Assembly (NCBI GenBank): GCA_964356225.1
Contig: CAYHGA010000001.1
Coordinates: 104,220 to 168,219 of the forward strand
Length of the DNA stretch: 64,000 nt
Direction: 5' to 3'
DNA from: an uncultured Gammaproteobacteria bacterium
GTDB taxonomy: Bacteria; Patescibacteriota; Microgenomatia; CAZETR01; Amesbacteraceae
Shown here: positions 1 through 64,000 of the stretch, piece after piece
How the letters are laid out: each line of letters begins with the position of its first letter
Numbering within the stretch: the first letter of the stretch is position 1
Made by a program: the position numbers and the translations under genes
The notes under the pieces: generated by a model
Told to the model about the DNA's origin: nothing
What the model saw: the letters and a program-made list of their open reading frames with translations, nothing else
Database searches by the model: none

Positions 1-86
1 ACACAATCTCTTTTCCAATAAATGCCGGCCAATTTTCTTGGCCTGCTCTACACTCTCGCAAGTAATGTAAACCAAAATCATGTCAG

Positions 87-941
87 TCATAATTTTTTTA
101 TCCATTCTAATATAACTTCTGAAAATTCTGCCTCTTTGCCATCGTAGGTGTGGTTGGCGCCGGGGATTATTTTTGTAGTGAATGATTTACAATTTGTGGC
201 CATTGTTTTTAAGTCGTCTAGGTCTTTTTGGGCCGATTTGACGAACGAGTCGTCATTTTCTCCATAGATGGCGAGGACGGGCTGATGGATTGCTGAAATT
301 TCAGGGAGAATATCTGCTGGCCCGGATTTAGTAAATAGATCTACCGTTGTTTGAGAACTCAAATAATACCAGTTATAAATCTTGTGAGAAACAATTTTCA
401 AAGGATTACCTTGCGAAATATTTTTGTTGGCTTCTTCCAAAATCTCTGTAGGATTTGTTTCATATCTTTCGAATAATCCAACCATGTCTGCCGGAGAGGC
501 AAGAACGACCCCAACTACATTGGCTGGTGATTTCTTAGACATATAGTGAATAACCTTTGGTCCTCCTAGGCTATGTCCGGCTAGAATAATTTTTGAATAT
601 CCCAAATCAATCGCTGATTTAATCCAGGCGTCGATGTCAAAAACGCTTTCCTCGAACCTTTCATATGTTGTGCCAATCCGACGATATCTTTTTTGTTCGT
701 CTGAGATGGGCTGGTCTGCAACAATGAAGTCACTTATGTGGCCACTTCCTCTGTTGTGTCCGTAGAGAAAATTTATGTCGTTTTGTTGCAGAACTTTTCC
801 AAGGACATTTGCAAACTGGTTTTCTAAAATTGTCCCAGCCATTCCGTGGACAAAGACAACACACAAATCCTTTTCGCTTGAAGAATAGTAGGCTCCAGGG
901 AGAATCAGTTTGTCTTCGGTTGTGGTATAGATGAGATCCAT
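87..941 (-). CDS. alpha/beta-fold hydrolase
   Basis: 284 aa ORF. A GHSLGG nucleophile-elbow (GXSXG) motif follows an HGMAG oxyanion region. No close gene-level identification. Confidence 0.55.
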   Translation of the reverse strand: MDLIYTTTEDKLILPGAYYSSSEKDLCVVFVHGMAGTILENQFANVLGKVLQQNDINFLYGHNRGSGHISDFIVADQPISDEQKRYRRIGTTYERFEESVFDIDAWIKSAIDLGYSKIILAGHSLGGPKVIHYMSKKSPANVVGVVLASPADMVGLFERYETNPTEILEEANKNISQGNPLKIVSHKIYNWYYLSSQTTVDLFTKSGPADILPEISAIHQPVLAIYGENDDSFVKSAQKDLDDLKTMATNCKSFTTKIIPGANHTYDGKEAEFSEVILEWIKKL

Positions 942-942
942 A

Positions 943-1875
943 TTATTCTTCTAACTCCTTTACTTCTTCCAATTCACCGAGAGATTTAGTTTGGGAAAGT
1001 TTTTGGCCCATGAGAGTGAAGGATTGGTTGACGCTGCTCATGGTGTTGTAGGAATTGGTGACGTGGCGGCCGAGAGTGCCGAGATTTTCTTCCACTTTAG
1101 AGTAATCTTTTTGAATAGCGCGCAGGAGCTGGAAAACCTGGCGAGATTTGGTTTCCAGCTCTTTGCCCTGAAAAGATTGCAAAAGAACCTGGAGATGGGC
1201 GTATAAAGTATTTGGGGAAACCGGGTAAACACGAGAGTTGCGGGCGGCGACGCTTAATTCGCGGATATTGACGACTTCGTAATAAACTGATTCCGAAGGA
1301 ATATACATGAGAGCAAAATCCATGGTACCTTCGTCCGGGAGAATGTATTTTTTGGAAATATCGGTGATATGTTTTTTGACGTCCGCGATGAAGTCTTTTT
1401 TGGCGCCGTCTTCGCCTTTGACCATGCGGTTGAAATTTTCCATGGGGAATTTGGAGTCTATACACAGCAGGCCGGCGTCGGTTTTGAGAACTGCATCCAC
1501 AATACCTCCGGTTTTGAAACGGTATTGGAGATGGAAAGCGTTTTTGGGGAAAGTCTGGCCGATCATTTCCTTAAGAACTTCTTCACCGATGCCGCCCCGC
1601 AATTTAGGCGACTGTAAAAATTCCTGGAGGGATTTTATGCCCCGGCCGACTTCGGACATCTCTCCGAGGCTTTTATGGACGTCGGAAATTACTCTAGCGG
1701 CATTGTCTAGTCTGTCGTTAAGTTGCGAAGAAGTAGATTTAAGCCAATCAGTGAGAATGGGGTCGGCGGTAGGCTTTTGATTTAACCATTGGCGGAGTAA
1801 AAATAAAGTGATAGTAAAACCCGCTATAATTACTGCAATGACGAGAAGAAAAAGACCCATATTGAGTCTAATCAT
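943..1875 (-). CDS. rmuC: DNA recombination protein RmuC family
   Basis: N-terminal TM helix (MGLFLLVIAVIIAGF) followed by a long coiled-coil region. The C-terminal region (YILPDEGTMDFALMYIPSESVYYE, KFPMENF) is typical of RmuC. The track ORF extends upstream to 2130 with no plausible N-terminus, so I trimmed the start to the Met preceding the TM helix. Confidence 0.55.
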   Translation of the reverse strand: MIRLNMGLFLLVIAVIIAGFTITLFLLRQWLNQKPTADPILTDWLKSTSSQLNDRLDNAARVISDVHKSLGEMSEVGRGIKSLQEFLQSPKLRGGIGEEVLKEMIGQTFPKNAFHLQYRFKTGGIVDAVLKTDAGLLCIDSKFPMENFNRMVKGEDGAKKDFIADVKKHITDISKKYILPDEGTMDFALMYIPSESVYYEVVNIRELSVAARNSRVYPVSPNTLYAHLQVLLQSFQGKELETKSRQVFQLLRAIQKDYSKVEENLGTLGRHVTNSYNTMSSVNQSFTLMGQKLSQTKSLGELEEVKELEE

Positions 1876-2151
1876 AGCACTTCTGACCTGGATTGGGGTA
1901 GGGTTTATTGTTTGGAAACTTCCGCCCACCTGGTGGAGCGAGCTGTTGGTCGTCAGTCTTTTGTCGCTGGCGTTGATTTTGACGGTGGCATGGGGAATCG
2001 GAAAAAGAAAGCTGGGAGTGATGCTAGCGTTAGCAATAGTGGGACTGATTTTAATGCAGAGGTTTAGAATCTTGGAATGGACGACAATGGGACTGTGGCT
2101 GGTGGTAGTGGGGTTGATCTCTTTGGTCAATTAAAGTAGAATCCGAAACTG

Positions 2152-2511
2152 ATGCAAGTGTCTAAGAAAAAGGTTAATTCAGTTTTGGAAAAGCAGTTGT
2201 TCGCAATGCTGTGGCAATTAGTGGTGGATTTGAAGAATCCAAAAGAGGCGGAGGTTGTTTTATCTGATTTACTATCCACTACAGAGATTGCAACGGTGGC
2301 CAAAAGACTAGCGGTGGCGTATTGGCTGTCTAAAAAACGCAGCTATGAAAACATAAAACAGAATTTGAAAGTGTCTTCAGCTACAGTGGCGGAGGTGCAA
2401 AAAAATATGAAAAAGCCAGGATGGAAATTGGCGATGGTTAAAGTTACAGCTGATGAATGGGCTAATGTGTGGGAAGCGAAGATAAAGAAGTTAATAGTTC
2501 ATAGTTCATAG
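2152..2511 (+). CDS. TrpR/YerC-like helix-turn-helix protein
   Basis: 119 aa. The segment LSDLLSTTEIATVAKRLAVAYWLSKKRSYENIKQNLKVSSATVAEV matches the TrpR-related YerC/YecD pattern (LLTPxEixaLaqRlqva, SYreIaeetGvStATIsRV). Confidence 0.45.
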   Translation: MQVSKKKVNSVLEKQLFAMLWQLVVDLKNPKEAEVVLSDLLSTTEIATVAKRLAVAYWLSKKRSYENIKQNLKVSSATVAEVQKNMKKPGWKLAMVKVTADEWANVWEAKIKKLIVHSS

Positions 2512-3711
2512 TAAAAACACCCCATTTAGATAAATAACTTTTGAAGACCCATTGGACAAATATGCAGTAACGGTGCGGCGGGTGGTAGAAATAATATCGG
2601 TGTGGACTACAGAATCATTAAATCCCCAGCTGGTCCATTGGGATTTGGTGATTTTGGCAGGATTGCCGGTATACGAATCCTGGTAGGCCCGACCCAGAGC
2701 AATGTGAGTATTGCCGAAGGGACCGGAAATATTTTCATCGAAAAGGGTCTCGGCCATGAATTTATTAATCCGGGATAATCTTTTGTCGGTTAAAGAAAAT
2801 TCGCCGATTTTATCGGCATTGGGATTTTTTAACATGGCTTGAAGAACAGAATAATTTTTGGTGGCTAAACTTTTGACGACCAAGCCGTTTTGAAAATCTA
2901 ATTTAATGCTTTCAATTAAGCTGCCATATCTATAGAGGGGTTGATCAAATTCAATATGACCTTGGGTCCCCCGCCAGTCGGGGGAAATAAAAACTTCGAA
3001 GCTGGGAATATTGCGGCCTGACCCGCCTAACCATTTACGGTTGGGGCCAATCTTGACCCAGAGATCAATTGTGTCTGCCTGGATATGCAGTTTGTCGATC
3101 TTTAAGGAATTTAATTTTTTGAGAATTTGGGAATTTTGGGCAAAGACCTCCTTCCACTTTTTAATAGGATCCTGTTCGTCCAGAAAGCAGGCTTTAATAA
3201 TTTGGTCCCAATACCCTTTTTGGGAGAGTCCAGCCTCTTTGGCCATGACGGGAGTGCCATAAAGGGCCAGCGTCCAGGTGTACTTTCCGGCATTTTCTTT
3301 AGTATCTAACCATTCGATGTATGGTTTGGCGGAGGCACTTTTGGACATGATTTTGGCGGGATCTATGCCTTCAAGTTCGTGTTTATTGGTTTCGGAAATG
3401 ATAGAAATGGAGTGGTCGATCTGGTCAGCCAGTCCTTTGAGGTATTTGCGGGGAAAAAATTTCAGTTGGTCTGACGTGGCGAGTTCGAAAAATTCTCGAG
3501 AAATATCGTCTGCTATATAATTTGAGATGACGTGGCCACCGGAACGGAGAATCTGATTACGGACTTCTATATATAGAGGTTTGGCGGATTCGGAAACATT
3601 CAGACGAATAACGTCACCCTTTTTGATGCCTTTTCCGGAATTAAGAGCGAAGTTGACCAGGACTTGGGCGTATTTTTCGAGAATGGCTTTCGGGGGCGTG
3701 AAGTTTGTCAT
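2506..3711 (-). CDS. M29 family aminopeptidase (AmpS/PepS-like)
   Basis: The N-terminus MTNFTPPKAILEKYAQVLVNFALNSGKGIKKGDVIRLNV resembles M29 aminopeptidase starts. Length is about 400 aa. Start set to the internal Met so the gene does not overlap the metG start. Confidence 0.65.
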   Translation of the reverse strand: MTNFTPPKAILEKYAQVLVNFALNSGKGIKKGDVIRLNVSESAKPLYIEVRNQILRSGGHVISNYIADDISREFFELATSDQLKFFPRKYLKGLADQIDHSISIISETNKHELEGIDPAKIMSKSASAKPYIEWLDTKENAGKYTWTLALYGTPVMAKEAGLSQKGYWDQIIKACFLDEQDPIKKWKEVFAQNSQILKKLNSLKIDKLHIQADTIDLWVKIGPNRKWLGGSGRNIPSFEVFISPDWRGTQGHIEFDQPLYRYGSLIESIKLDFQNGLVVKSLATKNYSVLQAMLKNPNADKIGEFSLTDKRLSRINKFMAETLFDENISGPFGNTHIALGRAYQDSYTGNPAKITKSQWTSWGFNDSVVHTDIISTTRRTVTAYLSNGSSKVIYLNGVFLL

Positions 3712-3739
3712 GGGCGGGACTATAGCATAAAATACGCAT

Positions 3740-5173
3740 ATGGACAAAAAGTTTTACATTACTGCAGCTATTCCGTATGTCAATGCTAAACCGCATATTG
3801 GGCACGTTCTGGAATTTGTGCAAACGGATACTGTTGCACGGTACCACAAATTGCTAGGTGAAGAAGTGCTGGCATTGTCCGGCGGGGATGAAAATGCCTT
3901 GAAAAATGTGCAGGCGGCGGAGAAGGCCGGGGAGCCAATTAAAGAATTTATTGACAGAAATACGCAGCTTTTTTATGAACTGACAAAAAAACTGAATGTG
4001 CAATTTAACGTGTGGCAAAAAGGCAGCGACCAAAAAACACATTTTCCTTCCAGCCAGAAATTATGGAAACTGTGCAAGAAAGATATCTATACGAAAAAAT
4101 ATAAAGGCTTGTACTGCGTAGGGTGTGAGACGTTTTATGAGAAAGAAGAATTAAATGAAAACGGAGAATGTTTTGAGCATCCCGGGAAAAAATTAGACGA
4201 GGTGGAAGAAGAAAATTATTTTTTCCGGTTGTCCAAGTATCAAGAACAATTAATGAAACTTATTGAATCCGGTGGGTTGGAAATTGTTCCTGAAGAGAGA
4301 AAAAACGAAGTATTGGCTTTTTTGAAAGGCGGTTTGCAAGATATCAGCATTTCCAGATCAAACGAAAGGGCTAAAAATTGGGGAGTGCCAGTGCCGGGAG
4401 ACGACAAGCAGAGAATTTATGTGTGGTTTGATGCTTTAAATATTTACCAGTCGGGAATTGGGTTTGGGTGGGATGAAGAAAAATATACTAAATGGTGGCC
4501 GGCAGATGTACATGTGATAGGTAAAGGAATTATCCGCTTCCACGCAGTATACTGGCCTGCGTTTTTACTTTCCGCCGGACTGAAGCTACCCAAAAAAATC
4601 TTCGTACATGGATATTACACAGTGAATGGACAAAAAATGTCCAAAACACTGGGAAACGTGTATGATCCCCTACCGCTTTTAGAGAAATACGGAGCCGACC
4701 CACTGCGATATTATTGCCTAGCCAAAACTCCGCCGTTTACGGACGGGGATTTTTCAGAAGAAAAATTCATCGAGGCTTATAATTCGGATCTTGCTAATGG
4801 ATTAGGAAATTTGGTGGCCAGGGTGGCGAAACTTGCGGAGCGGGTGAATATTCAATATTCAATATTCAATATCCAATATCCAGATAATAGATTTAAAGAT
4901 ATTAAAAACTTGTTGGATAAATTTAGATTTGATGAAGCGTTAAAAACGATTTGGGGATGGATTTCTGAATTGGATCAACAAATTGAGAAAGACCAGCCGT
5001 GGAAATTGGAGGGGAAGGATCTGGAACAAATTCTGGCGGGCTACCGGGAGAATATTTTGAAAATTGCGACTGCATTACAACCATTCTTACCCCAGACGGC
5101 TGAAAAAGTGCTTAAACAGTTTTCGGGGCCGGAGATTAAAAGTGAATCTCCTTTGTTTCCGAGAATCAAATGA
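3740..5173 (+). CDS. metG: methionyl-tRNA synthetase (short form)
   Basis: Class I HIGH motif (AKPHIGHVLEF) and KMSKS motif (KMSKTLGNV). Overall MetRS architecture including the CxxC zinc knuckle region (CVGCETF). Confidence 0.85.
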   Translation: MDKKFYITAAIPYVNAKPHIGHVLEFVQTDTVARYHKLLGEEVLALSGGDENALKNVQAAEKAGEPIKEFIDRNTQLFYELTKKLNVQFNVWQKGSDQKTHFPSSQKLWKLCKKDIYTKKYKGLYCVGCETFYEKEELNENGECFEHPGKKLDEVEEENYFFRLSKYQEQLMKLIESGGLEIVPEERKNEVLAFLKGGLQDISISRSNERAKNWGVPVPGDDKQRIYVWFDALNIYQSGIGFGWDEEKYTKWWPADVHVIGKGIIRFHAVYWPAFLLSAGLKLPKKIFVHGYYTVNGQKMSKTLGNVYDPLPLLEKYGADPLRYYCLAKTPPFTDGDFSEEKFIEAYNSDLANGLGNLVARVAKLAERVNIQYSIFNIQYPDNRFKDIKNLLDKFRFDEALKTIWGWISELDQQIEKDQPWKLEGKDLEQILAGYRENILKIATALQPFLPQTAEKVLKQFSGPEIKSESPLFPRIK

Positions 5174-5940
5174 TTGACGCCCACTGCCATTTGCAGGAGT
5201 TTGAGGATATACAGGCAATCGTAAGCAGCGCAGGCAAGGCAGGCATTGCGGGCATGATTTGTTGTGGAGCTGATCTGGAAAGTTCAAAAAAAGCTATCGA
5301 AATAGCTGAAAAGTTTGAGCAAGTCTATGCGACTGTTGGATGTCATCCTGACCAAATTTTTAATTTTAAATTTTTAATATCGAGCCCCCTCTCGCGCTTC
5401 GCGAATAATCAATTTTTAAAATTGGCAAAATCTAAAAAAGTCGTGGCTATTGGAGAGTGCGGGCTGGATTTTTTACCAGAGACAAGAAAAGAAGAGAAAA
5501 GTGCTCAGAGAGAATTGCTGAAATTTAATATTGATTTGGCGAAAAAGGCGAGGTTGCCATTAGTGGTGCATTGTAGGAACGCCTTCGCAGATATATTTGA
5601 GATAGTGGATTATGACAAGGTGCAAATGCATTGCTTTACGGGGAATATGGAACAAATGCAGGAATGTGTGAGGCGGGGATGGTATATAAGTTTCGGGGGA
5701 ATTGTGACTTTTAAAAGCAGTCAGGAATTACGAGAGGTGGCGAAGGCGGTGCCGGAGGATAAATTGCTGGTTGAGACAGACGCGCCATATTTGGCTCCAG
5801 AGCCGGTGCGGGGTTCGCGAAACATGCCTACAAATGTTAAAATTGTGGCGGCCAAAATAGCTGAAGTGCGAGGTACTTCAATTAATCAAATTGAAGAAGT
5901 TACTACCGAGAACGCCCGGTTATTTTTTGGATTGAGATGA
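5170..5940 (+). CDS. tatD: TatD family hydrolase
   Basis: MIDAHCHL start, AIGECGLD motif, and HCRNA / ETDAPYL motifs, all typical of TatD DNases. The start overlaps the metG stop (ATGA). Confidence 0.8.
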   Translation: MIDAHCHLQEFEDIQAIVSSAGKAGIAGMICCGADLESSKKAIEIAEKFEQVYATVGCHPDQIFNFKFLISSPLSRFANNQFLKLAKSKKVVAIGECGLDFLPETRKEEKSAQRELLKFNIDLAKKARLPLVVHCRNAFADIFEIVDYDKVQMHCFTGNMEQMQECVRRGWYISFGGIVTFKSSQELREVAKAVPEDKLLVETDAPYLAPEPVRGSRNMPTNVKIVAAKIAEVRGTSINQIEEVTTENARLFFGLR

Positions 5941-7397
5941 CCAAAAGGAGATTATTAGAAATCGTGCCGGGGTTTTTGAGCTGGAACATTATTTTATTTT
6001 TGTTTTGGGGCGGATATTTTTTTCCGGAAATTACTGCGTACTCCATTCTATTATTCGAGGTCTTTTGGGTATACAAGGGAATTTCGCTGGTAGCCGCCGC
6101 CGGTGTGTCTTATATTAAAATCCAGGCGGCGGAAAAATTGAACTGGATGGAAGAGGTGAAAGGGTTCGGAGACTTTAAAAAGGTGAGACACATTGTGCTT
6201 GTGATGGTGGCCAATGAACCCGTAGAAGTCTATAAGAGGACTCTCGAGGCTTTGGCACAACAAACCTTTCCTTTAAGACAATTAGCGGTGGTGATGGCCA
6301 CTGAAGAAAGGTTTCCTAACGGGGCTGTGGAATGTGAAGAGTTAAGAAAAACCTTAGGAAAAAAATTTGGAGACTATATTGTCTCGGTTCATCCCGCAGA
6401 TATCGCGGGAGAAATTAAGGGCAAATCTTCAAACGAGGCTTGGGCCGCCCGGGAAGCCAAAAGGGTTCTGGTAGATAAGAAAAAGTATGACATTAAATAC
6501 ATCACAATTACTTCAAACGACGCAGATGCGATTTTACACCGTCAATACTTCGCGTATTTAACTTTTAAGTTTCTGGACGATCCCAATAGGTATCTGAAAT
6601 TCTGGCAACCGGCAATCGTTTTCTATAACAATATTTGGAGACTGCCGGCCCCCAGCCGGGTGGTAAATACTTTTTCGAATATTTGGCAAGTGGGCTTGCT
6701 GTCCCGTAAAGACCGATTGGTTAATTTTTCCAATTATTCGGCGTCGCTGTCTATGATAGACAAGGTGGGGTACTGGGATACGGACGTGATCCCGGAAGAC
6801 TATAGAATATTTTTTAAAGCCTTTTTCAAATTAGATGGGCAAGTGGAAGTGGAACCGATCTTTTTGCCGTCTTCGGCTGACGCGGCAGAGTCGACTTCTA
6901 TCTGGAAAACATTTATAAACGACTACGAACAGAAAAAAAGATGGGCGTGGGGAGTTTCTGATCTGCCGTTGTTTATCCGCTGGTACCTGAAGGAGCCCAA
7001 GGTTTCATTTTTTAACAAATCTATCCGCATCTTTAGATTACTGGAAGATCATATTATGTGGCCGGTGTATTGGTTTTTTATCACCATGGGGGTAACTATC
7101 TCAACACTGGTTAATCCTAATTTCAGCAGGACATCAATAGGATATATGCTACCAAAGTTTTCATCCACCATTTTGTCAGTTACGACTATTTTTCTTTTGT
7201 TTCTGCTAATTTTTGAGTTTAGGTTGCGGCCAAAACCTGCGAAAAAGAAATTTTTGAGAATGTTAGTGGCCCCGTTAGAATTAATATGGATGCCGGTGGT
7301 AGGATTTTTCTTCGGGGCCTTGCCTGGATTGGACGCCCATACAAGGCTTATGCTTGGGCGCTATCTTGAATACCGGGTCACGGAAAAGGTAGGATAA
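5937..7397 (+). CDS. membrane glycosyltransferase, family 2-like
   Basis: N-terminal TM helices. GT-A-like core (HIVLVMVANEP...ALAQQTFP, TSNDADAIL as a DxD-like motif). C-terminal multi-TM region. Translationally coupled to tatD. Confidence 0.55.
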   Translation: MTKRRLLEIVPGFLSWNIILFLFWGGYFFPEITAYSILLFEVFWVYKGISLVAAAGVSYIKIQAAEKLNWMEEVKGFGDFKKVRHIVLVMVANEPVEVYKRTLEALAQQTFPLRQLAVVMATEERFPNGAVECEELRKTLGKKFGDYIVSVHPADIAGEIKGKSSNEAWAAREAKRVLVDKKKYDIKYITITSNDADAILHRQYFAYLTFKFLDDPNRYLKFWQPAIVFYNNIWRLPAPSRVVNTFSNIWQVGLLSRKDRLVNFSNYSASLSMIDKVGYWDTDVIPEDYRIFFKAFFKLDGQVEVEPIFLPSSADAAESTSIWKTFINDYEQKKRWAWGVSDLPLFIRWYLKEPKVSFFNKSIRIFRLLEDHIMWPVYWFFITMGVTISTLVNPNFSRTSIGYMLPKFSSTILSVTTIFLLFLLIFEFRLRPKPAKKKFLRMLVAPLELIWMPVVGFFFGALPGLDAHTRLMLGRYLEYRVTEKVG

Positions 7398-7401
7398 GGT
7401 T

Positions 7402-8805
7402 ATGCGCAGGTGGTTGGTGGTACATGAGGCAATATTGATGATTTTGGCAGGAGTGGTTTTTTTGCGAATCCCCAGCCTGTTTGAGCCGTATTGGTATGGA
7501 GACGAAGGAATATATCTGACGATCGGGCGGGCGATGCGACACGGGGTGGAACTATATAAAGGAATTCACGACAACAAGCCGCCTTTGATATATACACTGG
7601 CGGCGGTAGCTGACGGGAAGCAATTTTGGTTTAAATTTATTCTGCTGCTGTGGGGTGTGGCTACAGTGGCCGTATTTTGGAATGTATCCCGATACAAGAT
7701 CTGGCCAACGGTGATTTTTGCTGCACTGACTACTTTACCGTTACTGGAAGGCAACATCGCCAATGCAGAATTGTTTTTCTTGTTGTTGACGGTAAGCGCG
7801 TTTGGCCTGGTGTGGAAAAATGACAGCCTGAAAAATATATTCGGAGCGGGGGTTCTGTATGGGATGGCGGGATTGTTTAAAACGCCAGGACTTTTGGAGG
7901 TAGCGGTATGGCCTACTATATGGCTAGTTACCCGGGACCGGGGATGGTTTAAAAAATCGTTTTGGATGGGGGTGGGGGCAGTCATACCGACGGGGCTAGC
8001 CGTTGTCTATTTTTTGGGACGAGGGACACTTCCAGAATTTATGACGGCAGTGGGAATTAAAATGATCCCCTATTTGTCTAGCTGGAATGTGGGGTTACCC
8101 ATTATTGGATCACTCTCGGGGAGGGCCATGTTATTGGTTGGTTGGTTAGGTGTTTTATGGTTAGTGGGAAGAAAAGTACCGAGAACGGTAGTAATTATGG
8201 GAGTGTGGTGGGGGATAGCGCTGTTTTCGGCTTTGCTTTCCGGCCGGCCGTATCCACATTACCTGCTGCAGTTGGTGCCGGTGGTGAGTCTGGTGGCGGG
8301 GGCCGTAGTTTGGGAAGAGAAGAGGGGGAAAATTTTGTGGCTAACAATGGTGGTGACAACAGTTGCGGCTGTGAGCTTATTTAAATTTTATGCGTACCCG
8401 GTGGTGAGCTACTACCAAAATTGGGGCAAGTGGGTAGTGGGGGGGCAGAGCTATGAAACATACACACAATGGTTTAATCCCCAAGTGAAAAACAATTATG
8501 AGATAGCGAAACTGGTAATGGCGGGGAGCCGAGAGAATGAGAAAATTTTTGTGTGGGGAGATCAGCCCATGATTTACGCATTGGCACGCAGGCTACCGGC
8601 AACTAAATACACGGTGGCATATCATGTTAAAGAGTTTGGGGCAGAAAAAGAGACTATAGAAAAATTGCAGCAGACTCCGCCGCGGTATGTAGTGTTGTGG
8701 GGAAACGGAGAAGATCTTCCGGGCTTGACGGAACTATTGAGGCAAGATTACATCCGGGAACAAAAAGAGGGAGAAGCCCAAATATATAGTCTATGGAAAA
8801 TCTGA
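7402..8805 (+). CDS. GT-C glycosyltransferase of PMT/ArnT (GT39/GT83) type
   Basis: Polytopic protein whose first loop has the characteristic YWYGDEGIYLTIGRAM motif of ArnT/PMT-like polyprenyl-phosphate-sugar-dependent transferases. About 10 TM helices, then a soluble C-terminal domain. Confidence 0.6.
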   Translation: MRRWLVVHEAILMILAGVVFLRIPSLFEPYWYGDEGIYLTIGRAMRHGVELYKGIHDNKPPLIYTLAAVADGKQFWFKFILLLWGVATVAVFWNVSRYKIWPTVIFAALTTLPLLEGNIANAELFFLLLTVSAFGLVWKNDSLKNIFGAGVLYGMAGLFKTPGLLEVAVWPTIWLVTRDRGWFKKSFWMGVGAVIPTGLAVVYFLGRGTLPEFMTAVGIKMIPYLSSWNVGLPIIGSLSGRAMLLVGWLGVLWLVGRKVPRTVVIMGVWWGIALFSALLSGRPYPHYLLQLVPVVSLVAGAVVWEEKRGKILWLTMVVTTVAAVSLFKFYAYPVVSYYQNWGKWVVGGQSYETYTQWFNPQVKNNYEIAKLVMAGSRENEKIFVWGDQPMIYALARRLPATKYTVAYHVKEFGAEKETIEKLQQTPPRYVVLWGNGEDLPGLTELLRQDYIREQKEGEAQIYSLWKI

Positions 8806-9128
8806 AGAAAAAATTGGGGCTGTGGAATTGGCGGGTGGTGGCTGCCGGAATAGTGGTGGGGTGGGGACTGACGGTTATATATTGGAAGAGCTTGCCACCA
8901 GAAGTGCCGCTGTTATATAGCCGGCCCTGGGGGCAGGACCAGCTGGTCAGCCCTTATTTTTTGGTAATTCCGCCGATATTTTCGGCCGGGGTGGGGATAC
9001 TTTTGGGCTGGGTAGCTAATAAGTCAGAGGAAGAAAAACTGCTGCCGATTATCATTTTGGTATCGAGCATGGTAGTGCAGATAATTACTGTTTTGGGGTT
9101 AGTGAGAATTGTAATGCTGGTTGTATGA
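8793..9128 (+). CDS. small membrane protein (2-3 TM), function unknown
   Basis: 111 aa hydrophobic ORF. It is translationally coupled between the GT-C gene and the WecA-like gene. Confidence 0.35.
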   Translation: MENLKKKLGLWNWRVVAAGIVVGWGLTVIYWKSLPPEVPLLYSRPWGQDQLVSPYFLVIPPIFSAGVGILLGWVANKSEEEKLLPIIILVSSMVVQIITVLGLVRIVMLVV

Positions 9129-10186
9129 TTGCCTTCCTGATGGCGGCTGCTATTTCCTGGATAGTAACCAGGTGGGTAGTTCAGAATGGCAAAATTTTAG
9201 GAATCATTGACGATCCCAAACAGCACAAACATCCCAAGGTGGTGCACGAGCGTCCCGTACCGCGAGGTGGGGGGATACCCATTTTTGCGGCCCTGATGAC
9301 TATTCTGGTATTTTCCGGCGGAAGTAAACAAATCTGGGGGGTAATTATTGGCGCAGCGATCTTGGCTATAGTGGGTTTCCTGGACGACAGGTATGAGGAA
9401 AAAATATCGCCGTATGTCCGGTTGGGAGTAAATATCCTGGCGGCTCTAGTGGTTATCGGATCCGGAATTGGCATTGCCTATATTACTAGCCCTTGGGGAG
9501 GAGTGATCGATTTATCGTGGCCAAGATGGTGCCTGGGAACACACTGTGTGTGGATTTGGGCAGATGTGTTCGCCTTGATATGGCTGGTGGCGATGCAAAA
9601 TATTGTGGGTTGGAGCAGCGGCGTGGACGGGCAGTTGCCGGGGTTTGTAATAATTGCGGCTATTACTATTGCCCTTTTGGGGTGGAAATTTAACGCGGAT
9701 TTCGGGCAGTGGCCGGTGATTATACTGGCGGCGGTAGTAGCCGGAGCCTACGCGGGATTTTTGCCGTGGAATTGGTATCCACAAAAAATTATGCCGGGGT
9801 ATGGAGGAAAAAGTCTAGCGGGGTTTCTTTTGGGAGTACTGGCCATTATGTCCGGGGCTAAAGTAGGAGCGATGATGCTGGTGCTAGGAATTCCCTTTAT
9901 CGACGCCGCTCTAGTCATAATTAAGCGGTTGCGGGAAGGACGAAGTCCGGTGTGGGGGGGGGACGAACACCTGCACCATTACTTGCTGAAACGGGGGTGG
10001 GGAAAAAGAAGGATCGCCTTGTTCTATTGGATGGCTGCGGCATTAATGGCAGTGGCCGTTTTGCGATTGAATAGTGAATGGAAGTACTTTACAATGGCCA
10101 CAGCTATCCTAGTAATTGGGGGAGTGATTTTATGGTTGCAAGGATTTTTGACTTATTCAAAACGGCCCGACCCCGACAGTGGGTGA
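9125..10186 (+). CDS. polyprenyl-phosphate N-acetylhexosamine-1-phosphate transferase (MraY/WecA family, GT4)
   Basis: Multi-TM protein carrying the DDxxE/D motif (FLDDRYEEK) and overall MraY/WecA topology, with a VWGGDEHLHHY-like C-terminal loop. Confidence 0.65.
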   Translation: MIAFLMAAAISWIVTRWVVQNGKILGIIDDPKQHKHPKVVHERPVPRGGGIPIFAALMTILVFSGGSKQIWGVIIGAAILAIVGFLDDRYEEKISPYVRLGVNILAALVVIGSGIGIAYITSPWGGVIDLSWPRWCLGTHCVWIWADVFALIWLVAMQNIVGWSSGVDGQLPGFVIIAAITIALLGWKFNADFGQWPVIILAAVVAGAYAGFLPWNWYPQKIMPGYGGKSLAGFLLGVLAIMSGAKVGAMMLVLGIPFIDAALVIIKRLREGRSPVWGGDEHLHHYLLKRGWGKRRIALFYWMAAALMAVAVLRLNSEWKYFTMATAILVIGGVILWLQGFLTYSKRPDPDSG

Positions 10187-11076
10187 AGAACTTAACGTTG
10201 TACGCGGGGCTAATTTTTACGGGAAACGTGGCTTCCAGTCTTTTGTGGTGGAGCAATTTTTGGATGGTAACTGAGGCGATATTGGCTTTTACGCTGGTGG
10301 CGATTTCAGTTTACTTTTTGAATGATCTGGTGGACATTAAGGGTGATCAGGCACACCCATTTAAAAAATTTCGGCCGGTGGCAATGGGGAGAATTTCCAA
10401 ATCGACGGCGATGGTGGTATTTCTAGCGGCGGGGGCAGTGGGTTTGGGATGGGCCAGGTCCCTATCTCCCCTTTTTTTCCTGATTGTTTTAGGGTATTGG
10501 GCGCTGCAGATTTTATATTCGCTAGTACTGAAAAACATGGAAGTGGTCGATGTGTTTGTTATCGCTTTGGGTTTCTTTTTGCGGGTGCTGGCGGGAGCGA
10601 TTGTAATTAACGCCCATCTGTCCATTTGGTTTTTGCTATGCGTAATTTCTGTGTCACTCTTTTTGGCAGCGGGAAAACGCCGGGCAGAGTTGGCTATTCT
10701 CACGGAGAAAAATGCTGCGGCCCACCGTAAAGTGATGGGGAAATATACAACAGATATCCTGGACCAATACGTAGGGATGTTTGCTACATCTTCTTATCTT
10801 TCCTGGGCGCTGTATACCTTTAATTTTTACGAGCAGGCACCGTCACTTGTACCGTCGTCTTTGATATTGCTGTCACGAACTTTAACTATAAATAAATGGC
10901 TGATGGCAACAATCCCGGTGGTGATTTTTGGCATTATGCGCTATATCCGCATCATATATGACGGAGCGCGGGCGGAAACTCCAGAGAAAGTGATCTTGTC
11001 TGATTTGCCACTACTAATGTCAGTGGCGATATGGGGAGCGATGGTGGTAGCGGTGTTATATTTGGGACCAATCTAA
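10132..11076 (+). CDS. UbiA-family prenyltransferase, decaprenyl-phosphate phosphoribosyltransferase (DPPR synthase)-like
   Basis: The RPRQWVKNLTLYAGLIFTG motif is diagnostic of the DPPR-synthase branch of the UbiA superfamily. The NDLVDIKGDQAHP region serves as its Asp-rich motif. 8-9 TM helices. Start chosen at MVARIF, which overlaps the upstream gene by about 55 bp. Confidence 0.6.
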   Translation: MVARIFDLFKTARPRQWVKNLTLYAGLIFTGNVASSLLWWSNFWMVTEAILAFTLVAISVYFLNDLVDIKGDQAHPFKKFRPVAMGRISKSTAMVVFLAAGAVGLGWARSLSPLFFLIVLGYWALQILYSLVLKNMEVVDVFVIALGFFLRVLAGAIVINAHLSIWFLLCVISVSLFLAAGKRRAELAILTEKNAAAHRKVMGKYTTDILDQYVGMFATSSYLSWALYTFNFYEQAPSLVPSSLILLSRTLTINKWLMATIPVVIFGIMRYIRIIYDGARAETPEKVILSDLPLLMSVAIWGAMVVAVLYLGPI

Positions 11077-11079
11077 AGA

Positions 11080-11928
11080 TTATTCAAACTTGTCGGCGTA
11101 CTGGGCTGAAATCCAACCGGAGGAAGTGGCGTTAAGATCGACCTTGATGCGATACCAACTGGGAATTTTTTCCAAGAGCGGATACTTTTCTCCGGGCTTG
11201 ACTCGACCTATCTCTTTGGCGCCGGTATTGGGTTCCTGGCGGACCCGCAAGAATCCGGTGGGCGTGTCTTTGATCTCTACGTATGGTTTTTTCAAAGTGG
11301 CGGAGGCGGTGCCTTCTGGTGTGGGAGAGGGAGATGGTGTAGATAGGCTGGCTAGTTTGACGTTGACGTTGAGCTTGTAACCTAAGACCGCTTTGGCGGA
11401 AACGGTGCGGGTGGTAAAACCGGGGGCTGAAACATTAATCTGGTGGTCGCCGGCGGGGATAGAAGGAATAAGAAGCGGAGAAAATCCTTGGGGCTGACCA
11501 TCAAGAGTAACTGAAGCGGAATCCGGACTGGAGGTAATGACGGCCAGACTTGCCACCCGCCTGCCGGCAGGCAGGGATTGGGGTTCAAGGTTGACCACTT
11601 CGCCTGAAGAAGTGAGATCGGAGCCACTAAAATCCCGTTTGACCACGGTATAAGTATTGGCGGTGAGGCGAACTTTGGTTTGGTATGAGGTCAGAGATAA
11701 GGAGGTTGAAGTGGGAATCAGTTTAAGAGTTATTTCGCCAGGCATAAAAATTTTCTCCAGGGGTGCCTGGCCTAGCTGGACATTGTCTACATAAACTAAG
11801 GAGGTGGGAGTAGATTCGACACGCAGGCCAGCGTTGGGCTTCTTGCTCTGGAAGTAGCTAAAAACACCAAAGCCGATGGCGCCGGCCCCGGCCAGGATTA
11901 AAATTATGGCAATGATTTTCTTTCCCAC
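11080..11928 (-). CDS. membrane-anchored surface protein, PEGA/SH3b-like C-terminus
   Basis: N-terminal TM anchor (IIAIILILAGAGAIGFGVF), beta-rich Ser/Thr-rich ectodomain. The C-terminal IPSWYRIKVDLNATSSGWISAQY resembles bacterial SH3 domains. Confidence 0.35.
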   Translation of the reverse strand: MGKKIIAIILILAGAGAIGFGVFSYFQSKKPNAGLRVESTPTSLVYVDNVQLGQAPLEKIFMPGEITLKLIPTSTSLSLTSYQTKVRLTANTYTVVKRDFSGSDLTSSGEVVNLEPQSLPAGRRVASLAVITSSPDSASVTLDGQPQGFSPLLIPSIPAGDHQINVSAPGFTTRTVSAKAVLGYKLNVNVKLASLSTPSPSPTPEGTASATLKKPYVEIKDTPTGFLRVRQEPNTGAKEIGRVKPGEKYPLLEKIPSWYRIKVDLNATSSGWISAQYADKFE

Positions 11929-11970
11929 GCGTAAATAATACCATAACTGATGGTAAAATTAGGCAGTTTT

Positions 11971-12044
11971 GATCCGGTGGTGAAGTAGTCTAACACGACG
12001 GTCCGCAAAACCGTTATCCGCGGGTGCGAATCCCGCCCGGATCT
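11971..12044 (+). tRNA. tRNA-Cys (anticodon GCA)
   Basis: Manual fold. Acceptor GATCCGG/CCGGATC, anticodon stem ACGGT/ACCGT with loop CCGCAAA, T-arm GCGGG-TGCGAAT-CCCGC, discriminator T. The D-stem is short. Confidence 0.55.
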
Positions 12045-12080
12045 CAAATAATATATACTTCGTGCTTTCTTCGGTTCGAG

Positions 12081-12109
12081 TTGACATAGGGCATTCTATA
12101 GGTTATACT
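12081..12109 (+). promoter_or_regulatory. sigma70-like promoter: TTGACA-N17-TATACT
   Basis: A perfect -35 hexamer and a near-consensus -10 hexamer with a 17-nt spacer, about 60 bp upstream of the M23 peptidase start. Confidence 0.45.
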
Positions 12110-12169
12110 GCAAAGCAGTTCTCCCCAGTATATGAGGGAGAATTTTTTTTGGGCTAAAGGCCCACTAAT

Positions 12170-12760
12170 ATGTGGAAGAAGCTGACAAATTGGGCGACAG
12201 GCGTGCTGGCAAAGATGAGTCGGCTGGCTAGACCGTGGGCGGCCCACAAGGGCTTGAAGCGAAGTTTGGGGCTGGCGATAGCAGTTTTGGCTATAATTGC
12301 GGCCGTTTGGGGACCTTTTCCGTCTTCGGCTGAGGGGACTGGAGGGAAACTGGAATTGGCCGTTTTACCTGAAGGGGAAGTGGAAGTGCAAACCGTGGAG
12401 GCGGCGCATGTGCCTGTAGAGGATTACCGCGTGTCTCAAGGTTACTGGTGGTTGCATCCGGGGATGGATTTGGCAGCTAAGATGGGCGAACCGGTGTATG
12501 CGGTAGCGGCCGGCAAAGTGGAATATGTGGGCCGGGATAGATTTGGCTATGGAAATCACGTGATTATCAACCACGGAGAATACCAATCTTTGTATGGTCA
12601 TTTGTCTAAAATTGAAGTGGTGGAGGGCCAAGAAGTGACTAAAGACACGAAAATTGGATTAGTGGGTTCTACCGGACATTCTACAGGGCCACATTTGCAT
12701 TTGGAAATCCGGGAGGGAAACAAAACCGTCAATCCCCGCTCCGTGCTGGAGATTAAGTAA
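12170..12760 (+). CDS. M23 family metallopeptidase (LytM domain)
   Basis: Signal/TM segment. HPGMDLAA (HxxxD), GNHVIINHG and GPHLHLEIRE (HxH) motifs are typical of the M23 family. Confidence 0.75.
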   Translation: MWKKLTNWATGVLAKMSRLARPWAAHKGLKRSLGLAIAVLAIIAAVWGPFPSSAEGTGGKLELAVLPEGEVEVQTVEAAHVPVEDYRVSQGYWWLHPGMDLAAKMGEPVYAVAAGKVEYVGRDRFGYGNHVIINHGEYQSLYGHLSKIEVVEGQEVTKDTKIGLVGSTGHSTGPHLHLEIREGNKTVNPRSVLEIK

Positions 12761-12910
12761 AACGGCAACTTTTTGTTATTCTTAAGGTCTTTTCTCCATG
12801 AGCCGCTTCAAAAAGTAATTTATCCCCTGGTACAACTCCCAACAGCGTTCTAGCCTCTCTAGGAATGGTGACTCTTCCCTTGGAAGTAAGAATCTACGTT
12901 CTTGTCGTGT

Positions 12911-13471
12911 TCATGTTGTAGCTTTTATTTTATCAAGTAATTGAGGAAATTGGGTATAGCCGGATTCGGCGTTGAAATGACCAGCGTTGGGGACAAGAAT
13001 AAACTCTGCTGAAAGCCGGTCGGCAAAGTCGCGAGCGATATCTAACGGCACATAAGGATCGTTGTCACTAGCAAAACAAACAAATTTTTGGCAATTTTTC
13101 TTGACTTTGTCCCAATCTGCTCCCAAGTCATCAAAGGGGTCGTTTAAAGTTGGGAATGGTTCTTCTGTTACTGGAAGATGCCTAACAAAACCGGCCACGA
13201 AAAAACAGGCACAAATGGGTGATGTGCGGGTCTGGATGTATTGGCAGACGGCTAAGGGCGAACGACTGTGGGCAACAAAGATGAGATCTGTGCCAGCCAA
13301 ATTCTCTACTAAATCGGCAATGACTTTAACCCAATTTTGGGGAGTTTGGCCCTCAGGGGTAGGAAGCTGGGGACGAATGGTTGTATGGCCCAGTTTTTCT
13401 AACTCCCCGACCAACCAAGGAAACCAGTTTTCATTTGGAGACCCTAAGGTACCGTGAAGGATAACAAATTT
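12911..13471 (-). CDS. alpha/beta hydrolase, YdeN/RBBP9-like serine hydrolase
   Basis: MKFVILHGTLGSPNENWFPWL start. Nucleophile elbow in FVAHSRSPL. About 186 aa, typical of this family. Confidence 0.5.
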   Translation of the reverse strand, partial: KFVILHGTLGSPNENWFPWLVGELEKLGHTTIRPQLPTPEGQTPQNWVKVIADLVENLAGTDLIFVAHSRSPLAVCQYIQTRTSPICACFFVAGFVRHLPVTEEPFPTLNDPFDDLGADWDKVKKNCQKFVCFASDNDPYVPLDIARDFADRLSAEFILVPNAGHFNAESGYTQFPQLLDKIKATT

Positions 13472-14067
13472 CATTCTTGAGGCAATTTTAGCACTGCGGA
13501 TTTGGCAGAAGTCAAATCGATCCATTTCTCAACATAAATTCCAAGAGTTTGAGCTACTTTGATATTCTCGTCTGAGTCATCGAAATAAATGCATTCTTCC
13601 GGTTTGAGATGATTTTCGGATAAAATAAGTTGCAAGGCTTCTATCGATGGTTTGACAAGACCGGTTTCCCAGGAAAAATAGGCTTTATCCACGCATTGAA
13701 AAATTTGGGGAAAATTCTTTCTGTAAAATTCCGTTCTTTCTTTGAAATTATTAGAGAGAATAAAAACTTTAATCCCCTTGTTTCGAAGACACACAGCATA
13801 TTCGACCAATTCGGGCACTAGATGTTCTCCGGAAAACCAGAAGTCAAAAAATTGCTGTTCGGTTAGGGGAACTTGCCATTGATCTAAGTACGGTTTCCAA
13901 AGAGAGAAAGCTGCTGGGGCATCTGGCTGTCTAACAACAACCATTATTTCTTTGAGAGCGGGAAGAAATAAATCTTTGGCTACGTCAAACTTTTCTTCAA
14001 ATCTGCTACTCAGCGGTTCACTTAGCAGAAAAACGCCATTGAGGTCGAAGATGACGGCTTTAAACAT
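13471..14067 (-). CDS. HAD superfamily hydrolase
   Basis: Motif I at the N-terminus (MFKAVIFDLNGVF). The C-terminal YFDDSDENI is motif IV. Confidence 0.6.
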   Translation of the reverse strand: MFKAVIFDLNGVFLLSEPLSSRFEEKFDVAKDLFLPALKEIMVVVRQPDAPAAFSLWKPYLDQWQVPLTEQQFFDFWFSGEHLVPELVEYAVCLRNKGIKVFILSNNFKERTEFYRKNFPQIFQCVDKAYFSWETGLVKPSIEALQLILSENHLKPEECIYFDDSDENIKVAQTLGIYVEKWIDLTSAKSAVLKLPQE

Positions 14068-14130
14068 GAGATAATTTTAGCACGATGGGTTTGGTATCAA
14101 ACTAGATCAAAAAGGCGTGGCCTTTCGAGG

Positions 14131-14409
14131 CTAGGCGAGGCGGGCGCGGTGGGTAAGAATGTTGGCCCAAGTGAAGGCGGTTTCTGCCCAATCCGGGTCG
14201 CTGGGAGGAGTGGATTTAAGGCGGGAATAGTCTTTAATAAAACTCTCATAAGTAGAGGTAAAACCGGGATTAAACCCGTGAAGTTGGTCGAGATAGTTTT
14301 GAGTATCGGCTAAAAATTGGGGAATGCGGTCAGTTTTGGCTTCGTGACTCCATCTGCCCAAACGCCCTAAATTGACGGCGATGTTTAAGACTAAATCCCG
14401 AGCGGTCAT
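14131..14409 (-). CDS. hypothetical protein
   Basis: 92 aa ORF coupled to the upstream ORF by an ATGA overlap. No recognisable motif. Confidence 0.3.
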   Translation of the reverse strand: MTARDLVLNIAVNLGRLGRWSHEAKTDRIPQFLADTQNYLDQLHGFNPGFTSTYESFIKDYSRLKSTPPSDPDWAETAFTWANILTHRARLA

Positions 14410-14735
14410 AGAGGTAAGAATTTCTTGATGATTACTTCGATCTTCTGGCGCAAGGTGAGGTCAAGAACTTCCCGGCTGGAGTTTTGGGGAGGGCGGATGT
14501 TGATCATGGAATCAAAATCTGTTTCTTTGGATAAAGTATCAAATCCCCCGCCCCACAAATCCGCTTGATGGCTACCATTTGTTAATAACAATTGCTCGCC
14601 TTCGAAGTGGCGCAAGCCTCCGATGGTCACAACTTGACGGACGGTGTCTACCACGAACTTAATATAGCCATTTAAGTCTTGGGCTGCCTCCTTGATCTGA
14701 TCGGAAGTGGCCGGCTGTGTAAGCAAAATCACCAT
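14406..14735 (-). CDS. hypothetical protein
   Basis: 109 aa ORF with a compact hydrophilic fold. No family recognised. Confidence 0.3.
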   Translation of the reverse strand: MVILLTQPATSDQIKEAAQDLNGYIKFVVDTVRQVVTIGGLRHFEGEQLLLTNGSHQADLWGGGFDTLSKETDFDSMINIRPPQNSSREVLDLTLRQKIEVIIKKFLPL

Positions 14736-14760
14736 GAGACGATTTTAACACCAGGAGTGA

Positions 14761-16700
<1,940 letters not shown>

Positions 16701-16734
16701 AGATTGCTAGCAATATATACCAAATGAGGCTAAA

Positions 16735-16755
16735 GGTTGTCAAGGGGGAAGATGA
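16735..16755. repeat. direct repeat copy 1 (GTTGTCAAGRGGGAWGATGA) flanking the RelE cassette
   Basis: The sequence ggttgtcaagggggaagatga appears again at 17324-17346 as agttgtcaagagggatgatatgg. Its reverse complement carries a TTGACA -35 hexamer for the minus-strand groES promoter (TTGACA-N18-TATATA). Confidence 0.5.
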
Positions 16756-16759
16756 AAAA

Positions 16760-17032
16760 TTATTTCCGATAGACCTCGTCGTGGGTGCCAAGTTTGTAGA
16801 AATAAGCTTTTCCGGGCGGAGTCAGGGTATAAATTAAGCGGAGATTTGGACCTACGGATATGCTCCATGAATCATCTAGACTTCCTGCAAGCTTATGCAG
16901 CCTTAATCCCGGGTGCCGGGGATTTACCATAAAAATATCGAGTTGTTTATAAATTTTGTTGGCTAACTTAGCATCTCTGGCCACAAATTCTTTCAGTTTT
17001 TGCTTAACCTTTTCAGATAAAACTAATTCCAT
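16760..17032 (-). CDS. RelE/ParE-family type II toxin
   Basis: 90 aa. The C-terminal LHKLAGSLDDSWSISVGPNLRLIYTL...YFYKLGTHDEVY matches the RelE/ParE core. It is adjacent to a small upstream partner ORF. Confidence 0.5.
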   Translation of the reverse strand: MELVLSEKVKQKLKEFVARDAKLANKIYKQLDIFMVNPRHPGLRLHKLAGSLDDSWSISVGPNLRLIYTLTPPGKAYFYKLGTHDEVYRK

Positions 17033-17034
17033 TT

Positions 17035-17298
17035 TTAGAGAGAAGCGAAGAATTTCTTTAGGTCCTTTTGGGTACTGATGGTTGTGGCCTTGCCAATATT
17101 AGCCATGGCTTCTTTATAGGCCTCTTCTGTTCTAGTGGAAGCATGAAAGACAGGATATTCTTCTTTTTGGGCTTTTTCGACGATTAGGTGTTTGACTACT
17201 TGGGTTACGGGTAAACCCAGCCTGCTGGACTGACCTAGTAAGAAATCGTAGAGTTGACTGCTGAGACTCAGTCTTAACTGTATCTGGCCTGTGTTCAT
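17035..17298 (-). CDS. putative antitoxin partner of the RelE-like toxin
   Basis: 87 aa ORF lying 2 bp upstream of the toxin on the same strand. It has its own TTGACA/TACAAT-like promoter. Identified by gene order only. Confidence 0.4.
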   Translation of the reverse strand: MNTGQIQLRLSLSSQLYDFLLGQSSRLGLPVTQVVKHLIVEKAQKEEYPVFHASTRTEEAYKEAMANIGKATTISTQKDLKKFFASL

Positions 17299-17323
17299 AC
17301 TTACATTGTACTTACTTTAGCCT

Positions 17324-17346
17324 AGTTGTCAAGAGGGATGATATGG
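17324..17346. repeat. direct repeat copy 2 flanking the RelE cassette
   Basis: See copy 1. The sequence is agttgtcaagagggatgatatgg. Confidence 0.5.
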
Positions 17347-17365
17347 TTTATAAGAAAAGTTACAA

Positions 17366-17689
17366 ATGGCAAGAGAGTTTAATAGTCCCGAGGAAGCCCA
17401 ACTGGCTGCCGCGTGGGAAAAGGAATTTGAAAATGAGAAACGCAATGGGGGGGGAAATCTGTTGGTAGAGCTTTTAGTTTATTCCAGATTTTGGAGCAGA
17501 CGAGAGTTTGGTAAGAAGAGAAAAACGGCAATACTAGTTGAGCTTGTAGGCGAGCGTGGGAACGGAAGACGGTATACGCTTAAAAATGGGGAGTTACCAC
17601 GACAGTTGCAACAATTTGTTGAGTGGGAGTTAAAAACTGATGATTACGATAAGGTCGTGGAAAATTTAAGAAGAGTGGGAAAGAGATAA
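17366..17689 (+). CDS. hypothetical protein
   Basis: 107 aa basic protein with no recognisable motif. A TTGTCA-N17-TATAAG promoter-like element lies upstream. Confidence 0.3.
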   Translation: MAREFNSPEEAQLAAAWEKEFENEKRNGGGNLLVELLVYSRFWSRREFGKKRKTAILVELVGERGNGRRYTLKNGELPRQLQQFVEWELKTDDYDKVVENLRRVGKR

Positions 17690-17712
17690 AAGAGAGATTG
17701 ACCAGGAGGGAC

Positions 17713-18507
17713 TTATTGTTTGTGGGGGTGAAAGAAGGCGAAGCCGGGACCGACTTTTTCAGAGGTCATTTTGGGTTTCATATACAGATACTGTGGGACA
17801 AAAAATAAGAAATTGATTGGCCACAGTATCCAATTTTTAATTTTTAATTTTAAATTTTTAATCAAATTCAAATTTTTAATTTTTAGACTTTCCCGATATG
17901 CTACCGGCAAATATTTTTTGACCCAGGAGTTTTGAGTTAAAAATTGATTATGAATATCGGAGCGATCCCATAAGACTTTGGCTTGAAGAATTTCGTGAGC
18001 AATATACAAATTTTTAGTTTTTAATTTTAAGTTTTCAGTGTCTAGCCAGAGATTGTCGCAAATTTGGTTATTAGTTAATAGTTCATAGTTCATAGTAGAC
18101 GGATGACGCCGGATACCCAGAAGTTTTAAATAAATTACTACGAAAAAGCGGGTGAGCCAGAGAGTGTGGGGATAAGTCACTATCATTAAATCTATATCGT
18201 CGTTTTCCGGGCAATTGTTCATGGTCAAGGCACCGGTGACAAAAATTGCTGCGATAGGGGGAAATTTTTTTAGTTGCTCTCCTACTCTCTTGGCAATTAG
18301 CCATTTCTTCCTACTGAACCGCTCTCGTTGCTTACGGGTTTTCCAATTTTTAATTTTTAATTTACAATTTTTAATCAAATTCAAAATCTTAATTTTCGAA
18401 AACGAGGTGCTGTGTTGCCAATACCAGAGCTCGTCTGCGGTTAGAGGATAATCGTATTTGTCAAAATAGGAGAGGGTTTTACTTAGAGATGGGGGAAGCG
18501 AGGCCAT
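17713..18507 (-). CDS. nucleotidyltransferase-domain protein
   Basis: A GS...DIDLMIV minimal nucleotidyltransferase signature (VTGALTMNNCPENDDIDLMIV). Several TTTTTAA heptamer micro-repeats lie in frame, encoding K/I/N-rich stretches. Confidence 0.4.
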   Translation of the reverse strand: MASLPPSLSKTLSYFDKYDYPLTADELWYWQHSTSFSKIKILNLIKNCKLKIKNWKTRKQRERFSRKKWLIAKRVGEQLKKFPPIAAIFVTGALTMNNCPENDDIDLMIVTYPHTLWLTRFFVVIYLKLLGIRRHPSTMNYELLTNNQICDNLWLDTENLKLKTKNLYIAHEILQAKVLWDRSDIHNQFLTQNSWVKKYLPVAYRESLKIKNLNLIKNLKLKIKNWILWPINFLFFVPQYLYMKPKMTSEKVGPGFAFFHPHKQ

Positions 18508-19906
18508 ACTGGGATAATACCTGATTTATCCCGGTGCTTAAAGTTTTAACGGCTTCGGAGGGTGAGCGGCCCTGGTTGACTGAATTGACGGCGGTGGCAA
18601 AATGAGCCGAAAGACGGGTATTGATACCAGTGGGGCCGTCGAAGGTGTCACTGGCCAGATACCAGGAACGGGCGTATTGGGCTTGGGAGATGAAGGGGCC
18701 AGCTAATGGGTCAGAAGATAAAGATGAGGCCAGGTCTGTGCGACTGTAGGGCTCGCCGAAAGAACGCCCTGAAATTACAGCTTGCTGGTAGAGCTTGGCC
18801 AATGAATCTTTAGAGGACAAAAACTTTAAGAATTCCCAGGCGGCAGGGGCGGTGGGACTTTTTTTATTGACTCCCTCTACCCAATAACTGGCCCAAGTAA
18901 TGGGCTTTTCACCACGGGCGGGGTCAAGAGGAAGTTGAGGAACCGGATGAATTGAAAATTTAAGTTGGGGGTTGATAGCCTTGAGGTCGAAAGCCCGCCA
19001 GGAAGGGGCGAAGTAGATGGCCAGTTTACCAGTGGCGAAGCTTATGGTGGATGGGGGAAGAGTAGAATCCCAAGTGTGGTCAGAGCGGGTAAAGACGGTG
19101 TAATAAGATAGGGCATCTTCGGCTGATGAGCCGGCCGGAAGGTTGAGGTTGACGTTATTTTGGAGCATGAGGACGGCCAAAATATCCTGCCAATGGTCGA
19201 CGTTGTCAGTGGTGCCTAAGGCCGCTCCGGAAATGAGAATGCGGTCGCCGGTGGAACAGGTGCCGTCTGCAGAATCACAAACAGAAAGGGCTTTGGCGGC
19301 AGAACGTAAATCTTCCCAAGAAGCGGGGACAGACTGGCCAGACTTGGCCAATAAATCATCGTTCACAAACATAGCCAAGCCGTCAATTTCTAAAGGAACT
19401 GCCATATAATTTCCGGAGAGCCGGAGGTCGGATTTGGCTGTGGGATAAAAGGTGGACTCGAATTCGGAAGCCGAATAAACCGTGGGGGGGACGGGAGAAA
19501 GGTCGTTTTTAAACATAGGGATCCACGAATTATGAATACGGAAAATATCCGGACCTTTCGACATGCTGAGAGCTGTCTGCAGACGCTCACGGTACTCGCG
19601 GGGAGATTGAAAAACATAATTAATTTTAATTTTAGGATGGGCTGTTTGATATTCGTCGATTAAAGGTTTAATGATCGATTCTGATTCCCAAAGGCCCCAG
19701 TAAGTAAGTTCAACCTTTTGGGATTTCTTGCTCAGTTGGAGAAAAAACCTGGCTGCAAAAAGGCCGGCGACGATGAGTACTAAAATTACGATTATGGGTA
19801 TTATCTTTCCAGCAAGGGAGGATTTCTTGGGCGGGAGCGGGGAGGGGGTGGCAGGTGGAGGGACTAGTGGCTGGGAAGGAAGATCCATGAGTCCAGTATA
19901 ATACAA
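18479..19906 (-). CDS. extracellular solute-binding protein (ABC-type, family 1), membrane-anchored
   Basis: N-terminal TM anchor. The LTYWGLWESE...HPKIKINYV region is typical of sugar-binding SBPs. No adjacent permease. Confidence 0.5.
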   Translation of the reverse strand: MYYTGLMDLPSQPLVPPPATPSPLPPKKSSLAGKIIPIIVILVLIVAGLFAARFFLQLSKKSQKVELTYWGLWESESIIKPLIDEYQTAHPKIKINYVFQSPREYRERLQTALSMSKGPDIFRIHNSWIPMFKNDLSPVPPTVYSASEFESTFYPTAKSDLRLSGNYMAVPLEIDGLAMFVNDDLLAKSGQSVPASWEDLRSAAKALSVCDSADGTCSTGDRILISGAALGTTDNVDHWQDILAVLMLQNNVNLNLPAGSSAEDALSYYTVFTRSDHTWDSTLPPSTISFATGKLAIYFAPSWRAFDLKAINPQLKFSIHPVPQLPLDPARGEKPITWASYWVEGVNKKSPTAPAAWEFLKFLSSKDSLAKLYQQAVISGRSFGEPYSRTDLASSLSSDPLAGPFISQAQYARSWYLASDTFDGPTGINTRLSAHFATAVNSVNQGRSPSEAVKTLSTGINQVLSQYGLASPISK

Positions 19907-19908
19907 AT

Positions 19909-21459
19909 GTGCAATTTAAGCATTTAGCTATTTTGTCATTGATCGCTTTGGGGATTGGGGCGGGGGTGTATGTCAAAAGCAAGCAAGAGCAGGCAAGGCA
20001 AGTATTGCAGGCGTTGCGAGCAAGGCAAACAATAAGTTTATATTGGGGGACGAGCCGATGGGAGATTAAGACGGCTGATATTGGGGTAGAATATGACGCC
20101 CGGGCGGCGCTGACGCTGGACGAGAACCGGCTGACCGAAAGAATGGCCAGTATTTCGGCGCAAGTTAATATTCCGGCCCGGGAACCAGAAGTGAGCATAA
20201 AGTCCGGACAGGTTGAGGTATCTTTGGGGGAAAACGGGCAGGAGATGGATGAAAGAGAGTTGATGCAAAGAATCAGGCGGTTTTTGAATTTGCCAGAGGA
20301 AGCGGGAGTAGAGATGCCGGTAAGAAAATTGCTGCCCAAGATAACTGCGGAACAAGCTGGACAGTTGAAATTGCGGGCAGAAAAATTGGCGGGAAAAACT
20401 ATCATAGTGAAAAATAGTGAGGAAGAATGGAGGATTGGGGCAGAACAAATAATTACCTGGTTGGAAGTAGACGAATGGAAAAAAATGGACATTGAGGGAT
20501 GGGTGGCGACATTGGCAGCCGGCGTAGACCGTTTGCCTCAAAACGCGCATTTCCGATACATAAATGGGCGGGTGGAAGAATTCGCACCTGCTAAAAATGG
20601 AGTGGTGGTGAAGCAAGGGGAACTGGTTAGTTTGTTAGTTGGTTACCTAGTTAGTTTGGAGAATGATGGGCAAAAGGAAATTACAATTGACATCCCGTCT
20701 GTGGCGGCTGAACCGGCGATTAAAACAGGTGAGGTTAACACTTTAGGGATAAAAGAGTTGGTCGGGAGAGGAGAATCTAACTTTGCAGGATCCATTCCGA
20801 ACAGAATATTTAATATTAAAAAAGCGGCGGGGTATATGAATGGAATACTGGTGGGCCCTGGAGAAATTTTTTCATTTAATAAATATGTAGGAGATATTTC
20901 GGCGGCGGGGGGATATCGGCAAGCATATGTAATTAAAGAAGGGCGGACGGTATTGGGAGACGGGGGCGGGGTGTGCCAGGTATCGACGACCTTATTCCGG
21001 GCAATTTTGGCGGCCGGAGTACCGATAGAAGAACGGACGGCGCATGCATACCGGGTGCATTATTATGAGAAAGATAGCCAGCCGGGATTTGACGCTACTA
21101 TTTTTACTCCGGAAGTAGATTTAAAATTCAAAAACGACACTCCGGCATATATTTTAATTCAGACAACGGTAGACGAAGCGCGAAATAAGTTGACATTTGA
21201 ATTGTATGGGGCTGGCGACGGAAGAAAAGTGGAGATTTCGAAATCCAGAGTGTGGGACGTGACTCCCCCACCCCCGGCTCTGTATCAGGATGATCCAACT
21301 TTGTCCAAGGGAGTAGTAAAGCAGGTTGACTGGGCGGCATGGGGAGCTAAGGCGGCGTTTGACTGGAAAGTTACCCGCGGAGCGGACGTGCTGCAGGAAC
21401 GAACGTTTTATTCTAATTACAGACCATGGCAAGCAGTATTTTTAAAAGGAACGAAATAA
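19909..21459 (+). CDS. VanW family protein
   Basis: N-terminal TM anchor. The core GEIFSFNKYVGDISAAGGYRQAYVIKEGRTVLGDGGGVCQVSTTLFRAILAAG is the VanW signature. Confidence 0.7.
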   Translation: MQFKHLAILSLIALGIGAGVYVKSKQEQARQVLQALRARQTISLYWGTSRWEIKTADIGVEYDARAALTLDENRLTERMASISAQVNIPAREPEVSIKSGQVEVSLGENGQEMDERELMQRIRRFLNLPEEAGVEMPVRKLLPKITAEQAGQLKLRAEKLAGKTIIVKNSEEEWRIGAEQIITWLEVDEWKKMDIEGWVATLAAGVDRLPQNAHFRYINGRVEEFAPAKNGVVVKQGELVSLLVGYLVSLENDGQKEITIDIPSVAAEPAIKTGEVNTLGIKELVGRGESNFAGSIPNRIFNIKKAAGYMNGILVGPGEIFSFNKYVGDISAAGGYRQAYVIKEGRTVLGDGGGVCQVSTTLFRAILAAGVPIEERTAHAYRVHYYEKDSQPGFDATIFTPEVDLKFKNDTPAYILIQTTVDEARNKLTFELYGAGDGRKVEISKSRVWDVTPPPPALYQDDPTLSKGVVKQVDWAAWGAKAAFDWKVTRGADVLQERTFYSNYRPWQAVFLKGTK

Positions 21460-21863
21460 AAAAAATCGCCAGAGAAATATTGGCGATGCATCCAGATATA
21501 ATTGCTATGGAGGGGCCGCTGGGAGCGGGAAAGACGACACTTGCTAAAGCAATTGCGAAGGAGCTGGGGATCAAAGACGTGGTGGTGTCCCCTACTTTCG
21601 TACTCAGTGCTCAATACCCAGTACTCAGTACTCAGTTGGATCATATTGACGCGTGGAGAGTTGACAGTTTTGACGAGATTGAAAGGTTGGGGCTGGCCGA
21701 AATGATTAAAAACAATCACCTTGTAATTATTGAGTGGGCGGATAAATTTGCCGAAGAGATCAAGAGATTAAGTAATGAAGATACTAAGATTGTGTGGGTA
21801 AAAATAGAGTACGCCGACAGTGACGACGAAAGGAGGATAACTTATGAAAATATTGGCAATTGA
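21426..21863 (+). CDS. tsaE: tRNA threonylcarbamoyladenosine biosynthesis protein TsaE
   Basis: P-loop GPLGAGKTTLAK and a VVSPTFVL motif. Translationally coupled to tsaD. Confidence 0.75.
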   Translation: MASSIFKRNEIKKIAREILAMHPDIIAMEGPLGAGKTTLAKAIAKELGIKDVVVSPTFVLSAQYPVLSTQLDHIDAWRVDSFDEIERLGLAEMIKNNHLVIIEWADKFAEEIKRLSNEDTKIVWVKIEYADSDDERRITYENIGN

Positions 21864-22881
21864 GACGAGTTGTGATGAGACGTGTGCGGCCGTGGTTGAA
21901 GGCACAAAAATATTATCTAATGTGGTGTATTCACAAATTGATCTGCATAAAGAATTTGGAGGAGTAGTGCCTTCGGTGGCTAGAAGGGCCCACGAAGAGA
22001 GAATTGGCTTTGTTGTTGATAAAGCCCTCCGAACAGGGTTGCACCTTTCGCTGGCTGATGCCCGCAAAAGGAACAACCCTATTGATGCGGTAGCGGTGAC
22101 GGCGGGACCGGGGTTGGCGATTGCGTTAGAAGTAGGCATTAGACATGCCAAGGATTTGGCTAAGAAATTAGATAAACCACTGATTGCCGTTAATCATATT
22201 GAAGGACATGTGCTTAGCGGGTTAACACCGGAAGTAAAATTTCCTGCTCTGGCTTTGGTAGTTTCTGGAGGACACACGGAACTAATATGGGTTGAGAAAA
22301 ATGGGCAATATAAAATCGTGGCCAGAACGATGGATGACGCGTTGGGAGAAGCGCTGGATAAAGCGGCCAGGATGCTGGGGTTGGGATATCCGGGCGGGGC
22401 AGAACTAGAAAAAAGGGCTGCTTTGGGAAATCCTAAGAAATATCCCCTGCCTTTGCCTATGTCTCGCAGTAAGAAGTTAGCTTTTAGCTATTCGGGACTA
22501 AAAACGGCATTTTTTAGATTGGTAAATAGTGCTCAGTGCTCAGAAATAAGTACTCAGACGATTAATGACTTGGCGGCGGCGTTCCAAAAGAGAGCCTTTG
22601 AACATTTGCTGCGCGTGACCCGCGCAACGCTCAACTCTCAACCCACCATGCCCAATGATTTTCTGGTTGGCGGAGGGGTGGCGGCAAATACTAAGTTGAG
22701 AGAAGAGATTAAGAGATTAAGTGATGAAGTTGGGATAAATGTTTATTTTCCGGCGAAAGGATTGTATGGAGATAACGCGGCCATGATTGGGCTGGCGGCT
22801 GGCTTTAAAGCCCAGCGGGGGGAATTTGCTGACCCGGACAAAATTGACCGGCTTCCCCGTTGGAAAGTGGATGAGAAGTAA
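21844..22881 (+). CDS. tsaD: tRNA N6-adenosine threonylcarbamoyltransferase TsaD
   Basis: MKILAIETSCDETCAAVV start. HIEGH motif. Kae1/Gcp architecture. Confidence 0.9.
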   Translation: MKILAIETSCDETCAAVVEGTKILSNVVYSQIDLHKEFGGVVPSVARRAHEERIGFVVDKALRTGLHLSLADARKRNNPIDAVAVTAGPGLAIALEVGIRHAKDLAKKLDKPLIAVNHIEGHVLSGLTPEVKFPALALVVSGGHTELIWVEKNGQYKIVARTMDDALGEALDKAARMLGLGYPGGAELEKRAALGNPKKYPLPLPMSRSKKLAFSYSGLKTAFFRLVNSAQCSEISTQTINDLAAAFQKRAFEHLLRVTRATLNSQPTMPNDFLVGGGVAANTKLREEIKRLSDEVGINVYFPAKGLYGDNAAMIGLAAGFKAQRGEFADPDKIDRLPRWKVDEK

Positions 22882-22895
22882 AGTAAAATTGCCTC

Positions 22896-24860
22896 GTGGA
22901 CAAAAATTACGATCATCTGAAATATGAAAAGGAGATTTACAAGAGGTGGGAGGAAAGTGGGGCGTTTCAACCTACGGGAGAAGGAAAACCTTTCATTATT
23001 GTTATGCCGCCACCGAATGCGAATGATAATTTGCATATTGGCCACGCCAGATTTGTAGCTATTGAAGACATTTTGATCCGTTATCACAGAATGAAGGGTG
23101 ACTCTACACTATGGCTGCCGGGGGCGGACCACGCTGGAATCGAAACTCAATTTGTGTTTGAAAAAAAACTTAAGGAACAAGGCAAAAGTCGGTTTGATTA
23201 TGATCGGGAAACTTTATATCAAATGCTGTGGGACTATGTACAGAAAAATAAATCTAACATGGAAGACCAATTAAGAGCGTTAGGAGCCAGTTGTGATTGG
23301 AGCCGAAATAAATTTACCCTTGACCCAGACATTATAAAAATTGTTTATCAAACTTTCGAAAAATTGCAGAAAGATGGTTTGGTGTATAAAGGAGAAAGGC
23401 TAGTTAACTATTGTACGGTGTGCGGAACGGGATATTCGGAACTGGAAGTGGATCGGATAGAAAGAGTCGACCCGCTTTATTACATAAGATATGCCGAAGA
23501 TGTAGTTGTGGCAACGACTAGGCCGGAGCCGATTTGGGCTGACACCCATCTGGCAGTGAATCCTAAAGACAAAAAACATAAATATTTAATCGGTAAAAAA
23601 ATACTCAATCCCCTAACGGGTAAAGATATGGAAATTATCGGAGACGAGATGGTGGACCCAGACTTTGGAACCGGGATTGTAAAATTAACACCTGCTCATG
23701 ATTTTGCCGATTTCGAAGCGGCGCAAAGACATGGTTTGCCGTTAGTGCGGGCGATTGATGAAACAGGAAAAGATATCCGGACGGGAATGAGAGTTAAGAT
23801 GGCCCGCTTAAAAACGGTTGAAGAATTGAGAGAAAAAGGGGCCATTGAGAGAGTAGATGAAAATTATAAACATGTGATTGGGGTATGTTACCGGTGTAAA
23901 AATGTGATCGAACCGATGCCGAGCAAACAATGGTTTGTGAAAGTGGCCCCGTTGGTAAAACTGACGAAGGAAGCTGTGAAATCGGGCAAAACAAAATTCC
24001 CGGCAAAACGTTATGAGAAAATATATATGCATTGGCTGGAAAACTTAAGAGACTGGAATATTTCCAGACAAATTGTGTGGGGTATAAAAATTCCAATCGA
24101 GGGAGAAACGGACACTTTTGATACCTGGTTTTCTTCCGGCCAATGGCCCTTCGCTACTCTTATGGCAAATCAACCGGGAGATTTTGAAAAGTTTTACCCT
24201 ACAACAGTTGTGAATACGGGATATGACATACTCCCCTTCTGGGTAATGCGGATGATGATGTTGGGATTGTACGTCACCGGTGAAGTTCCATTTGAAACGG
24301 TTTTAATTCATGGATTAGTTAGGGATAAAGAGGGACAAAAGATTTCCAAGTCTAAAGGAAACGTGATTGATCCGATCACCATGACGGATAGGTACGGGGC
24401 GGATGCGTTGAGAATGGCCCTGGTGTGGGGAGCGAATGTGGATAATGATATTTCTTTGTCTGAAAATAATGTCCGGGGAATGAGAAATTTGGCTAATAAA
24501 ATTTGGAATGCGGCACGCTTTGTTCAACAAAGCGAATTCAAAAGTCAAAAATCAAAAGTCAAAATTGATATTGAATTAAACAAGATAACGAAACTTGTGA
24601 CGAATCATCTAGAAAAGTTTAGGTTAAATCAGGCTGCGGAATTAATTTACGACAAGTTTTGGCATTGGTACTGCGATGAAATTATTGAGAAGGCCAAAAA
24701 TGGAAAAGTGAGAAAAGAAGACTTGAGATATGGGTTGGAAGTCTTTCTGAAACTACTGCACCCGTTTATGCCGTTTGTGACGGAGGCGGTGTGGCGGGAG
24801 TTGGGGTTTCGGGAGCAGCTGATTCTTCAGCCTTGGCCGGGGCTTCAGCCTCGGGAGTAG
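22896..24860 (+). CDS. valS: valyl-tRNA synthetase (C-terminally short form)
   Basis: PPPNANDNLHIGHARFVAIEDILIRYHRMKGDSTLWLPGADHAGIETQ is ValRS-type HIGH context. KISKSKGNVIDP is the KMSKS motif. The anticodon-domain motif LHPFMPFVTEAVWREL is present. Only 654 aa, with no C-terminal coiled coil. Confidence 0.75.
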   Translation: MDKNYDHLKYEKEIYKRWEESGAFQPTGEGKPFIIVMPPPNANDNLHIGHARFVAIEDILIRYHRMKGDSTLWLPGADHAGIETQFVFEKKLKEQGKSRFDYDRETLYQMLWDYVQKNKSNMEDQLRALGASCDWSRNKFTLDPDIIKIVYQTFEKLQKDGLVYKGERLVNYCTVCGTGYSELEVDRIERVDPLYYIRYAEDVVVATTRPEPIWADTHLAVNPKDKKHKYLIGKKILNPLTGKDMEIIGDEMVDPDFGTGIVKLTPAHDFADFEAAQRHGLPLVRAIDETGKDIRTGMRVKMARLKTVEELREKGAIERVDENYKHVIGVCYRCKNVIEPMPSKQWFVKVAPLVKLTKEAVKSGKTKFPAKRYEKIYMHWLENLRDWNISRQIVWGIKIPIEGETDTFDTWFSSGQWPFATLMANQPGDFEKFYPTTVVNTGYDILPFWVMRMMMLGLYVTGEVPFETVLIHGLVRDKEGQKISKSKGNVIDPITMTDRYGADALRMALVWGANVDNDISLSENNVRGMRNLANKIWNAARFVQQSEFKSQKSKVKIDIELNKITKLVTNHLEKFRLNQAAELIYDKFWHWYCDEIIEKAKNGKVRKEDLRYGLEVFLKLLHPFMPFVTEAVWRELGFREQLILQPWPGLQPRE

Positions 24861-25455
24861 GAGCTGCGGCGGGAACTTCTTTGGGTTCTTCTTTAGCCAG
24901 AGGTTCAATCTTTACAACAATGGCTTCGGGGTCGGACTTGACGGTCAGTTTGTCAGACAACTGGATATCCTTGATCTGGAGAGTATCTCCTTCTGCGGCC
25001 AAGGATTCGATAGATATTTCAACTGATTCTGGCATATCCGCAGGTAAGGCTTCGATTTCTAGTTCGCTAAGCTGTTGAACCAAAATCCCCTGTTTCTCTT
25101 TTTCAGCCGGAGCCTCTCCGATGAGCTTTATAACTACCGGAGCGGTAGTTTTTTCTTTGAGGTTAACCTGGTGAAAATCGACGTGAAGAATTTGGTCTGT
25201 GACGGGATGAAGGGCTACGTCGTGAACCATGACGGGGCGGTTTTCTTTTTCTCCCTCAACTGTTAAGTAAATGAGGGTGGACTCCCCTACTTCTTTATAG
25301 AGCTTGGTGAAATCAACCGTCTTTATTTGAAGAGAGAGAGATTTTAAATCCTTGCCAAAAACGTTTGCGGGGATAAATCCCTGAGTACGCAGGGACTTGA
25401 TCTTGCGACCAGTTATCTTACGAGGTTCGACTTTTAGGGTGTGTTTAGTTGACAT
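24766..25455 (-). CDS. rplY: 50S ribosomal protein L25 / general stress protein Ctc
   Basis: MSTKHTLKVEPRKITGRKIKSLRTQGFIPANVFGKD N-terminus. The low-complexity AP/E-rich tail overlaps the valS 3' end. Confidence 0.8.
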   Translation of the reverse strand: MSTKHTLKVEPRKITGRKIKSLRTQGFIPANVFGKDLKSLSLQIKTVDFTKLYKEVGESTLIYLTVEGEKENRPVMVHDVALHPVTDQILHVDFHQVNLKEKTTAPVVIKLIGEAPAEKEKQGILVQQLSELEIEALPADMPESVEISIESLAAEGDTLQIKDIQLSDKLTVKSDPEAIVVKIEPLAKEEPKEVPAAAPTPEAEAPAKAEESAAPETPTPATPPPSQTA

Positions 25456-27526
25456 TTAGTACTCCTTGGGCAAAGTCTACGTCGAAATGCAAATAGTGCG
25501 ACAGGCGTTCATTATACTGGAGCCGGCCGGCAGAGGCAAGGGCGGGTGTGGTGATGGTAGTGGCAAACCACCATTTGGGATAAGTAACCGTGACTGAAAG
25601 TGGATATGGCAACTGGCCGGGTTGATTGGGAATATCCAGTTGATAGTGAAAACGAGAAGGGGCGACGAGCGGCTGGTGCCAACGAACAACAAGTTGGGCG
25701 ATGGTGGCGGGTGGAGTGTCAACGAGAACCCCCAATACTGTCAGGCCGTGCTCTGTGGTAACGTGATAAGCGGCAACAGGTTGGTCATTAATTGTAACTG
25801 CGTCAGGTAGGGACTGGGGGGAGAGATATAAGCGAATATAATTTTTGTTGTGCCCGGAAGGCCAATTAGTTTGGGAAGAGGTGTGGGTAAAATTAGCTTG
25901 GTATTGAAAGTCCGCCCTGGAGGTATTAAGTTGAATTGCCAGCTGGGCTGTGGGTTGAATAGAAACATTAGTTTTGTTGATGCCAACGTTACTACTGACA
26001 GCATAGAAATATAATTCCAAACAAGGGAGCGAGGAACGGCAAGGGGGAGGTGCGACTCCCCCATCCCACACAGTAGAGGTGATAAAGGTTTGACGGGATT
26101 CAAGAGAGTTGATCATTACTCCAATTGCGGTAGACAGTTGGCTTAAATTTAGGGAGCGAAGCTGGTCGAAGAAATGTTGATAAAAAATAGTTAGAAAATC
26201 CGGGTGGGCTAGATATTGAGAAAAAAAGTTTTGTTTAGTAACTGTGAGATTAAGCTCTGAAAGCCGGAGAGGGCCGACTTCGGAAAGGAGTTCAACCAAA
26301 GTTCCCAAGTGAACACTGGCAACCCGATCCGGAGTAAGAGAGAGCTCTTTGTTAACAAACCAAATTGCGCGGGCAGCGGAAGAAGGAAAATCCGGATCCC
26401 AATTTGAGTCACGGAGAAACCAGGTTGACTCCCCCATTGCTCTGGCCAGGTCTGCGGGGGGAGAAATTTGACCACGCAGTTGGCTGTCGGTGGCAGCGGT
26501 GTCGTAAATTTGAATGTTAGTTAGACGACCACTGTCTATATTTAGGAGCGCGAAGTGACTGAGGAACCCACCTGTGGAACGTAATTCAGTGGGATCTTGC
26601 AGTAATAAAAGAACGGTGCTTTTACCATTTAACGACAAAAGGTCCGGCAATGAAGAGACGAGGGGAGAAATTTTTTGGGTAAAAATCCGGGCGGTGTTTA
26701 CACGGGCCAGAAGAGGACCCAGACGAGGAAGTGATTGGAGACTAGCCTGAAGAAAGGCCAGGGAGTCTGTGAGACGAGACAACGTAAAAGCCAATTCAGC
26801 TACGTCTGAAGACGGGGGTTGGCCATGACCAAAAAACGATTGGAGATATGGAAGTGAACGAGAGGCGAATTGGTTGGCAAGAATTAAGGTGTCAGATAAT
26901 TGATGAGAGACAACTAAATACGGTGAAATTTGTGGAGACAAGCGTAAAAGTCCGGATGATAATTTTGCACAAGTAAGCGATGTGGAGAAATTTCCGCGCA
27001 GGAATTGAGACGCCGAGCAGCGGAGAAGGCTGTAGAGAACAAGGGGGTACAAGAGAATAAGAACAAAGGCTAAGAGGGGAACGGTCGACCTGGCTTTGGC
27101 GATGTGTTTGGGCGGGGGCTGATAGTAAGGAAGAAAAGAGCGGATAACTTCCGCAGCCGCGGACGAATCGTCTAAGCCGGCAGGAATTTCTAGAATCCGG
27201 TAGTCTAAATGAAAGTTGCGGCTAAATTGAGTGACTAAGGAAACGGCTCCTTCTTGAAGTGGGGTTGTATTTTGATTTACGACGAGAAGAAGTTTTGCTT
27301 GTTGCTGTAGTGTTTGATCTAGGTGGGCATGAAGATGGCCAAGAGGTGTGGAGCTGGTTAGATAAATAATTATATTGGCTGGTTTTGTATCTTGGGTGGA
27401 GATTGTCTCGATCTCTGGCAGTGTCTGTAACTGGGAAATGATTTCCGCAGACAGAGGGAGATGGGGGTGGGTAACCAGAATCCGGGTACGGGCAGATGTT
27501 TGTTCGATTAATAGTCTAAGTGACAT
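25445..27526 (-). CDS. large membrane-anchored extracytoplasmic protein, function unknown
   Basis: 693 aa with a single TM segment (LLAFVLILLYPLVLYSLL) and a long extracellular region. No catalytic motif recognised. Confidence 0.35.
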   Translation of the reverse strand: MSLRLLIEQTSARTRILVTHPHLPLSAEIISQLQTLPEIETISTQDTKPANIIIYLTSSTPLGHLHAHLDQTLQQQAKLLLVVNQNTTPLQEGAVSLVTQFSRNFHLDYRILEIPAGLDDSSAAAEVIRSFLPYYQPPPKHIAKARSTVPLLAFVLILLYPLVLYSLLRCSASQFLRGNFSTSLTCAKLSSGLLRLSPQISPYLVVSHQLSDTLILANQFASRSLPYLQSFFGHGQPPSSDVAELAFTLSRLTDSLAFLQASLQSLPRLGPLLARVNTARIFTQKISPLVSSLPDLLSLNGKSTVLLLLQDPTELRSTGGFLSHFALLNIDSGRLTNIQIYDTAATDSQLRGQISPPADLARAMGESTWFLRDSNWDPDFPSSAARAIWFVNKELSLTPDRVASVHLGTLVELLSEVGPLRLSELNLTVTKQNFFSQYLAHPDFLTIFYQHFFDQLRSLNLSQLSTAIGVMINSLESRQTFITSTVWDGGVAPPPCRSSLPCLELYFYAVSSNVGINKTNVSIQPTAQLAIQLNTSRADFQYQANFTHTSSQTNWPSGHNKNYIRLYLSPQSLPDAVTINDQPVAAYHVTTEHGLTVLGVLVDTPPATIAQLVVRWHQPLVAPSRFHYQLDIPNQPGQLPYPLSVTVTYPKWWFATTITTPALASAGRLQYNERLSHYLHFDVDFAQGVLNVN

Positions 27527-27775
27527 ATGACTAATTCTAATTATTGATTTTCAAATCATATTTATCAATGACCCTTTGCGGAAAACCTATAGCTAATTTG
27601 GGAGTATAACAATGCGGAGTACATACAATTGTTCACGTGCGTGGTTGATAATTTATTTATGCTTGGTTGTTTGTACTTTTTGTATGTACATAAAAAACGT
27701 GAAACCTCCGCACGCGCCGAATTTTAAATTTTTAATTTTTAATTTTAAGTTCTGTCCTGTAGTTTTGAAGAGAAG

Positions 27776-28183
27776 TTATGAGATTTTATCAAGAGTCTGG
27801 TTGACAAGATGGTCGGCGGCGGAATTTTGCTCCCGAGGTATGTATGTAAAATTTTTAATTTTTAATTTATAATTTTTAATTAATTCTTTAATTTCTAAAT
27901 TTTTAATTTTTAGACCTGGGTCTTTGATTTTGAATAGGCCTTTAAGCTGGCTAACAACAAGCTGAGAATCTAGATAATAGTTCACGGTTATTGGTTCATG
28001 GTTCATGGCAGACAACCACTTAAGAGACTCGATGACGGCTTGGTATTCGGCCTGGTTGTTGGTAGCAATTCCTAAATAAAAACCTTGTTGGTGAATTAGG
28101 CGGCCAGAATCATCTGTGGCTACAAAGGCGCAAGCGGCTGGTCCGGGATTACCTCTGGCTCCCCCATCGGTATGAATAAGCAT
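27776..28183 (-). CDS. rnhA: ribonuclease H (type 1, RNase HI-like)
   Basis: IHTDGGARGNPGPAACAFV start, NNQAEYQAVIESL motif, and a C-terminal YIPREQNSAADHL motif. Confidence 0.75.
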   Translation of the reverse strand: MLIHTDGGARGNPGPAACAFVATDDSGRLIHQQGFYLGIATNNQAEYQAVIESLKWLSAMNHEPITVNYYLDSQLVVSQLKGLFKIKDPGLKIKNLEIKELIKNYKLKIKNFTYIPREQNSAADHLVNQTLDKIS

Positions 28184-29321
28184 AGGCCATAAGTATAACT
28201 AATAATAAAATGTTTTGGTGAAGAGTGAGCCAGTAGTGATCGGCGGCGCCGGTGATCGCGATCACGGCGGCCGCAGTTATTAGTTCATAGTTCATAGTTC
28301 GTAGCCATTTTTTACTATGAACCAATAACCAATAACCAATAACTGCCGTGGCGGGAAGGCCGAGCTCGGATGCGATGAGAAGATAAATATTATGAACGGG
28401 CTGATATAAATAGTTATTAGTTATTAGTTCATGGTTCATAGTAGCCGGAATAAAGTTGCCTAGACCGACTCCCAGAATGGGATACTTTTGAACTAATACT
28501 AGTGAATTATGAATTAACGAGAAACGACCGGGGAGAGATTCTATAGAACCTGTGATAGAAACTAGAAAATAGATACTGGAAAACAGGAGGAGCAAACCAG
28601 TGACAATTTTTAATTTTAAGTTTTTAATATCGACTTCGTCGCGCTTCGCGAGTAATAAAATCCAAATGCCTAAAATTAAAATTTCCAAAACGATGGCTGT
28701 GCGGGAGAAAGTAAGCGGGATCGTTAAAAAGGCGGCGAGAAGGGCTGGAGTGATCCGGCGATTTAATGAATAAAGTATTAAGCCAGCGACCAACAAGAAG
28801 CCGGCCAGGGCGTTGGGGTGGGGGGATGTAGCATAGGGGCGCATAAGCAAGTGACCAAAAAAGGAAATTTTGGCGATGAGAAGAGTGGAGACGGAGAGAG
28901 GTCGTTCTCCGAGCCAATACCAAAATCCACCTACAGATCTCTGAAGAATAAATTGCCACCAGGCGAGGATGCTTGTCCACAAAGTGGACAGCGCAAGTGC
29001 ATAGTTCATAGTTCGTCGTTCATAGTAGCTGATCAAATATTTAAAGAGCCAGAAGTATTCGAGGACACGGAGCCACTTATAGATAGTTAATAAAGGAAAC
29101 GAAGAGATTAAGAGATTAAGGACGACGAAGATGATTACCGGAAGAGGGACGCGGACGCGGAGACGAGAAGTAAGAAATAATCCAATGATAATTAGGTCGG
29201 TGAGATAAAGAGTGGGGGAGAGATAGTCGACGCGAATGCCGTTAATAAGTGACCAGGACGGCCAAAAATGAAAAGCGATTTGGGAGGGGAGAAGTAGAAA
29301 TAATAATATTAAAAAGATCAC
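28149..29321 (-). CDS. O-antigen ligase/polymerase-like polytopic membrane protein
   Basis: About 10-12 TM helices with a large periplasmic loop and Wzy_C-like organisation. The call is by topology only. Confidence 0.45.
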   Translation of the reverse strand: MIFLILLFLLLPSQIAFHFWPSWSLINGIRVDYLSPTLYLTDLIIIGLFLTSRLRVRVPLPVIIFVVLNLLISSFPLLTIYKWLRVLEYFWLFKYLISYYERRTMNYALALSTLWTSILAWWQFILQRSVGGFWYWLGERPLSVSTLLIAKISFFGHLLMRPYATSPHPNALAGFLLVAGLILYSLNRRITPALLAAFLTIPLTFSRTAIVLEILILGIWILLLAKRDEVDIKNLKLKIVTGLLLLFSSIYFLVSITGSIESLPGRFSLIHNSLVLVQKYPILGVGLGNFIPATMNHELITNNYLYQPVHNIYLLIASELGLPATAVIGYWLLVHSKKWLRTMNYELITAAAVIAITGAADHYWLTLHQNILLLVILMAYAYSYRWGSQR

Positions 29322-29773
29322 TCCTTTGGAGAGATAACTACGGTTCTAAAACGGCCCTCGCCTTGGGACCCGGTGGTAACTTGGGGGTGGTCGGTGAGAT
29401 AGACATGGATAATGCGGCGTTCGTTGGAAGGGAGGGGGGGGAGGGCTTCTGGTTGATGAGTGGTTACTACCCGACCAACAACGGTGTCTGCCATGGCGTG
29501 AAGGGCCTGCTGGCGGCGTTCCCGATAGTCATTGACGTTTATAGAAATACTGGTCCATTCGGAAGCTTGAGAGTGGAGGTGTTGGGATAGGAGCAACTGC
29601 AAAGAGGAGATGGTGTCCCCGTGATAGCCAACAAGAATGGCCGGGTCAGAAGTATTAATAGTTATTTGATAAATTTTGTTTTCGGGGTCAAAAACTACCG
29701 TGGCCTCGTAAGGAGAAGCGTAACCTAATTGGGTGAGAAATTGAGATAATAATTCCCGAATTTTATCTTCCAT
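29318..29773 (-). CDS. Jag/KhpB RNA-binding protein (KH + R3H)
   Basis: Jag_N-like start. The R3H region is ERRIIHVYL. It sits in the conserved position after yidC. Confidence 0.7.
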   Translation of the reverse strand: MEDKIRELLSQFLTQLGYASPYEATVVFDPENKIYQITINTSDPAILVGYHGDTISSLQLLLSQHLHSQASEWTSISINVNDYRERRQQALHAMADTVVGRVVTTHQPEALPPLPSNERRIIHVYLTDHPQVTTGSQGEGRFRTVVISPKE

Positions 29774-30572
29774 GGATTTTTTTTATGAAAGGAGTTAACC
29801 CGCCCCACCCAGAGGCAAAATATTGCTGGACCACAGAAACGGCAGAAAAAATTAACCAGTAAAGAACCAGGCCGAATTGAAATTGATAGCCAAAGAGAAT
29901 AGTCATTAAAGGAAACATATATAACATTTGGGTTTGGGTGGCGGCCATAATATCGTCGGTGTCTTCGGGGGTTTTGGATGCAACCTTAGCCGTTACTTTG
30001 GCTTCCGGCATCATCATTTTGGAACTGGCAAATTGGATGAGGGCGGATGCAAGCACAAAAATCCCAGGGAGAGGAACGGGGAGACCAGGGAGGCGGATAA
30101 GGTCGGGCTTGGTTAGCTCAAGACCATAAAATGATGTGGAAAGATGAAAGTCGGAGGGGAGTTTGTTAATCGAATAAAGAATGGGGTTAAGATGGTCGAC
30201 TAATGATTGGCCGTTGGGTTTAAGGACGGTATTAAAAGCATTGAAAAGGGCGATAAGGACCAAAATCTGAATTATTTGGGGAAGGCAGCCGGCGGCGGGA
30301 TTAAGCCCGTTCTTTTTGTACAATTCGGCTTGGGCGGCCACTAAGCCCTGTTTATTGTCTTTGAATTTTGTTTTAAGTGCAGCCAATTCCGGAGCCAGAT
30401 CCTGCATTTTTTTGCTGGATTTAAGCGAGGGGATAACTAAGGGAGTCATAACCAGGCGCAAACCAATAGTGAGAAGAATAATGGACCAGCCCAGGTCGCC
30501 GGTAAGACGGGCCAATCCGATTAAGGCATTAAGTAGGGGGTGAAACAATAATAAATTCCAAAGATTAGCCAT
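29763..30572 (-). CDS. yidC: membrane protein insertase YidC (short form)
   Basis: MANLWNLLLFHPLLNALI...GWSIILLTIGLRLVMTPL start. 5-TM 60 kDa-IMP core. Confidence 0.85.
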   Translation of the reverse strand: MANLWNLLLFHPLLNALIGLARLTGDLGWSIILLTIGLRLVMTPLVIPSLKSSKKMQDLAPELAALKTKFKDNKQGLVAAQAELYKKNGLNPAAGCLPQIIQILVLIALFNAFNTVLKPNGQSLVDHLNPILYSINKLPSDFHLSTSFYGLELTKPDLIRLPGLPVPLPGIFVLASALIQFASSKMMMPEAKVTAKVASKTPEDTDDIMAATQTQMLYMFPLMTILFGYQFQFGLVLYWLIFSAVSVVQQYFASGWGGLTPFIKKIHGR

Positions 30573-30753
30573 GACTGAATGGGTGACAGTGTAAAATGCG
30601 CCAGCTACCCATCAAAACGCCTCTCAGGATACCATATTTATCTATAGCTTGGTAGGTGTATTCGCTGCAGGTGGGGTGGAAACGGCAAGAAGAGTGCAGG
30701 CTAGTGGGAAAGTTTTGATACCAGCGAATTAAGCGCAGTACTAATTTCTTCAT
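30565..30753 (-). CDS. yidD: membrane protein insertion efficiency factor YidD
   Basis: 62 aa. Carries CRFHPTCSEYT...HCHPF motifs. Confidence 0.8.
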   Translation of the reverse strand: MKKLVLRLIRWYQNFPTSLHSSCRFHPTCSEYTYQAIDKYGILRGVLMGSWRILHCHPFSHG

Positions 30754-31012
30754 GGCTTAATTTTAGCATCGTGCTCTTCGGGAAGAGGATAATGTCGAAA
30801 GAAATTTTCGGGAAACAAGAATAAATTTGGCGGCGGAGCCGGTTACGAATTACGGCGGATTTAGAAAGTTTGGCAGAGGTTACTATAGCGACGCGACCGG
30901 GAACGCGGGGAGTATAGAGAGTTGAGAAATGGGGGAAAAATAAAGACTTACCAAGTTTTTTGGTTTGTAAAAAGTCTAGGCGGGCCAGGCGGAGTGATTT
31001 AGGAAGCATCAA
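30701..31012 (-). CDS. rnpA: ribonuclease P protein component
   Basis: LPKSLRLARLDFLQTKKLGKS plus the RNR motif (VIRNRLRRQI). It precedes yidD. Confidence 0.75.
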   Translation of the reverse strand: MMLPKSLRLARLDFLQTKKLGKSLFFPHFSTLYTPRVPGRVAIVTSAKLSKSAVIRNRLRRQIYSCFPKISFDIILFPKSTMLKLSHEEISTALNSLVSKLSH

Positions 31013-31021
31013 ACGATTTTA

Positions 31022-31930
31022 CTATACTCCATACTTTCTTTGTCTTTTCCTTTCTGTTTCTCTTATTGCGTTCACCCTTCCATAGAACCCTCCTTGAGGG
31101 TCTCTTCCTTCATGTTGGGCCAGGGAGTCAGGTTTGGGAGCCATTGAATGGACGACCCCCATTTGAACCACCTTGTCTATCACCCCAAACCTTTTCTCAA
31201 CTTGGGGAACAATGTTTCCTTCCATTCCTCCACAAAGTACAAGCCAGAAGCCGTCAATGTCTTGGGCGGCTGGTTTATCGCCTCTTTGTTTTAAACGAGC
31301 TGGAAATTCTCTGGTAAAAGCTTTACCTCCGGATGAATCCGAGGGAACGAGCTGGTTAAATATATTTAACGACGGACTAAATCTATGGTCGGGTTTAATT
31401 GTGTTTTGACCTTGCTTCAAGGAACCACCCTCCCTCAAATTGTCGATTGCTGTTACCAAAATGTCGGGAAGCCGGGGGTCGATTTCTTTTCCCTGCCGTT
31501 TTAATTCTCGGGCAGAGAGCATAAGTTTAGCAATAATTAGGGATTGTAATTCCAGTAGTAGTATTTTGCCGTTAGGGGCAGTTTTTTCGGAATTTCCCGT
31601 AAGGACCACTAAAAGTGAGGCCATTTGAACCACCTTGGTCCGGTCACTGTTTGAAGAGGGGGTCTCACCGGGATATCCAACTGGTCCCATCAGAGCCAGA
31701 AACTCCCGCGATTGTTTGTATTTTTGGTCTAAGTTGGAAGAATAATCTGGAGACGGGATTTGTACGGCCCCATTTTCGAGGACAAGTTTTGTAAAGTAAC
31801 GGCTTTCTCCTAGTTTCAGAGTCCTATTTTTGATATTGGGACTTTTTAACTTATCGTCCAAAAAAGATTCTAGCGGAGGTTTTATTGATCCTCCATCAAA
31901 CCCTTGCTCCATTGTCGAGTCTGCGCTCAT
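31022..31930 (-). CDS. hypothetical protein (302 aa, soluble), inserted between rpmH and rnpA
   Basis: Long ORF with no recognisable motif. It interrupts the otherwise universally adjacent rpmH-rnpA pair. Confidence 0.35.
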   Translation of the reverse strand: MSADSTMEQGFDGGSIKPPLESFLDDKLKSPNIKNRTLKLGESRYFTKLVLENGAVQIPSPDYSSNLDQKYKQSREFLALMGPVGYPGETPSSNSDRTKVVQMASLLVVLTGNSEKTAPNGKILLLELQSLIIAKLMLSARELKRQGKEIDPRLPDILVTAIDNLREGGSLKQGQNTIKPDHRFSPSLNIFNQLVPSDSSGGKAFTREFPARLKQRGDKPAAQDIDGFWLVLCGGMEGNIVPQVEKRFGVIDKVVQMGVVHSMAPKPDSLAQHEGRDPQGGFYGRVNAIRETERKRQRKYGV

Positions 31931-31951
31931 GTTTTGTTTATGGTACTAAAA

Positions 31952-32485
31952 CTAGTGGTGTTTAACAAGAGGAATCAATATTTTTTCTGCTTGCCATGCT
32001 TTAACCACCCGAGCGTTAAATTTTAGTGCTCCCGTTTGATCTCCACGACTAAGGGCTTCGTTTCTAGCACGAACGGCTTGTTCTTTTAATTGGTGGGTTT
32101 TCCCTAAAGCGTAAGTCTTATCGTTGGGACAACTTATTAGAGCATAATACGTTCTAAGAAACTCGTGCTTTCTTTGTTTGAGAGAACGTTGTTGTGACAA
32201 CTCCACCGCTGCTGTGGGGTGTAATCTATGAAGATTTGACAAAAGGGTTTCTGTTAATAAATCTGCTAGTGGTAAATTTGTTGTTTTTAAGTTCTCAACT
32301 GTTTGTTGAGCGGTTAAAATAAGTCTAGTTGCTTTTGCACTAGTTAACGTCGGGGCTTCTCGCTTTGCGTCGTGGGCGATCCCCACATCTTGTAGGGCGG
32401 TTGATAGTCTGATTATTTGTTTGTTGATCGGACCAAGGGATTCCTGTGCTTCTGTTTGTGGGGGGGTGTTTTCAGACATATACAA
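31952..32485 (-). CDS. hypothetical alpha-helical protein (177 aa), inserted between rpmH and rnpA
   Basis: ORF ending 3 bp after the rpmH stop. Predicted helical. No motif. Confidence 0.35.
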   Translation of the reverse strand: MYMSENTPPQTEAQESLGPINKQIIRLSTALQDVGIAHDAKREAPTLTSAKATRLILTAQQTVENLKTTNLPLADLLTETLLSNLHRLHPTAAVELSQQRSLKQRKHEFLRTYYALISCPNDKTYALGKTHQLKEQAVRARNEALSRGDQTGALKFNARVVKAWQAEKILIPLVKHH

Positions 32486-32487
32486 AA

Positions 32488-32628
32488 TTAGACTGTTAAC
32501 TTTCGGCGGCCGGCGAGGCGGCGGCGTTTGAGAACGTTGCGGCCGGTGCGGGTGGACATACGGGATCTAAACCCATGTTTGCGAATTCTTTTCAACTTTT
32601 TGGGCTGCCAGGTGCGTTTAGTGGCCAT
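32488..32628 (-). CDS. rpmH: 50S ribosomal protein L34
   Basis: Hand translation of the minus strand gives [46 protein letters not shown], a canonical L34. It is below the 60-aa cutoff and so absent from the ORF track. Confidence 0.85.
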
Positions 32629-32665
32629 GCGTGAAATTATATCACAAAGAGGTACTTGACGAATT

Positions 32666-32674
32666 GTGGATAAG
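32666..32674 (-). promoter_or_regulatory. perfect DnaA box (TTATCCACA) in the rpmH-dnaA spacer
   Basis: The plus strand reads tgtggataa. It lies 20 bp upstream of the dnaA start, suggesting an autoregulated dnaA promoter. Confidence 0.5.
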
Positions 32675-32693
32675 TTGTTAAATCAGGGATGTA

Positions 32694-34055
32694 ATGGACA
32701 GAGATGTAAAAAGAATTTGGAAAGCCGTATTAGAAGGAATGAAAGTGATGGTGTCTGCGGGGACTTTTAATACTGTAGTCCGACAAACGGAGCTGGTGGC
32801 AATAACGGAGAGCGGTAACCGGTGGATATGTGATGTGGCCTGCTCTTCAGGAATGACGAAAACTCTTTTGGAACAGCGCTTCCGGGGACAACTGGCAGAA
32901 GAGTTGAAAAGAGTGACAGAGAAAGATTGCGAGATACGATTTACAATCAACGCGCAACGCGCAAGGCTCAATACTCAAGAAGAAAACTTGCCTTTATTTA
33001 CGGAAAGAGATACTAACGCAGAAGTGCGGCGGGCCAGATTAAGGCCGGATTTTACTTTTGACAATTATGCTGTGTCGGGATCGAATCAAATGGCGCATGC
33101 GGCGGCGATGGCCGTGGCCCGCAAGCCGGGAACGGCTTACAACCCGCTATTTATCTATGGCGGTGTGGGGGTAGGAAAAACCCATTTAATGCAGGCGGTG
33201 GGACACGCGGTGATTGAAAGGGGGGAGGGGCCGGTGCTGTTTTGTACAGGGGAAGAGTTTACCAATGACTTAGTGATGGGCATCCGGAACAAAGATACGG
33301 ACCGGGTGCGGGGCAAATACCGAAAAGTGAAGGCCTTGTTGATTGACGACGTGCAATTTATTGCCGGTAAAGCTTCCGTGCAGGAAGAATTTTTCCATAC
33401 TTTCAATTCTATTGGCCGGGAGGGGGGGCAGGTGGTGATGACGTCGGATAAACCGCCGGGGGAAATCGCCAAATTGGAGGAGAGATTGCGCAGCCGGTTT
33501 GGAGCAGGAATGATTGTGGATGTGGGGCCGGCGGATTTTGAACTGCGAACGGCGATTCTGTTAATTAAAGCGAAACAAAAAGGAAAAGAGCTGGCGATGG
33601 ACGTGGCTCAAGTCATTGCAACACACATCGAGGGAGTGCGGGAGCTGGAGGGGTTCCTGATGAGAGTTGCTTCTGAAGCAGAGTTTAAAAAGGAGCCGGT
33701 GTCGGTAGAAATGGTAGAGCGGTTGCTAAAAATTGGCAGGCCGGCTGATGGACGATCTAAAATTGTGACCCCAAACGAGGTCATCAACCTAGTAGCTGAA
33801 TATTTCGGGGTAGGGGTGCAACAATTAAAAGGAGAGAGAAGAACCCAAACGATTGTCTGGCCGAGACAAATATTGATGCATTTGCTACGGACGGACTTAA
33901 AACTGCCCCTGGAAGAGGTGGGGCGCTTGATTGGGGGAAGGGACCATACAACGGTCATGCATGCTGATAAGAAAGTGTTGACAGCGATGCGGGAAGACGC
34001 CTTTGTCCACAACCAAATTGGGGATATCAAGAAAAAATTGTTGACAAGCCAATGA
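32694..34055 (+). CDS. dnaA: chromosomal replication initiator DnaA
   Basis: Walker A GGVGVGKTHLMQAVG. AAA+ core and a C-terminal DNA-binding HTH region. Confidence 0.95.
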   Translation: MDRDVKRIWKAVLEGMKVMVSAGTFNTVVRQTELVAITESGNRWICDVACSSGMTKTLLEQRFRGQLAEELKRVTEKDCEIRFTINAQRARLNTQEENLPLFTERDTNAEVRRARLRPDFTFDNYAVSGSNQMAHAAAMAVARKPGTAYNPLFIYGGVGVGKTHLMQAVGHAVIERGEGPVLFCTGEEFTNDLVMGIRNKDTDRVRGKYRKVKALLIDDVQFIAGKASVQEEFFHTFNSIGREGGQVVMTSDKPPGEIAKLEERLRSRFGAGMIVDVGPADFELRTAILLIKAKQKGKELAMDVAQVIATHIEGVRELEGFLMRVASEAEFKKEPVSVEMVERLLKIGRPADGRSKIVTPNEVINLVAEYFGVGVQQLKGERRTQTIVWPRQILMHLLRTDLKLPLEEVGRLIGGRDHTTVMHADKKVLTAMREDAFVHNQIGDIKKKLLTSQ

Positions 34056-34210
34056 CAATTGTATACAACTGGAGACGCTTATGCACTTGAAGTCAGATAT
34101 ACAGAAGTTGTCCACAAACTTATACACAAAACAATCCCCCGGCTGGCAGGTGGCTATTATCAACATATCCACAAGACCTACTACGGTTACTACTAGTTAG
34201 TAAAAGAAAA
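34056..34210. promoter_or_regulatory. candidate oriC (DnaA-box cluster plus AT-rich stretch) between dnaA and dnaN
   Basis: Same-orientation DnaA-box variants: TTGTCCACA (34108-34116), TTATACACA (34120-34128), TTATCAACA (34157-34165) and TATCCACA (34166-34173). An AT-rich run lies just before dnaN. Confidence 0.5.
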
Positions 34211-35317
34211 ATGCATGCAACTGTTTTACAGCAAGATCTAAATAAAGGGCTGGGGATAACCGGACGGGTGGTGGCCTCCCGAGGGCAAATGCCGATTTTG
34301 GCAAACATTCTGATTGAGGCGACTAAAGACGGAATAACGCTGGCGGCGACGAATTTAGAAATTGGTTTGAGGGTGGAGGTGGGAGGAAAAGTAATGGAAC
34401 CGGGGTCGATAACTATTCCGGGGAGGAACTTGGGAGAACTAGTGGGATCTCTTTCAGGGGAGAGTTTAGATTTACAAACCGAGGGGGAAAAATTAAAAAT
34501 TAAGTCTGGAAAGTCAGCGGGGGTGTTGGTGGGGATTGCTGCGAGCGAATTCCCGCCAATGCCGAGAGCGGGACAGGGGGGAAAAGGAGAGGGAGTAAAA
34601 ATTGACAAGAACATAATATTGGAAATAGCGAGCCAGGTGGCGTTTGCGGCGGCCGTGGACGAGAGCAGGCCGGTGCTTACTGGTTGTCGGTTTTCGGTGG
34701 TCGGTGATCGGTTAGTGGTGGTGGCGACGGATGGATTTCGCTTATCGCGAAAAATCCTCAATGCTCAATCCTCAATGCTCAAAGATAATTTGATTTTGCC
34801 GGCGAGGACGATACTGGAGCTGGCGAGAGTAGTAGGGGACGCGGGGGAAGTAACAATGGAGAACGTAAAAGAAAATAACCAGACGATTTTTAGCTGTGAT
34901 GGTGTGCAGTTAATATCAAGGGTGTTGGAAGGAAATTTTCCGGAAGTAGATAAAATAATTCCCCAGAGTTTTAAAACAGAGATTGGAGTGGACAGAGAAG
35001 AGCTACGGTCCTCTCTAAGAGTGGCGGGGATTTTTGCCAGAGAAAACAGCAATATTGTCAAGTTCATCGTTCATGGTTCACGGTTCATAGTAAAAGCTCA
35101 GGCGGGGCAGGTGGGGGAAAACGAGAGTGAGATGGAGATTGAAAAGGAGGGGGAGGACGGGGAGATTGCGTTTAACTACAAATTTGTGCAGGATTTTTTG
35201 GAGAGTGTAACAGAAGAAAGAGTAAAACTAAAAATAAACGACAGTTTATCACCGGGGGTGTGGGCGGGAGAAAAGGACAAGAGTTTGATTCATTTGATAA
35301 TGCCGGTGAGAGTTTAA
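34211..35317 (+). CDS. dnaN: DNA polymerase III beta sliding clamp
   Basis: MHATVLQQDLNKGL...MPILANILIEA start. Three-domain length of 368 aa. Confidence 0.9.
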   Translation: MHATVLQQDLNKGLGITGRVVASRGQMPILANILIEATKDGITLAATNLEIGLRVEVGGKVMEPGSITIPGRNLGELVGSLSGESLDLQTEGEKLKIKSGKSAGVLVGIAASEFPPMPRAGQGGKGEGVKIDKNIILEIASQVAFAAAVDESRPVLTGCRFSVVGDRLVVVATDGFRLSRKILNAQSSMLKDNLILPARTILELARVVGDAGEVTMENVKENNQTIFSCDGVQLISRVLEGNFPEVDKIIPQSFKTEIGVDREELRSSLRVAGIFARENSNIVKFIVHGSRFIVKAQAGQVGENESEMEIEKEGEDGEIAFNYKFVQDFLESVTEERVKLKINDSLSPGVWAGEKDKSLIHLIMPVRV

Positions 35318-35796
35318 TATACATTTGGCGCGGAGGTAAATTCGGTGGGCTCAAATTCATAGTTGATAGGCGCCTCTAAAGGCAGACCGCTAAAGGGTTT
35401 AACCATGACAGACATTTGATACTTTGTGTTGTAGATCCAATCTGACTTGGGGATAACGTGTAAAAGGGAGCGGTCTTTAGCGTCGATTTCGACAGAGATT
35501 TTAGTTTTCGGTTGAATATCGACCATGGCTGTACCGATCCTTAGTTCTTGGTTGAAAACGAAGGTAATAGCTGTATTGCGGAAAGCGACAGGCGATTTAC
35601 CCGGGAGAGGAAAGACGCTAACCAGTTCGAGTTTAATTGGCGCGGGGGTGGGGAAAACATTAACATTCTCAGATGGTTTTTTGGATTTAGATAACAAATA
35701 AACCATTGAAACGACAGAGATTGCCAGCAATACCAAAAACATACGGGCCCCCCTGTTTTTTAATAGATCGGACATTGCTTCTTGTTTTACTGGCAT
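35314..35796 (-). CDS. small membrane-anchored beta-rich protein (first gene of the T4SS-like cluster)
   Basis: N-terminal TM helix (MFLVLLAISVVSMVYLL) and a beta-rich ectodomain. ATGA-type coupling to the upstream giant gene. Confidence 0.35.
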   Translation of the reverse strand: MPVKQEAMSDLLKNRGARMFLVLLAISVVSMVYLLSKSKKPSENVNVFPTPAPIKLELVSVFPLPGKSPVAFRNTAITFVFNQELRIGTAMVDIQPKTKISVEIDAKDRSLLHVIPKSDWIYNTKYQMSVMVKPFSGLPLEAPINYEFEPTEFTSAPNVY

Positions 35797-38045
35797 AAGT
35801 AATTTTCAGGTTTTACAAAAAGGCCACTAACCTGCATTTCTAAGTGCAGATGGGTATTGCCTCCTTGATTATATAATTTTCCAACGGGCTTGCCAGAGTC
35901 GAGTGATTTCGTAAAATCAACTGTTGTTTGATCCATGTGCGTAAACGTTATGACATGTTTTCCAGTCTGGTCCCGATATAAGTAACTGAATCCGGAGCCT
36001 GGATTTGGAAACGACGTAGTGGGGTTCCAGGTGGTTGGGTTGCCATCAACTGACGGCGCGTAAACCCAAGCGTTGTCTCCTGGAAAAAGATCGGCGGCGT
36101 ATCCATAAAAAGGACACTTGGAAGAGGGGTGGGTTTGCTGACATTTGTTTCCGGTATTGCTGTTGGGAGCCTGACAGCCGATTAAAGTTTGCGGCAGGGG
36201 ATATGTGCAATCTTGGTGGGCGACATTGTTCCAATAATAGTTTGATCCGTGGCCGCCAGCGATGTCGTTTTCGTGCGAAGAATCGTATGATTTTTGTTTA
36301 TATACGCCATTCAAAATGGGACAAGAAATATTACGGGGGGCGTCTTGGGGTGGTTGGTTGTTTGTGGAAAACGGATTAGGGGGGACGACGAGGGCGGAGG
36401 AGTTGATGATGAAGAGAATTAGGGCGATGCCGATGGGAATACTTATGATAATGATGATTATGGGGGCGGCGATTTCGGTGGCCACAAGTCCGACCATGGC
36501 GGTGGAAGCGGTGGCAATGGCGTTACCGGTCTTGGTAAGAGCCCCGGCAACTCCGCCGGATCCTTGAATAGCAGCGCCGGCGACAGCCCCCGTAAGTCCG
36601 AGTGCGGAAGTGCCAATAAGACCCAGCCCGCCGATGACTCCACCGACTATTCCCGCCAGTCCCAGGAAAATAGCCGGAAGATATTCTTTGATGAGGATCT
36701 TGGCTTTCGACCAGAGAGTTTTGACGGCTTCGATGGCAAGGGGAATAAGAAGGGAAAGACCTAGTGTTTCCGGAGCCAAAGCGGCTCCGGCGGCGGCTTC
36801 GGCCCCGACAGCGGCAGCTTCGGTGGCAGCGGCGGTGGCGGCTTTGGTTCCTAAGGAAGTGAGAACTTTTTTACCGACTTCGGAGGCGGCGAATTTTTCC
36901 CAGGCGGCAGAGGCCACTTTGTCTTGAATTTTGTTTTTGCCGAAACCGACGAGACAATTGAACCAACCAGATTGATCTGGGGATAGAGGTTGGCCGGGGA
37001 CATGGTCCGATTGAGATGAATAAAACTGGAGCGGGCGGGTGAAATAAACAGTGCGGTAGTTGAGATATTCAATTACTTGATTTGAAAAGTAGATTTGAAC
37101 TCCGGAAACGCGCTGGGAATGCTGCGGGGGAGAGTCTGAGAGCCGGTGAGGTGTGAAAGAGGCAATGGTATTGATAAGGGGGACGAAGTGGGTGGCAAAT
37201 TGGGAAGCGAGGGACAGGGCCTGCGGGGTGGGATAACCGGCCTTGAGAAATTGGTTGTGAAGAGACAGGGTTAGGGGGGGGGTGGTAGGGGAGGGAGCTT
37301 GAATTTGGGAAATGCTGGATGCAGCAGTTTGGGGAATATTGAGAGGTTTACCAATGGCTTCTGAAGCTAGAGTTAGACGCTCAAGGAGTTGTTGGATTTG
37401 GGGGACCGTAACCTGGGGGGTGGCGATTTTGAGAACAGTGACGGCGGCGGCGGCCGGCTGGGGAAGAACTTGAATGGTTTGAAGATAAATATTTTCAATG
37501 ACGGGGTGGGAAACTTCGGGAATAAGGGGAGCTAAAATTTCAGGGAGAACAATGCTGGCAAGTTTTTCGATGGTGCCGACGGGTTCAAGAATAAGGCTGG
37601 GGGCAATATCGGGGATAGATTTTTCCAGCCCGGGAACATTTTGGGAAAGTTTTTTTAGAAGATCCAGGTGTTTTTGATAACTTTCCGCCCCAATTTTTTT
37701 TATGGCTTCGTCTTGACGGGCAAGACGCTCCTGATCTCTTTTTTCTTCTAAAAGCCTGACGTTTTCCTGGAGGTTGTCTATGGCCATGTTACTGGTGGCG
37801 TCGAGGTTGAGGGTACGAATTACATCAATGAGGGAAACAATACGGTCAAGCAGGTCTGGGTTGTTTTTTATTTGGTTGATGATGTTTTCGGCCGCGGCCC
37901 CCTTTTTTTGACGAATGGTGCTTTCGTATGCAGTCCACAGGCTGGTTTCGGTTTGGGCCAGAAACTGATAATCGTGGGGATGGAGACCGACGAGGCGAAG
38001 GGTTTCTTGAAGAACGGCGGCTTGTTTTTGAGCGAGATCGGCCAT
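35787..38045 (-). CDS. large membrane protein with C-terminal M23-like peptidase domain (T4SS-associated cell-wall hydrolase candidate)
   Basis: Helical/coiled-coil N-terminal half. Central Gly/Ala-rich multi-TM block. The C-terminus carries HENDIAGGHG and GNTHLHLEMQ motifs, which are LytM-like HxxxD and HxH. Confidence 0.45.
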   Translation of the reverse strand: MADLAQKQAAVLQETLRLVGLHPHDYQFLAQTETSLWTAYESTIRQKKGAAAENIINQIKNNPDLLDRIVSLIDVIRTLNLDATSNMAIDNLQENVRLLEEKRDQERLARQDEAIKKIGAESYQKHLDLLKKLSQNVPGLEKSIPDIAPSLILEPVGTIEKLASIVLPEILAPLIPEVSHPVIENIYLQTIQVLPQPAAAAVTVLKIATPQVTVPQIQQLLERLTLASEAIGKPLNIPQTAASSISQIQAPSPTTPPLTLSLHNQFLKAGYPTPQALSLASQFATHFVPLINTIASFTPHRLSDSPPQHSQRVSGVQIYFSNQVIEYLNYRTVYFTRPLQFYSSQSDHVPGQPLSPDQSGWFNCLVGFGKNKIQDKVASAAWEKFAASEVGKKVLTSLGTKAATAAATEAAAVGAEAAAGAALAPETLGLSLLIPLAIEAVKTLWSKAKILIKEYLPAIFLGLAGIVGGVIGGLGLIGTSALGLTGAVAGAAIQGSGGVAGALTKTGNAIATASTAMVGLVATEIAAPIIIIIISIPIGIALILFIINSSALVVPPNPFSTNNQPPQDAPRNISCPILNGVYKQKSYDSSHENDIAGGHGSNYYWNNVAHQDCTYPLPQTLIGCQAPNSNTGNKCQQTHPSSKCPFYGYAADLFPGDNAWVYAPSVDGNPTTWNPTTSFPNPGSGFSYLYRDQTGKHVITFTHMDQTTVDFTKSLDSGKPVGKLYNQGGNTHLHLEMQVSGLFVKPENYLCQ

Positions 38046-38048
38046 AGA

Positions 38049-40424
38049 CTAGGGGGTGGTTTCAGGAACTAGACGAACTTTCTCTTCTTTTTGAGCACTG
38101 AGTATTTCTGAAGGCTTGGTGGTAATGAGCTTGTGTTCGTCGGGAGAGGCGACGACGCGGATGGCGACGTGATTATTGCCGGCAAAAAACAGACCTTCGC
38201 CCACCTCGCTACTTAATAGTAAATGCTTCTCCCCCTCGGAAAGATAGAAGACCTGGGCGACTTTGTCGATGGCGGCGGGGGATTGTTTCATGAGAACTTG
38301 GATACTGGAATTGGTGACGATGGCCTTGCCGTAATCCGTGCTCAAGAAATCTTCCACGTCCTGGGTAATAGTGGTCAGCCCCAGGAAATACTTGCGGGCG
38401 CGTTTAGCAATGCCGTATAAAAAGGCGGCGGAGTCGGGGGAGCGCATCAGATACCAGGCTTCATCGACAATTAGCAGTCTCTTTTTTAAATCCCGGCGCA
38501 TTTTGGTCCAAATATAATCCAAAATAATAAAAATGGCGATGGGCTTGAGGGAGTCTTCCAAATCGCGGACGGAAAAAACAGTGAAAGGATTTTTGAGATT
38601 GACGTTGCTGGGCTGGTCGATGATGCCGCGGAAGCTGCCTTTGACGAATTTTTCAATGCGGTCGGCCAGGGCCCCGGCCTGGGGTTCTTCCATACCCACC
38701 AGGGCTTTGTAGAGGTCCTCCATGAGGGGTGGAGGGAGTTTTTGGGTTTGGGGATCTGGGGTGATGCCTTTCATTTTGTAGGTGGCAACCAGGGCCCGGT
38801 CCAAAATAGCTTCTTCGGCGGGAGACAAGACGCCCATAATGACCTTAAACAGGGAATGCAGAGAGAGAATTTTTAAGTTTAGTTCGTTTTCATCGGAAGT
38901 GTCGGTGAGGGCAGAGAGGTCGAAGGGGTTGAGGCGGCAGGGAGAATTGAAAGAAAAGTTGATATATTCGCCGCCGACGGCGTCGGAAAGAGTTTTGTAT
39001 TCGTTTTCAGGGTCGATGATAATAATTTCGGTGCCAAACATGAGGGAGCGGAGGATTTCCAGCTTGACCAGGTAGCTTTTTCCGGCGCCAGCTTTGGCAA
39101 AGACAACGGTGTTGGCGTTTTCTAAACTGAACCTGTCAAAAATTACTAAACTGCCGTTGTGCTCGTTGAGTCCATACAGCACGCCTTCGTTGCTGGTGAG
39201 TTCAGAGGAGGTAAAAGGAAAAGTAGTAGCCAGAGAAGTGGTGTCCATGTTGCGGGTGACCATGAGGTGGTCAATACAGGCAGGGAGAGTGGTTTTGAAA
39301 CCGTCGGCCTGTTGGAGAAGGGCGGGGGCGGTGGTGATAAGCAAAGAACCTAAGGTGCTGGAAACCTGTTTGGTGACCTGATTAAGTTCGCTCTCGGATT
39401 TGGCAGGAATGGTGACATACAACCCAAACTGAAAGAAGCGTTCGGCACCTTTGACCAATTGGTCTTGGAGGGAGAGGGCGTCTTCGAGTTTGGCTTGGGT
39501 GCTGGGGTCGACCACCCGGCCACGCTGCAAGTCGGTGGAGATTTCGGCCTCCATTTCGGCAATTTTCCTGCGCAGATCATCGAGAGTGGATTTGCTTTCT
39601 ACGGGGTAGACGAACATAGAGATATTTAAAGAGTGGTCAAAATTAATGAGGGGAGCCAGCCAGTTGGCGGTGACAAAACGGGGATAGCCGGCCACAAAAA
39701 GGGAGCGGAAATACCAGTCGTCGATTTTGAGGGTGTTGAAATCAACTGTAATTACTTGAGGAGCGATGGAGGAGGCGGCTGTGACTTTGGTTTCAACCTG
39801 GGAGCGGTGATAGGAGCTAAAGAAAAACTGAATAAGTTCGGGGGAAGTAAGCTGGCGGGCGCGGAGGCCGATGCGAGCCAACAATCTGGCAAGATGATCA
39901 CGCTTAGGAGAGAGAGCCAGGGCGGCGCGGGCCAGGATTTCGGCTTGGGGTTTGGGCGGAGTTGGGGACTTTTTATTGATAGAAATCAGGGATTTGAAAT
40001 TAGAGGAGATACCAAGCTCCAGAGAAGAGAAGGGAATGGCCACGTAGAACTTTTTGTCCAGGACGTTGCCCTGGCGGACGACGGTTTTAATAAAGTCGCG
40101 ATATTTGGCAAGCTGGTCATGTAAAAGAGAGTTGGCAGTTTTTCCCAGCTGCAGATCCAGGAGGGAAAGATAATCAGAAATATCCTTTTGTTTGGAGGAA
40201 ACGACGATTTGAATGGAAAAAGTGAGAGAGTTAAGAAGCTGGGCGTAGGCATAGATGGTGGCGTCCTGCTCTTTTTCGGACAATAAGCCGAAGTTAAGGG
40301 CGGAAACTTCTAACACTAAGCAAGCGGAGCCGTCTTTGAGAACGACTAAATCTTGAGCGATATCCTGGACGTCAAGATGGTCTTGGGTTGTGGATTTGAT
40401 AATGTGATTAGTTAGTTGGTTCAT
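38049..40424 (-). CDS. VirB4/TrbE/CagE-family type IV secretion ATPase
   Basis: 791 aa. Walker A VVFAKAGAGKSYLV and Walker B LLIVDEAWYLM. The overall VirB4 architecture has a long N-terminal domain. Confidence 0.8.
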   Translation of the reverse strand: MNQLTNHIIKSTTQDHLDVQDIAQDLVVLKDGSACLVLEVSALNFGLLSEKEQDATIYAYAQLLNSLTFSIQIVVSSKQKDISDYLSLLDLQLGKTANSLLHDQLAKYRDFIKTVVRQGNVLDKKFYVAIPFSSLELGISSNFKSLISINKKSPTPPKPQAEILARAALALSPKRDHLARLLARIGLRARQLTSPELIQFFFSSYHRSQVETKVTAASSIAPQVITVDFNTLKIDDWYFRSLFVAGYPRFVTANWLAPLINFDHSLNISMFVYPVESKSTLDDLRRKIAEMEAEISTDLQRGRVVDPSTQAKLEDALSLQDQLVKGAERFFQFGLYVTIPAKSESELNQVTKQVSSTLGSLLITTAPALLQQADGFKTTLPACIDHLMVTRNMDTTSLATTFPFTSSELTSNEGVLYGLNEHNGSLVIFDRFSLENANTVVFAKAGAGKSYLVKLEILRSLMFGTEIIIIDPENEYKTLSDAVGGEYINFSFNSPCRLNPFDLSALTDTSDENELNLKILSLHSLFKVIMGVLSPAEEAILDRALVATYKMKGITPDPQTQKLPPPLMEDLYKALVGMEEPQAGALADRIEKFVKGSFRGIIDQPSNVNLKNPFTVFSVRDLEDSLKPIAIFIILDYIWTKMRRDLKKRLLIVDEAWYLMRSPDSAAFLYGIAKRARKYFLGLTTITQDVEDFLSTDYGKAIVTNSSIQVLMKQSPAAIDKVAQVFYLSEGEKHLLLSSEVGEGLFFAGNNHVAIRVVASPDEHKLITTKPSEILSAQKEEKVRLVPETTP

Positions 40425-40783
40425 GGTTCATTGTTCATGGTTAACGATTTCTTTAGGGCACTAATCATTTTGGATAGGGATTCTAGTTTAGTGTAATAGA
40501 TGCTTAAGTTTTGAGGGTTAATGTATCCTTGGCTTTTTGCAATTGTTAATATGGCGACACATTCATAACATGAACCACGGGACAGGTCCAAGAAATGACG
40601 AAAGTCGTTGATTTTTCTACTGCTTCCTTCGGCGATGTTTAGAGCAATAGATACAACAGCTCTTCTTAATTGGTCGGTTAGGCCATAGGTTTCTTGTTTG
40701 GGCCATGAATTTGTAATGCTGTAAATCTCTGAAGCAATGCTTAATGCTTCTTGATAGACACGCAATTCTTCAAATTTGAACAT
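40421..40783 (-). CDS. four-helix-bundle protein (23S rRNA IVS-protein family)
   Basis: 120 aa. The sequence FEELRVYQEALSIASEIY...YGLTDQLRRAVVSIALNIAEGSSR...FLDLSRGSCYECVAIL matches the family consensus. An ATGA overlap couples it to virB4. Confidence 0.7.
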   Translation of the reverse strand: MFKFEELRVYQEALSIASEIYSITNSWPKQETYGLTDQLRRAVVSIALNIAEGSSRKINDFRHFLDLSRGSCYECVAILTIAKSQGYINPQNLSIYYTKLESLSKMISALKKSLTMNNEP

Positions 40784-40792
40784 TTCTATGAA

Positions 40793-41623
40793 CTATGAAC
40801 TAACTAACCGTGAACTTTCAAGTTGGGCTTTGATGACTATGGGGGAAATAATTTTATTTTCGGCTTGGAGAGTGAGGGGGGAAAATTGTAGGCCCTCCTT
40901 CTCGGCTATTAGAGTGTAGGTTCCTTGGGGTAGTGGGGTAGCAGTCATAAACTGGCCGAGTTTGTTGGAGCGGAGAGCCCGGACAGGAACACCTGCGGCA
41001 TCGGATAATTCTAAAATTACTCCTTCTAAGTACGATCCGGCGGAATCAAGAACTTGGCCAGTGAGAAGGTTGGGGTAGTCGGGAGAGGGAATTGAGTTAT
41101 TGGTTACTTGGTTACTTGGTTCATGGTTCATAGCGGCCGGAGGTTTGATGACTGGTGTTTGGTATTCAGTATTCAATATTCGGTGTTCGGTTGAGGGTTG
41201 AATGGCCGAGAAGGCCAGGTTGGGGTGGGAGAAGATTTGGGAGAAACGAGCAAAAAGCTGGCCTTCGATTACGTCAAGAGTAGTTTTTTTAGTTATTTGG
41301 TTAGTTGGTTCATGGTTCATGGTAGCCGGGGGTTGGGAAGTTTCGGACCAGTGAAATTCTGTGGGAGAGTAGATGGCTTTGATAAAAGCCATGATCCATT
41401 GGGAAAAAGGGCGGCCGGAGACGGGAACAAAAGCCAACATGATACCCATTAAAACCGACAGGGCCATGACGGGCCATTTAATGAAAAAAGGGAGGGGAAG
41501 GCGGTATAAAACCGCAGCAACGGCAATGCCGCCGGCTAATTGGAAAAATTGCTTGAGGGTCATGTCACCCACGAGGTGAAATTCGTATGAAGAAATATTT
41601 TGTGGTACAGGGTGCTGATCCAT
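40793..41623 (-). CDS. membrane protein with C-terminal carboxypeptidase-regulatory-like beta domain
   Basis: Two or three N-terminal TM helices. Two in-frame ATGAACCATGAACC-type micro-repeat patches (MNHEPTNQ, MNHEPSNQ). The C-terminal Ig-like GQVLDSAGSYLEGVILELSDAAGVPV region. Confidence 0.35.
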   Translation of the reverse strand: MDQHPVPQNISSYEFHLVGDMTLKQFFQLAGGIAVAAVLYRLPLPFFIKWPVMALSVLMGIMLAFVPVSGRPFSQWIMAFIKAIYSPTEFHWSETSQPPATMNHEPTNQITKKTTLDVIEGQLFARFSQIFSHPNLAFSAIQPSTEHRILNTEYQTPVIKPPAAMNHEPSNQVTNNSIPSPDYPNLLTGQVLDSAGSYLEGVILELSDAAGVPVRALRSNKLGQFMTATPLPQGTYTLIAEKEGLQFSPLTLQAENKIISPIVIKAQLESSRLVSS

Positions 41624-41656
41624 TTTAAACAGTGCTCAGATAAAAGAGAAAAGTGC

Positions 41657-41899
41657 TCAGGATTTTAACCCTAAGTTTTTGATAGTTGTTGTAAGTAACT
41701 TGATGACTTCTTTTTTACTGTTTCTTCCGTATCCTTCGGCGATATTTGCACCAATTGAACTAGAGGATCTTAATATTTGTTTGTATAAAACTTCAGACGT
41801 TTTGTTACCAGGAAGATGGCTAAAAAGAAGAACTATTTCTTTTGTCCCCTGTTTGGCTTTCTGAAAATAGATGAGATTATGATGATCAAAGTAACTCAT
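41657..41899 (-). pseudogene. C-terminally truncated second four-helix-bundle protein (remnant)
   Basis: EVLYKQILRSSSSIGANIAEGYGRNSKKEVIKLL matches the family core, but the ORF stops about 35 aa early. Confidence 0.35.
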
Positions 41900-41986
41900 A
41901 GGCAGGCTAAATCTATACTGAGTACTTCTCTCTGAGCACTGAGTACTAGTCAATAGTACCCCGTGAAGTCTTTTGTGCAAGTTGCG

Positions 41987-42004
41987 GGCTTTTTCACACA
42001 AAAG
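41987..42004. repeat. 18-bp direct repeat GGCTTTTTCACACAAAAG, copy 1, upstream of mntA
   Basis: An identical 18-mer recurs at 42884-42901 immediately after the hepT stop. Both copies lie upstream of a TTGTAG...TATAAT-like promoter. Confidence 0.55.
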
Positions 42005-42031
42005 TTTTGTAGCCGATGGTATAATTTTATT

Positions 42032-42463
42032 ATGGTTAAGTTGGACATCAATAGAAAAGGGCTGGAAAAAATTTGTCGCAAATACGGCGTGATTGCGGTG
42101 TATGTGCATGGGTCGCAAGTTAAGGGTTATGCCGCACCGGATTCAGATACTGACGTGGCGGTGGTAGTGAGAGATAGAAATAAGTTGGAACGAGGACATT
42201 TCGGTAGCTATAACGTTGTAAATGAAATGGAAGGAGTGTTGAGTATAAAAAACCCCGACGTGAGAGTAGTTGACAAAGACAGTTCGCCAGTGTTTCTATT
42301 CGAGATTATTTCTGATGGAAAAATCGTTTATCAGGAGAACGAAAGTTCTAGGCTTGGATTTGAAGAGAGAGTTTTGCGAACTTATTATGATGCTGAATAT
42401 ATGAGAGAAGTTTATGGAGATTATTTATACAGAGATATTAAAGCGAGGGCCTATGCCAATTAA
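42032..42463 (+). CDS. mntA: MntA-type minimal nucleotidyltransferase (antitoxin of a HepT/MntA module)
   Basis: The NTase signature is YVHGSQVKGYAAPDSDTDVAVVV. It is followed by an overlapping HEPN gene. Confidence 0.6.
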   Translation: MVKLDINRKGLEKICRKYGVIAVYVHGSQVKGYAAPDSDTDVAVVVRDRNKLERGHFGSYNVVNEMEGVLSIKNPDVRVVDKDSSPVFLFEIISDGKIVYQENESSRLGFEERVLRTYYDAEYMREVYGDYLYRDIKARAYAN

Positions 42464-42884
42464 AGAAGAGGTGGTTCGGGAAAAATTAATCAAAATCCGA
42501 AAAATGGTAGACAGGATTGGAAACATGGATTTTACGGAAGAGGAATTTGACGAAGACGTAGATGTGCAAGATTTACTGGTTTTTCGTCTAGAGCAAGCGG
42601 TGGAACAGGCGATTGATATTGCTACTCATCTGGTTTCTGCCAAAGGTCTACCAAGGCCAGGAACTTTAAAAGAATTATTTGGAGCGTTGGGTAAAGCCAA
42701 AATGTTACCTGAAGAAATCACTAAGGCCATGACTAAAGCCGTAGGTTTCAGGAATATTGCGGTACATGAATACGACGATGTTAAATTTGATATTAAAAAG
42801 GTCTACAGAGATTATAAAGATGATGTCCGGGACTTGAAGAAATTTTGTGCAGAAGTGGTGAGGCTTTTGGAAAAAGAGAGGTAG
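42453..42884 (+). CDS. hepT: HepT-type HEPN toxin (DUF86)
   Basis: The C-terminal R-x4-6-H HEPN motif is FRNIAVHEY. The start overlaps the mntA end. About 143 aa. Confidence 0.6.
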   Translation: MPIKEEVVREKLIKIRKMVDRIGNMDFTEEEFDEDVDVQDLLVFRLEQAVEQAIDIATHLVSAKGLPRPGTLKELFGALGKAKMLPEEITKAMTKAVGFRNIAVHEYDDVKFDIKKVYRDYKDDVRDLKKFCAEVVRLLEKER

Positions 42885-42901
42885 GCTTTTTCACACAAAA
42901 G
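42884..42901. repeat. 18-bp direct repeat GGCTTTTTCACACAAAAG, copy 2
   Basis: See copy 1. It lies 26 bp upstream of the 827-aa ORF. Confidence 0.55.
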
Positions 42902-42926
42902 GGAGTGGATGTTGTAGAATTGTGGT

Positions 42927-45410
42927 ATGGCAGATCCTCCAACTGAGACCCCACATCCGGAAGCGGACGGTATCGATCCTGGGGTGTTGGCGTTTGCTCG
43001 GATGTTAATGGCGGCTGGCCAGTCTGGGGTTGGGGGCGAGTTTAGTGGCCCAGTTGATCCGTTGCACCCAGAAAAAGGGATGGCTAGGTATAGGATGTCG
43101 GAGCTGGAAATGGACTTATATAACGAAAAGGACTCGGATAAATTGAAGGCTGCAATAAGAAGGGGAATAGATATTTTGGATGGGATTCCAGACGCATTAC
43201 ACACGGGAGATACTCCTTTGATTATGAGCAGTTTTATTAATCCGCAAGTTAAACCACTTCAAAATACTGATTACGGTTTGTGGGTGGTTATTCATAGCAG
43301 AGTAGCAAAAGCTGCCGCTGACTTGAGAACTAGAGCTGAAAGGGCGGGGGTGAAGGTGGAGCATGAAACCGCAGAACTGATGAGGCAGGATATGGAGACG
43401 GCAAAGGCAGAAAAAGAAGATCCGCGGTATAAAGATCCGCTAATTTGGTTGTACTTGAAGAGGAAAGAGGAGAGTGTGGCTAGGGCGGCGGACGTCGAAC
43501 AAATTAGTGTGCAGAAGTATGAGGAAAAACATCCAGAAACTCTGGATCCGGAGATTGCTTTAATTAGAGAAGGAATTTGGGCAGAGTTTCAGGCGAGAGA
43601 ACGGCTACACAACGCGTGGGTGGACCGGATGACCACGACTGGTTCAAGTGGTAACCAACGGGGGGAAGCCGCGAGTTTATTTGTGGACCCGAACCACACC
43701 GACATTAAAGGTTCAGACTGGATCTTGTTATTTAGGGACCCGGTTCAAACAGAACATGAAGATGAGGCGATGAGGGCAATGGTAGATGTGGCGTTGGGTC
43801 AAGAGATGTTGTGGAAAAATAAAAAAACTCCCGGAGATTTAAGTGTGGACAAGAAAGAAATGTGGCAGGTGATGCTTGAAAGGCGGATACAAAAAAACCC
43901 AGATGTTTTAAAAGATTTAAAAGAATTATTGAAAAGGCCAGGATTTGAAAGTAAGACCTTACAACAAACAAAAGAGGCTTTGAAGCAAAAGATAAGTTTG
44001 TATGGAGATTTGAAAAAAGCGTATGACAGGGAGCTAGAAGCTGTTTCAAAAAAGATGGACCCAAGACACGGAAAACTGGCGGAAGCGATGGTACAAATGG
44101 CCGGGACTACGCCTAGCAAGTGGACTACCTTGGGACAGGGTGAAAGCAATTTGTTTGTGAGTGACGTCCCGGAATTTGATTTGGGTGAAAGAACGGGAAC
44201 TTGGATGCCGAGAATGGAAACGACTCTGGCAGAATATACCAGGCTGTACAAATATTTTGAGTGGAAGAATCCGTATCCAGACAACTTTAAGACATCAGAA
44301 GTGTTTGGGGAGTGGTTTAACTACGTGCTTTCTAGGGCGAAAGGAGACGTGCGAGCGGTGTATTTGGCCTGGAGAAAGTTTCAGTTGTGGGAGGTCGTCT
44401 CGAGGCCAGAGATCGGGTCTGTGAGCGACGAAGAAAGAGGGCCCAATATAGGGGACCCGACGATGGTGGGCGATATTGCGGCGTGGCATTATGGTTTTGA
44501 AAAAAAAAGGGAAAAAGAGTTTGGCCGGATCTTACGGTCTGACGGGACACATAAGGACTTGAGAGGTGAGAGTGGAGTAGTGGGGTCGCAGACGAGATAT
44601 GCAGCAGGACCGCCGGTGACAATTGACCACATTAATGTGTTGGGAGTGCCGTTTTTGGATCATGCCACAGGAACTATGAAGGGAAAACAAGGGAAGAGAA
44701 GTTTGTGGGAACTGTGGTACGAGAAAGGGACGGGATTAAAAGATTTACCCTGGATGGACATAGAAGATCCTAAGGACTGGGTGGGCGTGGACCAGGAGGT
44801 GGCACCCCACAGCTTTAATGGATGGTTATATCAGAGGTTTAATGCGGCGACAGTCATGGGATGGTTGACAAAGTGGTCGGTAACGGTGCCAGATCTGCTG
44901 AAAGTGGGCGATGATGGAAAGTTGGTTATGGAGAAGGTGGTTAAGGCGTTTGATAAGACATTTGGAGATATGGAACACGATGCGTTTAAGAGAGCTAAAA
45001 AAAGATTAGAAGAAGGGGATAGGTGGAATCAATTTGAGCCGTTTACGGTTGAGAATATGGAAAATCCCAAGCTAAGAGGAAAAATCGACCCAAGGGCGAT
45101 TGCAGTAATGGGATGGATAACCCAAAGACACCCTGACGGGTCGGGGAGAACTTCGGGGGATGATAGTAATAGACCCCTCCCAGAATATTTAAGATTTGTT
45201 CCGGGTGATTCGGAAAAGAACAACATTGGTAGAGGGTTGTCTTCAGCTTTTCAAGACTCAACAGTTGATTTACTCAGAGCCTGTTTATTTCACGGGTTTC
45301 TGGATAAAAATACCGTGGTTGAATTGATTAAATATTGTCATCTGGGAGAGGGAGCTGAAATGGAGGAGGCGAGGAATATTTACAAGAGCTTGGGTGTGGT
45401 GAAAAAATAA
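42927..45410 (+). CDS. large soluble protein of unknown function (827 aa) inside the T4SS-like cluster
   Basis: Long uninterrupted ORF with no TM segment, Walker motif or HUH motif that I can see. Charged and helical. Confidence 0.4.
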   Translation: MADPPTETPHPEADGIDPGVLAFARMLMAAGQSGVGGEFSGPVDPLHPEKGMARYRMSELEMDLYNEKDSDKLKAAIRRGIDILDGIPDALHTGDTPLIMSSFINPQVKPLQNTDYGLWVVIHSRVAKAAADLRTRAERAGVKVEHETAELMRQDMETAKAEKEDPRYKDPLIWLYLKRKEESVARAADVEQISVQKYEEKHPETLDPEIALIREGIWAEFQARERLHNAWVDRMTTTGSSGNQRGEAASLFVDPNHTDIKGSDWILLFRDPVQTEHEDEAMRAMVDVALGQEMLWKNKKTPGDLSVDKKEMWQVMLERRIQKNPDVLKDLKELLKRPGFESKTLQQTKEALKQKISLYGDLKKAYDRELEAVSKKMDPRHGKLAEAMVQMAGTTPSKWTTLGQGESNLFVSDVPEFDLGERTGTWMPRMETTLAEYTRLYKYFEWKNPYPDNFKTSEVFGEWFNYVLSRAKGDVRAVYLAWRKFQLWEVVSRPEIGSVSDEERGPNIGDPTMVGDIAAWHYGFEKKREKEFGRILRSDGTHKDLRGESGVVGSQTRYAAGPPVTIDHINVLGVPFLDHATGTMKGKQGKRSLWELWYEKGTGLKDLPWMDIEDPKDWVGVDQEVAPHSFNGWLYQRFNAATVMGWLTKWSVTVPDLLKVGDDGKLVMEKVVKAFDKTFGDMEHDAFKRAKKRLEEGDRWNQFEPFTVENMENPKLRGKIDPRAIAVMGWITQRHPDGSGRTSGDDSNRPLPEYLRFVPGDSEKNNIGRGLSSAFQDSTVDLLRACLFHGFLDKNTVVELIKYCHLGEGAEMEEARNIYKSLGVVKK

Positions 45411-45420
45411 TTTAGGAATT

Positions 45421-47211
45421 TTATCCCCTTCTTATTTTTCCGCTTAGACTGTCCACAAAGTCTGAATAGCCTTTGCCGAGTCTGCCGGCAGGGATAAACA
45501 CGCCAGGTTTGGATGGGTCTGGAATCATTAACCCAGAGCGAATACCTATTTGGGTACCTACATATGATGCTCCAGTACCGGCGCCCTCTCTGAATGGCAT
45601 GGTGGCTTCTCCGAATGCTGCCCCATACTTAAAGGCGGGAATCTTGAGGGCGTCACGGATCATATCTGCAATCTTGGGGGTGAGAGAAAAAATTACGAAT
45701 CCCGTGCCTAGAGATATTAAAACACTAATTTCTCCTGAACCGCCCATATAGGGGAGAGATAGATTTATTCCACCTAAGTCCCAAAAAGACTTAAGCCCAA
45801 GCATATTGTTTAAAAAAATATTTCCTGACAAGATATTTTGGAGCAGGAACATAATGGGTACGACCGCAAAAACAGAAGCGTTGGCGATTAAATTTCGGAG
45901 CCATGGCCCGAATCCCTGTTGGCCAGGAACGAGATCAAGCATGATTTGGAGGGGGGCTATAACTATTTGAAGGACGATCATTACATAGGCCTTGATAAGC
46001 ATCCAGAGTATTTTCCAGAGAATGATCAAGAAATATATAAAAATTATTGCAATGATGACGGCCCCCAACAATAGACTGCCCCCGGCCGTGAAACCAGCTA
46101 GGGCTATGGAAAATATACCTACTATTAACAAGGAAAAGAACAGGGTGGGAAGGGTTTGAACTGCTGCATAGAGAGCAAAGGGAATGTTGGTAGTAATGTT
46201 TATAGTTCCAGGGAGATTGGTTGTCAGTTGATTTAGACCAAGCATGCCAATAAAGGCCACAATAATCACATAAACAAGGTCAATGACAAAGCCGGCGATG
46301 GCGAAGGAGAAAGTGACTAAAAGCATAGTGATGATGAGCTTGGGGATCATGGTTTGGAGAGAGACGACGGTTTGGGGATTGATTTTGACCCGGAACATAA
46401 TTAGGAAACCAGAGGCGACTAGAAGGATAACCATGACCAGATAGGCCATGTTGCGGGAAGCGGTCCAGAGAGCGCGGACGGCGGAGCCGGAATTGCCGCC
46501 CAAACCACTGAAGCCGTATCCACCGGACTGGGCATAGGCGGGCTGGACGCCAGTGCCAAGGTCAAATAGGCGGGTGGCCATATATTTGATTTCGCCGATA
46601 CCAGAGGCGGGAGGGTTAGAGTAGAGAGCAGAAATGCCGCCGGCGAAAAGACCGGCGGGGCCGAGCTTGGCATAATCTTGGATGGTGGGGAGTTGGCCAG
46701 AGACAGCATCCTTGATAACTTTTTCAATGGCAGTAATAAAATCGAAAAAATCTGTAGCCGTATGAATATTGGCAGCGGGGTTTAACATAGTGGCGATGCT
46801 ATTGATGATCCAGTTAATTTGAGCGTAGGTGTAACGTTCGCCAAAGATATCCGATTCGTTGGTAGGATCTAAAACTTTTTTGGAAAATTGAGAGGGGTTT
46901 TGACTATACCATGGTCCGTCGGTCTGGTTCTCAAAAAGTTTAGAAATTGCCTGGCAAGTTTGTAATGACATCCCTGGGGGAAGAACGGCACAAAAATCGG
47001 CGGAGGCGGGAGGTGGAGCGGTGGAACAGTCGGAAGCTGGAGAACAGCAAGCAAGGGGATTGCTCGTGCCACACGTGACACCGCCGGAAATTGAACAAGT
47101 TCCCCCCGTGACATTAATCGTTCCACAGGCGGCAAAAGTGGGGGTAGCGGATGAGAGCAGGAGAGTAAAAGAGTAGAAGAGTGTAAGTAAAAACAGGGCA
47201 GATTTTTTCAT
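45421..47211 (-). CDS. TrbL/VirB6-like polytopic membrane protein with Cys-rich secreted N-terminal module
   Basis: Signal peptide, then CGT...C..SGG..CG..NPLACCSP..DCS, then at least 6 TM helices with Gly-rich loops. Confidence 0.45.
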   Translation of the reverse strand: MKKSALFLLTLFYSFTLLLSSATPTFAACGTINVTGGTCSISGGVTCGTSNPLACCSPASDCSTAPPPASADFCAVLPPGMSLQTCQAISKLFENQTDGPWYSQNPSQFSKKVLDPTNESDIFGERYTYAQINWIINSIATMLNPAANIHTATDFFDFITAIEKVIKDAVSGQLPTIQDYAKLGPAGLFAGGISALYSNPPASGIGEIKYMATRLFDLGTGVQPAYAQSGGYGFSGLGGNSGSAVRALWTASRNMAYLVMVILLVASGFLIMFRVKINPQTVVSLQTMIPKLIITMLLVTFSFAIAGFVIDLVYVIIVAFIGMLGLNQLTTNLPGTINITTNIPFALYAAVQTLPTLFFSLLIVGIFSIALAGFTAGGSLLLGAVIIAIIFIYFLIILWKILWMLIKAYVMIVLQIVIAPLQIMLDLVPGQQGFGPWLRNLIANASVFAVVPIMFLLQNILSGNIFLNNMLGLKSFWDLGGINLSLPYMGGSGEISVLISLGTGFVIFSLTPKIADMIRDALKIPAFKYGAAFGEATMPFREGAGTGASYVGTQIGIRSGLMIPDPSKPGVFIPAGRLGKGYSDFVDSLSGKIRRG

Positions 47212-47242
47212 TGATATTACTTTAGCATAAATTTATCGAATA

Positions 47243-49162
47243 TTATTGGGCCAGACTGGCGGATTTGATGATGAGCTGGAGGGGGGCGGTGTTTTTTTTG
47301 ACAACCGAGCTGTATACCTGATCACCCAATCCTTCCACTTGTTGATCGTTGGCAGGATCACGGAAGACGGACATGGTATATTCGCCGGCGGTGTCTTCCA
47401 GAGATGAGAAAGGAATGTTTTGAAATAACTGTTTCCACCAATCACCATTTTTAACATAAACGGGGGTGCCCTTGTTGGGATCGAAATCGTCTAGACGTTT
47501 TTTGAAGACGGCAGGGTCGGAACAGGGTTTGGCAGACGTACCCAGAGCGTCATTGCAGCCTACAATTGTGTTGTGAACGTCCTGTTGTCTGGATTCGATG
47601 ACGACGTTTTTGAGAGTGGTGGCCAAGTCGAAAGGGAGAAGTTTGCGCAGGGGGCCGGAATAGTTGACTACGCGGCTGATAGCGGCGGGGTTATTGGAAT
47701 CAATGGGCAGCTGGTCGCCGATTTGGGGAGTGCCGGTGAGGTACCAGGACAAATATTCGTTGACTTTTTGGGCGTCGGTGAGGGTGGTGTCCTGGGTGTT
47801 ACTTAAAACGCCTAAATTGGCGTGAGAGAGATCGACGGTAACGTCAAAAGCTGACGAGCGCCAGCAGGTGACGGTTCCACCATTTTGGAGCATGTTTTTG
47901 AAGTCTCTTTTTTCTTGGTCCGATGTTCCGAATTCGCTGGGATAACAAACGGTATGAGCAAAACCCTTTGTTGTTCTCCTTTCGTATAACCCGTTTTTGC
48001 CATAGGGATCAAAGCGTTCAATTGCCGATGGCGTCAGCGATGTGCCACAAGCAAAAGTATTAAATTTCTTTTCGGAAGTAAGCGGAGCTTCGGGAACGGA
48101 GCGGGAGATTAGGGGATCGCAAGGAGAGCCGGGATATGGGCGCAGAGGATGATATTCAGGGTCGGCAGGATTACCACTACAGGGATAATATTTGAGGGGG
48201 TTAAACCCTTCTTCTAATGGGCCTTTTTTCTGGGGGAGAGGAGGACCAGTGGGAATTTCATCAAACTTATAACCAACTTCACCAAGATAAAAGGGCTTAC
48301 CAAGCTGATTAGATTGATCTTGGGCTTGGGACGCAAGGGACTTTTCCGAGGGATTATAGTAGTGAGCAGAAGTAAGGTCAATGGACGAAGAATTATTACT
48401 GTTTTTAAAGTCACCATTGCCTGGGCTGTCGCCTAAAGTAGTATTTTCGTTCGATTTTTGGCCGATACTGACTTTGGCATCGGAATCGATACGTTTTATT
48501 TGTTGGGCAACATCGTTAGCCCAAAGTTTGTAAGGTCCACGACAAGCGTCAATACCACTACAATGCGGCTCGTTGGCGAGTTCATAGCCAAAGAGCGACG
48601 GATTTCCTTTCAATTTACTAACGACGGATTTTATATATGGAAGATAAGCCGTTTTATAGTCGGAAAGATACCAAGATGTGGGATCGGATCTGATATCACC
48701 AGGGAGAATATCCCCACTACTGTTACTGTAATCTGCGAGAACGACGATGGTTTTGACACCATATTTTTCGGCAGAGTCCAATACTAATTTTGGGTCTCCC
48801 CGGTCGGGACTGCCCCAAACGCGGACAACGGAAACTCCACACTCCTTTGATAAATAAGAAAATGTGTCGTCTGTTTGAGTAGGATGATTGGCCAAACTAT
48901 GAATGTTAACACCGATGAATTTGCCGGAATATTTATCGGCGGCTTGTTTGAGAATGCCACAAACAGGACTTCCTTTGTAAAATGAATAGGGATCGTTTTC
49001 GAAATACTTGTCTTTTGGGCCGGAGTATTGCCAGACAAGAAAACCGGCAGCACCGGAGCCAAACCACTGGTCGAGGTCAGATTGTAAATCGTCGAGTGGA
49101 CCGGCCAAAACGGCGGGAGCCGTAATTAAAATTATGCACAAAAATAGTAAAAGTTTTTTCAT
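47243..49162 (-). CDS. secreted glycoside hydrolase family 5 enzyme
   Basis: Signal peptide MKKLLLFLCIILITAPAVLA. GH5 acid/base motif ELANEPHC and nucleotide-side nucleophile motif YLGEVGY. A long extra C-terminal domain follows. Confidence 0.55.
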   Translation of the reverse strand: MKKLLLFLCIILITAPAVLAGPLDDLQSDLDQWFGSGAAGFLVWQYSGPKDKYFENDPYSFYKGSPVCGILKQAADKYSGKFIGVNIHSLANHPTQTDDTFSYLSKECGVSVVRVWGSPDRGDPKLVLDSAEKYGVKTIVVLADYSNSSGDILPGDIRSDPTSWYLSDYKTAYLPYIKSVVSKLKGNPSLFGYELANEPHCSGIDACRGPYKLWANDVAQQIKRIDSDAKVSIGQKSNENTTLGDSPGNGDFKNSNNSSSIDLTSAHYYNPSEKSLASQAQDQSNQLGKPFYLGEVGYKFDEIPTGPPLPQKKGPLEEGFNPLKYYPCSGNPADPEYHPLRPYPGSPCDPLISRSVPEAPLTSEKKFNTFACGTSLTPSAIERFDPYGKNGLYERRTTKGFAHTVCYPSEFGTSDQEKRDFKNMLQNGGTVTCWRSSAFDVTVDLSHANLGVLSNTQDTTLTDAQKVNEYLSWYLTGTPQIGDQLPIDSNNPAAISRVVNYSGPLRKLLPFDLATTLKNVVIESRQQDVHNTIVGCNDALGTSAKPCSDPAVFKKRLDDFDPNKGTPVYVKNGDWWKQLFQNIPFSSLEDTAGEYTMSVFRDPANDQQVEGLGDQVYSSVVKKNTAPLQLIIKSASLAQ

Positions 49163-51330
49163 GGTGAAACGACACATGAGGCGATATTCAAAACGCTTTG
49201 TTGATAACAAGTGGAAGGATTGGCGACACAAGATGGCCGGGGTGGATATTTGGGGTCGGGATGTTTGGGATCTTCACAATAACCAAGGTATTGTCTGGCG
49301 GCTGTAACAATGTCTGAATTATTCCAATAGCAAGAGGTAGAAGGACCTTGGTTAGTATTGAGCACATAACCAATACATTCAGGAATAGAGTAGCTGGCGG
49401 CTCCACCACGTTCTTGACCAATTTTTTTAGCTGCTGCAAAAGTGGAGTCTAATAGATTACAAATATTGGGGGTACGACCATCGGACACTCCTGCTTCAAC
49501 GACAGCATTGGAATACGAGGACCACGTGCTAGGCAAGAATTGCCAGGGACCTTTAGCGCCGGAACTGCTAATATTACTACCATCACAATTAGTTACTTGA
49601 CAGTTTGGGCCACTGACAGCAAGAACTTTGGATTCATCCCAACCCCATGAAGGGTTAAGGCCTCCCTCATTATAAAATACGCCAACTAGAACAGAGACGG
49701 GAACTTTATAGAATGAGGCAGCTGATTCAAAAATATTTTTCATTGATAATGAAGGAAAAGATATCGAGCAAGTTTGGCATGTAGGGTCGATAATTGGCAG
49801 GGTGGGGAGTGTTGGAGTGCAGGCATTTTGATTGTTGGGAGGAGTAGTAGAAAAACCCAGGGGCCGGAGGGTTTTTTGCAGGCCCTGCAGGAAATATTCA
49901 TACAGACTGCCTAGATGGGGAATATAGATAGTGGGCGTGGCAGAGCCATTTCCGGCCTGAATATTTACTCTGCTACCTTCCTGGTTTACTCCGGTTGCCT
50001 CAGCTAAAAAACTAGCCTGGGAAGGGATTTCCTTAAACTCTTTGGGTAAATTCTTGGGAAAGATTCTTTTTAAGACCGATTGTGATCCTACTACCAGCGA
50101 ATCGTAAATATATTCTATAAGGGGAGTTTTGGTATACACCACGGCCCGGCCCTTGGTAGGATAATCGTTACCAGCGCGGGTGGCGCATTTGTAATAAACA
50201 TCCTCAGTTCCGATTAAGTTAGGGACGACCGTGACTTGCGGAGTCAAAGAATAATAACCATTCCCCTCATATTCCGAACAACATTTGGTGCCGGACCGCC
50301 GTTCTGTCTCGGATATATTGTAATTGTCTTCTTTACATCCGTCCGGGTGGGGAGCGGTTTCATAGGTATATTTTTGGGTATAAGTCAGACTGGATACAAT
50401 TGTGGGGCCCAGGAGATCGTCTCCGGGGTTGGCGCGGGTATCGGCGATACTGCAAAAACCGGAGGCTTTGTAAGGAAGATTGGGGTCGTTGAAAGAATAG
50501 AGAGGATCGGGAGCGGGGGCATTTACTTTCAAGGAAGAATTATTTTTGTCAGACACGTATTGGGTGTCGTCGTCCAGCCCTTGATGAAGCTGAATGCGGG
50601 TGGTAACGGCGGCGGGATTATCAAGAGAAGCTGATTGGGGAGCGGGGGGCTCGGCGTTTTTATTGAATGAGCCGGGAGCGGGATTGAAAATAGACTGGAG
50701 GAGAGTGGACAGGGCGGAGATATTTCTGAGCTGAGGAAACCAGAGGCGGGATTCGCCGGCGCCACTCCTGGCGATATTGGTGCAGAAGCCATATGGAGGG
50801 GTAACTGAAGGAAGAGAGGGAGAGCAATCATTGGGTTTGGGGGGAATTCCTGTTTGACTGCAAGAGTTTTTTGAACCACAACAAAAGACATTGTCGGAAC
50901 AAACTTTGACAGTGTTTATACCAGGAGAACCAAAAGTTAGTCCGTTAAAGGTGAACGGGCCGGAAGTCTGGGTTTCGATTTGGCCTTTGATGGGGGGGGT
51001 GGGGAGGGAGCTGGCCCCTTGGGCAAAATTGGCACCGTAACAGACCCAAAAATTTTGATTGCCGTCGATACCATACGCGCACCAGGGAATAATTTCGGGG
51101 GAAGTGCCGCAAATAGGGGATTTGAGAGTGTCGTAGGCCAAAGTTTCTTCTTTGGTGTCGCAGTACATTTGGATTCCCTGAAACTGGGCCGGAAATGGGG
51201 ATGTGCCGGTTTTTTGACAACGGCAGAGATCTTTTTGAGGATCATTACACCAGCAAGCCGCCCCCGCCGGAGGCGGGGCGGCAGAGCCCAGAAGGAAGAG
51301 AAAAGTGCTCAGGGCAAGAAATTTCTTCAC
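49159..51330 (-). CDS. secreted Cys-rich protein with C-terminal lytic transglycosylase (SLT-like) domain
   Basis: Signal peptide. N-terminal CWCNDPQKDLCRCQ. The C-terminal FYNEGGLNPS...SSGAKGPWQFLPSTW resembles the SLT E...S...GxMQ..P.TW motifs. Confidence 0.45.
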   Translation of the reverse strand: MKKFLALSTFLFLLGSAAPPPAGAACWCNDPQKDLCRCQKTGTSPFPAQFQGIQMYCDTKEETLAYDTLKSPICGTSPEIIPWCAYGIDGNQNFWVCYGANFAQGASSLPTPPIKGQIETQTSGPFTFNGLTFGSPGINTVKVCSDNVFCCGSKNSCSQTGIPPKPNDCSPSLPSVTPPYGFCTNIARSGAGESRLWFPQLRNISALSTLLQSIFNPAPGSFNKNAEPPAPQSASLDNPAAVTTRIQLHQGLDDDTQYVSDKNNSSLKVNAPAPDPLYSFNDPNLPYKASGFCSIADTRANPGDDLLGPTIVSSLTYTQKYTYETAPHPDGCKEDNYNISETERRSGTKCCSEYEGNGYYSLTPQVTVVPNLIGTEDVYYKCATRAGNDYPTKGRAVVYTKTPLIEYIYDSLVVGSQSVLKRIFPKNLPKEFKEIPSQASFLAEATGVNQEGSRVNIQAGNGSATPTIYIPHLGSLYEYFLQGLQKTLRPLGFSTTPPNNQNACTPTLPTLPIIDPTCQTCSISFPSLSMKNIFESAASFYKVPVSVLVGVFYNEGGLNPSWGWDESKVLAVSGPNCQVTNCDGSNISSSGAKGPWQFLPSTWSSYSNAVVEAGVSDGRTPNICNLLDSTFAAAKKIGQERGGAASYSIPECIGYVLNTNQGPSTSCYWNNSDIVTAARQYLGYCEDPKHPDPKYPPRPSCVANPSTCYQQSVLNIASCVVSP

Positions 51331-51339
51331 CAGTTTATT

Positions 51340-51627
51340 CTAGCAGACGGGGCCGGGGAGGCAGATGGAGAACATGGAGAAATTCAGTCCAAGGAAATTC
51401 CCCAGTAAGTTTAAGATAATCCAGGCAGATAAAACCAAGACCAGGCCACCGATGGCGTAGGTGAGAGTTTTTTGAGCTTTGGCGGCGCCTTCTTTGTCTC
51501 CACCGGCAGTTAAAAACCCAAAACCGCCCACAATCAACATTACTAAGACCGCAATTCCGGCTAAGGTCAAAGCACCGGAGACCACGGATGAAAAGACGGT
51601 TTCGAGATTTTGAATAGTGGCGGGCAT
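51340..51627 (-). CDS. pilin-like small 2-TM protein (VirB2/TrbC-like candidate), paralog 8 (promoter-distal; the array is minus-strand)
   Basis: 95 aa, two TM helices. The family motif is AGGDKEGAAKAQKTLTYAIGGLVLVLSAWII. Confidence 0.5.
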   Translation of the reverse strand: MPATIQNLETVFSSVVSGALTLAGIAVLVMLIVGGFGFLTAGGDKEGAAKAQKTLTYAIGGLVLVLSAWIILNLLGNFLGLNFSMFSICLPGPVC

Positions 51628-51704
51628 GTTTTTATTTTAACACTTCTCATCAAAACCAAATTGTCCCGCTTGCGGCGGGACAATTTAACGTCAACCCTAA
51701 GCAA

Positions 51705-52118
51705 CTATTGGGTAGTAATTGAGGGAATTACGAGGTTTAGAATACTGATGCCGAATATGCTATCGATAAGGAACGCAATGGCGTAGGTAGAAAAGACAAT
51801 CGCAAGGCCCAATAGGGCGGCCGTAATACGCTTGCGAGCTTTTTCGGTCCCTTCTTTGTCGCCGCCGGCCATAATCCATTGGACTCCTCCTATTAAGAGA
51901 AAGAAGAAGGCGACTAAACCTGCGCCCATTAGCACAAGGTTAATGCTGAGGCGAAGGATGTTTTGGGCATTAAACGTTCCCTCAGTGCCGATTGTCTGCC
52001 CTATTCCAGACTTAGGGATTAAGTCTATATTTTCTGCAAGGGCTGTGGTTGGTGATACGGTGAGCATTGTTGCTAGAGCAGAACCGTATTTGATGGCGTT
52101 TTTAATTTTGTTTGTCAA
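51705..52118 (-). CDS. pilin-like small 2-TM protein, paralog 7
   Basis: 137 aa. Contains MAGGDKEGTEKARKRITAALLGLAIVFSTYAI. Confidence 0.5.
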   Translation of the reverse strand: MTNKIKNAIKYGSALATMLTVSPTTALAENIDLIPKSGIGQTIGTEGTFNAQNILRLSINLVLMGAGLVAFFFLLIGGVQWIMAGGDKEGTEKARKRITAALLGLAIVFSTYAIAFLIDSIFGISILNLVIPSITTQ

Positions 52119-52133
52119 AGATGCTCACCTCCT

Positions 52134-52472
52134 TTACTGGATGACAGGAATTGTAAATTTAGTAATAGAAACACCAAATAATGTTTCAACTAAGTAGATT
52201 ATAGCAAAGATGGAGAAGACAATTGCAAGACCTATTAAAGCAGCGGTGAGACGTTTGGAGGCGGATTGGGTGCGTTCTTTGTCTCCTCCGGCGGTGATAT
52301 ATTCTATTCCGCCCCAGAGGAGCATAAAAAAGAAAATAATGCCGGCGGCTCCCAAAGCTAGAGTAATAAAATTGGTGAGAAAGAGCTGGAGGATGTCGAT
52401 GCCGGAACTATAACCAACGCTAGTATTGATTGCGGGGTTTTTAATGACGAAACCTTGGGCAAGTATTCTCAT
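52134..52472 (-). CDS. pilin-like small 2-TM protein, paralog 6
   Basis: 112 aa. Contains TAGGDKERTQSASKRLTAALIGLAIVFSIFAI. Confidence 0.5.
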   Translation of the reverse strand: MRILAQGFVIKNPAINTSVGYSSGIDILQLFLTNFITLALGAAGIIFFFMLLWGGIEYITAGGDKERTQSASKRLTAALIGLAIVFSIFAIIYLVETLFGVSITKFTIPVIQ

Positions 52473-52909
52473 CTTCGTGGAGTGCCACCGCCTCCAGTAC
52501 TACCGGGAATGTTACAAGTAAAGGTTGTGGTTCCGATGGTATTGGAAAAAAGGTCTCCAAATGGACAAAGGATGTTTATTCCGAAGATTAATCCTATGAT
52601 TCCAATTAGGGCGTAGGAAAATACGACTACAAACAGTCCTAAAATAGCATTCACGATTCTTTTTTGGGCGTTTTGCAGGGCTTGTTTTTCTCCTCCACCC
52701 GCTAACCACTGAAAGGCTCCGGCAAATATTTGAATGATAAACCAGACTCCGGCCGCAACAGTGAGAACACCGATTCCCGTGGAAAGAGTGGAGACAAAAA
52801 GGGCAAAGGGCTCTGTTCCTCCTTTGGTCAGGGTCTTGGTAAAATCTCCCAGGGGCCCCACGCCCTCAAAAGTTCCTAAAGGAGCGTCGGCTAAGAATTT
52901 CATGGGCAT
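52469..52909 (-). CDS. pilin-like small 2-TM protein, paralog 5
   Basis: 146 aa. Contains LAGGGEKQALQNAQKRIVNAILGLFVVVFSYAL. Confidence 0.5.
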   Translation of the reverse strand: MPMKFLADAPLGTFEGVGPLGDFTKTLTKGGTEPFALFVSTLSTGIGVLTVAAGVWFIIQIFAGAFQWLAGGGEKQALQNAQKRIVNAILGLFVVVFSYALIGIIGLIFGINILCPFGDLFSNTIGTTTFTCNIPGSTGGGGTPRR

Positions 52910-53256
52910 GATCCGGGCCCGTAAATAACGGGGGAGATAATGGCGGTGGCATCGCCAAAAATTAAATAGCCAAAGATTCCTGCAAGAACAAATGAGCCGG
53001 CGACAAAAGTCAGACCGAGGAGAGATTGGGTGAACTTGCCAAAAGCCTTACCCATGGCTTTGGCATCGTCACCGGCGGACATAAATCCGTAACCGGCGGC
53101 AATGAAATTCCAAAAAGCATATAGGCCGGCCAGGACGATGACCGTTTTAAGCAGGCCATTGCTTAGAGTAATCAATCCAGATCCACATTCACTACCTTTT
53201 AGGGGTGAATTTAATGTTGCAAACGGGTCATAAATTTTACCGAATGGGGAAATCAT
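52900..53256 (-). CDS. pilin-like small 2-TM protein, paralog 4
   Basis: 118 aa. Contains MSAGDDAKAMGKAFGKFTQSLLGLTFVAGSFVL. Confidence 0.5.
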   Translation of the reverse strand: MISPFGKIYDPFATLNSPLKGSECGSGLITLSNGLLKTVIVLAGLYAFWNFIAAGYGFMSAGDDAKAMGKAFGKFTQSLLGLTFVAGSFVLAGIFGYLIFGDATAIISPVIYGPGSCP

Positions 53257-53597
53257 AGTCTTATGTTAAAAAAGTCGATGCCGGTAATGACCCCGACTGC
53301 TTGGAGTATAAAATAAGCGGAGATGACAAGCAAGAATCCGATAACGGAAAATGTGATAGTATTTTTTGCTTGAGCTGCGGCTTTGGCGTCATCTCTGCCG
53401 GCTGACGAAATCATGGAAAATCCGGCGCCAAGCAGTAAAAACAAAAATATGACTCCGGCGCCAATGAGAGCGTTGGGGAGAAGGGAAGTGATAAGAGTAC
53501 CGAGATTGGCGTTGGTCCCGCCCGCAATGCCTGCGGCTTGAGGGGAATTTGTAAAAAACTGTTCATTAATGTCTACTTGGGATAATAATTTGGTCAT
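53253..53597 (-). CDS. pilin-like small 2-TM protein, paralog 3
   Basis: 114 aa. Contains SSAGRDDAKAAAQAKNTITFSVIGFLLVISAYFI. Confidence 0.5.
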   Translation of the reverse strand: MTKLLSQVDINEQFFTNSPQAAGIAGGTNANLGTLITSLLPNALIGAGVIFLFLLLGAGFSMISSAGRDDAKAAAQAKNTITFSVIGFLLVISAYFILQAVGVITGIDFFNIRL

Positions 53598-53899
53598 AAG
53601 ATTTCGATGCCAAAGATGGTTTGTATAACCTGAATTATAAAGTAAGCGGAAATGACAACTAATAAACCAATAAGAGCATTGACAAGTTCTTTAGAGGCGC
53701 TCTGGATTTTGTTTTGATCACCGGCGTTGGTGAGGTAGGTGTATCCGGCGGAAATAAGACGAACGAAGAAAAATAAACCGGAGAGGGCGATGGCAAAAGT
53801 AAGAATGCGGGCTACATAATATCCAAGAAACACATCTGGGGTAAGAAGATTTAGGGGACCAGGTTGGTTAATGCCAGTGATTTGGGCGAGTTGTTTCAT
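53594..53899 (-). CDS. pilin-like small 2-TM protein, paralog 2
   Basis: 101 aa. Contains TNAGDQNKIQSASKELVNALIGLLVVISAYFI. Confidence 0.5.
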   Translation of the reverse strand: MKQLAQITGINQPGPLNLLTPDVFLGYYVARILTFAIALSGLFFFVRLISAGYTYLTNAGDQNKIQSASKELVNALIGLLVVISAYFIIQVIQTIFGIEIL

Positions 53900-54639
53900 A
53901 GGTTGAGACCAGGATTTCCTACGAAGCCGGGTAAATTAAGGATTTTTACTCCAATAAAGTTTAACAGAACGAGGCTTAATGCAATAATGATGAGGCCGGC
54001 GAGGGCGGACATGAGCAGTTCGCGGGCGGCTTGAACCTTTTTCGGGTCGCCACTGGCGGTGGTCATTTGAAAGCCGGCTAAGACGATCATCAAAAAGGCA
54101 ATACCTCCGCCAACCCCTACTCCCCAACCTAAGAGTTGGGAAACCAGCTGTTTGGGATCTCCGGCCATCAAACAACCAATGGCAGTAGAGACTCCAAGAT
54201 TATCTGTGCCACAAAGAGCGCTTGAGCTGGCTGCGGGGGGATTGATGAGAGAAACACACACTCCGCTGCTGCAATTTCCGAAACTGCAGGTGTTTCCGGG
54301 ACAACAAGTTTGTCCTACATTACCGCAAGCTGCACAGTGAATTGTATTGTCGCAGTTCAGGTTGTTGAAGCAGCGAAAACCGCCAGTATATGAACCGCAA
54401 CAAGGATCTCCGACTTTATCACAAGTAGTGGGGGGGGTAGTGGGGGCTGGGATTTTACAATGGATTGTACTATCGCACTCGCTTGCTGGTGGATTGCAAT
54501 ACAAAATACTAGTTATAGAACCACAACAGGCATCGCCTACAGCGCTGCAGTTGGTGGCGAGGGAGGGGGACGGCCGGAGGCCGGAATAAACACCAATAAG
54601 TACCAAGGCCGAAATAAATATTAATAATTTACCGTTCAC
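53896..54639 (-). CDS. pilin-like protein with N-terminal triple Cys-rich module, paralog 1
   Basis: 247 aa with a signal peptide. It has three repeats of GDxCCGS...C.N...C..TIHC, then the family 2-TM core (TASGDPKKVQAARELLMSALAGLIIIALSL). Confidence 0.5.
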   Translation of the reverse strand: MNGKLLIFISALVLIGVYSGLRPSPSLATNCSAVGDACCGSITSILYCNPPASECDSTIHCKIPAPTTPPTTCDKVGDPCCGSYTGGFRCFNNLNCDNTIHCAACGNVGQTCCPGNTCSFGNCSSGVCVSLINPPAASSSALCGTDNLGVSTAIGCLMAGDPKQLVSQLLGWGVGVGGGIAFLMIVLAGFQMTTASGDPKKVQAARELLMSALAGLIIIALSLVLLNFIGVKILNLPGFVGNPGLNL

Positions 54640-54649
54640 CGTCTCAAGT

Positions 54650-55210
54650 TTAGCACAATTTTTGCAGCCAGAGTTTTTTCAGGCGGGAGAATTGATGGGG
54701 GTTGAGATTGAGTTCGGGGACGGAGGTTTGAGAGTTGAAAAGGCTTATCACACCGGTGGGGATTTGAGACCAGTCAAGAGATGGAAGTAAGAGGAGGCTG
54801 ATAATGTCAATTAAGTCTTTGTGGCCTTTGCCGCTGCCTTGACGGGCGCGGTAAGCGGTGAGCTTGAGGGCGATGAGAGTTTCAGGCGGGGGGACGGTGA
54901 AACCGTCAACAATGACGGTCCGGTCAATGTCGGGGCCCAGCTGGGAGTAGTGGGGAACGTAAACGTCAATTTGGACTTCGTCCCGGGCGATCTCGTATTT
55001 TTTGAGGCGCTCGTTTTTGGTTAGGGGAAAGTCGTAGCGAAGTTTTTCTAAAGTATCGAATTTGACTAACAAATCAATGTCTTTGGATTTGAGCTGGTGG
55101 GTGTAGAGCCAGACTGCCCAGCCGCCAATTAGAATAAATTGGTATTTTTTGGCCAGCTGTTGTAAAAGTTCCCAGCTCTTGGTGGTGACTTGGTCACGGT
55201 AATAGTTCAT
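54650..55210 (-). CDS. AbiEii/AbiGii-like nucleotidyltransferase (putative type IV TA toxin)
   Basis: FILIGGWAVWLYTHQLKSKDIDLLV matches the GG...R.S.DIDL NTase pattern of AbiEii toxins. It overlaps the upstream wHTH gene by 17 bp. Confidence 0.4.
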   Translation of the reverse strand: MNYYRDQVTTKSWELLQQLAKKYQFILIGGWAVWLYTHQLKSKDIDLLVKFDTLEKLRYDFPLTKNERLKKYEIARDEVQIDVYVPHYSQLGPDIDRTVIVDGFTVPPPETLIALKLTAYRARQGSGKGHKDLIDIISLLLLPSLDWSQIPTGVISLFNSQTSVPELNLNPHQFSRLKKLWLQKLC

Positions 55211-55796
55211 CGATTTTAGACTTGACTAAAGTAACAAAATCTTTGGCGTACCAATCGGACAGGCCCCAGAGGTCGACGAAGAGTTGAGATAGAGAAATGG
55301 ATTCCTTCGGAAAGAGAGATTTGAGGAAAGGGTTGGCCTGGAGAACAAAGAGATTTGGGGGGCCAGGGAGGGTTTCGGGAGCGAAGCGGTCAATGACGGA
55401 TTGGGGTTGTGGGTGGTAACAATAGACTTTGTCGTAATCGGTCGGGGGTTCGCCGAAGCGCTCGCGGACCGCGGAGTAGGCGGTAGTGAGGGAGCCGTCG
55501 GGCAGACGCCCCTCGATTTCCATTACCGGTAGATTAACGCGGATTTGGGCGACCAGATCGGCGGACAAACGACGATGATTGGCCCAGTGGTAAAGGATCT
55601 TGTGGAAGTCAGTGATTTCGAACCCGCGTTTGTGGACGCGGACGGCGCCTAGTTCACGCAGGGGTTTGAGGGCGAGATTGGCGGTGGAAGAGGAAAGGTG
55701 AAAATGGCTGGCTAAGTCCTGCTGGCGGAAAGCCGAGAGACGGCTATCCAGGTAGGAGTCAAGGAGATGGCGCCAGATGAATTCGATTTTCTTCAT
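55194..55796 (-). CDS. AbiEi-like winged-HTH protein (putative cognate antitoxin/regulator)
   Basis: The N-terminal wHTH is FRQQDLASHFHLSSSTANLALKPLRELGAV. It is co-oriented and overlapping with the NTase gene. Confidence 0.35.
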   Translation of the reverse strand: MKKIEFIWRHLLDSYLDSRLSAFRQQDLASHFHLSSSTANLALKPLRELGAVRVHKRGFEITDFHKILYHWANHRRLSADLVAQIRVNLPVMEIEGRLPDGSLTTAYSAVRERFGEPPTDYDKVYCYHPQPQSVIDRFAPETLPGPPNLFVLQANPFLKSLFPKESISLSQLFVDLWGLSDWYAKDFVTLVKSKIDELLP

Positions 55797-55865
55797 ATAA
55801 ATATCGGTTGAATTCGATAATACTCGAATCCGGGGAATTTGTCAAGATGATGGTAAGATAAAAAG

Positions 55866-57620
55866 GTGAAGAAGTTCATAGTTATTAGTTCATGGTTCAT
55901 GGTAATTTTGGTGGCGGCGACGGAGGTAAAAGCGGACGAGTGTGATAATCCGGGGAGTTTGACGGATTCAGTGCAAATTTCTCAATGTATAGGGAAATTT
56001 AGCGGGATTGCGGATGCAATTTCCAGAGCTAATTCAACAAATCAGAGTGAATTAAATTCGCTCAATGCGCAAATCGCAAAGCTCAAAGCGCAAATAACCA
56101 ATATGAATCTGCAGATTCAGAAATTGCAGGCAGATGTGTTTGAGAGGCAGGTAAAGATTGGGGTGAGGGAGACACTATTGGCGGCGCGGGTAAAGCAGGA
56201 TTATTTGCGTAAACGGGACCAGACGGTGCTGATGACGTTGTTTGCAGCGGATACTGCCCAAGAACTGTTTGCCGATCTGGCTTATAGAGAAAAGTTGGCT
56301 AGGGACGATCGGGAGGTCATTTCGTCTGTTTTGGCCGAAATTACAACGCTCAATGCTCAAAGCTCAATGCTCAATAGCCAAAAGAGTAATTTAGATGCGT
56401 TAAAGAAACGGGTGGATGATCAAGCCACGTGGCTGGCGGGGGAGGTGGCCAAGGCAAACGCTTATGTATCTGATTTATCGGGGAAAATTGCCTCGCTGAC
56501 GGCGCGACAAAACGAATTATTGGCAGCCAAGACGGGAACATATCAAACATCTGTGGGAGATGTGCCTTTGGCTGACGATGCCAACGCCCGACCCACTTTT
56601 GATCCTGGGTTTAGGCCTGCTTTTGCTGCTTTTTCCTTTGGGGTGCCCCATTTTAAAGGTATGAGCCAGTATGGGGCGTTTGGGAGAGCTAAAAACGGCC
56701 AGAGTGCGGAGACTATTTTGCACGCTTATTACGGAGATGTGGAGATTAAGAAAGATTATGACGCAGGTAGGCTGATAAGCGTTGCCGGCTATGGGCGGAT
56801 GGATATTGAAACGTATGTAAAAAGAATTTACGAAATGCCCAGTTCCTGGGGAGATGAGGGAGGAATTGAGGCTTTGAAAGCACAATCCGTAGCGGCGAGA
56901 TCGTACGCTCTAGCGTGGACCAGGGAGGGAACGGGAGGAGCAATTTGTACAACCGAAGCTTGTCAGGTTTATAAAAATGCCAACAAGGGAGGAAAATGGG
57001 AGGAAGCGGTTAACGCAACCAGGGGATGGGTACTGATGAAAGGCGGAAAGATAATTAGTGCCTGGTATGCTTCAACTTCGGGAGGGTATCAGGAATCTTA
57101 TAACGCATTGGCATATTTGCAAGACGGAAGCAGCTATAGTACGCCGGGTTTTTGGGATACTACTTCCGACTGGACCAGGTGGGCGGATGGGGCGTGGGAG
57201 GTTAAAGGAGGCAGCCCCTGGTTTTATAAAGGCTGGTATAAAGGTCGATCGGGAACCGCCTGTGGAAGAAGTCATCCTTGGTTGTCTGAAAACGAGTTTG
57301 CAGATATTGTGAATGCGGCGTTGGTATATAGCAATGGTGGGGATGCCAGTGGAATTTTTCCTACCGATGGATGTTTGGGCCAAACGGGATGGGATAAAGC
57401 CAGAATGGCTGTGGAGGCCGATAAATATGGAGGTCGGGTGAGTAGTGTGAGTAGTGTGCGGGTGGACCACGGCAACAATGGGGTGACCAACAAAGTAATT
57501 CTGTCTACCAATAGAGGAAACGTAGAAATTTCGGGAACGAATTTTTACAAAGTATTTAATTTGCGGGCGCCGGGGGCAATTCATCTGACCAGTGGATTAT
57601 TTAATGTGGAGAAGAAGTGA
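55866..57620 (+). CDS. SpoIID/LytB domain protein with N-terminal coiled coil
   Basis: Signal anchor and a long coiled coil. The C-terminal AQSVAARSYALAWTREGTGGAICTTEACQVYK matches the SpoIID motifs (AQAVAARTYAl ... CdTthCQvY). Confidence 0.6.
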   Translation: MKKFIVISSWFMVILVAATEVKADECDNPGSLTDSVQISQCIGKFSGIADAISRANSTNQSELNSLNAQIAKLKAQITNMNLQIQKLQADVFERQVKIGVRETLLAARVKQDYLRKRDQTVLMTLFAADTAQELFADLAYREKLARDDREVISSVLAEITTLNAQSSMLNSQKSNLDALKKRVDDQATWLAGEVAKANAYVSDLSGKIASLTARQNELLAAKTGTYQTSVGDVPLADDANARPTFDPGFRPAFAAFSFGVPHFKGMSQYGAFGRAKNGQSAETILHAYYGDVEIKKDYDAGRLISVAGYGRMDIETYVKRIYEMPSSWGDEGGIEALKAQSVAARSYALAWTREGTGGAICTTEACQVYKNANKGGKWEEAVNATRGWVLMKGGKIISAWYASTSGGYQESYNALAYLQDGSSYSTPGFWDTTSDWTRWADGAWEVKGGSPWFYKGWYKGRSGTACGRSHPWLSENEFADIVNAALVYSNGGDASGIFPTDGCLGQTGWDKARMAVEADKYGGRVSSVSSVRVDHGNNGVTNKVILSTNRGNVEISGTNFYKVFNLRAPGAIHLTSGLFNVEKK

Positions 57621-57632
57621 TACAATTTAGCT

Positions 57633-58289
57633 ATGGTGGAGGTGTATAAAGCAGGAGGGCAGGGCGAGAAGATGGGAGTAAGGGCTTGGTGGAAGGAGTT
57701 GGTGGACGAGGTGCTGGCCAAAGTGGGAGAAGAGCCCAGGAGGGCGCTGTTGGGGGCGTTTTGCGTACGGCCGGATCAGAGATTTATGACTCAGCAGGAG
57801 GATGAGGAGATTGTGTTGCTACTGCGAGCGCATCCGATTACTAATATAGGATGGGTGCTGATCGTGATTTTGACATTGATACTACCGGGGGTTATTTTGG
57901 GAACAGGAGTGTTTGCGGCGGTACCGGGAAAATTCGTATTAGTGGGTAAACTGGTGTGGTACCTGGTGACATTAATGTACGCCATGGAGCGATTTTTATT
58001 TTGGTATTACTCGATATTTATTGTGACTAACGAGCGGTTGGTGGATATAGATTTTTATAATCTTATGCATCGGGTGGTGACATATGCAAATTTAAACCAT
58101 ATCGAAGAGCCGGCTTCGGTCGTGGGGGGCTTTATCCGTTCGTTGTTTCAATATGGCAATGTTTGGGTAACCACTGCTTCGGAAAAACCCACGGTCGAAG
58201 CATTAAGAGTACCTTATCCGGATAAAGTGGTAGATATCATTAGCAGGCTCTCGGAAGAGCTGGAGAAGCGAAGGGAGAGGGGTGAATAG
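57633..58289 (+). CDS. membrane protein with bacterial PH (YdbS/T-like) domain
   Basis: A two-TM hairpin is followed by FIVTNERLVDIDF, which is characteristic of the bPH_2 family. Confidence 0.35.
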   Translation: MVEVYKAGGQGEKMGVRAWWKELVDEVLAKVGEEPRRALLGAFCVRPDQRFMTQQEDEEIVLLLRAHPITNIGWVLIVILTLILPGVILGTGVFAAVPGKFVLVGKLVWYLVTLMYAMERFLFWYYSIFIVTNERLVDIDFYNLMHRVVTYANLNHIEEPASVVGGFIRSLFQYGNVWVTTASEKPTVEALRVPYPDKVVDIISRLSEELEKRRERGE

Positions 58290-58521
58290 TTCAGAGTTCA
58301 TAGTTAATAGTTTGGAGAAAATTACCCTGTTTGGGATGGTGAAGTGGATGTTTGTGGCGGGATTGGTGATGTATGTAGCTTTCTCGGTAATAATTGTAAG
58401 GCAGGTGGGAGTGATGACGGAGGCGATAGAGGATGATATAAACGGGATAATTTCGTTGTTTGCCTGGGTGCATCTGCTCTTGGCTATCGCATTGGTAGTT
58501 TTGGCCATTGCGGTGCTGTAA
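58282..58521 (+). CDS. small membrane protein
   Basis: 79 aa, two hydrophobic helices. Coupled to the flanking genes. Confidence 0.25.
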   Translation: MNSSEFIVNSLEKITLFGMVKWMFVAGLVMYVAFSVIIVRQVGVMTEAIEDDINGIISLFAWVHLLLAIALVVLAIAVL

Positions 58522-58526
58522 CCTAA

Positions 58527-60368
58527 ATGGAAGTATTTATTGGCAAAATAGTGGGAAGGATTAGCCAGAAACGGTGGGCGCAGGTGTACGATTTTGCGCA
58601 CGAAACCCGGGGAAGATTAATAGTGGCGGCCAGTTTGGCGGAAAGAGAAGGAAAAACGGAGATGGAAATGGTGGAAATGGGCCGGGAATTGCTGGCCCGG
58701 ATACACGAAATATACTTTGGCAGCTTGGAAGAAGAGGCGATGAAAAATCTGAAATTGGCAATGGAGACGGTAGAGACCGAGTTTGAGGGGGCAGAAATGG
58801 CGGCGTTGGCGGTGGCGGGCGAGGCGTTATATGTGATGGTGAATGCGGGCGGGGCGTGGGCGAAGGTGGGGGGAAAAGAAGGATGGGTGATGAACCCGAA
58901 TGACAAATCACAAATGACAAATGACAAAACAAAAGTGTTGAGCAGCTGGGCGAAAGACCAGGAGACGATAGTTTTTGGGAACGGCCGGTTTTGGGAAGAG
59001 TTGCCGCTGGGTACAGTAAGAGCGGCGGTGGAAAATGGGGATATGGAGGCGGCGGTAGAAACATTGGGGGCGGTGGTGCATGGGGGAGAAAAAGGAGAAG
59101 GAGCGGCGGGAGTAATTGTAAAAATATCCAAGGTTCAAAGTTCAATGCCCAATAAAGCTCCAGAACCGGAACTGCCCAAAAAAATAAAAAGACCCTTTAA
59201 ATTGCCGGAGATTAAGCTGCCGAAGATAAAGTGGCCCAGTTTGCCAAACCGGGGGCCGGTGTATGTGGTGAGGGGGAATAAAGAATTGAACCGGAAGAGG
59301 ACAATGTGGGCGGGGATAGGGTTTTTGGTGGTGCTGGTACTTTTGGTTAGCGGTTGGATGTGGAGTGAGCGGAACAAGGCTATTAAGCAGAGTGTCCAGA
59401 ACAAGCAGATTGAGACTATCCAGGAAAAATTTAATGAGGCCAAAGCAGTAGTGACGCTGAATCCAGCCAGAAGTAGGGAATTGTTGAAAGAAGTAGAGCC
59501 GGAAGTGCAAAAATTTAAAGGGACAAAAAAAATTGACCAGAGAATGACAGCAATATTAGGAGAATGGGATGGAGTATGGAATCAGGCGATGGGAACTAAG
59601 CCGGTGAATCCGGAGTTGATAATAGACTTAGGGCTTGTGAGGGAAGGGATGACAGGAGAAAAGCTAGAGATGAGAGATGGGAAACTAGAGGTGCTGGACA
59701 CTCAAGGTGGGAGGCTAGTGGAAGTTGATGCGGAGAAGAAAAGCGCTGAAGTGGTAGCGGGGAAAGGAGATTTGGGTGAAGTCAGGCTAATGGCTACATA
59801 TCCGGGGAAAACCACGATCCTTTCGGAGAAAGGGATAATCGAATGTCAAATGTCAAATGTCAAATGTCAAATCGTTGTAAAAGCGGATGATGAGTGGGGA
59901 GAGATTGTGGATATGGGGATGTGGGGGGGAAATATTTATCTGCTGTCTAAAACGGGGATATGGAAGCTCCAGGGAGGAGAGAGCGGATATGGAACCAAAC
60001 AAGCGTGGTTAGCTAAGGCGGAAGACACAACCAGTCTAAGTCTAAGTCAAAGTATGGCGATTGATGGAAGTGTTTGGGTGACAGCCGGAGGAAAAATACT
60101 GAAATATACAAGAGGGGTGAAAGAGAATTTTGAAATAAGCGGGGTGGAGGGGATGAGCGGAGACGTGATATATACGGATGATGAGACGGAAAAATTATAT
60201 GTGTTGGATGCGGCAAATGGGCGGGTGGTGGTATTGGCTAAAACAGGAGAGTATGAGAGTCAATATATGAGTGAAGAAATGAAGAAAGCGACAGGGCTGG
60301 TGGTGGACGGGAAGGCGGGAAAGATATATTTATTGGCGGGGAGCAAGGTTTATGAAATTAATAAATGA
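58527..60368 (+). CDS. hypothetical membrane-anchored protein with C-terminal beta-rich domain
   Basis: 613 aa with a single TM (GIGFLVVLVLLVSGWMW) mid-protein. Tandem heptamer repeats (AATGACA, GTCAAAT, AGTCTA) lie in frame. Confidence 0.35.
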   Translation: MEVFIGKIVGRISQKRWAQVYDFAHETRGRLIVAASLAEREGKTEMEMVEMGRELLARIHEIYFGSLEEEAMKNLKLAMETVETEFEGAEMAALAVAGEALYVMVNAGGAWAKVGGKEGWVMNPNDKSQMTNDKTKVLSSWAKDQETIVFGNGRFWEELPLGTVRAAVENGDMEAAVETLGAVVHGGEKGEGAAGVIVKISKVQSSMPNKAPEPELPKKIKRPFKLPEIKLPKIKWPSLPNRGPVYVVRGNKELNRKRTMWAGIGFLVVLVLLVSGWMWSERNKAIKQSVQNKQIETIQEKFNEAKAVVTLNPARSRELLKEVEPEVQKFKGTKKIDQRMTAILGEWDGVWNQAMGTKPVNPELIIDLGLVREGMTGEKLEMRDGKLEVLDTQGGRLVEVDAEKKSAEVVAGKGDLGEVRLMATYPGKTTILSEKGIIECQMSNVKCQIVVKADDEWGEIVDMGMWGGNIYLLSKTGIWKLQGGESGYGTKQAWLAKAEDTTSLSLSQSMAIDGSVWVTAGGKILKYTRGVKENFEISGVEGMSGDVIYTDDETEKLYVLDAANGRVVVLAKTGEYESQYMSEEMKKATGLVVDGKAGKIYLLAGSKVYEINK

Positions 60369-60795
60369 CAAAGCGAAGTTTAATTATGAATTGGGGGAAA
60401 GGGTTGAGACGGGGATAGTGCTGACAGGGCCGGAAGTAAAGTCGGTGAAATTGGGGCAAATAGATATGTCGAGCGCGCACGTTCGAATTCAAAATTCAAA
60501 ATTCAAAAGTCAAAATGAAGTTGCGGTAGTTGGTTTGCATATTTATCCTTATAAACACGCGGACAATACTAATTACGATCCGCAAAGGAGCAGAAAATTA
60601 TTGCTGCATCAGAGAGAGATTTTGAGGCTTTTAAGTAAAATGAGACAGGGCCGGTTGATGCTGGTGCCGACGGCGATGTATACCAAAGAAGGCAAAATAA
60701 AGCTGGAAATAGCTTTAGCGAGAGGGAAGAAGAAATATGAGAAAAGAGAAGTGATTAAGAAAAGAGATATAGAGCGGGAAAGCAGGAGAGTATAA
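60352..60795 (+). CDS. smpB: SsrA-binding protein SmpB
   Basis: NDKAKFNYELGERVETGIVLTGPEVKS and IYPYKH...KLLLHQREI are canonical SmpB motifs. Confidence 0.85.
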   Translation: MKLINDKAKFNYELGERVETGIVLTGPEVKSVKLGQIDMSSAHVRIQNSKFKSQNEVAVVGLHIYPYKHADNTNYDPQRSRKLLLHQREILRLLSKMRQGRLMLVPTAMYTKEGKIKLEIALARGKKKYEKREVIKKRDIERESRRV

Positions 60796-60799
60796 ATTG

Positions 60800-61134
60800 T
60801 GGAGGTGGCGGGAATTGAACCCGCGTCCGAAAAAGTTCTTCTAAAGCATCTACAAGCATAGTCTCGGAAAAGCGCCGGACCGCTTGGATTAGTTGATCTT
60901 TCTCCGATGTTGGTTAATCCTAACCTATCGGAGGCATCTCGATTTAATTACACCCTAGCCGGATTCTCGAGATAAATCCGGAAAGAATGCTCACTTTAGC
61001 TTAAGCAAAAGCGTACGCGAAGCGAGAAGTGTCGTATTGATTGACACTTAAGTTTCGAACCTGTTTTACGAGCCTGGTTCAAGCTCGGCTTGCAGCTTTT
61101 CAAAGTACATTTCCCGTCGAATCCTGTCACCCCC
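60800..61134 (-). ncRNA. ssrA: tmRNA (ssrA)
   Basis: The minus-strand 5' end GGGGGUGACAGGAUUCGACGGGAAA matches the tmRNA 5' consensus. The 3' end is a T-arm plus acceptor (CGCGGGTTCAATTCCCGCCACCTCCA). A G3·U70 wobble is kept in the acceptor. The internal ORF ...NQYDTSRFAYAFA* is a plausible tag peptide. Confidence 0.75.
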
Positions 61135-61176
61135 AACTGCCCTGTAGTATAGCATATTTTGGGGTATATTTAAAGA

Positions 61177-61848
61177 ATGTGGCTGTTAGATTTTTTGTGG
61201 CCCAAAAAATGTGTGAATTGTGGGAGATTTGGGAGCTACGTATGTGATTCTTGTAAGGTTGGATTGTGGGAAGAGGAGCAGATTTGCCCGATTTGCACGA
61301 GAAATTCCAGATACGGTTTGCCGCATAAATATTGCCATAAATCCTGGGGATTAGACGGGCTGGTATGTTTGTGGAGCTATGACGGAATAGCGAAGAAAAT
61401 AATTAAGAAAGCCAAGTACAAGTATTTTTATGATGTGCTGGGAGAACTAATAAATTTGCCGGAAGGTGAGGAGTATTTTTACTTTAGGAAGTTCTTGGAA
61501 AATAAGCCGGGGGTGGTGCCGGTGCCGTTGCATGAGAAGAGATATAGGGAGAGGGGGTTTAATCAGGCTGATGTAATCGGCCAGGCATTCGCTACGCGTC
61601 ATAAATTGGCATGCAATAGCCATTTGTTGTTAAGGACTAGAGATACTGGACATCAGGCTGGACGCGAACGCCCCGAAAGGTTGATGGCAGTTAAAGATGC
61701 TTTTCAACTAAAGACTAAAGATCAGTTGCCAAGGACTATTTTATTGGTGGACGACGTGTGGACGACGGGGGCCACCATGTGCGAATGCTGCCGGGTCCTT
61801 AAAATGGCCGGGGTAAAAAATGTGTGGGGGCTAGTTCTAGCCAGATAA
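61177..61848 (+). CDS. comF: ComF family protein (phosphoribosyltransferase domain)
   Basis: N-terminal CxxC...CxxC zinc finger (CVNCGR...CDSC, CPIC). C-terminal PRTase motif LLVDDVWTTGAT. Confidence 0.75.
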   Translation: MWLLDFLWPKKCVNCGRFGSYVCDSCKVGLWEEEQICPICTRNSRYGLPHKYCHKSWGLDGLVCLWSYDGIAKKIIKKAKYKYFYDVLGELINLPEGEEYFYFRKFLENKPGVVPVPLHEKRYRERGFNQADVIGQAFATRHKLACNSHLLLRTRDTGHQAGRERPERLMAVKDAFQLKTKDQLPRTILLVDDVWTTGATMCECCRVLKMAGVKNVWGLVLAR

Positions 61849-61911
61849 AATTTTTAATTTTCAATTTTAAATTTTTAATCAATATCAAATGTTATAGAAT
61901 TTAAATTTCAA

Positions 61912-62877
61912 ATGAATCTTTGGCAAAAACTTGCTAAATCTAAAAAACCATTTTTGGCGTTGGCGCCGATGGAGGAGGTAACGGATACGGTGTTTCGGCA
62001 AATAATCAGCAAGATCAGCAAACCAAATGTGATGTTTACGGAGTTTGCGAATGTAGAAGGACTAATGTCAGTGGGAAGAGATGAAGTGATTAAGAGATTA
62101 AGATATGAAGAAATAGAGCGGCCGATGGTGGCCCAGATTTGGGGGAAAGATCCCAAGAACTTTTGCGAAGCGACTAAGTTGATTAAGAGATTAAGATTTG
62201 ATGGGGTAGACATCAACATGGGGTGTCCGGAGAAGGATGTGGTCAAAAATGGTTGTTGTATAGCCCTTATAAATAATCGGAGCTTGGCAAAGGAGATAAT
62301 TGATGCTGTAAAAAGAGGAGTGGGAAAATTACCAGTGAGTGTAAAAACGAGAATTGGGTTGGATAAAATAGTAACGGAAGACTGGTGCGGATTTTTACTG
62401 GAGCAGAAAATAGATGCCTTGACGATGCATGGGCGGACGGCCAAGGAGAAATCGGATGTGCCGGCGCACTGGGAGGAAATTGCAAAAGTCGTTAGTCTAA
62501 GAGACAAGTCTAAGTCTAAGACGATAATAATTGGCAACGGAGATATACGCAGCGCTCAGGAAGCAGTGCTCAGTGCTCAGAAGTACGGAGTTGATGGAGT
62601 GATGATTGGGAGGGGAGTGTTTGAGAATATTGCCTGCTTCAGTGCTAAGGGCCAAGTGCTAAGTGCTCAGGAGAATATTAATTTACTGCGGGAGCATCTG
62701 GAGTTGTGGGGGAAAACATGGGGGGAGACTAAGAACTTTGCCATTATGAAAAAATTTGTGAAGGTGTATATCAAGGGATGGGAAGGAGCGGGAGAGCTGA
62801 GGGCCAGACTGTTTGAAACTAACTCTTTGGCAGAGATGGCAGAACTGGCGGAGGAGGTGGGATTCGAACCCACGTGA
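61912..62877 (+). CDS. dus: tRNA-dihydrouridine synthase
   Basis: LAPMEEVTDTVFRQI, INMGCPEKDVVKNGCC and TMHGRT are Dus family motifs. Several in-frame heptamer/octamer micro-repeats. The 3' end overlaps a minus-strand tRNA. Confidence 0.8.
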   Translation: MNLWQKLAKSKKPFLALAPMEEVTDTVFRQIISKISKPNVMFTEFANVEGLMSVGRDEVIKRLRYEEIERPMVAQIWGKDPKNFCEATKLIKRLRFDGVDINMGCPEKDVVKNGCCIALINNRSLAKEIIDAVKRGVGKLPVSVKTRIGLDKIVTEDWCGFLLEQKIDALTMHGRTAKEKSDVPAHWEEIAKVVSLRDKSKSKTIIIGNGDIRSAQEAVLSAQKYGVDGVMIGRGVFENIACFSAKGQVLSAQENINLLREHLELWGKTWGETKNFAIMKKFVKVYIKGWEGAGELRARLFETNSLAEMAELAEEVGFEPT

Positions 62878-62938
62878 GCCTTTTACGGCTCAGGAGTTTA
62901 GCAAACTCCCCGAATGGACCAGGCTATCGGACTCCTCC
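62846..62938 (-). tRNA. tRNA-Ser (anticodon GCU)
   Basis: Manual fold of the reverse complement. Acceptor GGAGGAG/CTCCTCC, anticodon stem GGAGT/ACTCC with loop TTGCTAA, long variable arm (GAGCC-GTAAAA-GGCTC), T-arm GTGGG-TTCGAAT-CCCAC, CCA encoded. Confidence 0.7.
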
Positions 62939-63300
62939 AGCTCCCCTATTTTACTTCCTTTTCCCTTTTTTCTCACGAATTGCGTCCGCCCAGTATACCA
63001 AGGCTATTACCAAAAGAATCACAGCCCCAAAAAGATAAAAACTATTCAACCCTACCATCACCCTCGCCCCCCTTCAGACATTCTAGAAAATCTCAGGCTC
63101 AACCATAAACTTGCCAAAGTCAAAATTCCACCCCTTGCTACACTATCTCCATTCAAAACCGACCCTCCAGCAAAAAATGGCACAACTACCGACCCCAGAA
63201 ACAAAACCGAAACATTCCCCATCCATTCAGACAGTCTTTCGTACATTCCACCAGTAAACATATTTTCAGTATAACACCAGAAGCGTATAATTAGCTTCAA

Positions 63301-63388
63301 GGAAGGGTCGCATAGCGGTCTAGTGCGTTGGTCTTGAAAACCAATGTGGGCTTCTTGCTCACCGTGGGTTCGAATCCCACCCCTTCCG
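63301..63388 (+). tRNA. tRNA-Ser (anticodon UGA)
   Basis: Acceptor GGAAGGG/CCCTTCC, anticodon stem TTGGT/ACCAA with loop CTTGAAA, long variable arm, T-arm GTGGG-TTCGAAT-CCCAC. Confidence 0.7.
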
Positions 63389-63409
63389 CAAAAATGGTAT
63401 ATTTGATGC

Positions 63410-63904
63410 ATGGAGCAAGTGCAACAGGAAAAGGAATTAGTGAAGTGGGTAGCCATGGAGCGGCCGTATAAACCACTGGACCGGCAGATGTTTGTGACAG
63501 GGGTAGTAGTGGCTATTCTGGTGGGGGTGATAATGCTTCTGGCGGGGGAATTTATGGCCATTCTGGTGCTGGCGGCGGTGATTTTTGCTTATTATGTGTG
63601 GTCTACGGTACTGCCTCAGCAAGTGGAACATAGGATCACTACCCGGGGAATTCGGACAAGCGGGCAACTGTATTCCTGGGGGGAGATGGCCAGGTGGTGG
63701 GTGGAGGAAAAATGGGGAAGTAAACTACTGGTAGTGGAGACCCCGGTTAGCTGGCCAAAACAATTACATCTGGTGCTGGGGGCGGAAGAGGCAGTTGTGA
63801 GAGGCGTGATGGAAAAATACTTGTTGATGGAAAAACCAACGGAGACGGGAATGGATAAAGTGGGAAGATGGATAGGGGAAAAGTTTCCTCTGCAGGCGAA
63901 GTAA
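63410..63904 (+). CDS. hypothetical membrane protein
   Basis: 164 aa with two TM helices near the N-terminus. Confidence 0.3.
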   Translation: MEQVQQEKELVKWVAMERPYKPLDRQMFVTGVVVAILVGVIMLLAGEFMAILVLAAVIFAYYVWSTVLPQQVEHRITTRGIRTSGQLYSWGEMARWWVEEKWGSKLLVVETPVSWPKQLHLVLGAEEAVVRGVMEKYLLMEKPTETGMDKVGRWIGEKFPLQAK

Positions 63905-63922
63905 GGTAAAATTGGCCTTGTT

Positions 63923-63994
63923 GCTCCCGTAGCTCAATGGATAGAGTAGGACTTTGCGGAAGTTCAGATGACCGTCCGATTCGGTCCGGGAGCA
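63923..63994 (+). tRNA. tRNA (manual fold gives anticodon GCG, Arg)
   Basis: Acceptor GCTCCCG/CGGGAGC, D-arm GCTC-AATGGATA-GAGT, anticodon stem GGACT/AGTTC with loop TTGCGGA. The T-arm GACCG-TCCGATT-CGGTC has an atypical T-loop. Discriminator A. Confidence 0.4.
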
Positions 63995-64000
63995 CAGATT

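Follow-up and report, generated by a model that had tools for sequence, protein, structure and literature searches.

A toxin-antitoxin pair between two partial copies of the groES promoter in an Amesbacteria chaperonin locus

The groES locus and its variable neighbourhood

The chaperonin genes groES and groEL lie on the minus strand of the window (the whole 64-kb stretch of DNA that was analysed), and a two-gene toxin-antitoxin (TA) operon and the divergent gene orf107 stand between groES and orf264. Contigs identical to the window come from Hainich groundwater metagenomes, and the nearest genomes are those of Candidatus Amesbacteria (Microgenomates, CPR). The features of the locus are the following.

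14761..16392, minus strand: groEL, 543 aa (ORF; Cpn60_TCP1 annotation on an identical contig)
16374..16700, minus strand: groES, 108 aa (Pfam Cpn10, E = 4e-26)
16684..16710, minus strand: degenerate CIRCE-like inverted repeat over the groES start codon, CTAGCAATC-N9-GAGTGACAA
16714..16743, minus strand: groES promoter core, predicted (-35 TTGACA at 16743-16738, 18-nt spacer, -10 TATATA at 16719-16714)
16736..16753, minus strand: repeat copy B (proximal), read as the native left half of the groES promoter, ATCTTCCCCCTTGACAAC
16760..17032, minus strand: toxin, 90 aa, RelE/ParE superfamily, nearest YafQ/HP0892 (Pfam, NCBIfam, PDB profile)
17035..17298, minus strand: antitoxin, 87 aa, predicted leaderless, probably ribbon-helix-helix and RelB/DinJ-like (homologues; weak RelB_DinJ match)
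17299..17332, minus strand: TA promoter, predicted (-35 TTGACA at 17332-17327, 16-nt spacer, -10 TACAAT at 17310-17305, then 6 nt and the ATG)
17325..17342, minus strand: repeat copy A (distal), read as a piece of the groES promoter joined in register with the TA promoter, ATCATCCCTCTTGACAAC
17326..17354, plus strand: putative orf107 promoter, TTGTCA-N17-TATAAG (read from the sequence; also in locus L165)
17366..17689, plus strand: orf107, divergent from the TA pair and groES (ORF)
17713..18507, minus strand: orf264, conserved left border of a variable islet (conserved synteny)
18479-19906, minus strand: solute-binding protein, SBP (ORF)

The groES and groEL genes overlap by 19 nt, and GroEL is 95-97% identical to that of relatives. 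Amesbacteria and other Microgenomates share the gene order SBP - orf264 - [variable stretch] - groES - groEL. The variable stretch between orf264 and groES ranges from about 50 bp (L003, L011, and L014) to 3.8 kb, and the ORF lists show that its ORFs are wholly different between genomes. Examples include a 351-aa ORF in L001 and ORFs of 339-359 aa common to L005, L007, L012, and L075; other toxin-antitoxin-sized pairs, a small Cys-rich protein and ORFs of unknown function are also present. Judged from these comparisons, the orf264-groES interval is a hypervariable gene-turnover islet bordered by the groES promoter. The islet of the window contains orf107 and the TA operon, the latter adjoining groES. 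Protein databases hold two homologues of orf107, one 99% identical and the other, from L165, 58% identical; a third, 71% identical, was found with tblastn on contig L167, and orf107 has no match in Pfam or NCBIfam. All 12 contigs with an exactly matching GroES carry the TA pair, and no within-strain polymorphism was found among these 12.

The antitoxin gene comes first in the operon and is separated from the toxin gene by 2 nt. The toxin matched the Pfam families YafQ_toxin (E = 2e-4; 22 bits, cut-off 30), ParE (E = 0.007) and HigB (E = 0.008), and the NCBIfam YafQ family (E = 2.6e-6) and RelE_StbE (E = 6e-5; 23.5 bits vs. 27.9), with all scores under the curated family cut-offs. A profile built from six members of the toxin family matched HP0892 (E = 2e-5), YoeB (E = 4.6e-5), and HigB (E = 0.02) in the PDB. 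A preliminary description of this DNA had called the toxin RelE-like. These profile matches make membership clear at the level of the RelE/ParE superfamily, and the family-level assignment falls below every curated cut-off. The antitoxin has 53 homologues, none with a Pfam annotation, a weak match to RelB_DinJ in NCBIfam (E = 0.049) and no sequence match in the PDB. Its fold is probably ribbon-helix-helix, with which a low-confidence AF2 monomer model (pLDDT 66; helices at 13-27 and 31-44 after a disordered N-terminal stretch) is compatible. The 87-aa and 90-aa proteins are kept together in 13 of the 13 distinct contexts fetched, and the pair, with its 53 homologues, appears to be a distant CPR-specific branch of the RelE/ParE-superfamily TA systems. 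Searches of viral and plasmid sequences detected no relatives of the cassette.

The repeat and the promoters of groES, the TA pair and orf107

The TA pair is flanked by a direct repeat of 18 nt (16736-16753 vs. 17325-17342) whose copies are identical at 16 of 18 positions and start 589 nt apart. On the plus strand the two copies read GTTGTCAAGGGGGAAGAT and GTTGTCAAGAGGGATGAT, respectively; on the minus strand the groES-side copy reads ATCTTCCCCCTTGACAAC and the TA-side copy ATCATCCCTCTTGACAAC. The preliminary description had reported a duplicated segment of about 22 bp, quoting one sequence for each end of the pair. Both sequences were found where it had put them and the repeat itself stands, although its true length is 18 nt, beyond which the similarity between the copies ends on either side. 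The copies also flank the pair as closely as described: copy B lies 6 nt (tttttc) past the toxin stop codon, and copy A lies 26 nt ahead of the antitoxin ATG. The DNA between the copies contains the TA genes only and no transposase. No further site matching the 18-mer at 15/18 or better exists in the 64-kb window and none of 300 window shuffles reached 16/18 (best shuffle 15/18); the repeat is therefore not due to chance. All 38 remaining TTGACA sites of the window lack the CYC flank. The 3' end of orf264 (17690-17712) was considered as a possible third copy, in degenerate form, and set aside because matching of such fuzziness yields about 10 chance matches per 64 kb.

Each minus-strand copy contains TTGACA, as had been described, in the arrangement TTGACA-N18-TATATA ahead of groES and TTGACA-N16-TACAAT ahead of the TA pair. 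The whole groES promoter block is conserved in orthologues, and by this comparison the 18-mer is its conserved left half, made up of the -35 hexamer, the 2 nt after it and the 10 nt upstream. Copy B is identical to the groES-promoter 18-mer of L165, L001, L004, and L075. In close relatives the conserved block begins at ATC whichever gene is upstream (at least eight different upstream neighbours), and the motif TTYCCYC just upstream of the -35 is kept at groES promoters across Amesbacteria. The upstream regions of orthologous groES genes were compared, and the orthologous promoters hold one copy of the motif. CYCTTGACA is found at the groES promoter in about 30 of 47 groES loci; elsewhere in about 450 kb of flanking DNA it occurs as the second copy in L004 and at one probable chance site in the groEL gene of L040. 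A widespread promoter motif is rejected by this restriction, the element being present at two sites in the window and, in the 47 loci, essentially at groES promoters only. A scan of metagenomes for the 18-mer gave 98 matching stretches. Of the 80 loci listed, 8 are Amesbacteria groES promoters; the other 72 have unrelated flanks and no homologue of the locus proteins and look like chance, and no additional double copies were found among the 80. The groES promoter also contains an inverted 9-mer, CTTTAGCCT.

The TA promoter, TTGACA-N16-TACAAT, matches the consensus at 11 of 12 positions. Direct repeats of GTAAGTA lie on both sides of its -10 and are probably the antitoxin operator, for which they are the candidate. 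Transcription is predicted to start on the A of the ATG and the mRNA to be leaderless because the -10 and the ATG are separated by 6 nt. Homologues of the TA pair exist in other surroundings, namely beside BacA (L057), a helicase and SecA (L063-L066), and radical SAM and MetK (L166), straight after orf264 (L058-L062 and L168-L170), and also in L010. All of these carry TTGACAA(T/A)-N15/16-TAYAAT-N6-ATG with AAGTA repeats around the -10, and the DNA upstream of their -35 is variable and without TCCCYC. The conserved form of these repeats is AAGTA...AAGTATG. The TA family is thus seen, in these alignments, to bring its own conserved leaderless promoter, independent of the groES context. Since homologues in unrelated loci have this conserved promoter of their own, the TA promoter of the window is read as a chimera fused in register at the shared -35. 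It is TA-like in the spacer, the -10 and the start and groES-like in the 10 nt upstream of the -35 (8/10), and both parents have the -35. The suggestion that the TA operon owes its -35 to the duplication does not agree with these data, as the homologues in unrelated loci already possess that hexamer; what the TA family lacks is only the stretch of 10 nt upstream of it. At the eighth position of the distal -35 box the base is C, as at groES, vs. usually T or A in the TA family, and the exact junction is ambiguous for this reason.

Copy A may also serve a third gene on its other strand. Read on the plus strand it includes TTGTCA, the candidate -35 of orf107. In L165 the same TTGTCA-N17-TATAAG is supplied by the other strand of the single 18-mer, 6 nt ahead of the orf107 ATG, and the distal copy of the window retains this back-to-back arrangement with the candidate -35 of divergent orf107.

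The preliminary description had suggested that the duplication ties TA expression to the groESL regulon and had noted no obvious HrcA/CIRCE operator. A CIRCE-like element is nevertheless present at 16684-16710, matching TTAGCACTC-N9-GAGTGCTAA at 14 of 18 positions with arms that are only 5/9 complementary. An element in the same position is found in L001-L004 and L009 (14/18) and in L008 (12/18), clearer ones (16/18) occur in L013, L014, and L026, and almost all CPR groES promoters examined have one nearby. The element of the window is downstream of the -10 and outside the duplicated 18 nt, so that the duplication did not bring the likely HrcA operator to the TA pair. The coupling to the groESL regulon is not upheld, as the duplicated 18 nt end at the -35, without the CIRCE-like operator, and the TA spacer and -10 are of TA type. 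The duplication probably leaves the TA pair outside heat-shock control. A rough motif scan of the window gave no dnaK, dnaJ, or clpB signature, and neither the window nor the fetched loci contain dnaK, clpB, grpE, or dnaJ genes. No terminator, stable RNA structure, Rfam element or adjacent tRNA was found between the toxin gene and groES. Transcription of the TA pair may thus run on into groESL.

Empty site, related duplications and origin of the repeat

The closest relative of the window is L165 (GroEL 97%, GroES 95%, and orf264 71% identical). Its layout is orf264 - orf107 (reverse) - ttataaactat - ATCTTCCCCCTTGACAAC - groES, compared with orf107 - ttataaaccat - copy A - TA - tttttc - copy B - groES in the window. 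The outer flanks of the two copies in the window are homologous to both flanks of the single copy in L165, where MAFFT placed the upstream flank of L165 on the proximal side of the window and the distal-flank homology was read by eye. On this alignment L165 and the window are an empty and a filled site with an 18-bp duplication. The insertion with duplication of a promoter piece that had been proposed earlier is supported by the single copy at the empty site and by its homologous flanks. As to direction, the event may instead have run the other way, with recombination of the repeats removing the TA pair from L165. The toxins of the window and L171 are 50% identical, and the divergence of the TA pair between lineages is about that of orf264; an old insertion followed by several or many losses is possible on these grounds.

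Additional fragments of the groES promoter were found in related genomes, several of these comparison loci being short metagenomic contigs (L167 is 1.1 kb long) that could be chimeric.

L004: fragment 18/18 with the boundaries of the window; on both sides of another cassette, which encodes a Cys-rich protein of about 100 aa
L001 and L126: distal copy 14/18; same Cys-rich gene as in L004
L171-L173 (three independent NCBI assemblies): about 30 nt, 27/30, ATCTTCCCTCTTGACAACCTTTAGTCTCAC; islet orf264-373-139-Cys-TA-groES
L167: 31 nt, decayed, 22/31; orf264-orf107 (71% identical)-fragment-TA
L168: 41 nt of groES-type promoter, 35/41; ahead of an unrelated 512-aa gene

These duplications all share their left limit with the conserved block and differ in how far they reach to the right. 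In L171-L173 the fragment stands before a complete promoter of the TA pair's own (TTGACAAA...TACAAT-N6-ATG). Most islets with insertions show no second copy. A duplication produced as one fixed-length event is contradicted by the lengths seen in related genomes, namely 18, about 30, about 31, and 41 nt.

Chance likeness of two adjoining strong sigma-70-type promoters would account for part of the similarity, since TTGACAA is native to both promoters and makes up 7-8 of the 16 matching bases. This explanation is highly improbable. Eight of the 10 upstream bases match too, the shuffles fell short of 16/18, the fragments of L004 (18/18) and L171 (27/30) show the same phenomenon, and the flanks match the empty site of L165; the comparative data effectively refute it.

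The preferred explanation, to which a probability of about 60% is given, is that the groES promoter was partly duplicated, giving the 18-bp repeat, when the TA pair recombined into the promoter-proximal end of the islet by homology-facilitated illegitimate recombination. The repeat would then be a recombination scar, and neither a transposon target-site duplication nor a general promoter motif. On the upstream side, an illegitimate, microhomology-mediated joining would have taken place at the TTGACAA common to the -35 regions of groES and the TA pair; alternatively, an intermediate of the L171/L167 type may have formed, followed by deletion between two tandem TTGACAA boxes. On the downstream side, ordinary homologous exchange would have occurred within the highly conserved groES-groEL genes, whose proteins are 89-97% identical among relatives and would provide the long anchor. 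The microhomology at the junction is TTGACAA in the window and TTG in L171. The product would be a chimeric TA promoter with its upstream flank and -35 derived from groES and the rest, that is the spacer, the -10, the operator-like GTAAGTA repeats and the leaderless start, derived from the TA family. A constant left edge and a variable right edge are what one homologous and one illegitimate junction are expected to give, and not the pattern expected of a transposase or a site-specific recombinase. Homology-facilitated illegitimate recombination with joins of 3-10 bp has been documented in naturally transformable bacteria (PMC6382021), and among CPR bacteria the Saccharibacteria have proved naturally competent (PMC10633639). 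No donor turned up in which an unduplicated groES promoter follows the TA pair immediately. The repeat, the empty site, the promoter native to the TA family and the differing fragment lengths are direct observations, and from them the recombination mechanism, the use of the promoters and the autoregulation by the antitoxin are inferred.

The likeness of the flank could also have been acquired in place, by a TA pair that is a long-term resident and whose flank was made groES-like through short-patch gene conversion or through selection, with co-regulation with the chaperonin. In the selection variant the two promoters would share a cis element, such as an extended -35 for a particular sigma factor or activator. 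The conservation of TTYCCYC upstream of the groES -35 across Amesbacteria suggests a function, the distal copy of the window is well kept (16/18), and the TA pair recurs between orf264 and groES in several lineages, all of which fit such a history. It is nonetheless improbable. The fragments of L171 and L167 lie upstream of a complete TA promoter and are unable to act as its -35, that of L167 is decaying (22/31), and TA promoters elsewhere are without the flank. Moreover, eight shared bases are a very small substrate for gene conversion, and the empty site of L165 fits insertion or excision better.

Site-specific insertion has to be considered as well, with the left half of the groES promoter as an att or target site, a recombinase or transposase acting in trans and an integron-like order. 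Small cassettes with their own promoters would enter beside groES, and the repeats would be att cores or target-site duplications that permit excision and re-insertion. Repeats of 18 nt whose boundaries are identical enclose two different cassettes, the TA pair of the window and the Cys-rich gene of L004, the new cassette is always nearest groES (L171 vs. L004 and window vs. L165), and every duplication has the same ATC left edge. Such insertion is nevertheless quite unlikely. The length of the duplication varies from 18 to about 30, about 31, and 41 nt, the cassettes are without terminal inverted repeats, no recombinase was seen among the gene calls or ORF lists of the islets examined, the cassette of the window would start mid-way in its own promoter, and insertions mostly lack a second copy. 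A left edge that never moves follows just as well from the functional limit of the promoter together with deletion bias. A transposon with a fixed target-site duplication is ruled out by the varying lengths (18, 18, about 30, about 31, and 41 nt), and no inverted repeats occur at the cassette ends. An integron-type cassette was also rejected, as no imperfect palindrome follows the toxin gene (6 nt to the repeat; fold z-score +0.97). The called neighbour genes include no integrase, and no inverted terminal repeats, recombinase, tRNA or Rfam element were detected at the cassette.

An unlikely extension is that the left half of the Amesbacteria groES promoter acts as a recurrent, quasi-site-specific entry point, with the partial copies serving as portable homology arms and no dedicated recombinase being involved. 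If true, small co-oriented cassettes with their own promoters would excise and move between lineages, and the locus would be a machinery-free analogue of an integron at an essential chaperonin promoter.

Significance and comparison with known systems

Under the preferred explanation of a recombination scar, the locus would offer a natural example, drawn from uncultured ultrasmall bacteria, of a tightly packed genome taking up a cassette at an essential promoter that stays unbroken, with a piece of the promoter duplicated and the promoter of the newcomer fused to the copy. The comparisons also mark out a hotspot of Amesbacteria gene turnover between orf264 and groES and show that CPR groES promoters retain a CIRCE-like operator. 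The locus belongs to known kinds, a RelE/YafQ-type TA pair and a recombination scar at the border of an islet, and is no new kind of system. The insertion of the TA pair is most likely an ordinary, though well-documented, genome rearrangement and the repeat what that recombination left behind.

The TA pair resembles YafQ-DinJ, HP0892/HP0894, and YoeB-YefM in that one operon encodes an antitoxin of about 87 aa and then, after a 2-nt gap, a toxin of about 90 aa, and the toxin profile matches the structures of YafQ/HP0892, YoeB, and HigB. The C-terminal GTH motif of YafQ is present in the toxin of the window. In contrast, the toxin has Ser where HP0892 has His in the profile-HP0892 alignment, a position that may be that of YafQ His63. 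The repeats around the -10 are as expected for antitoxin autoregulation in type II TA systems, whereas the predicted leaderless mRNA sets the pair apart from the known ones. The groES promoter resembles HrcA/CIRCE control in that an inverted repeat, its arms separated by 9 nt, lies between the -10 and the groES start, or around the -35 in some loci; unlike the classical arrangement, the element of the window and its closest relatives is degenerate and overlaps the start codon. The locus is also reminiscent of integron cassettes and transposon duplications, as small units with direct repeats on either side pile up next to one fixed site that bears a promoter, but it differs from these in having no attC-like palindrome, integrase, transposase or inverted terminal repeats and in the variable length of the repeat. 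The closest parallel to the proposed origin is homology-facilitated illegitimate recombination in Acinetobacter baylyi, S. pneumoniae, and P. stutzeri, in which one long anchor is likewise combined with one microhomology junction and the position of the illegitimate junction differs from event to event. The case of the window differs from those transformation events in being inferred from comparative sequence and in that the junction would fall inside the promoter of the anchor itself, giving rise to a partial duplication.

Inverted repeat at the groES and TA promoters

Each copy of the 18-nt direct repeat, one on the groES side and one on the side of the toxin-antitoxin (TA) operon, is abutted by one arm of a perfect 9-nt inverted repeat:

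16727-16735, aggctaaag
17315-17323, ctttagcct

The promoter spacer of groES reads CTTTAGCCT, and that of the TA operon reads AGGCTAAAG, immediately following TTGACAAC. The match between the two spacers may in part be coincidence, because TA-family spacers, such as AGTCTAAAT at the comparison locus L060, are already similar to the 9-nt arm. The repeat could also indicate that the groES promoter is recognized by the antitoxin. Elsewhere in the window, the minus strand carries the heptamer TTGACAT four times in tandem (59849-59876).

Promoter copies and TA pairs in other contexts

A groES-type promoter copy also occurs in front of another gene:

L168:1076-1116, 41-nt copy (35/41 identical), upstream of an unrelated gene of 512 aa; also in L169 and L170

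The copy includes the half that resembles CIRCE, and the islet that holds it also has a TA homologue immediately after orf264. Two metagenome contigs (L110:2385 and L115:31) carry ATCTTCCCCCTTGACAAC-TTTAGCTTCTTGATGTATAGT, which resembles the groES-type promoter; no groES homologue was detected downstream of either. A TA pair with 129 nt of downstream sequence is 98.4% identical between L166:2020-2711 and L167:446-1136, and the upstream contexts differ. The breakpoint lies within the TA promoter spacer, and the junction is either a genuine recombinant or a chimeric short contig.

Genes bordering and adjoining the islet

The conserved islet-border gene orf264 has a sole, weak match to Pol-beta nucleotidyltransferase, and a low-complexity AT-rich repeat within it (17820-17900) encodes a K/N/I/L-rich segment (LKIKNLNLIKNLKLKIKNW). 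A recurrent cassette adjoining groES encodes a Cys-rich protein about 100 aa long:

L004:4576-4926
L001:1767-1997
L171:2618-2950

Between an upstream TAYAAT and the ATG lie 5-7 nt, so the mRNA of this gene is probably leaderless as well.

groES and its CIRCE-like elements

In the window, groES overlaps groEL by 19 nt (16374-16392) because of a short C-terminal GroES extension (ACLQSN); GroES of L002, L004 and others ends earlier (AVLS), with no overlap. Almost every CPR groES promoter examined has a CIRCE-like inverted repeat (here the window, L013, L014, L017, L026, L028, L032, and L036). Within the clade of the window, this element (16684-16710 in the window) extends across the start codon of groES, and in L017, L028, L032, and L036 its 9-nt spacer contains the -35 box.

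Follow-up and report, generated by a model that had tools for sequence, protein, structure and literature searches.

Two orphan genes that separate rpmH from rnpA in a small clade of Microgenomatia-like CPR bacteria from groundwater

Few bacterial gene adjacencies are as stable as that of rpmH (ribosomal protein L34) and rnpA (RNase P protein), and the question raised by the locus studied here is what two genes of no described family are doing inside this junction. The locus lies in a 64-kb window (the whole stretch of DNA that was analysed) from a lineage referred to below as W. A first-pass annotation of the sequence had remarked that rpmH normally abuts rnpA, that two same-strand genes intervene here, and that these might have a novel origin- or ribosome-associated function or represent a mobile or defence insertion. 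Our comparison bears out the premise. In 66 other loci carrying dnaA, rpmH and rnpA, several CPR genomes included, the stop-to-stop gap between rpmH and rnpA ranges from -432 to +504 nt, whereas the gap here is 1473 nt, a size seen only in the window and in copies of its own population. The ORF map confirms both genes; compared with the nearest outgroup, and with the 66 others, they are inserted. Our data suggest, with a probability of roughly 0.55, that the two genes (ORF175 and ORF302) constitute a clade-restricted accessory islet within the rpmH-rnpA-yidD-yidC-jag operon, probably co-transcribed with rpmH and exchanged by homologous recombination. ORF175 is the constant member, and its neighbour genes differ by lineage.

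Gene map, coding status and expression signals

The minus-strand order is rpmH, ORF175, ORF302, rnpA and then yidD, yidC and jag, tightly packed, with dnaA and dnaN on the plus strand and divergent from the rpmH operon in the ORF map (Table 1). The map as called gave a 177-aa ORF (31952-32485) and an rnpA at 30701-31012, but alignment with four homologues places the start of ORF175 at the ATG at 32479, which yields 175 aa, and the most likely rnpA start is the ATG at 31009 (MLPK..., as in all relatives: L004, L006, L007 and L096). The originally reported length of 302 aa stands, that of 177 aa does not; the tight packing likewise holds, with 8 nt instead of 3 bp between the rpmH stop and the corrected ORF175 start, and 12 nt between the ORF302 stop and the rnpA start.

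Table 1. Coordinates of the islet, its flanking genes and associated features in the window.
Feature	Position	Strand	Basis
rpmH (ribosomal protein L34), upstream islet flank	32488-32628	-	Pfam Ribosomal_L34 1.5e-19, TIGR01030 8.4e-19
ORF175, constant islet member; soluble, all-helical and basic (pI 9.8)	31952-32479	-	start from alignment
ORF302: basic (pI 9.4), soluble protein	31022-31930	-	ORF map, alignment, dN/dS
ORF302 central segment, aa ~26-139	31515-31855	-	30-nt identity bins, W vs lineage B
Exchanged W/B tract	30965-32530	.	identity jumps vs lineage B contigs
rnpA (RNase P protein), downstream flank	30701-31009	-	Pfam Ribonuclease_P 1e-10
yidD	30565-30753	-	Pfam YidD 8.8e-24
yidC	29763-30572	-	Pfam 60KD_IMP 1.3e-45
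jag/khpB (KhpB)	29318-29773	-	Pfam KH_KhpA-B + R3H
Extended -10-like element TGaTATAAT	32636-32644	-	read from sequence; 7 nt before rpmH ATG

Codon-level comparison establishes that both ORFs are real genes under purifying selection. Over four divergent pairs covering both ORFs dN/dS falls in the range 0.19-0.31, and dS reaches 1.3 (ORF175, 0.24-0.31 against three lineages; ORF302, 0.19 against L004), the starts of both are conserved in the alignments, and full-length frames are kept in at least five lineages. Poor coding statistics, which had been named as a ground for doubting the ORFs, are therefore not what we found. It is scarcely credible, against these values, that the spacer has expanded and the two are ORFs that arose by chance or pseudogenes in decay, although neither has a family match, structure prediction is of low confidence, and truncated versions occur in some assemblies of the same population; the latter lie on contigs in which DnaA is truncated too, so the shortened ORFs are assembly indel errors. 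The lack of a Shine-Dalgarno sequence was rejected as an argument against coding because most genes in the window have none. Coding-strand GC3 skew is -0.06 and -0.12 in the islet genes vs -0.17 to -0.60 in all other minus-strand genes, and the GC3 of ORF175 (0.32) is the lowest in the window. These values bear on the compositional deviation that had been thought worth checking; the weak GC3 skew of ORF175 homologues is, however, present in every lineage and may be a property of the gene rather than a mark of recent arrival.

The spacer between rpmH and dnaA holds one perfect DnaA box and that between dnaA and dnaN four near-boxes. The DnaA box agrees with the position at the replication origin proposed at first, but the GC skew shows no inversion at dnaA, the plus strand being G-rich throughout the 64 kb. 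Nothing ties either gene to an origin function, and for a ribosome-associated (or RNase P) function the sole evidence is the position in the operon. The TGaTATAAT motif before rpmH, which also occurs in L002, is probably a leaderless-type promoter of rpmH and the genes downstream. A simple consensus scan of the minus strand from 31000 to 32500 detected no promoter-like or terminator-like site, and from such simple scans only we infer that the islet has neither its own promoter nor its own terminator, that transcription reaches it from the leaderless-type promoter of rpmH, and that it is probably co-transcribed with rpmH.

The two protein families and their distribution

In ORF302 the N-terminus (aa 1-25) and a C-terminal core (RELKxQGK...GFWLVL) are conserved, the centre evolves fast, and the protein ends in a basic tail; its comparison with ORF175 revealed no relationship between the two. 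Pfam, NCBIfam, PHROGs and PADLOC gave no match at E<=1 for the window proteins, and none for all family members either, in agreement with the initial impression that recognisable motifs and homology are absent; both are real genes with no match to any described family. IMG/VR viral contigs, INPHARED phages and PLSDB plasmids contained no match to the islet genes, and the best PDB profile hits (E 0.38, importin; E 2, Rieske subunit) were judged to be chance. Structure prediction, the other check that had been proposed, was equally unrevealing. With shallow alignments, the AF2 model of ORF175 has six helices at a mean pLDDT of only 56.8, that of ORF302 is unusable (37.7), and a Foldseek search of PDB with the former returned generic helical bundles only (E >= 0.65, TM <= 0.34), which we regard as meaningless. 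The invariant residues of ORF302 include no recognisable catalytic motif, and the ORF175 alignment contains no invariant arginine, which argues against a tyrosine recombinase. We found no paper discussing genes between rpmH and rnpA. The function of either family, once assigned, would be new, and nothing so far shows it to be unusual. We count against our reading of the locus the low pLDDT of both models and a Foldseek search with nothing below E 0.6, which give no clue to any function.

Homologues of both proteins occur in only a handful of groundwater contigs. An exhaustive HMMER search with ORF302 over 1.84 billion representatives returned five matches: two pieces of the allele that the window itself carries (P0007, P0010), a partial allele of lineage B (P0002), a distant homologue (P0008), and a 1037-aa protein with 12 matched stretches (P0009), which proved to be the translation of a tandem repeat with only a 'PDHRF' motif in common and was set aside as an artefact. 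The genuinely distinct relatives from this search are therefore P0002 and P0008 only, to which a word-index search added P0001. ORF175 is represented by four clusters among 5.8 billion proteins, all of them from groundwater-type metagenomes. The islet is thus confined to a small clade of Microgenomatia-like CPR bacteria living in groundwater. It is absent from all 66 other loci, including that of the nearest genome found, an Amesbacteria MAG whose locus (L007) is gene-for-gene syntenic and has rpmH and rnpA 12 nt apart with no insert.

Within the clade ORF175 homologues always lie in the rpmH operon (6/6 sampled lineages), and the surrounding genes vary. Lineages W and B have two islet genes. 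The A- and C-type islet has three, a third gene being present together with ORF302; this arrangement was reconstructed from L001 and L004, partial contigs that come from different lineages and do not overlap. In lineage D the ORF302-like gene is inverted, so that it lies on the other strand, shares only 38% identity and is accompanied by a second paralogue. In lineage E the ORF175 homologue and an unrelated reverse gene follow rnpA, and the unrelated gene takes the place of ORF302. The first-pass annotation had held that its idea would fall if close relatives all carried the same two genes, and this is partly the case: synteny shows ORF175 homologues in all six lineages, with neighbours that differ. 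All these relatives are short, low-coverage metagenome contigs, so the known islet architectures are incomplete. Kinship of ORF302 with the third islet protein (L001/L004) or with the reverse 199-aa protein of L006 was unsupported (hhalign E 0.16 and 0.47; shuffling z <= 2.1), as was the idea of an inversion switch for the head-to-head ORF302-like paralogues of L087, since they have only a 15-nt imperfect inverted repeat. In L004 a gene of the 23S_rRNA_IVP four-helix-bundle family, to which Avd belongs, directly follows rnpA.

This distribution bears on whether ORF175, and perhaps ORF302, are clade-specific housekeeping partners of RNase P, of the 50S subunit or of the YidC insertion pathway, recruited in the ancestor of the clade and in need of expression alongside L34 and RnpA. 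In our ranking this is the main alternative to the two-protein recognition module discussed below, and we regard it as doubtful. The retention of ORF175 homologues in the operon of 6/6 lineages, even when moved across rnpA, is what would be expected of such partners, as are core-like divergence under purifying selection and the tight spacing with no internal signals found; both proteins are also basic, like L34 and RnpA, which is a weak argument. Against it stand the absence of the genes from the syntenic Amesbacteria locus and the 66 other bacteria, the tiny size of the family, and the fate of ORF302, which is inverted and 38% identical in D and replaced by an unrelated gene in E. The replacement of ~1.5 kb between lineages, described in the next section, would also be unusual for a co-adapted component.

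Sequence exchange between lineages W and B

Lineage B is a second Hainich lineage, represented by contigs L002 (well H32), L003 and L096 (well H51). Between W and B a tract of ~1.57 kb, running from the 3' end of rpmH to the 5' end of rnpA, is 97-100% identical except in the centre of ORF302, whereas the core flanks (rpmH, dnaA, rnpA) are only ~50-78% identical. Nucleotide identity is 99.1% in ORF175 as against 78.3% at the dnaA 5' end, 71% in the 5' part of rpmH and ~50% in the body of rnpA; within rpmH it is ~71% over the first 100 nt, jumping to 95% over the last 41 nt. The tract boundaries fall at ~32530 and ~30965, ~40 nt into the rpmH 3' end and ~40 nt into the rnpA start, and dS is 0.008-0.019 in the exchanged tract vs above 1 in core genes. 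In 30-nt bins the ORF302 centre is 47-70% identical and the sequence on either side 97-100%. For aa 29-138 of ORF302, dN is 0.51 and dS 1.65, a dN/dS of about 0.3 and thus no excess of non-synonymous change, whereas for aa 139-302 the values are 0.003 and 0.019. The ORF175 proteins are 98% identical, and allele B has four amino-acid changes of its own.

These identity jumps show that the ~1.57-kb tract was recently exchanged between lineages that differ by ~22% at the dnaA 5' end, and that the ORF302 centre was left in place. An assembly chimera was rejected as the source of the near-identity in view of three independent contigs, two wells and allele-B-specific substitutions. The diverged centre can be explained mechanically, by a patchy tract that skipped the least similar DNA. 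In comparisons with lineage A, ORF175 has an identity of 79.9% (W-A) and 79.7% (A-B), and the dnaA 5' end 79.7% and 75.1%, respectively. This core-like divergence between W and A, together with the presence of ORF175 in the rpmH operon of six lineages, indicates that ORF175 is a largely vertically inherited, clade-specific resident and not a recent arrival.

Imported DNA would have undergone homologous recombination at the conserved rpmH and rnpA ends, giving rise to the exchange between W and B. Candidate routes of import are natural transformation and a type IV secretion system, VirB4/TraC-like and PrgI genes of such a cluster adjoining dnaN 3-9 kb from the islet, an arrangement described as typical of Patescibacteria (PMC12102498). 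The islet bears no sign of a site-specific mobility enzyme in Pfam, NCBIfam or PHROGs: neither ORF matches an integrase, transposase or recombinase, and no repeat pair of the kind expected of an integrative mobile element brackets positions 31013-32487. The initial suggestion of mobility therefore survives in a weak sense, as an exchanged tract and a gene content that varies among relatives, but not in the sense of an integrase, a transposase or terminal repeats; as for a defence insertion, nothing in the searches pointed to a defence system, phage, plasmid, integrase or transposase. The locus is a clean, base-resolved case of recent homologous exchange between CPR lineages ~20-25% diverged in the same aquifer, and bears on the extent and route of gene flow in reduced, uncultured bacteria.

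The same tract could be read as the footprint of a selfish cassette. Free-standing homing endonuclease genes spread by 'intronless homing', as in T-even phages, and one of the two ORFs would here be an endonuclease of unrecognised type that cleaves alleles which lack the islet or are foreign, near the point where rpmH meets rnpA, and is copied in by repair. The intergenic placement between two conserved genes, near-identity extending ~40 nt into both of them, as in co-conversion tracts, and the variable presence and position among relatives resemble such elements. The flank identity (~40 nt of rpmH, ~40 nt of rnpA) is, however, given equally by ordinary homologous recombination, which suffices here since both exchanging lineages, unlike the partners in homing, already carried the islet. 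No LAGLIDADG, GIY-YIG, HNH, His-Cys or PD-(D/E)xK signature was detected by Pfam in any family member, no trace was seen in phages, plasmids or viral contigs, the setting is a bacterial chromosome, and the core-like divergence of ORF175 in non-exchanging lineages points to long vertical residence. We consider homing highly improbable.

The variable centre of ORF302 raises the further question of whether the pair is a conflict system, i.e., an undescribed module of toxin-antitoxin, immunity or anti-phage type, sited at a hot spot of recombination that shuffles its alleles. A two-gene orphan family with variable partners, paralogue duplication and inversion, a fast-evolving centre, an allele sweep between lineages and atypical composition would all fit. 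The case is weakened by the lack of a match in PADLOC, Pfam and PHROGs, of a catalytic motif among the invariant residues and of a promoter of its own in our scans, and by a dN/dS below 1 wherever measurable. ORF175 is also 98% identical between W and B while aa 29-138 of ORF302 have a dN of 0.51, so the covariation typical of cognate toxin-immunity pairs is missing here, and we think a conflict system rather unlikely. Our best guess as to function, a tentative one to which we give less than even odds, is a two-protein accessory module in which the fast-evolving centre of ORF302 would recognise a changing external partner (host, phage or competitor), while ORF175 would act through conserved parts, as it does not co-vary with that centre. 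We note that the module sits inside an essential operon and has no separate promoter, which is atypical for conflict systems and was counted against this explanation too. Quite unlikely, in our estimate, is an undescribed pair peculiar to this CPR clade, either an accessory component of RNase P or of the 50S particle, invented by the lineage and expressed with L34 and RnpA, or a module that is secreted by the type IV system or interacts with a host, whose recognition centre would be reshuffled by recombination between co-occurring lineages; for the secretion option we cite the VirB4/PrgI cluster and the basic tail of ORF302, which is probably disordered.

Comparison with known systems

Diversity-generating retroelements are common in CPR bacteria, and ORF302 resembles their targets in having a localised variable region and the L004 locus in having a 23S_rRNA_IVP gene after rnpA. 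The variable segment of ORF302 is, however, ~340 nt long, central and marked by indels, in contrast to the adenine-specific mutagenesis of these elements. We rejected this explanation for the segment given the indels and the absence from the window of a YxDD motif in a reverse transcriptase context and of a template repeat (best blastn E 0.088, 22 nt). Polymorphic toxin-immunity and toxin-antitoxin pairs share with the islet the two-gene unit, conserved ends around a divergent segment and nearby extra paralogues in one lineage, but the divergent segment of ORF302 is central rather than C-terminal, ORF175 does not co-vary with it, and PADLOC and Pfam return no match.

With flexible genomic islets, or integration hot spots, between core genes the accessory islet described here shares conserved core flanks, varying content, a phylogeny discordant with the flanks and orphan cargo, and perhaps an atypical composition. 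The discordance holds for W and B (99.1% in ORF175 vs 78.3% at the dnaA 5' end), whereas W and A are concordant (79.9% vs 79.7%). It departs from such islets in its very small size (1.5 kb), in having neither an integrase nor a tRNA gene nor border repeats, in its place inside an essential operon whose promoter it apparently uses, and in one gene, ORF175, that behaves as if vertically inherited. With the canonical rpmH-rnpA-yidD-yidC-jag operon next to dnaA, the locus has in common the five genes, their order and orientation, the divergence from dnaA-dnaN and the DnaA box in the rpmH-dnaA spacer. It differs in the 1473 nt, with two extra genes, that part rpmH from rnpA, and in one relative the extra gene lies between rnpA and yidD. 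By keeping extra genes inside the rpmH-rnpA junction, this clade shows even one of the most conserved bacterial operons to host accessory cargo.

Gene content and reading frames of the rpmH-rnpA interval

Two genes on the same strand had been described as wedged between rpmH and rnpA, and our map confirms this with minor coordinate corrections (see table). Alignment of ORF175, the first of the two, with four homologues moves its start codon downstream, and the tight packing recorded in the first-pass annotation holds, but the protein has 175 rather than 177 aa and starts 8 nt, not 3 bp, after the rpmH stop. ORF302 follows after 21 nt and rnpA after a further 12 nt, with a start (MLPK) common to all relatives. 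The window RnpA lies above the Pfam threshold and below the NCBIfam rnpA cut-off (33.7 vs 38.35 bits), and RnpA is strongly diverged within the clade (50-60% amino acid identity between lineages).

Features of the rpmH-dnaA region and other window features (window coordinates)
Feature	Position	Strand	Remarks
jag/khpB	after yidC	minus	Pfam KH_KhpA-B plus R3H
yidC	after yidD	minus	Pfam 60KD_IMP 1.3e-45
yidD	downstream of rnpA	minus	Pfam YidD 8.8e-24
rnpA/yidD overlap	30701-30753		53 nt; rnpA 3' end, yidD start
rnpA	30701-31009	minus	Ribonuclease_P, Pfam 1e-10; ATG 31009; first listed 30701-31012
ORF302	31022-31930	minus	302 aa; ORF map
Direct repeat in ORF302	31159-31175, 31621-31637		exact, 17 nt
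ORF175	31952-32479	minus	175 aa; ATG 32479; first listed 31952-32485, 177 aa
rpmH	32488-32628	minus	L34, Pfam 1.5e-19
Extended -10 element	32636-32644		TGaTATAAT, 7 nt before rpmH ATG
DnaA box	32665-32673		perfect
dnaA	32694-34055	plus	divergent from rpmH operon
Near DnaA boxes	34056-34210		four, in dnaA-dnaN spacer; clustered at 34108-34173
dnaN	34211-35317	plus	divergent from rpmH operon
Type IV secretion cluster	35787-41623	minus	directly adjoins dnaN
Multi-pass membrane protein	35787-38045	minus	752 aa; no Pfam match
VirB4/TraC-like ATPase	38049-40424	minus	P-loop_TraG 6e-31
PrgI-family protein	40793-41623	minus
tmRNA gene, four tRNA genes	60797-61134 region		tmRNA Rfam 161 bits; tag peptide VNQYDTSRFAYAFA

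Poor coding statistics had been named as grounds for doubting both ORFs, and the statistics proved good, with dN/dS values of 0.31, 0.25 and 0.24 for ORF175 against three lineages (dS 0.5-1.0) and 0.19 for ORF302 against the lineage C contig L004 (dS 1.3). Reading frames and start codons are kept in the homologues, and both ORFs are real genes. A Shine-Dalgarno sequence is absent upstream of the two ORFs, as for most window genes. Truncated versions in some assemblies were read as assembly errors rather than decay, because DnaA is truncated on the same contigs.

Both proteins are soluble and basic (pI 9.8 for ORF175, 9.4 for ORF302), with no transmembrane segment in either. In ORF302 the N-terminus and a C-terminal core (motifs RELKxQGK..D..LPD and GFWLVL) are conserved, the centre evolves faster, and the chain ends in a basic tail. 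The statement that neither protein has recognizable motifs was borne out, as Pfam, NCBIfam, PHROGs and PADLOC gave no match at E<=1 for either, or for any other family member scanned against the same profiles, and PDB profile searches returned chance-level matches only. Structure prediction was poor (AF2 pLDDT 56.8 for a six-helix ORF175 model, 37.7 for ORF302), and Foldseek gave nothing usable. The direct repeat inside ORF302 (CAAGGTGGTTCAAATGG on the coding strand, encoding KVVQM) has one copy in the variable centre and the other in the conserved C-terminal part; it is not kept in homologues and could be left over from gene conversion within ORF302.

A consensus scan of the insert's minus strand showed nothing resembling a promoter or terminator, and an extended -10 element, also present in the lineage B contig L002, precedes rpmH; ORF175 and ORF302 are therefore likely to be co-transcribed with rpmH and rnpA. 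Many window genes have a TATAAT-like element shortly before the start, in several cases a hexamer no more than ~10 nt from the start codon (e.g. 32636-32644, 19909, 17713), a hint that leaderless transcripts are widespread in this organism. Position at a replication origin, as first proposed, is favoured by the perfect and near DnaA boxes but not by GC skew, which at +0.09 to +0.43 per 2 kb leaves the plus strand G-rich over all 64 kb with no inversion at dnaA; either the origin is absent here or the skew is not replication-driven, and proximity of the islet to an origin is plausible. For the suggested origin- or ribosome-associated function we found no evidence, and the ORFs show no link to replication. 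Apart from the tmRNA and tRNA genes, nothing in the window passed the Rfam thresholds for a structured RNA, rRNA and RNase P RNA included.

Rarity of the interruption and variation among relatives

The view that rpmH normally abuts rnpA was upheld by a synteny comparison of 80 loci surrounding DnaA relatives, each GTDB species being represented by a single genome, in which L34 and RnpA were found with small HMMs. Where both genes share a strand (66 loci), their stop codons are -432 to +504 nt apart, and the 1473-nt distance occurred only in the window and in contigs of its own population. The closest DnaA match (62% identity), the Candidatus Amesbacteria MAG contig L007, shares the window's order (DUF4012 protein, RNase H, Wzy_C membrane protein, jag, yidC, yidD, rnpA, rpmH, dnaA) and has rpmH and rnpA 12 nt apart without the two ORFs, which are thus an insertion relative to this nearest available outgroup.

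Both families are very small: two ORF302 and four ORF175 clusters came out of a word-indexed search of 5.8 billion proteins, a profile search added none, and exhaustive HMMER against 1.84 billion representatives gave five matches to the ORF302 profile. Two of these (P0007, P0010) are pieces of the window allele, P0002 is a partial lineage B allele and P0008 a distant homologue (38% identity); P0009 was rejected as a tandem-repeat artefact. All family members come from groundwater-type metagenomes, several wells of the Hainich aquifer among them; in these wells the window population is found again at >=99.9% identity. Neither gene had a match in IMG/VR viral contigs, phage genomes or plasmids.

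The ORF175 family is the constant element, always within the rpmH operon, and its neighbours vary. Lineage B (L002, L003, L096) has the arrangement of the window lineage (W). In lineage A (L001) rpmH is followed by an ORF175 homologue and a third protein with CxxC pairs, where the contig ends; lineage C (L004, L005) has this third protein, an ORF302 homologue and rnpA. The three-gene architecture given for A and C combines two partial contigs that do not overlap and come from different lineages. In C, a four-helix-bundle gene of the 23S_rRNA_IVP family (200+ aa, 2.6e-9; L004 1929-2528, L005 1431-1838) occupies the expected yidD place after rnpA; the Avd proteins of diversity-generating retroelements belong to this family, and both contigs stop short of where an RT or template repeat might be seen. 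In lineage E (L006) rpmH is followed directly by rnpA, then by an ORF175 homologue, an unrelated reverse 199-aa gene and yidD. Lineage D (L087, L088) has rpmH, an ORF175 homologue, an opposite-strand ORF302-like gene and a divergent gene with an ORF302-resembling N-terminus; the two ORF302-like genes lie head to head, 111 nt apart (L087 3-170, 282-1130), one of them opposite in strand to rpmH and overlapping the ORF175 homologue tail to tail. An inversion switch there is unsupported, the pair being linked by a weak 15-nt inverted repeat only. A gene for a two-helix membrane protein (67-71 aa) lies between dnaA and rpmH in A (L001 4545-4760) and E (L006 662-865) and is absent from the window and B, with dnaA-rpmH spacers of only 65-115 nt, a second presence/absence difference at this locus.

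Recent exchange between two co-occurring lineages

Compared over identical segments, the three lineages W, A and B lie at similar distances from one another: the first 378 nt of dnaA are 79.7% (W-A), 78.3% (W-B) and 75.1% (A-B) identical. The corresponding ORF175 values are 79.9%, 99.1% and 79.7%. Between A and W/B, ORF175 has therefore kept pace with the core genome in its divergence, a sign of long vertical residence, but W and B share a recently exchanged copy. Binned alignments place W-B identity at 97-100% from ~32530 (last ~40 nt of rpmH) to ~30965 (first ~40 nt of rnpA), and beyond this it drops to ~71% for the rest of rpmH and ~50% for the rest of rnpA; RnpA of B is closer to C (77% amino acid identity) than to W (60%). 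Within the tract the exception is ORF302 codons ~26-139 (~31855-31515), which are 47-70% identical with small indels. For W-B, dS is 0.008-0.019 where the sequence is shared, against 1.65 for the ORF302 centre and above 1 for core genes. An assembly chimera is unlikely, because the B allele of ORF175 has four amino acid changes of its own and recurs on three independent contigs, one from well H32 (L002) and two from well H51 (L003, L096).

The simplest mechanism is homologous recombination with imported DNA, the crossovers falling in the conserved ends of rpmH and rnpA and the most diverged ORF302 segment being passed over by a discontinuous tract. No repeats were found at the islet borders and no recombinase within it, and a homing-type selfish cassette seems improbable. 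Of the mobile or defence insertion first suggested, insertion and exchange stand; for a defence role PADLOC, Pfam and PHROGs gave no evidence. In a paper on the Patescibacteria type IV secretion system, virB4 is reported to be commonly near dnaA, dnaN, rnpA and rpmH (PMC12102498), and the cluster beside dnaN could be a route for the exchange. As to composition, which had been singled out for checking, coding-strand GC3 skew is -0.06 and -0.12 in the two ORFs against -0.17 to -0.60 in all other minus-strand genes of the window, and ORF175 has the lowest GC3 (0.32). The same weak skew marks ORF175 homologues of all lineages, however, and the inverted P0008 bears the skew of its own strand; composition fits an atypical history in a supporting capacity only. 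Third-codon composition in the window tracks the DNA strand, not the coding strand.

The best-supported reading is a clade-restricted accessory islet within the rpmH operon, with a constant ORF175 and variable partners, recently homogenized between two co-occurring lineages, probably by homologous recombination. Tentatively (probability about 0.35), it is an accessory interaction or conflict-type module in which the ORF302 centre recognizes a changing external partner; dN/dS in this centre is ~0.3, which is no proof of diversifying selection. A clade-specific housekeeping helper is a somewhat less probable alternative. A cognate toxin-immunity pair is argued against because ORF175, 98% identical between W and B, fails to co-vary with the ORF302 centre (dN 0.51). 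The locus is of interest chiefly because interrupted rpmH-rnpA junctions are rare and because it shows recombination between CPR lineages so cleanly; in kind, it falls among the small flexible islets of orphan genes.

Follow-up and report, generated by a model that had tools for sequence, protein, structure and literature searches.

The type IV secretion systems (T4SSs) of Patescibacteria have been described as sets of VirB4, TrsD, PrgI/VirB3 and VirB6 that lack a relaxase and lie near dnaA/dnaN (Wang 2023, PMC10633639; Quiñonero-Coronel 2025, PMC12102498). They come with arrays of 2-11 divergent VirB2-like pilins, notably in Microgenomatia and Saccharimonadia (PMC10633639, PMC12102498). In Southlakia epibionticum, both the T4SS and the pilin array proved essential, and the coupling protein and relaxase are missing (Wang 2023, PMC10633639). 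According to the 2025 survey, many Patescibacteria genomes carry T4CP homologues, few of them near virB4, and VirB6 is scarce in Microgenomatia, where VirB6 and VirB1 are barely detectable (Quiñonero-Coronel, PMC12102498). The Patescibacteria T4SSs are reviewed in PMC12857230, and reviews term their function 'completely unknown'. The monoderm MPF-FATA systems (pCF10 Prg/Pcf, ICEBs1 Con, C. difficile CTn2) are carried by mobile elements and contain a relaxase, a T4CP, VirB8-like proteins and surface adhesins, without VirB2 pilins.

The stretch of DNA analysed here (64,000 nucleotides, hereafter the window) contains at positions 35314-54639 a real chromosomal, origin-adjacent T4SS-like cluster of an ultrasmall Microgenomatia (Amesbacteria-like) bacterium. 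A preliminary description had listed the parts of this block from the letters alone, and its coordinates and ORFs agree with our ORF list and translations. The curated HMM scores for VirB4, the pilins and GH5 confirmed that the block is real and the parts list largely right, with the exception of PrgI/VirB3, an MNT/HepT pair and a 23S_rRNA_IVP gene, which had been overlooked. The machine genes form two minus-strand operons: operon 1 (54639 to 45421) encodes eight VirB2-like pilins, SLT-like and GH5 Cys-rich secreted proteins and a VirB6-like protein, and operon 2 (41623 to 35314) encodes PrgI/VirB3, VirB4, an M23-like membrane protein and a small membrane protein with an Ig domain. We identified no VirB8-like component. 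Both flanks consist of housekeeping genes, with rnpA, yidC, jag, dnaA and dnaN on one side and SpoIID, smpB, tmRNA (about 6 kb from the cluster) and a comF-like gene (6.5 kb downstream) on the other. The GC content was 0.43-0.52 within the block and 0.41-0.50 outside, the sign of the GC skew was constant across the block and its surroundings, and an independent Logan assembly was 99.97% identical over positions 37853-41333, which span the prgI-IVP-virB4 junctions. On this evidence the block is not an assembly chimera, the possibility that the preliminary description had raised against itself. The ORFs of the cluster are all intact, with coupled overlaps.

The VirB4 ATPase (791 aa, 38049-40424, minus strand) matched NCBIfam NF045971 (conju_CD1110) with 389 bits against a cut-off of 325 and Pfam P-loop_TraG with E=6e-31, and its Walker A (AKAGAGKS) and Walker B (LLIVDEAW) motifs, read from the translation, are intact. 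This agrees with the preliminary VirB4 call. NF045971, the top VirB4 model, is a curated equivalog of MPF-FATA type that represents the CTn2-type conjugative ATPase family; judged by its sequence, this VirB4 is related to the MPF-FATA VirB4 proteins. Residues 10-68 weakly matched TrsD NF041427 (21 bits, cut-off 200). In relatives the virB4 gene is often split near residue 206-220, and the counterpart of its N-terminal 200-315 aa is encoded by an ORF of its own, annotated as TraC-like. The PrgI/VirB3-like protein (40793-41623, minus strand; PF12666, 36.6 bits, above GA 27) has two TM helices and a C-terminal beta-sandwich (CarboxypepD_reg-like), and its gene carries an internal 189-nt duplication (repeat D4). 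PrgI adjoins virB4 in 71 of the 80 VirB4 loci compared, and so it does in the window apart from an inserted IVP cassette (40411-40808). This cassette consists of the 23S_rRNA_IVP gene (40421-40783, minus strand; four-helix bundle, PF05635, 114 bits) between the arms of a 21-nt inverted repeat made up of tandem heptamers (40411-40431 / 40788-40808), and provides an in-frame stop codon for prgI and a start codon for virB4. Comparison with the relative locus L043 revealed a target-site-like duplication, and the same cassette architecture is present in loci L088 and L090. BLASTP did not align the product of the ORF at 41657-41899, a candidate truncated second IVP gene (NIAEG by eye), with the intact IVP protein.

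The array of eight two-TM pilin-like paralogs that had been proposed was fully recovered at 51340-54639 on the minus strand, and all eight align as TM1, an AGGD(K) loop and TM2. The first gene of the operon (53896-54639) encodes a signal peptide, an N-terminal domain whose 20 Cys fall into about three repeats, and, at the C-terminus, a VirB2-like hairpin that matched PF18895 T4SS_pilin with 43 bits (GA 26.6) and NF045849 pilin-like with E=7e-6. The seven further paralogs (53594-53899, 53253-53597, 52900-53256, 52469-52909, 52134-52472, 51705-52118 and 51340-51627), are 24-38% identical among themselves, most with 4-bp overlaps. Among the eight, five reach the PF18895 GA, two are sub-threshold and one has no match. 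Orthologous pilin arrays were found in six relative loci (L010, L016, L034, L086, L088 and L090).

Downstream of the pilins lie two genes for secreted Cys-rich proteins. The larger protein (723 aa, 31 Cys, 49159-51330, minus strand) is composed of a Cys-rich N-terminus, conserved middle modules (NPGDDL; YFPHLGS.YEYFL.G.QK.LRP) and, at about 530-680, a lysozyme/SLT-like C-terminal region, which had been described as SLT-domain muramidase-like. The protein itself had no match in Pfam or NCBIfam, nor did a single-sequence search of PDB sequences return anything. With a family profile, weak matches (E about 0.7) to EtgA and Tse3 appeared at positions 533-677; the 27 family members gave weak matches as well (SLT_2 in four, Transglycosylas in two, SLT_3 in one), and two positional orthologues exceeded the threshold (L047, SLT_3, 30 bits, above GA; L086, PF01464 SLT). 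The YNEGG motif of the region aligns with the catalytic ES/EG region. The tentative SLT-like assignment draws on the motif, the weak family matches and the orthologues, not on an HMM match of the window protein. The gene of the second protein (639 aa, 47243-49162, minus strand) has its ATG at 49162, overlapping the stop codon of the preceding gene (ATGA). Its N-terminal domain matched PF00150 with 33.6 bits (GA 23.5), the closest solved relatives are GH5 beta-mannanases (PDB 1qno, E=1.1e-14), and the catalytic motifs NEP and GE(V)G (ANEPH and LGEVG, read from the translation) are present, in confirmation of the GH5 domain in the earlier call. The GH5 domain is followed by conserved Cys-containing modules (YHPLRPYPGSPC; NEYLSWYLTG; NYSGPLRKLLP; IPFSSLED). 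The protein of locus L088 is 60% identical across the GH5 domain, and the counterpart in L090 has a different N-terminal domain.

The last gene of operon 1 encodes a polytopic membrane protein of 596 aa (45421-47211, minus strand) that had been called TrbL/VirB6-like. It has a signal peptide, an extracytoplasmic N-terminal region of about 240 aa with 8 Cys, and a helical TM core. It did not match TrbL/VirB6 PF04610, and only 1 of 40 relatives did so (E=0.006). Searches of PDB sequences returned nothing with the single sequence and nothing relevant with the family profile. The predicted structure has a VirB6-type helical membrane fold, with non-significant Foldseek E-values of 0.4, and the gene stands in a T4SS context; the predicted fold and the context support the earlier call, which the family HMM does not. 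The modelled fold supports this protein as a candidate for a divergent VirB6 family in Microgenomatia. The protein shows 9-11% identity to TrwI/VirB6 of R388 Trw and DotA of Legionella Dot-Icm, both diderm systems, and differs from them by its large Cys-containing extracytoplasmic N-terminal domain.

Operon 2 ends with two further membrane proteins. The first, of 752 aa (35787-38045, minus strand), begins with about 390 cytoplasmic residues; a TM region rich in Gly and Ala follows, and the C-terminal domain, which contains Cys, is extracytoplasmic. This domain scored 18-20 bits with PF01551, under GA 28.7, and matched a PHROG metallo-endopeptidase with E=3.9e-5; the HxH motif (HLHLE) and Asp are conserved, and the first His is replaced (YGYAAD). 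A single-sequence search of PDB sequences found nothing. From these motifs and scores we class the domain as M23/LytM-like, as had been suggested, whereas the label 'giant' does not suit a protein of 752 aa. At the same position, relatives carry M23 (50.6 bits, L028), CHAP (L034) or NAGPA (L044). The second is a single-TM protein of 160 aa (35314-35796, minus strand) with a bacterial Ig-like domain (PF13205 Big_5, 25.4 bits, GA 23.6). Its gene, the last of the operon, overlaps the dnaN stop codon convergently and has orthologues in L003 and L044 only. Of the four component families to which the preliminary description had tied its reading, VirB4 scored above its cut-off, M23 stayed below GA, and the VirB6 and SLT models did not match the window proteins.

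Between the two operons lies a plus-strand insert. It begins with an MNT nucleotidyltransferase and HepT toxin-antitoxin pair (41963-42884; PF18765/PF01909 and PF01934), bracketed by an exact 18-nt direct repeat (D12; 41987-42004 and 42884-42901). The next gene (42927-45410), convergent to the VirB6-like gene, encodes an 827-aa protein with neither TM helix nor signal peptide, which matched nothing in Pfam, NCBIfam, PHROG or PADLOC. AlphaFold2 with three sequences gave an unusable model (pLDDT 40). An exhaustive profile search collected 64 family proteins at E<=1e-3, and wherever enough flanking DNA was available (L044, L047, L082, L084, L086 and the window) the gene was convergent to the B6-like gene. 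The unit of MNT, HepT and convergent partner also occurs in L082. A defence-system reading of the insert was rejected: PADLOC and PHROGs were empty for the 827-aa protein, and only MNT/HepT speaks for it.

All 23 loci that have a B6-like gene contain an opposite-strand, TM-poor ORF of 443-1365 aa. These convergent partners form at least 18 groups without detectable sequence similarity to one another, mostly singletons by jackhmmer and phmmer, and the gene is exchanged even where the adjacent genes of the genomes compared are 60% identical. By hhalign a single moderate link was obtained (L034, probability 44%, E=2e-4), and Pfam found no domain in six convergent-position ORFs from five relative loci or in the two closest 827-aa homologues. 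The partners may be one fast-evolving family or else unrelated cassettes. Tentatively, and with the odds rather against it, the position can be read as a hypervariable cassette-like slot that would encode a translocated substrate/effector of the Microgenomatia T4SS or a host-specificity factor, with the 827-aa ORF as its representative in the window. If true, Patescibacteria T4SSs would have in the slot's product their first candidate cargo.

To place the cluster among its relatives, we compared the best 80 VirB4 loci, which, judged by record title or gene content, come nearly all from metagenome-assembled genomes of Microgenomatia/Patescibacteria. The order of pilins, big Cys-rich protein, B6-like protein, convergent ORF, PrgI, VirB4, hydrolase-tailed membrane protein and dnaN-dnaA recurs across Microgenomatia, and dnaA and dnaN adjoin virB4 in 59 of the 80 loci. 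The synteny check that had been proposed thus came out in favour of the cluster; since the same chromosomal position is kept in dozens of species-level relatives, the cluster appears to be vertically inherited. From lineage to lineage, one wall-hydrolase domain is exchanged for another (GH5 or a different TIM-like domain in one protein; M23, CHAP or NAGPA in the other), a pattern that would fit adaptation to the envelopes of different hosts.

The cluster shares most with the Patescibacteria-clade T4SS as known from S. epibionticum (SEML1_0006-0019): a VirB4 of MPF-FATA ancestry, whose N-terminal sequence is possibly TrsD-like (weak match), PrgI/VirB3, a VirB6-like protein, tandem divergent VirB2-like pilins, putative peptidase and lysozyme-type hydrolases by virB4, a position beside dnaA/dnaN, and no relaxase or T4CP nearby. 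It differs in that any TrsD-like part is contained in the VirB4 ORF, HMMs do not detect the VirB6-like protein, two Cys-rich modular exoproteins, one of them GH5 mannanase-like, share the hydrolase function, and the 827-aa gene, the toxin-antitoxin pair and the IVP cassette interrupt the cluster. With the monoderm MPF-FATA systems it has in common VirB4 (PrgJ/ConE/CD1110-type), PrgI/VirB3, a VirB6 analogue (PrgH/ConG), cell-wall hydrolase (there the bifunctional PrgK/CwlT) and the lack of an outer-membrane core complex; unlike them it has pilins, is chromosomal and vertically conserved, and comes without a relaxase or T4CP in the window. Tandem divergent amplification of virB2 within a T4SS locus is also known from Bartonella and Anaplasma, where the arrays are thought to diversify host contact (discussed in PMC12102498); these are diderm intracellular animal pathogens whose arrays accompany a full VirB/D4 set. 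The claim that the gene content is not a described architecture is unsupported, because the same Patescibacteria T4SS was published in 2023 (PMC10633639) and 2025 (PMC12102498). The accounts of Patescibacteria T4SSs consulted here do not describe the GH5 domain, the Cys-rich modular hydrolases or the 827-aa gene, which are lineage-level variations. What the locus adds is the fold evidence for a divergent VirB6, hydrolase swapping, the hypervariable convergent gene and the IVP cassette that splits prgI and virB4.

Taken together, VirB4, PrgI, the pilins and the recurrent gene order bear out a T4SS-like envelope machine of monoderm/CPR type. The reading that we prefer, with a probability of about 0.85, is a chromosomal, origin-proximal Patescibacteria-type T4SS that derives from monoderm MPF-FATA conjugation machinery and has been uncoupled from DNA transfer. 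By analogy with solved T4SSs, PrgI would anchor a VirB4 hexamer at the membrane, VirB4 would pull pilins out of the membrane, and these would assemble at the VirB6-like platform to form a pilus or conduit. Hydrolases would breach the wall of the cell itself, and perhaps also that of the host, and the pilus or conduit would contact the host. Its task would be the uptake or delivery of macromolecules on which an epibiont depends, and not the conjugation of plasmids. What the analysis shows is the gene content, the homology or fold of the parts, the conserved synteny and the lack of a relaxase, T4CP or integrase in the window; that a pilus forms, what is transported and in which direction we infer.

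The block might instead be the mating-pair-formation module of an ICEBs1/CTn2-like integrative conjugative element (ICE) that transfers DNA to other cells. The CTn2-type family of the top VirB4 model, the combination of PrgI with hydrolases, which is typical of monoderm conjugation systems, and the nearby tmRNA gene would fit such an ICE. We found no VirD4/T4CP, relaxase or integrase in the 64-kb window (Pfam on 20 non-obvious ORFs outside the cluster, the others by eye), in line with the earlier remark that no VirD4 or relaxase is visible, and no attachment-site-like repeats flank the cluster. Neither GC content nor GC skew sets the block apart from its surroundings, and the position between dnaN and housekeeping genes is conserved in dozens of species-level relatives. 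For lack of an integrase, relaxase and flanking repeats in the window, and in view of the conserved chromosomal synteny, the ICE reading was rejected as very unlikely. With no coupling protein or relaxase nearby, non-conjugative functions are no less plausible than conjugation, as had been argued; beyond the 64 kb analysed, the genome could still encode a T4CP or relaxase. The plus-strand insertion (toxin-antitoxin pair and 827-aa gene) and the IVP cassette between prgI and virB4 might suggest that the block is a chimera of the assembly or a remnant in decay and without function, but the probability of this is negligible: the ORFs are intact with coupled overlaps, the Logan assembly matches across the junctions, the convergent gene is a conserved feature, and the cassette supplies in-frame stop and start codons.

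A nucleic-acid import machine like H. pylori ComB or archaeal Ced, feeding a cell without nucleotide synthesis, is possible, although we lean against it. It has been proposed in published hypotheses (PMC12102498); a 2026 preprint ties Patescibacteria parasitism to host RNA uptake and tentatively suggests that tubular structures seen where the cells meet the host may be T4SS pili. The missing relaxase and T4CP and the comF-like gene downstream agree with import, whereas VirB4 scored far under the cut-offs of the Ced import ATPase models (CedB 44 bits against 700, CedD 17 bits against 600). Import is in any case a sub-case of the Patescibacteria-type T4SS preferred here, not a separate machine. 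It is improbable that the locus is an attachment organelle only, whose pilins and Cys-rich exoproteins would serve host adhesion and specificity while nothing is translocated. Eight divergent pilins, one of them fused to a Cys-rich domain, and exoprotein domains that differ between lineages are typical of host-range determinants, but the VirB6-like protein, the wall hydrolases and a VirB4 with intact motifs are all kept, and type IV pili already provide adhesion in the one studied lineage (PMC12857230).

The Patescibacteria T4SS is essential in the sole lineage tested, and the window leaves that picture unchanged. For Microgenomatia it offers testable leads, namely a VirB6 candidate family and modular disulfide-rich hydrolases, and the convergent partner, invariant in its presence yet hypervariable in sequence, could be the long-sought cargo or specificity factor.

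Mechanical ORF calling resolved positions 35314-54639 into two closely packed minus-strand gene runs, parted by a plus-strand segment of 3.8 kb. The first run (54639 to 45421) began with eight small genes overlapping by 4-10 bp, followed by genes for proteins of 723, 639 and 596 aa; the ATG of the 639-aa gene, at 49162, shares ATGA with the preceding stop codon. The second run (41623 to 35314) contained genes of 276, 120, 791, 752 and 160 aa in that order, the last overlapping the dnaN stop codon. The genes dnaN (34211-35317) and dnaA (32694-34055) lie directly beside the block, with rnpA, yidD, yidC and jag further left, as judged from reading the translations, and a SpoIID-like gene, smpB, tmRNA and a comF-like gene to the right. 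The ComF-like protein (61177-61848; double zinc ribbon and phosphoribosyltransferase) is encoded 6.5 kb from the pilin array, past smpB and tmRNA; comF near a type IV secretion system (T4SS) has been noted in another class, ABY1 (PMC12102498).

We found that the 791-aa protein is a VirB4, scoring 389 bits against NCBIfam NF045971 (CD1110/CTn2 conjugal ATPase family, cut-off 325), matching Pfam P-loop_TraG (E=6e-31) and retaining intact Walker A and Walker B motifs. The 276-aa protein, with two TM helices, is PrgI/VirB3-like above the Pfam gathering score (GA). The products of the eight small genes are T4SS pilins of the VirB2-like type (PF18895): five reached GA, two remained sub-GA and one had no match, and all eight, 24-38% identical, aligned as one hairpin of two helices joined by an AGGD-K loop. 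In the first pilin, the hairpin is preceded by an N-terminal domain containing 20 Cys. In the 639-aa protein, a GH5 domain scored above threshold and has the NEP and nucleophile-Glu motifs; among solved structures it is closest to fungal GH5 beta-mannanases (E=1e-14). The block noticed in the preliminary description is real, and it was read well there.

The M23 and SLT assignments of the preliminary description held in part: the window's own proteins fell below HMM thresholds or had no match, whereas motifs, a PHROG match and orthologues support them. In the 752-aa protein, a cytoplasmic N-terminal half is followed by a TM region rich in Gly and Ala; the C-terminal domain reached only 18-20 bits against M23 (GA 28.7) and matched a PHROG metallo-endopeptidase (E=4e-5). 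Aligned with a bona fide M23 protein from elsewhere in the window, this domain keeps the HxH, the catalytic His and the Asp and differs at the first zinc-ligand His. The C-terminal domain of the corresponding protein in relatives is M23 (50.6 bits), CHAP or phosphodiester glycosidase (NAGPA), and the position therefore appears to hold a membrane-anchored wall hydrolase with an exchangeable catalytic domain. The 723-aa protein (31 Cys) had no HMM match. With a family profile, its C-terminal 150 residues aligned at E ~0.7 with EtgA, a lytic transglycosylase, and Tse3, a muramidase; seven weak matches to SLT-type families occurred among 27 family members, and positional orthologues matched SLT_3 or SLT above threshold, so that a lysozyme/SLT-like domain is probable but not established. 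In relatives, the modules of the 723- and 639-aa proteins are united in one protein of 800-1300 aa, and the glycosidase-like end domains of these modular Cys-rich exoproteins differ. The GH5 domain is common to the window and the related locus L088 (60% identity), and another relative, L090, carries a different N-terminal domain. No description of such exoproteins was found in the T4SS literature examined.

The best VirB4 relatives were Microgenomatia metagenome-assembled genomes, the closest being Candidatus Amesbacteria (up to 86% identity). Among 80 loci, PrgI was present in 71, and dnaA and dnaN adjoined virB4 in 59. The full gene order was seen again in several loci, including L034, L077, L010, L016, L084, L088 and L090: pilin array, large Cys-rich exoprotein(s), B6-like gene, convergent large ORF, PrgI, TrsD-like part with VirB4, hydrolase-tailed membrane protein, then dnaN and dnaA. 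Because this order recurs and the right flank from SpoIID through SmpB is common to the window and L090, the comparison indicates that the block is a vertically inherited chromosomal locus and not an island. This reading agrees with the lack of any integrase, relaxase or VirD4 within the 64-kb window (the preliminary description had likewise seen no VirD4 or relaxase) and of attachment-site-like repeats flanking the block. It also agrees with GC content and GC skew that are uniform across the block and its surroundings, and with an independent assembly 99.97% identical over the prgI-IVP-virB4 junctions, which argue against a chimeric assembly.

The preliminary description was right in its overall T4SS interpretation and mistaken in calling the architecture undescribed, since such systems are already known in Patescibacteria. 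Epibiotic growth of Southlakia epibionticum requires a T4SS whose genes include an array of predicted pilins and in which neither a coupling protein nor a relaxase was recognised (Wang et al. 2023, PMC10633639). A phylum survey placed VirB4 in a monophyletic clade with MPF-FATA affinity and found TrsD, PrgI/VirB3, VirB6 and VirB2-like proteins to be widespread; pilins occurred in arrays of 2-11 with ~25% identity, above all in Microgenomatia and Saccharimonadia, relaxases were nearly absent, and clusters lay close to dnaA/dnaN (Quiñonero-Coronel et al. 2025, PMC12102498); a 2025 review gives a matching picture (PMC12857230). The cluster thus belongs to an already known kind of system, with lineage-specific variations.

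Beyond the parts list, homology and synteny established here, solved T4SSs and the cited literature suggest how the machine may work. PrgI would dock the VirB4 hexamer at the membrane, VirB4 would dislocate pilins, and these would assemble on a VirB6-like platform; the hydrolases would open the wall of the cell itself and perhaps also the envelope of the host, and the conduit would serve macromolecule exchange with a host cell. The traffic may be import of DNA, RNA or nutrients, which can be put forward tentatively, or else export of effectors. Adhesion only, in a locus that combines a pilin array with VirB4 and hydrolase-like proteins, is unlikely, and conjugation, in a window with a VirB4 of a conjugal ATPase family and neither relaxase nor VirD4, is very improbable.

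Small inserted elements were found within and around the cluster. A four-helix-bundle 23S_rRNA_IVP gene (40421-40783; element 40411-40808) lies between prgI and virB4, with a 21-nt inverted repeat of tandem heptamers on both sides. L088 (13816-14236) and L090 (13955-14377) carry IVP genes at other junctions of the corresponding cluster, with heptamer inverted repeats of 31-32 nt that differ in sequence and are alike in spacing (356-361 nt). In the closest relative, L043 (Candidatus Amesbacteria GW2011_GWA1_47_20), a single uninterrupted frame spans prgI and virB4. In the window, a target-site-like duplication of ~9-11 nt (ATCAAA[G/T]CC) stands at both sides of the insert, and the element provides the stop codon of prgI and the start codon of virB4 (MNQLTNH). 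The IVP element looks like a small mobile cassette, akin to an rRNA intervening sequence, by which genes are split but not inactivated; no description of such a gene-splitting cassette was found in the literature searched. The undivided L043 frame (9242-13996; 1584 aa) contains a ~580-aa insert immediately behind the Walker A motif GSGK|S; with its ...VHN|S end and LAGLIDADG-like motifs, this insert is probably an intein. The 2025 survey reported no VirB3-VirB4 fusions (PMC12102498). In many other loci the virB4 match exceeds the query by 0.3-1 kb or is split at residues 206-220.

Dispersed tandem-heptamer elements (ATGAAYYATGAAYY) matched 22 times in the window against 0.41 expected, 20 of them on the minus strand irrespective of gene direction, and many lie in frame within ORFs, encoding MNHEP or MNYEL. 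Examples are 2489-2509, 18073-18093, 27993-28006, 28282-28302, 28426-28439, 29003-29016, 35061-35088, 41118-41131, 41307-41320, 55887-55900 and 58288-58308; arrays of at least three copies number ten in 64 kb. The pattern was absent from 89 other loci and present only in L081, from the same organism. These elements may be solo arms or footprints of IVP cassettes. One such element is contained in a 49-nt segment that occurs twice in prgI (41097-41145 and 41286-41334, 189 nt apart, 84% identity), encoding PPA(T/A)MNHEP(T/S)NQ(I/V)T each time in the linker that connects the PrgI domain to a C-terminal beta-sandwich. Upstream of prgI, a short ORF (41657-41899, minus strand) contains the IVP-resembling motif ...SIGANIAEGYGR..., and an IVP gene occupies the matching position in L088; BLASTP found no match between the ORF and the intact IVP protein, and the ORF may be a putative decayed second cassette.

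Toxin-antitoxin (TA) modules were also observed. An exact 18-nt direct repeat (GGCTTTTTCACACAAAAG) at 41987-42004 and 42884-42901 brackets the MNT/HepT cassette (41963-42884, plus strand), one copy upstream of the probable MNT start and the other upstream of the 827-aa gene, suggesting a duplicated leader behind which the TA pair was inserted; the unit of MNT, HepT and convergent partner recurs in L082. Immediately upstream of the pilins, at 54650-55796, lie two overlapping genes in a TA-like pairing, one for a DUF6036/AbiEii-like nucleotidyltransferase and one for an HTH protein. L090 has an NTP_transf_2 and NTase_sub_bind pair within its pilin array, and small TA-type modules and AAA_14/DUF4143 genes recur in relatives' clusters.

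GC skew was strongly positive, +0.09 to +0.43, in every 2-kb bin of 1-64000, on both sides of dnaA/dnaN and irrespective of gene strand, and cumulative skew rose monotonically. No sign switch was seen at the canonical rnpA-yidC-dnaA-dnaN region. Either the replication origin lies elsewhere or the genome's skew has another cause, a point of relevance to the published proposal that T4SS expression is raised by closeness to the origin.

The scarcity of VirB6 in Microgenomatia has been attributed to extreme sequence divergence (PMC12102498). The family of the 596-aa B6-like gene (45421-47211, minus strand), of which no description as Microgenomatia VirB6 was found in the T4SS literature examined, is a good candidate for it. 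Convergent to this gene lies the 827-aa ORF (42927-45410, plus strand), whose product has no TM segment, signal peptide or known domain. An exhaustive profile search found 64 relatives; wherever the flanking DNA sufficed to show the context, the relative was convergent to a B6-like gene. In each of the 23 loci that have a B6-like gene, a TM-poor ORF (443-1365 aa, 0-1 predicted TM) lay on the opposite strand within 400 nt, and these ORFs fell into at least 18 groups unlinkable by jackhmmer. Relative to the window, L090 has a 62% identical B6 and L088 has 61-64% identical exoproteins, and in both the convergent partner is unrelated. No description of this gene was found in the T4SS literature examined. 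These comparisons indicate that its position is invariant while its sequence is replaced or diverges extremely fast, which makes the convergent gene the most interesting lead of the locus.
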